From assembly GCA_048886185.1 (NCBI GenBank), contig JBHLKY010000031.1, positions 1 through 32,000 on the forward strand: a DNA stretch of 32,000 nt, in the 5' to 3' direction. A model generated the notes under the pieces. It worked only from the letters and a program-made list of their open reading frames with translations, made no database searches and was not told the origin of the DNA. Of this stretch, positions 1-32,000 are shown in pieces (position 1 is the stretch's first letter; every line of letters begins with the position of its first letter). The translations under genes and the position numbers were made by a program. The DNA is from Candidatus Hermodarchaeota archaeon (lineage in GTDB: Archaea > Asgardarchaeota > Heimdallarchaeia > Hodarchaeales > Hodarchaeaceae).

Positions 1-147
1 TATTTCACCTATATATTTTTAGAAAGATCAATTATTGATGAAGAATGATTTAGTACCAATTTGATTCTATCATTCTTTTGAAATTGGGTATTCATAATAT
101 ATAATTTTCAGTAATTATGGAGTCATTTTGAAGTCATTTTTGAGTAT

Positions 148-175
148 AACCAACGTTAATTGCACGAAAATCTTT
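148..175 (+). repeat. Intergenic CCAAC-motif copy 1 (attC R''-like half-site)
   Basis: aaccaac gttaa ttgcacga aaatcttt; matches the 28481 copy at 21 of 26 aligned positions. Confidence 0.6.
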
Positions 176-242
176 ATGTTTTCTTTATATAGTCTGAATA
201 TCATTTATGGTTAATGTACAAATATTTCGAAAAGATGTTTTC

Positions 243-971
243 TTAAACATTATTATCTGTAACAAGTTTTTTTGCCACAATTATCCCGATCAAAGGTGTC
301 ACAACTAGTTTCCAGAGTAGCATTAAAATCCAATATGGAAATGTAAGGTTAATGTTATTAGGAATCTGTAAAATATTTCCGAATAAACCATAGAATACAA
401 TAAGCAAATTGCCGAATAAAATTGCCAGACCATAAATCATTCTTCCATTAGAGACACGTTCAGATGGAAAAGGGGATTTGTCTTGAAGTACTAAGAAGAT
501 GAATAGAAAAAAAGATGCAATGAGGAAGAATAGAAAAAAAGATACATCATTTTCAGGATGAAGAGTCTGGAGACTAAATGAACCTATTGGATCAAACCCA
601 AAATTAAGGGGACCACGAAGATAAAAGGGAAAGCGCCATAAAATACTCGTTATAACCCACATTAAGCCGCATCCTGCAATTATGAAAGGAATTTTGTCTT
701 TTTGAGAGTTTTTCAAAACATTTTCCCCCTCTAGAACCGATATAATAGTAATTGTAGTAACCACTATTAAATCCAATAATAATGCAATGAATAAAGTCAC
801 ACTCAAGATGATGCGCAACGAGACATACAAATAAGATTCAAGAATCAGTAATAGATAACCACCAATGTACAATAATGCACTAAAAAGGAGTATTACATTT
901 TGACCAAGCCAGAGATACCAGATTCGCTTATACAGCTTTGATCGATTAATACTCCTAAAGATCTCTACCAC
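243..971 (-). CDS. Hypothetical polytopic membrane protein (~6 TM helices)
   Basis: 242-aa ORF, GTG start, alternating long hydrophobic stretches; no family motif recognised. Confidence 0.7.
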   Translation of the reverse strand: MVEIFRSINRSKLYKRIWYLWLGQNVILLFSALLYIGGYLLLILESYLYVSLRIILSVTLFIALLLDLIVVTTITIISVLEGENVLKNSQKDKIPFIIAGCGLMWVITSILWRFPFYLRGPLNFGFDPIGSFSLQTLHPENDVSFFLFFLIASFFLFIFLVLQDKSPFPSERVSNGRMIYGLAILFGNLLIVFYGLFGNILQIPNNINLTFPYWILMLLWKLVVTPLIGIIVAKKLVTDNNV

Positions 972-1193
972 TCCAAACAGGACATTTCCATCCTTTTATT
1001 GGCTTTATTAGGTCGGAAAAGCATTTTGTTGATTGAAAATCCTTATCGAAGGCATCACCATCGTGTTCCTGAGGTGCTAGCCATAACCCTTTAAATATAT
1101 CACCTTTTTCTACCTAATAAAGTTTTCTTGTTTTGAAACAGTTTGCGTTGAAGTATCCTATAATTAGTACAGAAATTATCCAGTCTATAAAAT

Positions 1194-1217
1194 ACCCAAC
1201 GTTAAATGATATTTTTA
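1194..1217 (+). repeat. Intergenic CCAAC-motif copy 2
   Basis: acccaac gttaa atgatatt ttta; exact RYYYAAC directly followed by GTTAAAT (GTTRRRY). Confidence 0.6.
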
Positions 1218-1515
1218 CGTATTTCTATGAAAAGGTTCCTAGCTAAGTGATTAGAATAAAACACAATACACACAATAGAAAAAGGTGGGAAGATGTTGGA
1301 ATTAAATGGTAGGGATCAATTCGGAAAGGAACACTTCGCATTGAGTAAAGAAAAAGATAATTTTTAATGCCCTTTAGAAATCTCATATTTAAGGTTAGTT
1401 CCTTTAAGGTAAATCGTGAGAAATTGATAATATTCACCTGAAGAGGATGAAAAGTACTCTTTTACCTTCATTAATTTTAAAAAGGACATGAATCGAATAC
1501 TGAAATTATGGAAAG

Positions 1516-3255
1516 ATGAACCAATTTAACATAATAATTCTTAGTATTCTTCTGCTAGGGCTTATTAATTGGACAACAGATTATAATAAGTCCACTACGG
1601 CTGCTTTCAGTCCAAATAAACTGATAAAGACACACACAACGCCGGTATTTAAAAGCACCAATAGCCAAATTTACACTCCCCATTCACCTATTGTAATTAC
1701 TGCTAATAGCCACTTTATATCGCAAGGATTTCTAGGGGCTGGGACCCTTGAAAATCCATATCGGATTGAACACCTCAATATCAGTGCATCAAGTGGCAAT
1801 TTGGTTCTTATTAGTGATACAACTGTTCATTTCCGCATTAGTGATATTTATCTGGATGGTTTGGTAACAGCAACTTCAGGGGTCTCTCTTTTTAACGTCC
1901 AACATGCCACAGTTGAAAATAATACCATAACTAGTAGTGAGGATGGAATAAGGATTAATAATGCTCCTAAAACTGTTATTCTCAACAACAACATCTATTC
2001 GAACACAAGGTTTGGTATCTTCCTTGATAAAACCGATAATTGTACCCTCTCATCCAATTCAGTTCACGATAACCTGATTAATGGAGTCCATCTGAAGGAC
2101 ACTTTGAATACGACCATCAATCATAATACCATCTACAATCACCACTATGGGGAGTACTCACAATGTGGTATTCTCCTTGATAACTCCTCTAATACTCTTA
2201 TCGCAAACAACTCAATTTTCAACAACCACTATGGGATAAAACTCCTTAATTCGGCAAACAATAATCAGGTTACCAACAATACCCTCTACGATAACCAACA
2301 ACAAGGGATCTGTCTTGAATATGCCTCTGGAAACACGCTTGTTTATAACAATATTTCCAACAATCTGTTCTATGGGATACTAATCACAGATGGCTCCAAT
2401 GATAATACCATTCAATATAATAGTTTTACAGGAAATAAAGCTGGAACAAACAACACCCAAGCATCAGATAATGGAATTAATAATGTCTTTAAGGGGAACT
2501 TTTGGGATGATTGGGCTCCTCACGATGACAATGATGATCTGATTATCGATATACCCTATCCGATAGAAGGGACTGCTAATAACTCGGATTCCTTTCCTCT
2601 TAGGGTGCTTTCTATTCAAGCGATTGAGAACATCAATAAAAGGCCTGACTATTCAGGAATTCTAATATTTCTCATTGTGGTTATGGTTGGGATTGTCATA
2701 AGCACTGGTGGGGGGTATTTTCTTTACACTTCGCGATTTAAAGAACCTGAAATTGAAGAGCCTTTTACTGACTTTGAGTCATCAGATCAGATTGATCGAC
2801 TCAAACCTCTTTATCATAAAATCGTTGTTGGTTTGGAGAATATTCAAGCACTTACGTTACCTGAACCTGCCACTGTTCCTCTGTTAAAACCCGCGGAAAC
2901 CATTACCCTGATTGAGTACTTCCCCGCTGACATTAAGAAGGATCTCCGCTCTGGGCTGAAGTGGCGAACGGTGCTAACTTTGATTGAAATTGCGTATCAG
3001 GATCCAAGTGATACTAATCCTGCACAATTAGCCCAAAATATGGATATCCCTCGATCTACTCTCTCTAAAGAAATCAAACGCCTCACTGACTTGGGGTATA
3101 TCGAATCGTTTATTACATTCAAAGTCTTACACGACGCCCGATTTCACAATTATATGATCACCTCCAAGGGCTTTAAACTCCTGTACATCTTGAAAGAAGC
3201 CTTCAAGCTTGCCATTGCCCGAATTAAAGAAAAACAAGGGGAAATTTATGCTTGA
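1516..3255 (+). CDS. Membrane-anchored protein: signal peptide, parallel beta-helix (NosD/CASH-like) ectodomain, TM helix, C-terminal winged-HTH (MarR-like)
   Basis: Repeated NxIxNNxxxGIxL motifs and a GNFWDD cap; TM segment ILIFLIVVMVGIVISTGGGYFLY; C-terminal PAQLAQNMDIPRSTLSKEIKRLTDLGYIE...DARFHNYMITSKG. Confidence 0.85.
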   Translation: MNQFNIIILSILLLGLINWTTDYNKSTTAAFSPNKLIKTHTTPVFKSTNSQIYTPHSPIVITANSHFISQGFLGAGTLENPYRIEHLNISASSGNLVLISDTTVHFRISDIYLDGLVTATSGVSLFNVQHATVENNTITSSEDGIRINNAPKTVILNNNIYSNTRFGIFLDKTDNCTLSSNSVHDNLINGVHLKDTLNTTINHNTIYNHHYGEYSQCGILLDNSSNTLIANNSIFNNHYGIKLLNSANNNQVTNNTLYDNQQQGICLEYASGNTLVYNNISNNLFYGILITDGSNDNTIQYNSFTGNKAGTNNTQASDNGINNVFKGNFWDDWAPHDDNDDLIIDIPYPIEGTANNSDSFPLRVLSIQAIENINKRPDYSGILIFLIVVMVGIVISTGGGYFLYTSRFKEPEIEEPFTDFESSDQIDRLKPLYHKIVVGLENIQALTLPEPATVPLLKPAETITLIEYFPADIKKDLRSGLKWRTVLTLIEIAYQDPSDTNPAQLAQNMDIPRSTLSKEIKRLTDLGYIESFITFKVLHDARFHNYMITSKGFKLLYILKEAFKLAIARIKEKQGEIYA

Positions 3256-3364
3256 TTTTTATTAGAATGGATGAATGTGGAATAATGTTGAATTTGGAAG
3301 AAATGACTAGCTTATTGGTTCAGTTGTCCAGAGGTAGATCCGTGATGGTTACCATATCAAAGGG

Positions 3365-3376
3365 GAAACTAGTTTC
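3365..3376. promoter_or_regulatory. Perfect 12-bp palindrome, candidate operator
   Basis: GAAACTAGTTTC is its own reverse complement; 77 bp upstream of the GTG at 3454. Confidence 0.3.
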
Positions 3377-3453
3377 TAAATGGAACCCATTCTCCTCTCT
3401 TTTAAACTTACCTTCCTAGGCAGAAAGCATATGTTTCAAGGAAGGAAAAATAA

Positions 3454-5850
3454 GTGAAACGCTACAAACCATTCTTCATAGTATTGAATGTTCTTCTATT
3501 CTTAGGATTAAGTTGTTGTACGCTGTCCTATGAACTTCAATCCATATTAAACGTGGATTTTCCCAATGACATGGCAGTTCGACCTGATAATCCTACTCAA
3601 AAAGTAACCGATACTCAATCATATATCGAACACGGCCCGATCACCATTACCTCTGATTTTCAATTAAATAATTCGGGATTTCCAGGCAATGGAACCATTG
3701 ATGATCCTATTTTGATAAAAAATTACTCTTTCACCCCTGAAAATGGTTTTCCCTTGATCCATATTAGTGGTACAACATTTTATTTCCGTATTACAAATTG
3801 TCTTCTTAACGGGTCATCCAATTCGCATTGGGGAATCCATCTAGACAATGTTATCAATGGCCATATTGAATCCAATGTTATTATCAATAATCCTTCTGAC
3901 GGTATTGGTATTTACTCCTCAGAGAATATTTCAATCAAAAACAACATAATTCACCATAACAGTTGGAATGGAATAAGACTTGAGTCTCTATCAAATTATA
4001 ACATCATAGCTAATAATACAGCATACAATAACGATGGGGAGGGTGTTTGGCTAGGAAGTTCTTCTAACAATAACTCCATCACCAATAATACGCTTTACAA
4101 TAATCGAAATGGCATTTATCTTGGAACTGATGGCTCTCCACCTCCTATTGGATGCCATAATAATACTATTGCAACCAATTTAATTTTTAACAACTTTAAC
4201 AATGGGATCGAACTTCAGGCTGAATCAGATGATAATATAATTACTAATAATACAGTTTTTAATAACGGGTTTAATGGAATAAATGTTGCCTCATCAAAGG
4301 ATAACAAAATTGAAAATAATACAATCCTCAATAATAGCAATGGAATTCTTTTTATTGATTCCCATGATAATGTTATCCATAATAACAGTGTTTTTGAAAA
4401 TATCTATGTGGGCATTCGAATAGGGGAGGGAGATGGAACTGGGAACAATTATAACAATAATATTTCAATGAACACTATATTCGATAATTCTGAAGCCGGG
4501 ATTGGGATTTATTCCAATAATCATCACAATAAAATCTATAACAACTCTATTTTTAACAATGGAGCAGGAATAGGATTTCAGTCAAACTCTAATAATAATA
4601 GCATCCAGGAAAATCTATTGTATAGTAACGGATTAGGGCTATATTTCTCCTCCTCCAACTATAACACAATCCAATTTAATGATTTTTCAGGTAATTCTGC
4701 ATCCGATAACAGCTTAGGCAATGTCTTTGAAAAGAATTATTGGAGTGATTGGACTGGAACAGATTCATACTCCATTGGTGGTTCAGCAGGAAATCGAGAT
4801 CTCTCTCCTTTGATGAATCCATATCATTTGTCAGGACTAATCATTACAGCACCAACAATTGAAAATTTGACACTAGCGGGTAATGTACTCATTCAATGGA
4901 ATGTTTTAGACACATTTGGTCATACTCTCACCTATTCCGTCTTTTACTCAACAGATGATGGAGGAAGTTGGACAACCCTCGCTTCGGGGTTAACTACAAC
5001 AAATTATACACTTGATACAACAACCATCGCTGATGGAACATCTATTCTACTCAAAATTCAGGCTGTTGATTCCATAGGGTTCGTTGCAAAAACTGTTTCT
5101 ACTGAGTCATTCCTTATTGCCAACACCCCTCATCGATTATCGTCTCCCAGTATTACCTCCCCTAGTCAGGATGACACCCTCACTGCTCAAATTGATATTT
5201 CCTGGATCCCTGTTATGGACACTTGGAACCATGAAGTATGCTACAGTCTTTATTATTCTGCTGATAACGGTACAACTTGGATTCAGTTAGGTACAGAGCT
5301 CACCACCACCAGTTATTCTTGGGATACCACTATCGTTACTGATGGGACAGAGTACTTGATTAAAGTCAATGCTTCTTGCACAGACGGATTAGTTGTGGAA
5401 GACATCTTAGAAGGTACATTCAATGTGCACAATGAGATTAGTACCCCTACCATCTCATCTCCTAAGAGCGGGGAAATCCTTAACGGTACCATCACCATCG
5501 AATGGAGCGCGTCCCTTGACCCATTAAGGCATTCCATCAAGTATACCGTTTATTATTCTTCGGATGATGGTGCGACTTGGACACAGCTAGCAAGTGGTCT
5601 TACAGTAACCAGTTACTCGTGGGATACCTCTACAGTTCCTAATGGCTTCAGTTATCGGATCAAAGTCATAGCTATCTGTTCCGAAGGGGTAACAGCAGAG
5701 GATATCACTCAGCCATTTACTATCCAGAATCCAATATCTACTTCTACAAGCTCTGACACAATCCCAAGCATGGGTTACCTCATGCTTCTCTTGTTATTAG
5801 TTACACTGATAGTGGTGAAGAAATGGAGGAAGACCAAACCAGCTACTTGA
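3454..5850 (+). CDS. Surface protein: beta-helix repeats, three Ig/FN3-like repeats, C-terminal TM anchor with basic tail
   Basis: GTG start after a GGAAGG-type RBS; beta-helix repeats ending in KNYWSDW; three repeats of P.I..P....L...I.I.W....D..H...Y..YYS.D.G.TW..L...L....Y..DT.....G; tail IPSMGYLMLLLLLVTLIVVKKWRK. Confidence 0.88.
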   Translation: MKRYKPFFIVLNVLLFLGLSCCTLSYELQSILNVDFPNDMAVRPDNPTQKVTDTQSYIEHGPITITSDFQLNNSGFPGNGTIDDPILIKNYSFTPENGFPLIHISGTTFYFRITNCLLNGSSNSHWGIHLDNVINGHIESNVIINNPSDGIGIYSSENISIKNNIIHHNSWNGIRLESLSNYNIIANNTAYNNDGEGVWLGSSSNNNSITNNTLYNNRNGIYLGTDGSPPPIGCHNNTIATNLIFNNFNNGIELQAESDDNIITNNTVFNNGFNGINVASSKDNKIENNTILNNSNGILFIDSHDNVIHNNSVFENIYVGIRIGEGDGTGNNYNNNISMNTIFDNSEAGIGIYSNNHHNKIYNNSIFNNGAGIGFQSNSNNNSIQENLLYSNGLGLYFSSSNYNTIQFNDFSGNSASDNSLGNVFEKNYWSDWTGTDSYSIGGSAGNRDLSPLMNPYHLSGLIITAPTIENLTLAGNVLIQWNVLDTFGHTLTYSVFYSTDDGGSWTTLASGLTTTNYTLDTTTIADGTSILLKIQAVDSIGFVAKTVSTESFLIANTPHRLSSPSITSPSQDDTLTAQIDISWIPVMDTWNHEVCYSLYYSADNGTTWIQLGTELTTTSYSWDTTIVTDGTEYLIKVNASCTDGLVVEDILEGTFNVHNEISTPTISSPKSGEILNGTITIEWSASLDPLRHSIKYTVYYSSDDGATWTQLASGLTVTSYSWDTSTVPNGFSYRIKVIAICSEGVTAEDITQPFTIQNPISTSTSSDTIPSMGYLMLLLLLVTLIVVKKWRKTKPAT
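3598..3711 (+). repeat. 114-bp segment shared with 6031..6144
   Basis: 12 mismatches in 114 nt by manual alignment, mostly synonymous; 35-nt exact core ggcccgatcaccattacctctgattttcaattaaa. Confidence 0.9.
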
Positions 5851-5880
5851 TATTTGTACAAGTTAAAGAAAGAAGGTGAA

Positions 5881-8298
5881 ATGACATTGAAACAATCGAA
5901 ATTAGTAATGATTACAATTCTAATAATTCTTCTATTTGCCTTGAATAGTTGTATGGTAGGACTAGAGTTTCAATTCACTACAGAAAATGAATTTTTGAAT
6001 ACAAAAACATTCCAACCTAGATCATGTCTACAAAAGGTGACTGGTACTCAATCGTATATTGAACGTGGCCCGATCACCATTACCTCTGATTTTCAATTAA
6101 ACAATTCGGGGTTTCCAGGGAATGGAACCATTGATGATCCGATTCGGATTGAAGGATATAATATCACTTATTCGAGTGGAACGTTAATCTATATTCGGGA
6201 TACAACCTTCTACTTCGAGATTACGAATAATTATCTTAATGGGTTGTCAAGTGCTTCGAGGGGTATCTATCTTTACAATGTTATCCATGGAACCATTAGA
6301 AATAACATAATTTCTTCATGTGGGCAAGGGATTGAGTTTTGGTACTCTAATGACAACGTAATTATCAATAATACCGTATTCAACAATAACTATAACGGAG
6401 TCAAGTTTCATTTCACTTCTAATAATAATAAAATCATAAACAATACTATATACGATAATATCCAAGAAAGTGGAATTTGGCTTGAAGCATCAAGTAACGT
6501 AACCATTACTGATAATATTGTCTATATGAATGATGATAATGGAATTAAATTGGATTCATGTCATAACTGTAGAATTATTAATAATAGCGTATATAATAAT
6601 TCTTTTGTTGGCATTAGAATAGACCCCTCCTCCTCAAAAAACAATTCAGTTATTAAAAATGAAATTTATAATAATTCTGAGGAAGGTCTTAGTCTTTATT
6701 TTGCCGAGAATACTACTGTACGCCTTAATAAAATTTATGGTAATGGTTGGAACGGGATAGATCTTGGATCTTCCAAGTTTAACACTCTAAGTTCTAACAC
6801 AATTATTAATAACAACGAAAATGGAATAAGTCTATGGGGAGAGTCGAACACTAATACAATTTGCAATAACACAGTTTATAACAATAATTTGAATGGCATA
6901 AATGTTGATTCATCCAATAATAATACAATCTATAATAATACAGTTAATCTTAACACCCAAAATGGGATTCATCTCAATAATGCAAATGATAACACTATTG
7001 CGGATAACAGGATTCACGATAATTATTTCACTGGAATTTATCTTCATAACTCAGACAATAATACGCTGTTCAACAATACTTTGACGAATAACTATTTTAA
7101 TTTGATTAAAACAGAAACTTTGTTAACACCAGTCCAAGAGGGGATTTATGATTTCACTGTAACCATCCAGAACATGAGCGTTCCAGTTTCAGCTAATTCT
7201 GTGCCATTTTCCTGGGAAAATGTCTATTATGAATTACCCCTTGAAAACGGTTTTGGAACTCTGGATGAGAACGTTGTTGATCTAGATCTGAACGGGGATA
7301 GTGATAAAATAGATCTATTTGATGTTACATGGTTCTATAATGAAACTCGCTCATGGGATGCTATAATCAACGATGGTTTTCAAGACATTCACGCTTACTC
7401 CATCTATGAGGGACTACCTGAAGATCCAGGGAGGTATCGAACATATTACATTGACGGAGAATCAAAGCTATTCCAGCTAGGGACTAAAATGCATTCGCTT
7501 TATATGGTAAATAAAGATCTTGCTGTTTTCGGATTAGAGGACGTGATTATTCTTAACCACCCAAGTCCAAACTTTGTGTTTGTTACGTTTTCACCAGTTA
7601 TCGATGTAACAGACTTTCACATTAATAATGCACCTATTGAGGTGAATTACACTCGAAGTGTTACTCTACCACAGTTTGGGTGGGATTTGACGTGCTATAT
7701 TATCCCAGCTCAAACAATCGGGTCAGCAGAGGTAATAACATTTTCCTGTATGATATTAACCCAAGAAACCATGATTAATAATGTAGGGTTCCGTATGAAC
7801 TGGTCACCAGATGGTAATACTAGGTCCCAATGGGACTTTTTTACCCAAGAAATCTCACTTATTGGTGATAACACTCCACCAACAGTGATAATAAATAAAC
7901 CACTCCCGCAAACATATGCAACTGACACGATCACTGTAGCGTTATCTGGGGATGCAGATAATTATTGGTACTATATTGAGTCAGTAGACAGCCAGAATCA
8001 GACTTGGACTACCAGTGTGGGTCGAATGCTTACTGACGGCACTTACACACTCCACGTATATGGAAACGACTCTGTGGGGAATGTTGCTCACGTCTTTGTT
8101 ACATTTACAATTGAAACTCCAGTTCCTACCACTCTTCCTATAACAACAACTACCACGACTACTACACCTAGTTCTACAACTACAACCTCAGCAACAACCA
8201 TTCCTACAAAAACTGTTACTCCTGGCTGGAATGTTCTGCTCTTACTTCTTACCTTATTTCTTATGTTACCACTAAGACATCGTAAGAAGAAATCTTAA
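5881..8298 (+). CDS. Surface protein: beta-helix repeats, unknown middle domain, Ig-like domain, Thr-rich linker, PGW-type C-terminal anchor
   Basis: ORF track starts at 5854, but ATG 5881 follows GAAGGTGA, so I prefer it; TTTTTTTPSSTTTTS linker; tail TPGWNVLLLLLTLFLMLPLRHRKKKS. Confidence 0.88.
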   Translation: MTLKQSKLVMITILIILLFALNSCMVGLEFQFTTENEFLNTKTFQPRSCLQKVTGTQSYIERGPITITSDFQLNNSGFPGNGTIDDPIRIEGYNITYSSGTLIYIRDTTFYFEITNNYLNGLSSASRGIYLYNVIHGTIRNNIISSCGQGIEFWYSNDNVIINNTVFNNNYNGVKFHFTSNNNKIINNTIYDNIQESGIWLEASSNVTITDNIVYMNDDNGIKLDSCHNCRIINNSVYNNSFVGIRIDPSSSKNNSVIKNEIYNNSEEGLSLYFAENTTVRLNKIYGNGWNGIDLGSSKFNTLSSNTIINNNENGISLWGESNTNTICNNTVYNNNLNGINVDSSNNNTIYNNTVNLNTQNGIHLNNANDNTIADNRIHDNYFTGIYLHNSDNNTLFNNTLTNNYFNLIKTETLLTPVQEGIYDFTVTIQNMSVPVSANSVPFSWENVYYELPLENGFGTLDENVVDLDLNGDSDKIDLFDVTWFYNETRSWDAIINDGFQDIHAYSIYEGLPEDPGRYRTYYIDGESKLFQLGTKMHSLYMVNKDLAVFGLEDVIILNHPSPNFVFVTFSPVIDVTDFHINNAPIEVNYTRSVTLPQFGWDLTCYIIPAQTIGSAEVITFSCMILTQETMINNVGFRMNWSPDGNTRSQWDFFTQEISLIGDNTPPTVIINKPLPQTYATDTITVALSGDADNYWYYIESVDSQNQTWTTSVGRMLTDGTYTLHVYGNDSVGNVAHVFVTFTIETPVPTTLPITTTTTTTTPSSTTTTSATTIPTKTVTPGWNVLLLLLTLFLMLPLRHRKKKS
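6031..6144 (+). repeat. 114-bp segment shared with 3598..3711
   Basis: Encodes QKVTxTQSYIExGPITITSDFQLNNSGFPGNGTIDDPI in both genes. Confidence 0.9.
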
Positions 8299-8323
8299 AC
8301 TTTCTCATACTCCCCTTTACTCC

Positions 8324-8332
8324 TTTTTTTTT
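8324..8332 (+). terminator. Oligo-T tract, candidate archaeal terminator of the beta-helix cluster
   Basis: T9 within a pyrimidine-rich tract 25 bp after the stop at 8298. Confidence 0.45.
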
Positions 8333-8399
8333 AGAAGTCTGTAAGTTAACCAAAGTTATAATACATTATACGTATCAACATACGTATTTTTGATAACCT

Positions 8400-8431
8400 A
8401 TCCAACGCTAACTACAATTTTTATATAAAAA
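8400..8431 (+). repeat. Intergenic CCAAC-motif copy 3
   Basis: atccaac gctaa ctacaa tttttatataaaaa; tail resembles the copies at 28781 and 30743. Confidence 0.6.
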
Positions 8432-8609
8432 TGAATGTGAATTAGTTTTAATCTGAGAACTTTTGGTTGGTCTCGAAAAGAGATACTTCTCGCTACAAGA
8501 AGTTTAAACATGATAGCCATTGTATCATATGTTTATTATAATCTCATACTTAAAATTTATATGATGATTACTAGAATCACGAAGAAGAACGAAGTAGAAG
8601 GAATATCCA

Positions 8610-9458
8610 TTGAAATTTATAACACTTAACAACGGAATTAAAATGCCCATATTGGGATTTGGGGTTTACCAGATAAAAGACCCTAAATTATGTGAACAGT
8701 GTGTTAGAACAGCGATTGATGTTGGATACCGATTAATTGATACCGCTTTTGCATATGGAAATGAAAACGCGGTTGGAAAAGCCGTTCAGTCAAGCTCAAT
8801 TCCCCGAGATGAACTATTCATAACTACTAAACTCTGGAGTCCATATGCGAATTATAATAATACCAAACAACAGTTTGAAAAATCATTAAACAGGTTAGAA
8901 ATGGATTATGTTGATCTCTATCTTATTCATCAACCTTTTGGTGATGTGTATGGATCCTGGTGTGCAATGGAAGAACTTTACGAGGAAGGAAAAATCAGAG
9001 CTATTGGTGTTAGCAATTTTTATCCTGATCGTTTAATTGATTTTATACTTCATAATAATATAACTCCTGCAGTTAACCAGGTTGAGACTCATCCTTTTAA
9101 CCAACAGATAGAGAGTGAGAAAATAATGAAGGAATATAATGTTCAGATTGAGTCCTGGGGTCCATTTGCTGAGGGAAGAAACAACTTGTTCCAAAACGAG
9201 GTACTAGCTTCAATTGGTGACAAGTATAATAAATCAAATGCCCAAGTGACTTTGCGATGGCTTATCCAGAGAGGCATAATTGCAATTCCTAAATCAGTTC
9301 ACAAGGAGAGGATAATTGAGAATTTCAACGTTTTTGATTTTGAATTGAACAAGGCAGATATGAGTAAAATTACATCCCTAGATCAGAAAAAGAGTGCCTT
9401 TTTTGATCATAGAGACCCTGAATGGGTGAAAATGTTATCAAATGCTAGACGGGATTAG
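8610..9458 (+). CDS. Aldo/keto reductase (2,5-diketo-D-gluconate reductase-like)
   Basis: [80 protein letters not shown]: the full AKR catalytic and NADPH-binding motif set; TTG start. Confidence 0.95.
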
Positions 9459-9543
9459 CACAAGTGGGTATTTTAAGACCAAATATGAATAAATACAAGT
9501 TAAACGAGAACATAGAGATAAAAATATAGAGGTACATTAACCA

Positions 9544-9559
9544 ATCCAACGTTAAACGA
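9544..9559 (+). repeat. Intergenic CCAAC-motif copy 4
   Basis: atccaac gttaaacga; exact RYYYAAC directly followed by GTTAAAC (GTTRRRY), 85 bp after the AKR stop. Confidence 0.6.
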
Positions 9560-9624
9560 CATTAGAATCAAAAAACCATCTAAGAAGAAAAAGAGTGAAA
9601 AAACTCCCTCTTCATTCAAGGCTT

Positions 9625-10869
9625 TTACTGATTGAAGCTAGTGCTTCGTACAGAGCTGTTCTGATGTGTATCGAGCTTGTTCCCGATATCGTACGCAAGG
9701 GCAGAAAGAATGACTACAAACATCAATCCAAGAGCCAGAAAACCAAAAATCCATTGAATACCATAAGTAATATCCGCGTTAAAGAACCACAGTAGAGGAT
9801 ACCCAAAGATTGCGATTTCAACCCCTGTCCAAAAGGTGATCAGGAGTACAGGGACAGACCAAGGCCAAAATTTAGCAAAGAAACCCCGTACGCGTACAGA
9901 GAGATGTGTATCCCACCACGTTAATGGTTTGTTTATCTTAGTTGCTGTAATAGTTGCAAAGATTGAAAAGAATATTGGCCCATAACCACCTCCAACTAAC
10001 CATAGTATTATTGAGAGGAGAAATAGAACCCGCGCACCATATTTCCGGTCAATGAACACCGTTGCCCATATGGTCACTAATAGACCGATAATAATTGCTA
10101 GGATACCCGTCCAGAAATAGTTTGGTATCAATGTGATAGCTGTTTCGGTCGCATGCTCCCAAAAATTTTGCTCAGGACCAATTGCATCTATCCATATGCC
10201 ATTTGGAGTTACGTTTCCTTGAAGTACTTCTAATATTCCATGTTCTACACCAGCCAGTCCAACAAGAATACCTAATGTTGATGTAACCACTCTTGTCGCA
10301 TTCATGTTGCTCCAATGTAGTTTAAAGTTGTGTAGATTCATCTGTATCATTAATATTCCGTTTTTCTTAATCTTTTGTCCATTCTGGAGTTGTTTCCAAC
10401 TAAAAAAGTATATTGTGGTACAAATTATGAGAGAGCCAAATTCACCTAGCAGAACCCCAATTCCTGTGCTCCATACTCCAAGTCCTAAAGAGAGTGCTCC
10501 ACCAAAGGGATGAAGTAATGGACTACTAGGGTTATTTGGAAAAATATATGTCATAGGTTGAGAAATAAAGTCAATAACCCAGTGACTGAAAACAAGAAGA
10601 CCGAGGGTTATGCTTGTACGAGAATCACTTGTAAGTCGTAAAGCGATTATTGTTGCAAGCACCGACCAAACGATAGCCATAAAGAGACTGTGAGACCACG
10701 GCGCGGATCCCACTTGGTCTGAGAGTGGGAGCTGTTCAATTCCTACTATCATGAAAATCAAAAAGAGGATGTCAATGAGGTATGCACAGAGAATTAACAT
10801 CCAGACTGATATTCTGGGAGAAATTCTCTTAGAAGCAAGTCCAATTGCCAAATGAGTTAATCCAGCCAT
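9625..10869 (-). CDS. Two-part membrane protein: N-terminal YdjM/DUF457-like putative metal-dependent hydrolase fused to a second membrane domain
   Basis: THLAIG, LID, SHSL and SHWVID motifs in the N-terminal ~170 aa; the second half starts MNATRVV...GLAGVEHGILEVLQG behind its own GGAG. Confidence 0.75.
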   Translation of the reverse strand: MAGLTHLAIGLASKRISPRISVWMLILCAYLIDILFLIFMIVGIEQLPLSDQVGSAPWSHSLFMAIVWSVLATIIALRLTSDSRTSITLGLLVFSHWVIDFISQPMTYIFPNNPSSPLLHPFGGALSLGLGVWSTGIGVLLGEFGSLIICTTIYFFSWKQLQNGQKIKKNGILMIQMNLHNFKLHWSNMNATRVVTSTLGILVGLAGVEHGILEVLQGNVTPNGIWIDAIGPEQNFWEHATETAITLIPNYFWTGILAIIIGLLVTIWATVFIDRKYGARVLFLLSIILWLVGGGYGPIFFSIFATITATKINKPLTWWDTHLSVRVRGFFAKFWPWSVPVLLITFWTGVEIAIFGYPLLWFFNADITYGIQWIFGFLALGLMFVVILSALAYDIGNKLDTHQNSSVRSTSFNQ

Positions 10870-10875
10870 AATTAA

Positions 10876-11859
10876 TCAAATCCGTTGAATTTGGATCCAA
10901 TGAAGCGTCTTTTGTAACGATTCTTCCAGAGGCCGAGGTTTCCATCCAAGTTCTCTCTGAATTTTTGAGGTATCGGTATAAATGCACGTTTCTGTGGAAA
11001 TCCTAGCTTCTTCCCTTGTTACTTGTTTTGAGAAAATTGCGAAAATCTTCATGAGTAAGGGAGACATCTGAAATCTAGGTACCTTTATTTTGGAGGACAT
11101 TTTATTGAGTAATTGTAAAGTTTTTTTAAACGTAATAACCTCTGTAGCACAGATATAACGACCCTTAGCATCCTTCTTTTCAAATGCTAAAATATGAGCT
11201 AACGCAACATCCCGAACATCCACAAAATTGAATCGCATAGGGGGGATCATTGGAAGCTTGTTGGCTAGAATGTCTTCAAAAATTTGAGTAGTAGGGGTAT
11301 GTCTATGAAAATTAGGCCCGATTATATACCCTGGATTGATCGTAATTAGATCTAAATTGTTTGATTCCGCATATTTCCAGGCCTCCCATTCTGCTTTATA
11401 CTTAGCGTAATAGTAGGGGTTTTTTGCTTGATGGTACCAATCATCCTCTGAAAAGGGTTTGTCAGGAGTGGTTCCCATTCCGACTGCTGCCATACTACTA
11501 GTCCATACAATCCGTTTTACACCCGCTTCTTTTGCTGATTTAAGAACATTCAACCCTCCTATCACTGAAGGATCAATAATCTCTTTCTGGGGGTCTTTTG
11601 CAGATAAGGAAAAGACCGCTGCCGTGTGGAAAATGCCATCGACCGCTTCTACCGCTTTTCTGAGCGTCTCGGGTTTCATTAAATCGGCATCTACGATTTC
11701 AACACCAAGATTGAGCAGATGTTTGTTTCTCTCTGTGTTCTGTGAATTTCTAACACCCGCCCGAACATCATAGTTACGAGCTAGTAACTCTTTTACCAAT
11801 GTAAATCCAAGATGTCCTGTGGCTCCTGTAACTAGAACCTTTTTTCCGTTTTCTTCCAT
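10876..11859 (-). CDS. NAD-dependent epimerase/dehydratase, extended SDR (dihydroflavonol-reductase-like)
   Basis: VLVTGATGHLG Rossmann motif, FHTAA, WTSSMAAV, YxxxK (YYYAK), INPGYIIGP, FVDVRDVALAH. Confidence 0.93.
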   Translation of the reverse strand: MEENGKKVLVTGATGHLGFTLVKELLARNYDVRAGVRNSQNTERNKHLLNLGVEIVDADLMKPETLRKAVEAVDGIFHTAAVFSLSAKDPQKEIIDPSVIGGLNVLKSAKEAGVKRIVWTSSMAAVGMGTTPDKPFSEDDWYHQAKNPYYYAKYKAEWEAWKYAESNNLDLITINPGYIIGPNFHRHTPTTQIFEDILANKLPMIPPMRFNFVDVRDVALAHILAFEKKDAKGRYICATEVITFKKTLQLLNKMSSKIKVPRFQMSPLLMKIFAIFSKQVTREEARISTETCIYTDTSKIQRELGWKPRPLEESLQKTLHWIQIQRI

Positions 11860-11897
11860 TTTTAATCACTTTTTTGGTTGTGTTTGTTTATTATCGA

Positions 11898-11912
11898 AAA
11901 GTTTAAAACTTT
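11898..11912. promoter_or_regulatory. 7-1-7 inverted repeat in divergent promoter, overlapping a TTTAAA TATA-like element
   Basis: AAAGTTT-A-AAACTTT between the divergent SDR and TrmB genes; a partial copy aaagtttaaa lies at 11923. Confidence 0.35.
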
Positions 11913-11988
11913 CAACTAGTGTAAAGTTTAAATGTTAAAATAAATTTCAGTAATGAAAAAATAAATTCCAGTTTATTTGGTGATATAG

Positions 11989-12813
11989 ATGACTTCCATT
12001 GAAAATGAGAATGTATTAGAGAGATATGGCTTAACAAACTATGAATTTGTAGCTTATAAGACCTTACTCCACCGAGGAGCGTGTGATGCAAAAGAACTCT
12101 CGGATAAATCGAAAGTTCCCACCGGACGAATCTATGATGTGACTGGTTCCTTGGAAGACAAAGGATTGATTGAGATTCAGAAACATTCCCGACCGAAACT
12201 CTATTCTCCTGTTGATCCCAGTATTGCTATGAAAAATTTATTGGAACGGAAGAAAGAAGAGCTTGAAATCCTTACAGAAAATGCTTTAGTCATTGAAGAT
12301 GAGCTAAAGAGGTATCATCGAACAACTCCGAGTGAGAGTCTCTTTTGGAAAATCGGAATTGGGAATGAGGCAATCGACAGATGGAATGTTCGTTTAAAAG
12401 AAGCACAGAATGAAATTCTCTATTATGGAGAATTTTTTGAAACACCACCTCAAATTCATGCCCAAGAAATCCAAGAAGAAGCAGAAATATTTGCGGATTT
12501 ACAGGAAAGAGGAGTAAAAATACGAATGTTATTAGGTACAAAAAATATGGTTGAAACTATGCAAGAAATGTTAGAATTAGTGTTACCATTCATTCATAGG
12601 CTTAATCTTGATGAAATGCCAGTTAAGTTTACTGAAACGATAACCAATCCCTTCGTGATAATGGATGACGAAAAAGTTCTCATAAAAATAAAAAATCCCG
12701 CCAATTTAGCTGAATATTTTGCGTCGATATATGTCTGGCAACGTAAGTTCGCTACTAGGCTATCATTGAAATATCACGAAATGTGGAGTAAAGCGGAAGA
12801 ATTTTCATTATAA
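11989..12813 (+). CDS. TrmB-family transcriptional regulator
   Basis: GLTNYE..AY..LL..G...A.ELS..S.VP.GRIYDV..SLE.KGL HTH; C-terminal effector domain (FVIMDDEKVLI); GGTGA RBS. Confidence 0.92.
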   Translation: MTSIENENVLERYGLTNYEFVAYKTLLHRGACDAKELSDKSKVPTGRIYDVTGSLEDKGLIEIQKHSRPKLYSPVDPSIAMKNLLERKKEELEILTENALVIEDELKRYHRTTPSESLFWKIGIGNEAIDRWNVRLKEAQNEILYYGEFFETPPQIHAQEIQEEAEIFADLQERGVKIRMLLGTKNMVETMQEMLELVLPFIHRLNLDEMPVKFTETITNPFVIMDDEKVLIKIKNPANLAEYFASIYVWQRKFATRLSLKYHEMWSKAEEFSL

Positions 12814-12841
12814 AATGCATGGTATTAACTTTTCTTTACCT

Positions 12842-12853
12842 AACCAACGTGTA
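12842..12853 (+). repeat. Intergenic CCAAC-motif copy 5 (weak)
   Basis: aaccaac gtgta, 28 bp after the TrmB stop; tail does not match the other copies. Confidence 0.4.
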
Positions 12854-13037
12854 CCCCAGCTAAAAAAGAACTCGAATAGAAAAGTTATCCGTCCTCGATT
12901 ATCAATTTCAACTATACCTATCTTTATTCCCATTCCCACTAGAATACCCTCAGATAATTTTATTATCTGTTTGCTGTTTAATTTCGCATATAATTGAATG
13001 ATTTAATTAAGTTGGAATTCTCTGAGAATAGGGATCT

Positions 13038-14375
13038 TTACTTTTGTTTTATGCACTCAAAGATTATAAAGAAGGGGATGCGATCAGTATCAAATGCTAA
13101 TAGTCTTGGATGGTTCTTTATTACTTCATTATCTGGTTTAGGCTCTACAATTTCTCGAATTAAAAATCCTGCTCCTTTCAGTGCAGCACTATATTCTGAA
13201 AGAGTTCGATCGAACTGCCAGATAGGTTCCATTGAACCCCATGAAATTAAAGTTCCTCCTGAATCAAAATATCTATCTATCATTACGTAAAGTCGTTCTT
13301 CGTTCCGTGGGGTATCAAAAGGAAGTCGATAAAACAAATTACTAATTCTAGCAAATACAGGATGTAAATTTGACCAAATGAATCTTCCTTCTAGTTTCAA
13401 TACGCGAGCGAGCTCTTTAAATGCCTGTTTATAATGTAAAACATCTACAAACACGATATTTGAAATAATTAAGTCAAATTGGTTATCATCAATTCTACGA
13501 AGATCCTCCAAAGACCAAGTATGATAGTCAATTCCTAATTGCTGTTGTTTTTCTTTATTCTTGCAATAATCAATTAATACCTTTGATTGATCAACTCCTG
13601 TCACTAAAGCCCCCCTTAACGCAAGAGCTCTACTGAAATACCCATTACCGCATCCTGCATCAAGTACAGATAGGTTATTTACCTCTCCGATCAATTTCCA
13701 CATTGCAGGATCAATAATCAACTGTCGATTTATATCCCCAATGTCGTCTTGGGAGGTGTGGTTCACCAGATCTATCCACTGTTTGCTTGTCTGTTCCCAT
13801 TGTGCTCGAACATCTGTTTGACTTATAGTAGCTTGATCTAATAAAGGAGAATGGAATTTAACCGATCCGACACGACTCGACATTTTCTTTCTCTTCGATA
13901 ATACACCATTAGGAATTTTGAGGGCTTCATCCACTGTGATCTTCTTACCACTTCTAACTTTCTCAGGCTTCCACTTATCTAAATCTAATATTCCAAATTC
14001 CACAGAATGAGTGTATTTTCCCATATCTAGCTGCCATGGATGTTTTCCTTGAAACTCTGAGTAGTACAAATCAAAATGAGGTTCATTACAACTCGAACAC
14101 TGGAAAGAATAGGCATATGTTGTATTCCAAAAGGTAATAGGGTGAAGGACTGGTTTGTTACAATCCCCACATATTAATTCCTGCTTATTTTCACACCAAT
14201 AAAGCCAGCTAAAGTGGTGGAATTTTTTACATAGTGAGCACTGGAATTGAGAATGTAATGCACATCTAAACGCAGTATCATCCACTGAAAAAGAGCCTAA
14301 TCTGACGGGGTATGTCGATTCATAGTTCTTGATGATCTTACAATAAAAACACTTTGGAATTGCCTGTGAATCCAT
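13038..14375 (-). CDS. Class I SAM-dependent methyltransferase with N-terminal Cys/His-rich (putative Zn-finger) domain
   Basis: VLDAGCGNGY motif I, VTGVDQS, FDLIISN, LKLEGRFI; N-terminal CFYC...CALH-x4-CSLC...CGDC...CSSC-x3-H. Confidence 0.9.
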   Translation of the reverse strand: MDSQAIPKCFYCKIIKNYESTYPVRLGSFSVDDTAFRCALHSQFQCSLCKKFHHFSWLYWCENKQELICGDCNKPVLHPITFWNTTYAYSFQCSSCNEPHFDLYYSEFQGKHPWQLDMGKYTHSVEFGILDLDKWKPEKVRSGKKITVDEALKIPNGVLSKRKKMSSRVGSVKFHSPLLDQATISQTDVRAQWEQTSKQWIDLVNHTSQDDIGDINRQLIIDPAMWKLIGEVNNLSVLDAGCGNGYFSRALALRGALVTGVDQSKVLIDYCKNKEKQQQLGIDYHTWSLEDLRRIDDNQFDLIISNIVFVDVLHYKQAFKELARVLKLEGRFIWSNLHPVFARISNLFYRLPFDTPRNEERLYVMIDRYFDSGGTLISWGSMEPIWQFDRTLSEYSAALKGAGFLIREIVEPKPDNEVIKNHPRLLAFDTDRIPFFIIFECIKQK

Positions 14376-14426
14376 AAAACTGACCTCTTAATGAATGCCT
14401 TTTATTCTTGTGATTTAGGTAATTTT

Positions 14427-14840
14427 CAGGAAGTGATTGTTGCTGACTTATGCGGATGATGAATTTATTATCTATGAAATGTCCAGCTGGGAATCCATAG
14501 AAGACTGATTCAGTTTCTATAACCAAATTAGATGAAAAAAGAATAATGGAAATCAAAAGAAATGTTTGAATATAAATAAGAGGGTTTTTTTCATTAGATC
14601 ACTCTTCAGAGCATAAAATTATTCAATCAATAATTGAAACTTCCGATTCCATTAAATCGTTACAATAATCAAATCCGGGTTTATTATCTATCAGCTACCC
14701 CGAAAAATGATGTATTAGAATTTATTGAACTTCTGAAAATTAAATCTGTCGCATTTTCAATCAAATAATATGAACAGATTGATCAGAATCATTTAAACGA
14801 AGTGATTGGAAAATTGCTTGCCGGGTTGTCAGAAAAATAA
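14427..14840 (+). pseudogene. Decayed ORF fragments of an unknown soluble protein
   Basis: Protein-like segments across frames (ADDEFIIYEMSSWESIED; HSSEHKIIQSIIETS; NDVLEFIELLKIKSVAFSIK*YEQIDQNHLNEVIGKLLAGLSEK*) broken by stops and frameshifts. Confidence 0.35.
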
Positions 14841-15031
14841 CAAAAAAGTTTCGCGATTCAAAAAAAGAAAACATGTGGGGGCAATAAAAAAATTATACTA
14901 TTACTACTACTACTGTAAATAAACAACACATACCAAAAATAAAATTAAAACTGAAATAGTTAAAGGATTTTGTGAAATAGATTAGAGAGAATTCATTTGG
15001 GGTGCATTAAAAAGACAAAAATTTTCTAGAA

Positions 15032-15529
15032 ATGATGGTGAAAGGAATGGAATTTACCTTAGAAATAATAACAGCAACATTATCACCTATAGTCATGATG
15101 AGTGCAGTAGGATTAGTCCTCCTTATGATGCAAAATCGATATTCGCGTCTAAAAGATCGAACTTTACTCTATGATCGCTATTATAATATTCTAAAAAGTA
15201 TAGAATCCCCAGAAGAGCATTTAGAAGTAGTAACTAAGATCAGGAATATGTATCTGAATGAAACAAGAGTAGTTAAAAATGCAATGATTTTTGCCTTTAC
15301 GGCAATAGTGTTTGTAATTGTAACATGTATTAGCATTCTTTCACAAGAAGTCTTGACATTAGATTTATCTTATCTTATTATGTTTAGTTTTATTCTTGCA
15401 CTTGTGACTATATTAATCACTATTCTAATAATGGCGATTTCGCTTACTATGTCTGTCTCAACAGTTGAATATGAAATTGAGAAAATGACCTATGAGATAG
15501 ATATACAAATCATAAAATTTAGAGAATAA
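15032..15529 (+). CDS. DUF2721-like small membrane protein
   Basis: LSPIVMMSAVGLVLLMMQNRYSR N-terminal pattern and three hydrophobic segments; exact start uncertain. Confidence 0.7.
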   Translation: MMVKGMEFTLEIITATLSPIVMMSAVGLVLLMMQNRYSRLKDRTLLYDRYYNILKSIESPEEHLEVVTKIRNMYLNETRVVKNAMIFAFTAIVFVIVTCISILSQEVLTLDLSYLIMFSFILALVTILITILIMAISLTMSVSTVEYEIEKMTYEIDIQIIKFRE

Positions 15530-15546
15530 ATTTAGAGAATAAATTT
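15515..15546 (+). repeat. 13-bp tandem duplication across the DUF2721 stop codon
   Basis: aaatttagagaat x2 plus aaattt. Confidence 0.85.
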
Positions 15547-15661
15547 CCCTATTCAGTTTAGATTTTCCTGTATTCTGGGTTAGATAGCACTTAATAGAAT
15601 TATTAAGAATAAAACTTAAAATAAAACTAGATTTTTGGTAAATTGTAATAGGGGATTCACC

Positions 15662-16330
15662 ATGAAAACATCCGCATATCTATCGGATAGGGTTCAAAAG
15701 ATTCTGCTTATCTGCGCTTTTCCCGCTTCACTGCTGAAAATCGGGACTGATATACTTGCAGGCTTTCTGTGGGAGGGTTATAACTTCACCTCGCGATCCA
15801 TCAGTGACCTGAGTGCTATTGGTGCTCCAACAAGACCGCTTGTCGTTCCACTTGATCTCATGGCTGATATATTCTTGACCGTATTCGCATTGGGTGTTTG
15901 GTCATTAGCTGGCGGGAACCGTGCTCTGCGCATCACAGCAGGAATGCTAATCGGAAATGCAGTGTTCCTCTTGATAGGAGTATTCTTTCCATTTCACCTC
16001 AATGAGACTATAAGTTCAGTTGCCAATACCACGAATACAATCATCATTGGTGTGAGCGTACTCTTCCTTCTGCTAGCCATCGGGTTCGGATCCGCTGCGT
16101 ACCGAAATTGGTTCCGCTTCTACTCGATCGGGACATTTCTGGTATTCCTCGTAGAAGACATTTGGGCAACATGGGCCACCCCATTTGTCCTTGCAGGACA
16201 GCGAGGGCCGTTGGTCGGGATTCAGGAACGTACTATGCTCTATGGTTATCTGCTTTGGGTAGTTGTATTAGCTGTTGTCCTCTTGCGGTCTAAAAGACTA
16301 TATAGCTCAATGAACGGCATCGATACATAG
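15662..16330 (+). CDS. DUF998-like membrane protein
   Basis: GYNFTSRSISDLSAIGAPTR and G..ER patterns; ATG 15662 after AGGGGA preferred over TTG 15635; about 50% GC in sampled lines versus about 27% in the neighbouring gene. Confidence 0.8.
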   Translation: MKTSAYLSDRVQKILLICAFPASLLKIGTDILAGFLWEGYNFTSRSISDLSAIGAPTRPLVVPLDLMADIFLTVFALGVWSLAGGNRALRITAGMLIGNAVFLLIGVFFPFHLNETISSVANTTNTIIIGVSVLFLLLAIGFGSAAYRNWFRFYSIGTFLVFLVEDIWATWATPFVLAGQRGPLVGIQERTMLYGYLLWVVVLAVVLLRSKRLYSSMNGIDT

Positions 16331-16356
16331 ATAAATATAGAGAGGAATAGAAATAT

Positions 16357-16368
16357 ATCCAACGACCA
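16357..16368 (+). repeat. Intergenic CCAAC-motif copy 6
   Basis: atccaac gacca, 26 bp after the DUF998 stop; near-complementary to GTTAGAT at 15579. Confidence 0.5.
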
Positions 16369-16554
16369 GATCTTCCATAATAAATTTGTTCCTTTTATAA
16401 ACACATTTGAAAAGCATTGATATATTTGTGGATTGCTCTTTTTCTTATAAAATCGATCAGGATGCATGTACGCTAAAGATATGGATCATTGGTACTTTTC
16501 AAGGAGATTCACTTATAGCTAAATCTAAAAAAGCTGAAATAACAGAAATTGGGT

Positions 16555-17673
16555 ATGAAAAAACCAGAAGAACCTTTAAAAAAGAAGTTCGATGAGAAAA
16601 CTTTGATAAAACGGCTAAAAAGCTTATTTAGCGAAAAATACATTTTCATGACCGCTTTATTCTTGTGGTTTATTCCTATTTACTTAATATTGCCTTTCTT
16701 TGGATCAATTATTCAAGACCAAAATCTATTATTAATTCTGATAATAGTCTTTCCTTTTGTATGTCTAATCATTCCATTGCCCGTCATTAAGGTCATTTCT
16801 AACCGATTTACTAGTGTTGAAACGTCATTAGACACACTTTGGAAAGGTGAATCATCCGAACATGAACGTAATTATATTATCTACCATGTTGGGTTTATTT
16901 GGGCTGTATATTTCTTTATTGCACAATTTGGTGGTCCATTAATGCTGATTATGCTTTTTGTAGGAATAATCATTTTCATTACTGGATTAAGAAAAGGATG
17001 GCTATTAACAACCAATGGTGGTGTTGAACGATTTCGTGATTATTTCACACGATTAGATAAAGGACAGATCTTTTTACTTCTTTTCATGTTTGTTGGATTA
17101 GCTGGAGGAATGGCTTACATTGGGTATATTATAATTTTTGTTTACATCGCAGCAATTATAGTACATGACCAAGTAAAACCTTCTCAGTTAGGGGTTCGAT
17201 CAAACAAAATCTTATTTTTAGTCCCCGTTCTTGTAGTAATGGTTCTGCAAAATTTTGTTCTTAATTACCTAATTTGGTTGAGTGGAAATATAGAATTATT
17301 AGGAGGAGATACCTATCCATTATTCCAAACGTTATATATGTATTTAGTTGTAGGTTTTGGTGAAGAAATATCTTTTAGGGCAATATTCCAGACTTATCTG
17401 GAAAGAAGGTATGGAAATCACCGAGGGATCGTAATTACATCGATTCTATTTGCTATTTGCCATATTCCATCACATTTCTTAGGAATGGGGATGTTATTCG
17501 GATCTGACTTATTATTAGTATTAATTATGGCATCTATAAGTGTGTCACTTGTTTTCTACTCATCAATGATAACTGGATACGTTTGGTATCGTACACGTAA
17601 TCTCTGGGTTATTGCAGGTGCCCATATGGTAGCCAATTCCTCCGCCACAATTATCTATACGATATTTAATTAG
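16555..17673 (+). CDS. CPBP-family (CAAX/Abi/Rce1-like) intramembrane glutamic protease
   Basis: GFGEEISFR (EExxxR), LFAICH (FxxxH) and HMVAN (HxxxN) motifs; multi-TM; ATG 16555 (track starts at TTG 16549). Confidence 0.92.
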   Translation: MKKPEEPLKKKFDEKTLIKRLKSLFSEKYIFMTALFLWFIPIYLILPFFGSIIQDQNLLLILIIVFPFVCLIIPLPVIKVISNRFTSVETSLDTLWKGESSEHERNYIIYHVGFIWAVYFFIAQFGGPLMLIMLFVGIIIFITGLRKGWLLTTNGGVERFRDYFTRLDKGQIFLLLFMFVGLAGGMAYIGYIIIFVYIAAIIVHDQVKPSQLGVRSNKILFLVPVLVVMVLQNFVLNYLIWLSGNIELLGGDTYPLFQTLYMYLVVGFGEEISFRAIFQTYLERRYGNHRGIVITSILFAICHIPSHFLGMGMLFGSDLLLVLIMASISVSLVFYSSMITGYVWYRTRNLWVIAGAHMVANSSATIIYTIFN

Positions 17674-17800
17674 AAAACTAGCATACACTAATGTATCTTT
17701 ATGTCATATCGCTAGTAAGGTTTCTGATAGGAGTTCTTGAAGCCATAAAGTTCGATTTCATCAATTCGCATTTGGCATGTGATTAGCCATGATTATAAGC

Positions 17801-20800
17801 CTATTTATGCTTTTTCAGCCTCATTCCAAGTCCTAAGACCACAATTCCGCATAACACGAATACCAAGGTAAATCCAGATCCTGAGACTGCTGGTTGCTTC
17901 GAGGTGATTTGTTGTTCCTCACTAACAATTGTTATCGTAACTTCATCTGATGCCACATTACTTGAAGTATCACTGATAATTAATTCTATCTCATATGTAC
18001 CTGCACTCCATCCAACTAACTGCAAAGTAATGTCATCTCCACTCCAAGTTTCTTGGAGAAATGTAGACCCGTTTAATTTTATAGTATAAGATGACGGGTG
18101 AATATCATGCGCCTGCCAAACTATACGGGCGTTCGAGTCCCCTTCAACAAACCGACAATCTGAGACTTTTGATAACGTTGGAGCAGTTATATCTACAACT
18201 GCTACATGACAGGCCATACTATGCGAGGATCCTTGTTCATCATAAACAAGGAGGAGATATGTGTGGAATCCTAATGTAAGAGTATCTACAGTGATTGTGA
18301 AATTAGTTTCAAGTAACGTCCCTGAATCAATAAGCTGATCATTAAGATAGAGCGAATAATTATGAGGATTGGCTTCTAAAATCTCCCAGTGTATTGAGTG
18401 GCCTGTAGTTCCTTCGGAGAATACAAGATCAGGGGGCCTTTTGATATATGGTGGGGTATAATCTGTGACATAGACTTGTACTAATTCAGTTGCTACATTT
18501 CGGGATTCATCCTCAACAACCAAGGTAAAATTATAGTAACCTGGCTTTAAGTCTTCGATATTGACTAGGATAAAAGGAAAATTACTTGTTATTGTTTTAC
18601 TGTCGATCTCTGTTCCATTTCTAAAGAGCTTATAGGATGAGAGATGTGGTTCTGAAATAAAGAATTCAAACCATGATGCTGTGTATACTGGTTCGAAGTA
18701 AATAGGATCATGAGGCCAGACATAGGGAGCTAAGATATCTTTCACGGTCACTTGAACAGTTGAAAATCTCATGTTATCACTTGCATCCCTAAATTCCGCA
18801 TCAAATGTGTAAATACCAGGAGCTAAGTTCTCTATTGGGACTGAAATAGTGCCATTAGTTGGGGTCCAGACTCCAGCCTTAACAAGGATCGAGTCACGGT
18901 ACAGTTCAAAAGTTCCTAAATTAGGATCGTGATCGTGTAATTGCCAAAAAGGAGCGTCTATTTGTGTGAGTTCATGCTCAAAAACAGTGAAATCTGTTGG
19001 TGAGACTACTAATGTTGGTTCATCAATATCAATTAACGAGAATCCCCAAGAATAAGAAATTAGATTATTCGACCTGTCGTAGAGTTTTAGTTCTAAATTA
19101 TTTCCGCCAACCTGTAGGTCTACTAACTCATCTACTTGAAAATCTACTGAAACTCCAGATTCCCAGGTCCCATTTTTTGCTGGTATTGAATTAACCCACA
19201 ATTCATATCTATCTGGATAGTCATCTGTTGCGTTGAATGACACTGTCTCCCCATGGTTCAGATAAGCATAAAATTCAGGATAGCCTGTAAAGCTTGGTGC
19301 CTCATAGTCTGATGGTGCGATAATAACAAAAATGCTTGCTGAATCAGAATTATGTTCCGCGTCTTGGATAAAGAGCGTGAAGTTCCAAACTCCGGCTGTT
19401 AGTGAACCTGTCGAAATATAATGCGTTATTAGAGAAGTATGCTCTGTATCAGGATCCTGTTCTATAATGAGGGTCTCTGGAGTAACGGCGACCTTGGTCC
19501 CATTCTTATAAATAGTCATATCTAGTAAATACTCTTCCGTACACTTCCAAATGAGAGTGTGTGGTCGGGCAAAATTCTCTGGAAGAGTACTCCCTGAGAT
19601 CTCCTCTACAATGGGAAGTGTGTTATCTGTTGGTTTAATCGTAACCCAAATTTGATCTGTAGCGACATTTCCAGAAGTATCGCTAAATTCAACTGTAATA
19701 TTATAGATACCTAATGGTAACGGGCGAGATCCTGTTACAGGAACAAAGATCGGAGTTTCGTTCGACCATGGGTCCTGATCGGTGTACAGGGTGTCATTAA
19801 TATATACTGAGTAGGTGTTTGGATAACTATCTACTGCTTGCCAGGATGGTCCATAATCAAAGTTTGATTGTGGGTATTCATGTCCCCAAGGTGAATATTT
19901 AGTATCTAGATATGTAATACCTGGAGGGGTATAATCTGGTTCAAGGACTTTCACACTTACATCATTTGAAGAGGCCACTGTTCCCTTGCTTCCGTCGGAA
20001 ACCGCGGATATCCTGAAATCATATATTGTGGCTGGCACTATATCAGGATCAGGTATTTTTAGCACAATTTCTACTTCTTCTGTTTCATTAGGAGCGAGAT
20101 CTAATATTTTATTTCCTTTTGGGAAGCTGATATAGTCATCCCATCCAGTTGTTGTTAGCGTATAGTTATCCATGGTATTTCCAGTATTGTTCACTGTAAA
20201 TGTGAAATTAGATTCGAAATTAGCAAACATTGTAGTTGAGGTAGGTGTAATTGAGGTTTCTATGTCAAAATGAGCTGAGAAGTTGAGGGCCATTCTCTCT
20301 CTTTTAAAGAGGGTAGGCTCTCTTTGATTTATTGCTTCGATGTCTAGGGTATATACACCTGGTGATGGATAGAGATCAGTTCGATCATATCTAAAATTAA
20401 CACTTCCTGAATAGTACTGACTTGATCCTGAACCATATGGATCTACTGCAAAATTCTCTACCCAATTTCTCAAAAGTGAGTCTTGTGAGTAGAGTGTTGC
20501 ATTAACTATTATTGTATCATTTAGATTACCCAAATTTTCACCCATGAAGGCTATTGGGATGTAATTTCCATAATCAACTTGGATTATTTTTGCGGTTTCT
20601 GTTCCTAAATCGACATTAAGGCTATAACCTATCATAGATGGTATTATTAATGTCGCAGATCGATTAATTGCAGGATTTGGTACTTTTAGATTACGTTTTG
20701 CTTGACTGGTTGCTATAATCTCAAATGTTTTTTCTCCTGGCGGTATTTTAATTTGTTCTGGTGGTGAAACGATCAAATAAAAAGTTGTAGGAGTAGATCC

Positions 20801-22759
20801 AATACTATAATGGGGGACTGCTCTATCAAAAGTAGCTCTGTAGCCTTCTGGTAATCCTTGGACTTCAAGTTCTACTACATCTGATTTTCCAGCTAAATTC
20901 TGGATTGTGATTTGATACATCTGATCATGAGTGCCTATGGTAGCTAGTGAACCTTGGCCTGTCTCTGGAGTTATTTCTTCCACATCCATTGAAAAGTCAT
21001 AAACATCTTCAGATATAATTGAGGATGCACTAATCTCATATGAAAATAATGTTGGAAGGTTCATCTCTCCAAAATTAATGCCTAATATTGGTACACGTAG
21101 ACTTCCAATCCAATCTTTAAGTGGAAGTGTGAAAATCCACCATTTAAAGTTTTTAAAGTTAATGAAGAACTCTGGACTCCAAATCACTTTACTTGCATGG
21201 AAAATCATTTCATCGACAGAGATACCAAGAAATTCTCCTGCTTCATAAGGTATACCGAATTCTAAAACATTTAGTTCTCCTGAAGAAGTCCAACTTACTG
21301 GATTCTTAGTTTTTGGGGAATCACCTGCTGCTGCTGCGAGTTGGCCAGTAACTGCTTTTCCATATACATCAAGGAACCCCAACCCGACCCCTATTTCCAT
21401 AATATTTGATAAAGCACTGCAAATCGCTGAAATGTATGGAATATTTAAATTTGCGATAATGGGGAGGAGATCTACATCAAAATTAAAATCTACTTGAACA
21501 TTTTCACCTGCAAGAGGAGTCTGATAATCATCATATTTATGATAATTATAATATATTAGCGGATAGGAAAAAACATTTTTCCATGTCCATCCAAACCAAG
21601 GGATTCTTACTTTCTTTTTTCGCCATTTCCAGAACCACCAATAGCGAACTGTAACTCGTTTTGTTGTCCAATGAAGGTACTTGGCGTCCAGAGCAACGCC
21701 AACATCTAACAAGAATTTTATTTCAAACTCATGATAGTCTGGAAGGTCAAGGGGAATAAGGGTCACTTTAAAATCATATGTTTGTCCTTCCATTACTTCC
21801 TTGGGGTATTCGATTATCAATCTAACAGGAAAGACAAAATGAAAACCTGCTTCAAATACTGCCCAAGCTCTGAATCTGATGATAAATAGGGATAGAGATG
21901 GTTTATAATTGAATCCTGGAAGATTGAATTCAAATCCCAATTTAATGTCAATTGTTTTATTTAAGTATTCTACTTGAGCTTGACTAGCTCCCTTTCCGCC
22001 TGAGGCTGAATGGATAGGAATTTGAATGTCCTCAAATCCTGAAAAGTCAGGTTCGATGAGTCTAATTTGAGGTTTTCCCGAGATTTCAGTGATCTGAGTA
22101 AATTCGCTATTTTCTGTTATTATTGATCGTTGATGAATTTCTTGATTTTCGGTTATAATTCGTCTATCAATTAGTTCATAATTTTCATTTTTTATTTGTG
22201 TGGTTGTTTCAACTTTATGGTCATCAGCTGTACTTATGCTTTCAATTTCTTGATCTGGGGTAACATCTAATGAATACGATGGTTGTTTCACCCAGTCATT
22301 GAAGAAAAATGATTGGAATGATTCTTTAAAATCGGGAAGGTCATCCGAATTAATTGTAACAGTCTCTTCAACAGGTGTCCAAGAATTTAGGAAATAATCA
22401 TAAGCATCAAGTGTTCGTTGATTTGGATTTGCTAGCTGCTGGAGATATTCATCATATTGTTCTAGGGATTCAATATCCTCATCAGAAAAATGAGTTAAAT
22501 AACTTTCATACTGCTGCAGTGTCTGTTTGTCTTCTTCTGATAAGAAGCTATACAAATAATCGGGTACCTTTGATTTGATCTGATCCTGGCAATAAGATTG
22601 TTTCATTAATCGGGGGACTGGTAAGGAAACCGAAATATTAATATCGGGTGAATAATATAAAGATGTTACTGAATAAATGAGGATTACAAGTGCAAAAGAA
22701 GCATAAATAAGTCTTTTATGACTTCGAAATTTACATTTTAAATTCTGTATTGGACTCAT
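17801..22759 (-). CDS. 1652-aa surface protein: signal anchor, beta-rich head with Trp/Lys-rich hairpin, three NEW3/CARDB-like and about seven Ig-like repeats, SGF-type C-terminal anchor
   Basis: FTFTVNNTGNTMDNYTL-type domains; D..P...W...D..P..Y...NG...W...L..G.YN.T....D.S.N repeats; tail SGSGFTLVFVLCGIVVLGLGMRLKKHK; ATGA overlap with the upstream gene. Confidence 0.88.
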   Translation of the reverse strand: MSPIQNLKCKFRSHKRLIYASFALVILIYSVTSLYYSPDINISVSLPVPRLMKQSYCQDQIKSKVPDYLYSFLSEEDKQTLQQYESYLTHFSDEDIESLEQYDEYLQQLANPNQRTLDAYDYFLNSWTPVEETVTINSDDLPDFKESFQSFFFNDWVKQPSYSLDVTPDQEIESISTADDHKVETTTQIKNENYELIDRRIITENQEIHQRSIITENSEFTQITEISGKPQIRLIEPDFSGFEDIQIPIHSASGGKGASQAQVEYLNKTIDIKLGFEFNLPGFNYKPSLSLFIIRFRAWAVFEAGFHFVFPVRLIIEYPKEVMEGQTYDFKVTLIPLDLPDYHEFEIKFLLDVGVALDAKYLHWTTKRVTVRYWWFWKWRKKKVRIPWFGWTWKNVFSYPLIYYNYHKYDDYQTPLAGENVQVDFNFDVDLLPIIANLNIPYISAICSALSNIMEIGVGLGFLDVYGKAVTGQLAAAAGDSPKTKNPVSWTSSGELNVLEFGIPYEAGEFLGISVDEMIFHASKVIWSPEFFINFKNFKWWIFTLPLKDWIGSLRVPILGINFGEMNLPTLFSYEISASSIISEDVYDFSMDVEEITPETGQGSLATIGTHDQMYQITIQNLAGKSDVVELEVQGLPEGYRATFDRAVPHYSIGSTPTTFYLIVSPPEQIKIPPGEKTFEIIATSQAKRNLKVPNPAINRSATLIIPSMIGYSLNVDLGTETAKIIQVDYGNYIPIAFMGENLGNLNDTIIVNATLYSQDSLLRNWVENFAVDPYGSGSSQYYSGSVNFRYDRTDLYPSPGVYTLDIEAINQREPTLFKRERMALNFSAHFDIETSITPTSTTMFANFESNFTFTVNNTGNTMDNYTLTTTGWDDYISFPKGNKILDLAPNETEEVEIVLKIPDPDIVPATIYDFRISAVSDGSKGTVASSNDVSVKVLEPDYTPPGITYLDTKYSPWGHEYPQSNFDYGPSWQAVDSYPNTYSVYINDTLYTDQDPWSNETPIFVPVTGSRPLPLGIYNITVEFSDTSGNVATDQIWVTIKPTDNTLPIVEEISGSTLPENFARPHTLIWKCTEEYLLDMTIYKNGTKVAVTPETLIIEQDPDTEHTSLITHYISTGSLTAGVWNFTLFIQDAEHNSDSASIFVIIAPSDYEAPSFTGYPEFYAYLNHGETVSFNATDDYPDRYELWVNSIPAKNGTWESGVSVDFQVDELVDLQVGGNNLELKLYDRSNNLISYSWGFSLIDIDEPTLVVSPTDFTVFEHELTQIDAPFWQLHDHDPNLGTFELYRDSILVKAGVWTPTNGTISVPIENLAPGIYTFDAEFRDASDNMRFSTVQVTVKDILAPYVWPHDPIYFEPVYTASWFEFFISEPHLSSYKLFRNGTEIDSKTITSNFPFILVNIEDLKPGYYNFTLVVEDESRNVATELVQVYVTDYTPPYIKRPPDLVFSEGTTGHSIHWEILEANPHNYSLYLNDQLIDSGTLLETNFTITVDTLTLGFHTYLLLVYDEQGSSHSMACHVAVVDITAPTLSKVSDCRFVEGDSNARIVWQAHDIHPSSYTIKLNGSTFLQETWSGDDITLQLVGWSAGTYEIELIISDTSSNVASDEVTITIVSEEQQITSKQPAVSGSGFTLVFVLCGIVVLGLGMRLKKHK

Positions 22760-25700
22760 TTTCTTTTCCTCCGTCTCAAATTGAAGTAAGATCTGAACTT
22801 CGTGAAAAACAGTATGAATATTGCAGTAGTGGTGAGTTCAAATCCAGGGGCCCTTCCGGTTTTGGGTACTACTATGAGTGTAAAATCATCTATCGCATAG
22901 TTTCCTGACATGTCATAAACAATAAGACGATATTGATACGTATCAAGGGGAAGAGCTGTTATAACAATTTCAATAGATGTTCCTGACCATGATCCTGACT
23001 GTTCTATATCTCCATTCGGTAACATGATCAATTCATAATGGGAGGGTGTTTCGTCAGTTACTTGCCATGTTAGTGTAATATTGATATTTTCTTCAACTGT
23101 AATATCTGGTAGATGAACGAGGATGGGTGGATCGGTGTCTCCCTGAACCGTGACACTTACTGACCGTGATGCATTATTCCCAAATGTATCCCATGCAATT
23201 ATAATGATATTATAATTACCTACAACCAGCCCATCTAAACAAAACTCTACTTTTATATTAGGAGAGGTCCAGGTATGTTCAACAATGATAGTATCCGTGC
23301 CGATTGAGATCAAATAACCTTGTGGGTGCACATCAAATAAATAGGCGATAATATAATTATTCAAAGTTCCATATGTAAACACAACGTCTTGTATTTGTGA
23401 AATAGTTGGTGGAAAAGTATCAGCTTCACCGGTAGGGATTACTTCAACAATTGCTATACCAGATGCGCTATGTCCTGCCACATCCCATACAGTTAAGATG
23501 AATTCCCAGGTACCAAGAGGTAACGAGGTATAATGGTATTGAATGATTCCTGAAACCCAAGAACTTTTTTCATAGATGATTGAACCATTTCTAGTGATCA
23601 TATATCGATCTGGATATTTATCATCGACTTCCCAAATAATTGTTCCAGCAGTATTTTCAGCAATAATAGATTTGGCTGGTTGAGAAACTGTTGGAGGAGT
23701 TACATCAGGAGCTTCTGGATTAACCGTGACTATTACTGAACTAGAAGCTGTATTGCTTGCTAGGTCATATAAAGTTAGAGTCACGTTCCATGTACCAATG
23801 GGGAGATGATCAACAGAATAGGAAATATTCTCTCCATGCCAGGGATTGAATAGTTCCTCAGTATCATTTATAAGAATTGTATAAGCAAACGGATGATTAT
23901 CAAGACAGATCCAATGAAGAATATGACCAGTTGTCCCTTTTTCAAATTCTAAAGAACCAGGTGGCATGTTAACAGGGGATTCAGTGTCTGGGACAGCTTC
24001 AGTCACATTAACCCATACTACGTCGTAAACCGAGTTCCCTGCTTCATCAAAGAGTGTACAATTATACTTATATAATCCTGTGGCGACTCCATCAAGAGAA
24101 ATTACAATATCATTTCCAATCCAAGCCTTGTCATAAATTAGAGTCATATTCTTTCGGACAGATGCCCACCAGGGTGTCCGATCATCTGATCCAGTCCAAA
24201 TAATTGAATATCCAATGGATCCTTCTTCAAAGCTTACATCATTTGGTGAGGAAATGGATGGAGGTGTTGTATCAGGCGCGGAAGGGAGTACCCTAATCCA
24301 TACTTCATCAGAAGAAGTTCTCCCATAAGCATTCTCTACTACACAAGTAAAGTTATGAACACCTTCTTCTAATCCATCAAGCCAAACTAATACATAATTT
24401 GTCCAAGACCCCGTTCTATAAATTGTCCCATTCCGATAGACCGAATAATTTGCTGGGAAAAGATCTGTAACAGACCAAAGAATAGAATAACCTGTATCAC
24501 CATGAAATATGCTAAAATCGCTGGGGCTTGTGATGCTTGGAACACTTAATAAGCAGAAGAAGGATCTTTGTTCAGAAGTGTACCAATTATCTAAAATATC
24601 CGTTATATAAAGTTGTATCGTATGACTACCAGTAGCGGGAAGTACAATGCTTGTTTTTCCTTCGATTGGTATATAACTCGAATTATCTAATGAATAACCG
24701 ATCCAAGATAAATCTGCAGGTTCACTCCCCTCATTTACTGCCTCGAACCTGTTATCTCCGATGTTATAATTTGGATCCCATGAATAACCAAAAGCATCAA
24801 AGTATAAATTTGATTGGACTGAATCACCTGTTGATACATGGATTCCTGAACTACTCCCATGATACTGGAATTCTGCATCTGGTGATTCATAAATCAAGGT
24901 ACTTCCATCTGAATCATAAAGTCTTACCCGATAGTGATGCGGAGCTAATCCTGCGTAAGTGCCATCATCTGAGAAATCGATCGATAATCGGTACCACTTA
25001 TTTTCAGAGAAAGTAATACCTGTATCTATAGATGTATTGCCATCAAAATACTCAAATTCGTTATATTCATCAGCAACACGAACAGTATAATCATATGGAG
25101 AGGCTGCTTTCAACAATCCCCAACTAACTCGCCAATTAGTTCCTGGAGCTTCATGTAATACCCAAAATTCGAGTGTTCCTGATGTAATGACATTATTAAA
25201 GAAACCATCGGCAACAAGTATAGGGCCAGCATCATTATCCTTGCAATACAGAACTTTTGAATGGAAATTTCCATAAGCATCTGTTTTAGAATTAAGAACC
25301 TGTATATCAACTGATGTGGGTTGGATACTACCACCCTGCCACCAGCCCCAATTATCAGGTTCAGTACCAACCGAAACATCTTCAAATCCTTCAGAAGCAG
25401 GATAATAACCTGCCCAGTCTGTTCTAGATTTCGTAGGTGGTTCAAAATCTAGTAGTAATCCTTCTTTTAAATTATCTCCGATATTATAACAAGGATCCCA
25501 AGAATATCCTAGCGCATCTAAATAAAAGTCATGAAGTGGATTTCCAGATTGAAATTCTATCCCATGAGATCGAAGATCAAAACCATAAATGTCAATTGGG
25601 GAGCCTTCAAATAGAAATGCGTAGCCACTACCATACCAGGTGTTATTGAGCTGGATCTGCCATCCACCTTGAGTAATGTCGAAGTCTACCCGAATATGGA

Positions 25701-28221
25701 GCCAAGTGTCTTTTGGAAAGACATTAGTTGCAATGGTAGTTTTAGTTGTATATGGTCCATGGTATAAAGCCTTATCCTCAATTCCAAATTCGATATTGCC
25801 ACCAGATCCAAGGAGTTTGAACTTAGTTGCATCCAATCCACTATCAGAGTCTTTGTGAAACCAAAATTCGACTGTTCCAATGGTTGCACTTGATGCGAAA
25901 TTCTTAGTCATGCCGACTCTATCTTTCCCAAAAGTACCTCTATCTTTCCTCAATTCTACAACATTCTTGTGGCCATAGAATTCTTCAAGAACTCTCAATT
26001 TGCCATATTGTCCTGGATAATATACGCTCCATCCAGACGGAGGATGCCCTGAAATTGTTATATCTGAATAGGGAACACCAACATCATCTTCAAAGCCATA
26101 AGAGGCTGGATAGTAACCACTCATTGGAGCTGAATAGATTTTATCCTCAGGTGAAATAAGATTAATAGTTTGATTAACAACAGTCACAGCTGGTTCTTGT
26201 TCTACACATTTTCTAACGAATACCCAATCGACCTGAATACTGGGGGGAGCTAGACCATCATAAGCACAATCATGGTAAGTGCGTGCTCGTAAAGCTCGAC
26301 CTACACTCCCAACTGTATCCACAGACCTAACTGCACCACTACACCCCCAACCAGGGCCATAATATGTTGCGTGGGTCAAAATTCTTATCCCTAGAGGCAT
26401 ATCAGGAATACATGTGCTATTAGTGTGAGTAATAATTGAAGTACCGTTATTATACTGAACTAAAGAATCAGATATCCACCGAATATCCCTTGTATCCCAA
26501 GTTCGCATGGCAAGAGCATTATCTACTACGAGACTTGCAGTCGCAGCTTTAGTTTGTATCTGATGTCCACGACCTAATGAACCAAAATTAATGGAATTAT
26601 TCGTATATGCATTATAAGGGGCTGGAGGTTTAGTTAGGTAAAAATCATTGAAGCCTATTACAGCACCTCCATTTCGTTCATTAACATCATCTATATATGT
26701 AGTGACTGTTAATACCCCTCCTGAAACAATTGTTGAACTGTATTGATCATTATCGGTTATCCATTTGCTTGTATTCACAGTAGATCCTTCAAAATCATCA
26801 AAGAAAATGAACGTGTCATCTCCATCACTTTCAGACGAAGCAGATGGATTACCATAATACATATACAACGAAGAGGTACCTGGTGAAGGGATCTTAACCC
26901 AAATCATTGATACTCCTGTAGGATTCCACGTTTCAATCCAATAACTTAAGGGATTGGTATATATATCATAGAAACGGAGATCACGCCCATCAAAGTTAGC
27001 GAGTGAATAGTCGAAATTATTGGGATTAAGATTTACTTTAATTTGATAATCAGCTTCAGGAGTCGCTGGATCTACCCTGATAAGGCTTACATGGATGTTA
27101 TCAACTCTTGCTAATGGTTCTTGTTCTACACATTTTCTAACGAATACCCAATCGACCTGAATACTGGGGGGAGCTAGACCATCATAAGCACAATCATGGT
27201 AAGTGCGTGCTCGTAAAGCTCGACCTACACTCCCAACTGTATCCACAGACCTAACTGCACCACTACACCCCCAACCAGGGCCATAATATGTTGCGTGGGT
27301 CAAAATTCTTATCCCTAGAGGCATATCAGGAATACATGTGCTATTAGTGTGAGTAATAATTGAAGTACCGTTATTATACTGAACTAAAGAATCAGATATC
27401 CACCGAATATCCCTTGTATCCCAAGTTCGCATGGCAAGAGCATTATCTACTACGAGACTTGCAGTCGCAGCTTTAGTTTGTATCTGATGTCCACGACCTA
27501 ATGAACCAAAATTAATGGAATTATTCGTATATGCATTATAAGGGGCTGGAGGTTTAGTTAGGTAAAAATCATTGAAGCCTATTACAGCACCTCCATTTCG
27601 TTCATTAACATCATCTATATATGTAGTGACTGTTAATACCCCTCCTGAAACAATTGTTGAACTGTATTGATCATTATCGGTTGTCCATTTGCTTGTATTC
27701 ACAGCAGATCCTTCAAAATCATCAAAGAAAATGAATGTGGCATCTCCATCACTTTCAGACATAGCAGTAGGATTCCCATAATACATGTGGATCGTGGATG
27801 TACCTACATTAGGCACCTTGACCCAAATTATCGATTTTCCAGCAGGATTCCAACTTTCAATCCAGTAACTTAAAGGAGTATTTAACGGGTCATAAAAGCG
27901 TAGATCACTCCCATCTGGTTTAGCTTTGGAATAATTAAAACTATAAGGATTAAGTATGACCTTAACTTGGTAGTTTGGTTCAGGAGTAACAGGATCTAAT
28001 GTTAAATTACTCTCATAACTCCATCCCAAGGGGATATCAGTGATGCTTGCTAAAATATTGTCCTCATGTCTATCATTAGGTGTAAGATTAATCAGAGTGT
28101 TGTTACCTACATTCTCTAAATATATGTTAATACTCAATGTTCCAGAGTAAACAAATAGCACAATTATCCCTATAACAATACTATACCTTAGAACAACTTT
28201 TCTTGGTTTTATCCAATTCAT
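22756..28221 (-). CDS. 1821-aa surface protein: two tandem DUF2341-containing units, two GYYPAS...GYSWDP modules, six Ig-like repeats, PGF-type C-terminal anchor
   Basis: DGSDLRFYD...LSYWIESW...IWVKVP...IHMYYGNP.A.SESDGD.TFIFFDDFEG (DUF2341 hallmark) occurs twice; tail APGFELTTTAIFILFF...RRRKRK; GGGAG RBS. Confidence 0.9.
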   Translation of the reverse strand: MNWIKPRKVVLRYSIVIGIIVLFVYSGTLSINIYLENVGNNTLINLTPNDRHEDNILASITDIPLGWSYESNLTLDPVTPEPNYQVKVILNPYSFNYSKAKPDGSDLRFYDPLNTPLSYWIESWNPAGKSIIWVKVPNVGTSTIHMYYGNPTAMSESDGDATFIFFDDFEGSAVNTSKWTTDNDQYSSTIVSGGVLTVTTYIDDVNERNGGAVIGFNDFYLTKPPAPYNAYTNNSINFGSLGRGHQIQTKAATASLVVDNALAMRTWDTRDIRWISDSLVQYNNGTSIITHTNSTCIPDMPLGIRILTHATYYGPGWGCSGAVRSVDTVGSVGRALRARTYHDCAYDGLAPPSIQVDWVFVRKCVEQEPLARVDNIHVSLIRVDPATPEADYQIKVNLNPNNFDYSLANFDGRDLRFYDIYTNPLSYWIETWNPTGVSMIWVKIPSPGTSSLYMYYGNPSASSESDGDDTFIFFDDFEGSTVNTSKWITDNDQYSSTIVSGGVLTVTTYIDDVNERNGGAVIGFNDFYLTKPPAPYNAYTNNSINFGSLGRGHQIQTKAATASLVVDNALAMRTWDTRDIRWISDSLVQYNNGTSIITHTNSTCIPDMPLGIRILTHATYYGPGWGCSGAVRSVDTVGSVGRALRARTYHDCAYDGLAPPSIQVDWVFVRKCVEQEPAVTVVNQTINLISPEDKIYSAPMSGYYPASYGFEDDVGVPYSDITISGHPPSGWSVYYPGQYGKLRVLEEFYGHKNVVELRKDRGTFGKDRVGMTKNFASSATIGTVEFWFHKDSDSGLDATKFKLLGSGGNIEFGIEDKALYHGPYTTKTTIATNVFPKDTWLHIRVDFDITQGGWQIQLNNTWYGSGYAFLFEGSPIDIYGFDLRSHGIEFQSGNPLHDFYLDALGYSWDPCYNIGDNLKEGLLLDFEPPTKSRTDWAGYYPASEGFEDVSVGTEPDNWGWWQGGSIQPTSVDIQVLNSKTDAYGNFHSKVLYCKDNDAGPILVADGFFNNVITSGTLEFWVLHEAPGTNWRVSWGLLKAASPYDYTVRVADEYNEFEYFDGNTSIDTGITFSENKWYRLSIDFSDDGTYAGLAPHHYRVRLYDSDGSTLIYESPDAEFQYHGSSSGIHVSTGDSVQSNLYFDAFGYSWDPNYNIGDNRFEAVNEGSEPADLSWIGYSLDNSSYIPIEGKTSIVLPATGSHTIQLYITDILDNWYTSEQRSFFCLLSVPSITSPSDFSIFHGDTGYSILWSVTDLFPANYSVYRNGTIYRTGSWTNYVLVWLDGLEEGVHNFTCVVENAYGRTSSDEVWIRVLPSAPDTTPPSISSPNDVSFEEGSIGYSIIWTGSDDRTPWWASVRKNMTLIYDKAWIGNDIVISLDGVATGLYKYNCTLFDEAGNSVYDVVWVNVTEAVPDTESPVNMPPGSLEFEKGTTGHILHWICLDNHPFAYTILINDTEELFNPWHGENISYSVDHLPIGTWNVTLTLYDLASNTASSSVIVTVNPEAPDVTPPTVSQPAKSIIAENTAGTIIWEVDDKYPDRYMITRNGSIIYEKSSWVSGIIQYHYTSLPLGTWEFILTVWDVAGHSASGIAIVEVIPTGEADTFPPTISQIQDVVFTYGTLNNYIIAYLFDVHPQGYLISIGTDTIIVEHTWTSPNIKVEFCLDGLVVGNYNIIIIAWDTFGNNASRSVSVTVQGDTDPPILVHLPDITVEENINITLTWQVTDETPSHYELIMLPNGDIEQSGSWSGTSIEIVITALPLDTYQYRLIVYDMSGNYAIDDFTLIVVPKTGRAPGFELTTTAIFILFFTKFRSYFNLRRRKRK
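26191..26758 (-). repeat. 568-bp perfect intragenic repeat, copy 2
   Basis: Identical base by base to 27115..27682 (offset 924 bp = 308 codons) by manual comparison. Confidence 0.93.
27115..27682 (-). repeat. 568-bp perfect intragenic repeat, copy 1
   Basis: Identical to 26191..26758; homology continues without indels but diverged to 27998 (vs 27074). Confidence 0.93.
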
Positions 28222-28480
28222 GGTTTCTGACTCCCACTTTTAACATGATAAATTCCCTATATGGAATTTAATTTCTATAATGACTAAATTTCAGGTGTGT
28301 GAGGATGTACATGCTTATAGATTCATTGTATTAGCTCTACCACCCTGATCTATTCTGCATCGGTTAAGTCATCAAAAATCTGTATATGATCATGAATTAT
28401 TTATTTATTTTCGCTGTACTACCAGGGTCATATTATATTTTTCTTAATTAAAAAAGAAATAAAAGAAATAAATGGCTAGA

Positions 28481-28508
28481 ATCCAACAGTAATTCTACAA
28501 AAATCTTT
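28481..28508 (+). repeat. Intergenic CCAAC-motif copy 7
   Basis: atccaac agtaa ttctacaa aaatcttt; 21/26 identical to the copy at 148. Confidence 0.55.
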
Positions 28509-28570
28509 TTATTTTATTTACCTAATCGTGCAATGTAGAGGAGAATTTTAAATTAAGCTCAGCAAAGTTT

Positions 28571-28741
28571 CACAGGACATTAACGTTAGTAATTTCAACC
28601 TTTTTTCTTGGGTTATCATTTAATTGGATTGCCTATCAAACCAAGTCCATAAGGTGGGCTGTTGTTATCCATGTTTTAATTTCATTTTTTGCTTTCGGAA
28701 AACCCCATATTACTATTCTCTATGATTTATTATTTGCTTAA
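28571..28741 (+). pseudogene. 3' remnant of a second CPBP-family protease gene
   Basis: Start-less frame ...LVISTFFLGLSFNWIAYQTKSIRWAVVIHVLISFF...* resembles the CPBP C-terminal G..F......T.S.......H motif; open only from 28526. Confidence 0.6.
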
Positions 28742-28780
28742 ATTAAGGATACCGATACTTCTATGTAAAATGTGTTACTT

Positions 28781-28815
28781 AACCAACGCTATTTGCATAA
28801 TTTTTATATGAAAAA
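28781..28815 (+). repeat. Intergenic CCAAC-motif copy 8
   Basis: aaccaac gctat ttgcataa tttttatatgaaaaa, 39 bp after the stop of the CPBP remnant. Confidence 0.6.
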
Positions 28816-28950
28816 ACAGACAAGAAAGTATATATGTCCTAACAGGGAAAGAGCTTCCGAAGAGGACTAATACATGATTAGTAAATATTTAAATATTAGG
28901 TTTAACAACCCCGTTATGCAACATTGACTTTCAATGACCACTCTCCTTAA

Positions 28951-29320
28951 AATTCTATAAACTATAAAGGGAACTTAATACAAGAGAAAGGTTTTGACTG
29001 GTGTGAACCTGTTTTTCAAATTCAGAACCTTTTTATTTGTGATGAAAATGAAGATTTAAACTTGATCCTTTTCATTCAGATTGCTACAAATCCAACTTCG
29101 GGATTAAAAGCTTCAACGTCAGTCTACTTTAACATTTACCATGAAATTATTTAGTGTGATTTATCAAGTCCTAATTTCTTTTATGTATGAGATCTCAATT
29201 AAATATGGAATAATCGATAAAACTCCTGTTCTTGTCATTGATAGAGTATTAACATGGCTGAATAATAACAGTTTCTATGAAAAAATCGCTGAACTAATAG
29301 GAAATGATTTCCATTCTTAA
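28951..29320 (+). pseudogene. Decayed ORF of an unknown protein
   Basis: NYKGNLIQEKGFDWCEPVFQIQNLFICDE...YHEII* continuing in another frame as YEISIKYGIIDKTPVLVIDRVLTWL...DFHS*; no start codon. Confidence 0.4.
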
Positions 29321-29386
29321 AAAGGGGTCTTATTACGGAATTAGTAATCCACTCGTGTTGATTGGGGTCTGTTTTAGTTTTTAGAA

Positions 29387-29675
29387 ATGATCTTTTTTTT
29401 GGCAGGTATACTGTTTGGCCCCTGGTTGAAGAATTAGGAATTATTTTGATGCAGATCTAACACAGCTTTTTGTCTGAGAAATGGAGAGATGAAAGTGGCA
29501 GAGCGTTTCTATTCATCCAAAGCTTTGAACCATCAGAAGAGGAAGAGGAAGCATTTTGAGATTCGAGATCCAAGCAATCATCATTAAGACCATCCTTTGG
29601 TATTCCCTCTTGGGGGTTTTGATTGGCGGATTAGATGTAGGAATATTATTCTTAGTAGACCCCTCTTTCCTTTAA
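29387..29675 (+). pseudogene. Decayed membrane-protein ORF
   Basis: MIFFLAGILFGPWLKN*, then a shifted frame with three in-frame TGA ending in IIIKTILWYSLLGVLIGGLDVGILFLVDPSFL*. Confidence 0.4.
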
Positions 29676-29778
29676 TCACTCCTGATTCCCCTTGAAAAAT
29701 AAAAAAAGATTAGAGAAACTCTCTAATCGCATTGGCCTCTATTATGAAGTGTATATAACGCTCTTAAATAGATATAAG

Positions 29779-30600
29779 TCAAGTAAGATCCGCTTCTATA
29801 CCAATCCAGTTCATATCACCCGAGGGAGAACCATCACCCATGATATAAGTATGTGTCATTCGAGTATAATAACTCCAGAAAAAGTAGTACTTGAAGTATA
29901 TTATGACTTTAAATCTTACCTTCTCAATGTAAAGCCAATTTTGTTGCCAGCGTCCTCCACCAAAATCCTCATACCAGTACTTGCCATTGTCATACAATCT
30001 AGCCATATCATTATCCACTGCTAATTTAAAGAGAGCAGTAAATCTGTGGTCTTCATCGCTATTAGAACTTCTAAACCAACCAATGTAACGATAATCTCCG
30101 CTGACAGAATTCTTAGAAGCCTCCGAAGCTGTTGGGTCACCTGTGCAGCTCCAACTAAAACTGTAACCATATACCGTATATCCTGCAGTCCATGTCCATT
30201 GACGTGTCCCTGAAGCCTCATATTCATACGACCCCCATTTTATCATATTCTCTGGGATTGGATCCCAATAATAATGGGTCCAAGTTTGCGGGGGTTGCCC
30301 TGGATAGTCGACATACCTCATTTTATGGCGATAATATGCAGTGACATACACTTTCACCTCGAAACGATCTTCTTCATTTGCGTAGACGGTCAAACCATAT
30401 GACGTAGTCCCACCCTGTGCGTCATCTACATACACTACATCTGCTTGGCACCAGACCTTGGAGTTACTAATTCCAGAACCTAGGGTCTCAAACCCATATC
30501 GTTCGATGTATCCTAGTGCTGGTGTGATCTGTCCAAAGAAAAAAATGAAAGAAATCAATGCAGTGCACAATATCAATTTGATTCTTCGCTCCAAAATCAT
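29779..30600 (-). CDS. Secreted Tyr/Trp-rich, beta-strand-like protein of unknown function
   Basis: AGGAGGA RBS, signal peptide ending PALG, about 29 Tyr and 13 Trp in 273 aa by my count, no TM anchor. Confidence 0.8.
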   Translation of the reverse strand: MILERRIKLILCTALISFIFFFGQITPALGYIERYGFETLGSGISNSKVWCQADVVYVDDAQGGTTSYGLTVYANEEDRFEVKVYVTAYYRHKMRYVDYPGQPPQTWTHYYWDPIPENMIKWGSYEYEASGTRQWTWTAGYTVYGYSFSWSCTGDPTASEASKNSVSGDYRYIGWFRSSNSDEDHRFTALFKLAVDNDMARLYDNGKYWYEDFGGGRWQQNWLYIEKVRFKVIIYFKYYFFWSYYTRMTHTYIMGDGSPSGDMNWIGIEADLT

Positions 30601-30742
30601 TCCTCCTTTTGATATCCCTATTTATAGGGTAATTTGGAGTTCTTCGTGATTACTCTTAACTTTTGAGGACTCTCAAAAGTGCAAATTACATGGAAAAAAA
30701 TGTATTTTTTTTTACTCTAACGATATATAAAAACATTAACTT

Positions 30743-30768
30743 ACCCAACGCTATGTGAATAATTTTTA
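30743..30768 (+). repeat. Intergenic CCAAC-motif copy 9
   Basis: acccaac gctat gtgaataa ttttta; close to the copy at 28781. Confidence 0.6.
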
Positions 30769-30888
30769 CTAATACTTTTTCTCAATACTTATTCGAATTT
30801 TAAAGCGATTGAAATTCTTGTTATTATTGGAGGAGTATTTTATGCAGTAGCAGCAGCCATTTATCTCATTCAGAATAAAGTCAGGTGA
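30763..30888 (+). pseudogene. 3' remnant of a membrane-protein gene coupled to the HTH gene
   Basis: Start-less 41-codon frame FLLILFLNTYSNFKAIEILVIIGGVFYAVAAAIYLIQNKVR*; its TGA overlaps the GTG of the next gene (GTGA). Confidence 0.55.
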
Positions 30889-31097
30889 CTATCACGAAAA
30901 ACAGATTAAAGGAATTATGTGTAAAACACGATATGACACAGGAGAATCTTGCAATAAAACTTAGTATCACCAGACGAACTATCATTGCTATTGAAAAGGA
31001 AAGATATAATCCTTCTCTTACTCTTGCTTTCAAAATGGCTATGTTTTTCGAATGTTCTATTGAGGAGATCTTCTTATATGATAATCCTAAGACGTGA
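30885..31097 (+). CDS. XRE/Cro-C1-type HTH transcriptional regulator
   Basis: KNRLKEL...HDMTQENLA..L.ITRRTIIAIEKERYNPSLTLAFKMA.FF...IEEIF. Confidence 0.88.
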   Translation: MTITKNRLKELCVKHDMTQENLAIKLSITRRTIIAIEKERYNPSLTLAFKMAMFFECSIEEIFLYDNPKT

Positions 31098-31167
31098 TTC
31101 TAAAAATTACCTTAAACTCTAACTTGGTATGAACAACCTGATTAAGATTAATAAGGAAGCATGTTCA

Positions 31168-31965
31168 TTATTTACCGTTTATTTTTATTTTTTTCCAGAA
31201 TTTATACCATTTGACAATTGTATTATCATGAATGAAAACACCAAAATCCCCAAGAGGTTTAATTTCTTTGATTCTTGGGATGATTTCTTGATCTTTTTTC
31301 CCTTCGTCTAAAAATTTCATCATCCCCTTTTTAACTTCAAGGACATATTCTAGAATCGAATTCACTTCTTCATTTGTCATAATCTCTCCGTGGCCAATAA
31401 TGATATAGTCAGTATTTAAAGAAACATATTCTTTCAGAGCAGAAATCCATTTTTCAGGATCACTATTACGTCCTCCCCATAGAAAATCAGATCGTAAATT
31501 ATCACCTGTTGCTAATAGTTTATGCCCAGGAGAATAAACAAAACTTGAATCAGGTGTATGGCCCCCTGTTTGCTTGACAATTACTTTGAAATCAGATTCT
31601 TGAAGACTATATTCTTCTTCAAAAGTAACATTAGGAAAAACAAGGGAGAAATTTTGAGATGGTTTACGTTTAGCTGCTTTCAACAATTTTACCAATTGAT
31701 TAGAAGCAATTATTTGACAATCAGAAAACAGTGGTAAGCTGTGAGTATGGTCACTATGAAAATGGGTTAATACTACATATTCAATCTTATTCTTAAATAA
31801 CGATTCAGCTTCTGCTCGAATCTCACTTGCTTCAGTGACATTCCTTCCACAATCAATCATAAGACTTTTTGAACCTAGGTTCAAGATAGCAATATTTGCA
31901 TGTCCAGGAAAAAGGAGAATATTTTTTGAGAGTCGGACTGACTTTAGTATCTCTTTTTGCTTCAA
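31168..31965 (-). CDS. MBL-fold metallo-hydrolase
   Basis: THFHSDH (HxHxDH), GHTPDS, TGD, IGHG; TTG start after a GAGGTGA RBS. Confidence 0.92.
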   Translation of the reverse strand: MKQKEILKSVRLSKNILLFPGHANIAILNLGSKSLMIDCGRNVTEASEIRAEAESLFKNKIEYVVLTHFHSDHTHSLPLFSDCQIIASNQLVKLLKAAKRKPSQNFSLVFPNVTFEEEYSLQESDFKVIVKQTGGHTPDSSFVYSPGHKLLATGDNLRSDFLWGGRNSDPEKWISALKEYVSLNTDYIIIGHGEIMTNEEVNSILEYVLEVKKGMMKFLDEGKKDQEIIPRIKEIKPLGDFGVFIHDNTIVKWYKFWKKIKINGK

Positions 31966-32000
31966 TGTATCACCTCTATTGACCTATACTAGAAAAAAAA

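Follow-up and report, generated by a model that had tools for sequence, protein, structure and literature searches.

Co-oriented CCAACG junction sites divide flexible islands of a Hodarchaeales genome into swappable modules

Hodarchaeales are the Asgard order closest to eukaryotes. Their large genomes contain many acquired genes, and the ways in which these archaea take up and shuffle genes bear on eukaryogenesis. In a 32,000-nt stretch of one such genome (hereafter the window, on contig C31 of the genome G000; other G numbers denote the genomes of relatives), an initial annotation had noticed nine intergenic CCAAC sites between unrelated modules and had read them as the eroded or collapsed attC sites of an integron-like array, with a recombination scar or a genome-wide regulatory motif as alternatives. 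This raises the question of what these sites are and what happens at them. All nine do lie on the + strand, with their CCAAC at 150, 1196, 8402, 9546, 12844, 16359, 28483, 28783 and 30745 (2 nt past the coordinates of the initial annotation), and it is correct that eight of them are followed by G and six by GYTA. As a single family, however, they comprise seven members, of which 28483 is degenerate.

This family has the asymmetric consensus TA-N-CCAACG-WTA-NNY-GACA of ~20 nt, with CCAACG as its invariant centre; the literature that we searched contains no description of it. As a 46-nt nhmmer profile was too insensitive and mostly returned its own seed sequences, we used a position weight matrix, which is to be trusted only at scores of ≥17, given that at ≥12 there are 141 real matches versus 100 in a reversed-genome control. 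A scan at ≥17 bits yields 40 intergenic sites versus one coding site, in a genome with ~16% intergenic DNA, and in total about 40–55 intergenic family members are found in ~20 places. The excess of CCAACG in the window is marginal as a raw count (10, against 5.3 in shuffled sequence; 3 shuffles in 100 get as far as 10), but it emerges clearly from the partition of the copies, since all eight on the + strand are intergenic and both on the − strand (16209, 18176) are coding, and from their concentration genome-wide: CCAACGYTA occurs 46 times in 4.84 Mb, and seven of these occurrences fall in the 32-kb window, six of them intergenic and on the + strand. The related observation that no reverse-strand copy exists in intergenic DNA is true only for the 6-mer and longer versions, because bare CCAAC is found there in reverse orientation at 1295, 8466 and 13011.

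The family is genus-specific and almost absent from the remaining class. A 16-nt version of the site has 30 matches in the 22 genomes of the genus, versus one for the reversed control, and is present in 17 of these genomes, i.e. in this one and in 16 of its 21 congeners. Outside the genus, it has no match in the two other genomes of the order and two in 60 genomes from the rest of the class. We regard a further 19 matches on viral contigs as chance matches, since all of them lie in coding-like context and lack the typical flanks. Within the genome, the sites cluster in islands, and 18 of 19 neighbouring pairs are co-oriented (p = 8e-5). They are also frequent near contig ends (21 of 40 lie at a distance of ≤3 kb, versus 8.8% expected) and account for many assembly breaks in the bins of this genus. 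On the chromosome of G010, where we considered a KOPS-type polarity, 16 strict sites are clustered and switch strands several times.

Inside the window, the first core site (TAA CCAACG TTA, 147–158, + strand, matrix score 21.9) is preceded by a left arm of class (a) (105–149, +), which contains the boxes TGGAGTCA (118–125) and TGAAGTCA (129–136), a T-run and, immediately before the core, GAGTATAA. This arm recurs, with a perfect 9-bp hairpin, at C7:224885, in three places of G010 and three times in C40; homology with C40 and C7 ends or starts at the core, and contigs from the source metagenomes diverge just past the arm, at 155–159. Next comes an inserted module of 1046 nt (156–1195), composed of an R04 repeat unit (156 to ~215), a minus-strand gene (243–971, 242 aa) that matches no Pfam family, and a unique left arm. 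The second core site (TAC CCAACG TTA, 1193–1204, +, 24.1) is the exact point at which the conservation of the following beta-helix module begins. This module (1205–8349, +) consists of the right arm R01, a conserved 24-aa ORF (1293–1367) and three genes for surface proteins of the Beta_helix/NosD type according to Pfam (1516–3255, 3454–5850 and 5854–8298, all +). It is followed by a short unit of class (c) (8350–8401, +), built of a degenerate core, CCAAAG (8350–8355), a hairpin that is also seen in the fold (ATACGTAT-CAAC-ATACGTAT, 8368–8387, +), a T-run and a 14-nt spacer. The degenerate core had been missed at first reading.

The third core site (TAT CCAACG CTA, 8399–8410, +, 23.7), where homology with contig C52 ends and metagenome contigs diverge, both at 8410, precedes an aldo-keto reductase module (8411–9542, +; gene 8610–9458, Pfam). 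The fourth (AAT CCAACG TTA, +, 27.7) lies with its class (i) right arm, AACGACATTAGAA..., in a convergent intergenic region (9543–9605). The two CCAACG at 12844–12849 and 16359–16364 (both +) are not supported as members, as they score <12 and relatives lack the core: at the place homologous to the former, G013 and G007 read CCAGGTG, and at the latter, G020 and G011 have no core and homology starts ~45 nt further on. Both are therefore probably chance occurrences. Towards the end of the window, the degenerate site CCAACA (28483–28540, +) has an R04-like right arm resembling those at site 150, C7:408 and C7:1017. Two intact core sites follow, TAA CCAACG CTA (28780–28791, +, 22.9), with an AT palindrome 8 nt after it, and TAC CCAACG CTA (30742–30753, +, 24.1), between the divergent genes 29779–30600 (−) and 30885–31097 (+, HTH_3 according to Pfam). 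An additional site is located past the window end, at C31:39432. Rfam and tRNA scans of the window gave no match.

Other copies of these segments show how the sites relate to the modules, as homology and gene content break at the core. Positions 1390–8428 of contig C52, for instance, are a core-to-core copy of window 1193–8410, 65–90% identical and set in unrelated flanks. The beta-helix module has seven copies in five genomes, alignable exactly from TA-N-CCAACG behind at least five unrelated upstream arms, and the reductase module has a 96% identical copy in G008 (window 8443–9464), which is preceded by the degenerate core CCAATG and a different arm. One junction is found both filled and empty: in the window, the class (a) arm and its core are followed by the 1046-nt segment and then by a second core with R01, so that the segment is bounded by core direct repeats (150, 1196), whereas at C40:22737 and G019:C237 the (a) arm, a single core and R01 are directly joined, without the window's 1046 nt. 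More generally, the two flanks of a core combine freely with each other: left class (b) is found with 12 right classes and left class (a) with 8, and right class (i) follows at least seven different left-arm classes. Core-to-core units of 52–53 nt occur singly, in tandem and in varying order; the 52-nt class (c) unit has an intact core on either side in G010 (L024:11379 to 11431) and forms a chain with unit (a) at L025:4522 to 4470 of the same genome. Modules range from 47 nt to >10 kb; their genes, one to several in number, lie on either strand, and they seem to have promoters of their own. We also considered class (d) arms as the 3' ends of genes and rejected this, as they share just ~25–45 nt and contain no long ORF. 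Taken together, the array is a cassette-like series of co-oriented junction sites that divides a flexible island into swappable modules. In this respect the initial annotation was right, in its description of an array of one orientation that separates unrelated modules.

Are these, then, attC sites? An attC site folds over ~55–140 nt into an imperfect hairpin, with R'' paired to R' and L'' to L'. Hairpins are indeed a feature of the left arms, 21% of which contain a perfect stem of ≥8 bp, versus 0.9% of random intergenic 44-mers. They have a stem of 8–9 bp and a loop of 4 nt, lie 12–14 nt before the core and keep this geometry across four or five different stem sequences. When four stretches, running from core to core or comprising an arm and a core, are folded as single-stranded DNA for each strand, this local 8-bp hairpin upstream of the core is all that appears, with Z-scores of +0.4 to −3.0, and no stem closes R'' onto R'. 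That the window is a canonical integron array without integrase (CALIN), with decayed or collapsed attC sites, nevertheless has the letters in its favour: ACCCAAC/GTTAAAT at 1194 and ATCCAAC/GTTAAAC at 9544 fit an RYYYAAC abutting a GTTRRRY letter for letter, as originally described. The sites are moreover co-oriented and lie 3' of genes, and integrons have been reported to be enriched in Asgard genome bins (archaeal integrons; Ghaly et al., 2022; PMC9668308). Besides the missing stem, however, the core has not eroded but is conserved throughout the genus, the modules are multi-gene and use both strands, and the recombinase found next to the sites is Xer-like. We thus consider a decayed integron array highly improbable.

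This recombinase is the candidate for an enzyme acting at the sites. Three tyrosine recombinase genes (PF00589) are present in the genome, two of which lie 50–105 nt from a site. At three loci, the neighbour of the sites is a Xer-like integrase that belongs to a mobile-element family and is paired with a small protein encoded upstream (145 aa for the C27 recombinase, L011:4051–4944). Integron integrases (IntI) are marked by an IntI-specific extra domain. There is no IntI among the three PF00589 genes, and the site-adjacent recombinase stays below the cut-offs of the integron-integrase model TIGR02249 (59.8 versus 265 bits) and of the XerA model (106 versus 220 bits). Two co-oriented cores (L024:7204 and 8879) enclose the recombinase operon of G010; the recombinase loci on C27 and C70 have one adjacent core each, and most modules contain no integrase. 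Homologues of the recombinase are found in only 2 of 21 congeners, versus 16 of 21 for the motif, and the orientation of the site relative to the operon is divergent in G000 and co-directional in G010. A 90% identical homologue is found on L035, a 4-kb contig without a site, and the virus- or plasmid-like contigs L033, L034 and L036–L038, with 44–47% identical recombinases, have no core according to the matrix. Neither the window nor 80 kb around the G010 island contains a tRNA, and no conserved host anchor gene was found. LSU and SSU rRNA were not found in G000, G010, G015 and G007, and universal rRNA motifs are absent from the assembly.

In our estimate, the chances are about even that CCAACG serves a system of site-specific insertion or recombination as its core, by which DNA segments would be inserted, deleted and exchanged in the flexible genomic islands of this one Hodarchaeales genus. 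Each module starts with its own right arm just past one core and ends with its own left arm before the next, and is consequently flanked by core direct repeats. The most likely mechanism would be conservative site-specific recombination between two cores, carried either by a circular module and the chromosome or both by the chromosome. The candidate enzyme would be the Xer-like tyrosine recombinase with its small upstream protein, beside cores both here and in G010, and the hairpin may have a role in the process.

The symmetry of the core is weak. In a dyad scan of 51 non-redundant sites, just TA-N-C/CAAC/G-N-TA (weakly) and the palindrome AACGTT rise above background, and a 7-bp inverted repeat around an 8-nt centre, seen at single sites such as C39:14411 and C16:117767, fails across the family. 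This weak dyad is unlike classical tyrosine-recombinase core sites and counts against recombination at the core, as do the small number of recombinase homologues, the inconsistent orientation of their operons, the presence of some cargo-gene homologues without a nearby core in relatives (G010 L026, G008 L074), and the fact that neither an excision circle nor a clean core-to-core deletion allele was seen in metagenome contigs. Four apparent joints in the metagenomes were rejected as excision events: 159 to 1366 and 8405 to 9587 are short-sided and probably derive from paralogous loci, and the sides of 3013 to 14883 and 5880 to 10363 measure ≤21 nt. The island itself is polymorphic in the population, as window 130–6096 is covered at ~0.4 times the depth of 8530–20000 in four metagenomes. 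The alternative haplotype, contig C68, is core-less; its breaks lie 4 nt before core 150 and 120 nt after core 8402.

Since the arms resemble terminators (a hairpin followed by T5) and TATA boxes, a transcriptional role is possible. The core might be the binding site of a lineage-specific DNA-binding protein, for example an operator, an upstream activating site or a boundary element, with a left arm of terminator type and a right arm of promoter type on its two sides. The composite intergenic block would then spread with genes and by ordinary recombination and merely mark the edges of transcription units. Arms (a) and (c) do consist of a hairpin and T5, and arm (b) and many right arms hold TTTATATA-like boxes; both the beta-helix module and the recombinase operon of G010 have a TATA-like box 8–12 nt past the core and a start codon within ~50–100 nt. 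The genes around 33 sites give a mixed picture, in that all four orientation contexts occur (at 12, 10, 7 and 4 sites). At 22 sites the downstream gene runs in the direction of the core, which favours a transcriptional role, but seven sites lie between convergent genes and four in reverse tandem. The distance from the core to a downstream co-oriented start codon varies from 100 to 1100 nt, with no fixed promoter-element position, and that from a co-oriented upstream stop codon to the core has a median of ~150 nt. Furthermore, the orientation of the core follows the island and not the adjoining genes, and the likely promoter of the reductase lies ~150 nt downstream of core 8402, in sequence shared with the core-less haplotype. 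A transcription-factor site would also leave unexplained the short core-to-core units and the fixed spacing between hairpin and core with interchangeable stems. We therefore hold a protein-binding site of this kind to be unlikely, and the few places, mixed contexts and variable distances described here show that the motif is not a genome-wide promoter or terminator motif.

The short units themselves could also be the primary elements. Units (a), (c) and R04 (~47–60 nt) may be selfish non-autonomous repeats of the MITE, REP or Correia kind that insert at the core and duplicate it, in which case the large 'cassettes' would be ordinary genes between independent insertions. The units are bounded by core direct repeats, occur in tandem and in any order, have hairpins, are strictly intergenic and are found across congeners, and the R04 unit ends in an inverted degenerate core copy with an (i) arm. 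Still, terminal inverted repeats are lacking in units (a) and (c), the core is also the starting point of module-specific arms such as R01, and the gene-bearing 1046-nt segment behaves just as the short units do. Nor did we find an HUH transposase (Y1, PF01797; Y2 families including Helitron-like, PF04986 and PF14214) or TnpB (PF07282) in this 96% complete genome, although PF04986 and PF14214 gave no match in control genomes either. On balance, we would not expect selfish repeats to be the explanation.

If recombination does take place at the core, a defined junction site and a candidate recombinase would turn the flexible islands of Asgard archaea into an assayable mechanism, and a hairpin-plus-core site type would be added to the known site-specific recombination systems. 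A more far-reaching proposal, which we put forward tentatively and think less probable than not, is that Hodarchaeales run a gene-cassette system of their own, with a genus-specific, asymmetric 20-nt core, a structure-specified hairpin and a Xer-like integrase of mobile-element origin with a small partner, as an independently arisen functional analogue of the integron.

Several known systems share some of these features. At the ends of IS200/IS605, REP/RAYT, IS91 and Helitron elements, a short and constant spacing separates a subterminal hairpin from the cleavage or target sequence. The sites described here likewise combine a hairpin with a short conserved sequence at a fixed distance, and strict orientation and a possible tandem arrangement are further parallels to such HUH elements, whose enzymes, like TnpB, were not detected in this genome. 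Tandem integrative elements and cis-mobilisable remnants accrete at one att site, separated by direct repeats of the att core. Here, too, direct core repeats stand between inserts, only some of which carry an integrase, next to the site. Unlike in these tandem arrays, each genome has many islands, for which we found neither a conserved host gene nor a tRNA as anchor, and the majority of inserts consist of one ordinary gene or of as little as a 47-nt unit. Closer in organization are the dif modules of Acinetobacter plasmids, whose pdif (XerC/XerD) sites are 28-bp dyads (11-6-11) in inverted orientation around the module (PMC6449649, PMC13141974). Our sites lack the paired inverted arms (~11 bp each, with a spacer of 6–8 bp) of Xer/dif-type sites, being asymmetric with a weak dyad, all direct repeats, chromosomal and archaeal; in both cases, however, short sites delimit accessory-gene modules that are shuffled between contexts, an enzyme of the Xer family is suspected, and the mechanism has been deduced mainly from comparative genomics. 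Integrons, finally, differ in the hairpin, which here has 8–9 bp, lies 12–14 nt outside the core and involves no R''–R' pairing, in that the core halves abut here, and in their IntI; our modules also reach from 47 nt to >10 kb, run on either strand, apparently with their own promoters, and the site is confined to one genus. Yet in both systems, co-oriented sites partition unrelated accessory genes and lie nearer to the upstream stop than to the next start, hybrid sites arise whose halves assort independently, the hairpin is found in the 3' part of the module, and even the letters of RYYYAAC and GTTRRRY are matched.

Along the window, the motif CCAAC occurs on the + strand at 150, 1196, 8402, 9546, 12844, 16359, 28483, 28783 and 30745, and is followed by G in eight of the nine copies and by GYTA in six. 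As a 6-mer, CCAACG is only marginally in excess (10 copies versus 5.3 in shuffles), but its distribution is striking, and the lack of intergenic reverse-strand copies noted in the initial annotation held for the 6-mer: all eight + strand copies are intergenic, while both - strand copies lie inside genes. The whole genome (4.84 Mb) has only 46 copies of CCAACGYTA, seven of them within the window, so the enrichment is local and not genome-wide. Taken together, the sequences around every intergenic CCAACG in the genome yield the extended consensus TA-N-CCAACG-WTA-NNY-GACA. In a genome scan with a 26-nt weight matrix, 40 intergenic sites but only one coding site score >=17 bits; below about 17 bits, matches are mostly noise according to a reversed-genome control. 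Six of the nine sites first read as an array score 21.9-27.7 bits, and 28483 (CCAACA, +) is a degenerate family member that has its right arm in common with site 150, whereas 12844 and 16359 score <12 bits and are treated as chance matches, because relatives show CCAGGTG or no core there. A degenerate core (CCAAAG, 8350-8355) and a further site at 39432 of the same contig (C31) were found in addition.

The sites are grouped in about 20 places of the genome, and the proposed shared orientation is borne out by 18 of 19 neighbouring pairs (p = 8e-5). A contig end lies within 3 kb of 21 of the 40 sites (expectation 8.8%), as would be expected if repeated or variable islands interrupt the assembly. 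On the single-contig chromosome of a congener, G010 (CP070695.1), 100-N gaps flank site islands at 736.9 kb and at 3.073, 3.092 and 3.109 Mb, so the islands are hard to assemble there too. Within the genus, the 16-nt pattern CCAACGWTMRAYGACA has 30 matches in 17 of 22 genomes, versus 1 for the reversed control; it has none in the two other genomes of the order and single matches in 2 of 60 other genomes of the class.

On either side of the core, the sequences sort into classes that are freely combined: left class (b) pairs with 12 right classes and left class (a) with 8, and right class (i) is found behind 7 different left classes. Core-to-core units of 52-53 nt are also present; units (a), with boxes TGAAGTCA or TGACTTCA, and (c), with ATACGTAT twice, are found alone or in tandem, with either one leading. 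Contigs with the same tandem joints occur in four sediment metagenomes holding the source genome, and many metagenome contigs diverge precisely at window 155-159 and 8410. A unit of ~60 nt, R04 (window 156-215; L075:742-860 and L077:70-250 in G008 and G019), carries a core at its start and an inverted degenerate core with the (i) arm (reverse complement of CAAAGGTTAAACGACAT) at its end, and thus has imperfect terminal inverted repeats.

Homology breaks at the core as well. The beta-helix module (1205-8349), with right arm R01 and three Beta_helix/NosD genes, recurs on another contig: C52:1390-8428 matches window 1193-8410 at 65-90% identity, and neither flank is related. When seven copies of the module start are aligned, three from the source genome and four from other species, alignability begins exactly at TA-N-CCAACG, and the upstream arms fall into at least five unrelated classes. 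Arm (a), the core and R01 are joined directly in C40:22737 and G019:C237; in the window, by contrast, arm (a) with core 150 is separated from core 1196 with R01 by 1046 nt, a segment bounded by direct core repeats that holds an R04 unit and a gene at 243-971 (-). Such filled and empty (a)/R01 junctions are the signature of an insertion or deletion at the core. Other comparisons are less clean. A 96% identical reductase gene in G008 matches just 8443-9464, although it lies behind a degenerate core (CCAATG) that has a different arm. Two haplotypes are present in the source population and share window 1-145 and 8530 onward; the second, contig C68, has 563 nt without a core in place of 146-8529. 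In four metagenomes, the depth of 130-6096 is ~0.4 times that of 8530-20000.

Insertion and exchange of DNA at the core best explain why the sites share one orientation, why arms assort freely around a core that does not vary, why modules are bounded by cores and why one junction is known both filled and empty. The most likely route would be conservative site-specific recombination, whose chances we regard as about even. The identity common to unrelated sites spans only about 10-20 nt, which is short for homologous recombination, and the fact that it is conserved across species suggests that a protein recognises it.

That protein might instead be regulatory or mark a boundary, a reading kept as a rival because some arms resemble terminators (hairpin plus T5) or TATA boxes; both in the beta-helix module and in the recombinase operon of G010, a TATA-like box comes 8-12 nt after the core. 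We consider it unlikely: read in site direction, 12 sites lie between divergent genes, 10 in a tandem context, 7 between convergent genes and 4 in a reverse-tandem context, co-oriented downstream starts lie 100-1100 nt away, and the likely promoter of the reductase gene (8610-9458), near 8555, lies in sequence that the core-less haplotype also has. On the same four gene contexts and distances, the core was rejected as a promoter or terminator motif.

Left arms are further distinguished by perfect stems of >=8 bp, present in 21% of them; the figure is 5% for right arms and 0.9% for 44-mers drawn at random from intergenic DNA. The hairpin geometry is constant, with an 8-9 bp stem, a 4-nt loop and a 12-14 nt spacer up to the core, while the stem sequences vary by class (ATGACTTCA/TGAAGTCAT, and ATACGTAT, TTATATAA and TTAATTAA twice each). 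At a fixed distance from the core, such variation represents structure-keeping covariation or paired palindromic boxes. When whole units were folded as single-stranded DNA, this local hairpin appeared alone, with no attC-like stem closing the unit.

Three tyrosine recombinase genes are present in the genome, of which C27:43050-43943 and C70:2-736 (truncated where the contig ends) lie 3' of homologous 129-145 aa ORFs and are each 50-105 nt from a high-scoring site. In G010, this two-gene recombinase operon sits between two co-oriented cores, L024:7204 (CCAACA) and 8879. The site-adjacent enzyme is Xer-like and not an integron integrase; together with the folds, this makes the initial proposal of decayed canonical integron attC sites highly improbable. 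The alternative of selfish short repeats targeting the core is also doubtful, as searches of the genome gave no Y1 or Y2 HUH transposase, no TnpB and no Helitron-like protein. For site-specific recombination, the link between recombinase and site is statistical, not exclusive; a homologue at E < 1e-20 is found in just 2 of 21 congeners, the 4-kb contig that carries a 90% identical copy lacks the core, and the orientation of the site relative to the operon varies among genomes. The recombinase belongs to a small family of 17 proteins (E < 1e-20). On long contigs, which are virus- or plasmid-like, the recombinase and the same small ORF have as neighbours numerous short genes without annotation, as well as a STIV_B116-like gene and one for a GIY-YIG nuclease. 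No Pfam family matches the small upstream protein (L009:699-1088, -; L011:3651-4088, +, at the C27 locus), which occurs with the recombinase on all contigs examined and whose N-terminus, judged by eye, resembles a ribbon-helix-helix DNA-binding motif.

Several other features lie near the sites. Upstream of the first beta-helix gene, a 24-aa ORF, MLELNGRDQFGKEHFALSKEKDNF (1293-1367, +), has a GGTGG ribosome-binding motif, is conserved in C52, C40, G019 and G014, and could be a leader peptide or small protein. The beta-helix/NosD-like protein at 1516-3255 (+) has a C-terminal winged-helix match (MarR_2/HTH_24, residues 479-530), an unusual pairing in a presumed surface protein. Within the 1821-aa DUF2341/Ig-like surface-protein gene at 22756-28221 (-), 884 nt are tandemly duplicated at 92% identity (26191-27074 and 27115-27998). 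The adjoining 1.5 kb (28222-29778) includes two of the sites; neither of its strands has an ORF >=60 aa, and it matches nothing in Rfam or in the genomes of 21 congeners. The 273-aa gene beside it (29779-30600, -) likewise lacks a Pfam family and homologues in the congeners. Six paralogous metallo-beta-lactamase-fold genes, one at window 31168-31965, lie <=2.5 kb from sites on C27, C28, C31, C39 and C7 of the source genome, and paralogous aldo-keto reductase and epimerase genes likewise recur next to sites.

We found no description of this core site family in the literature searched, and it lacks the defining features of three known systems. Its organisation is like that of integrons, but without an attC fold or IntI. 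It also recalls the Acinetobacter dif modules (PMC6449649, PMC13141974), although its sites are not inverted and have no 11-6-11 dyad, and the tandem accretion seen at att sites, although no host anchor is present. In the system described here, the core is defined, the hairpin follows a rule and a recombinase stands as candidate enzyme.
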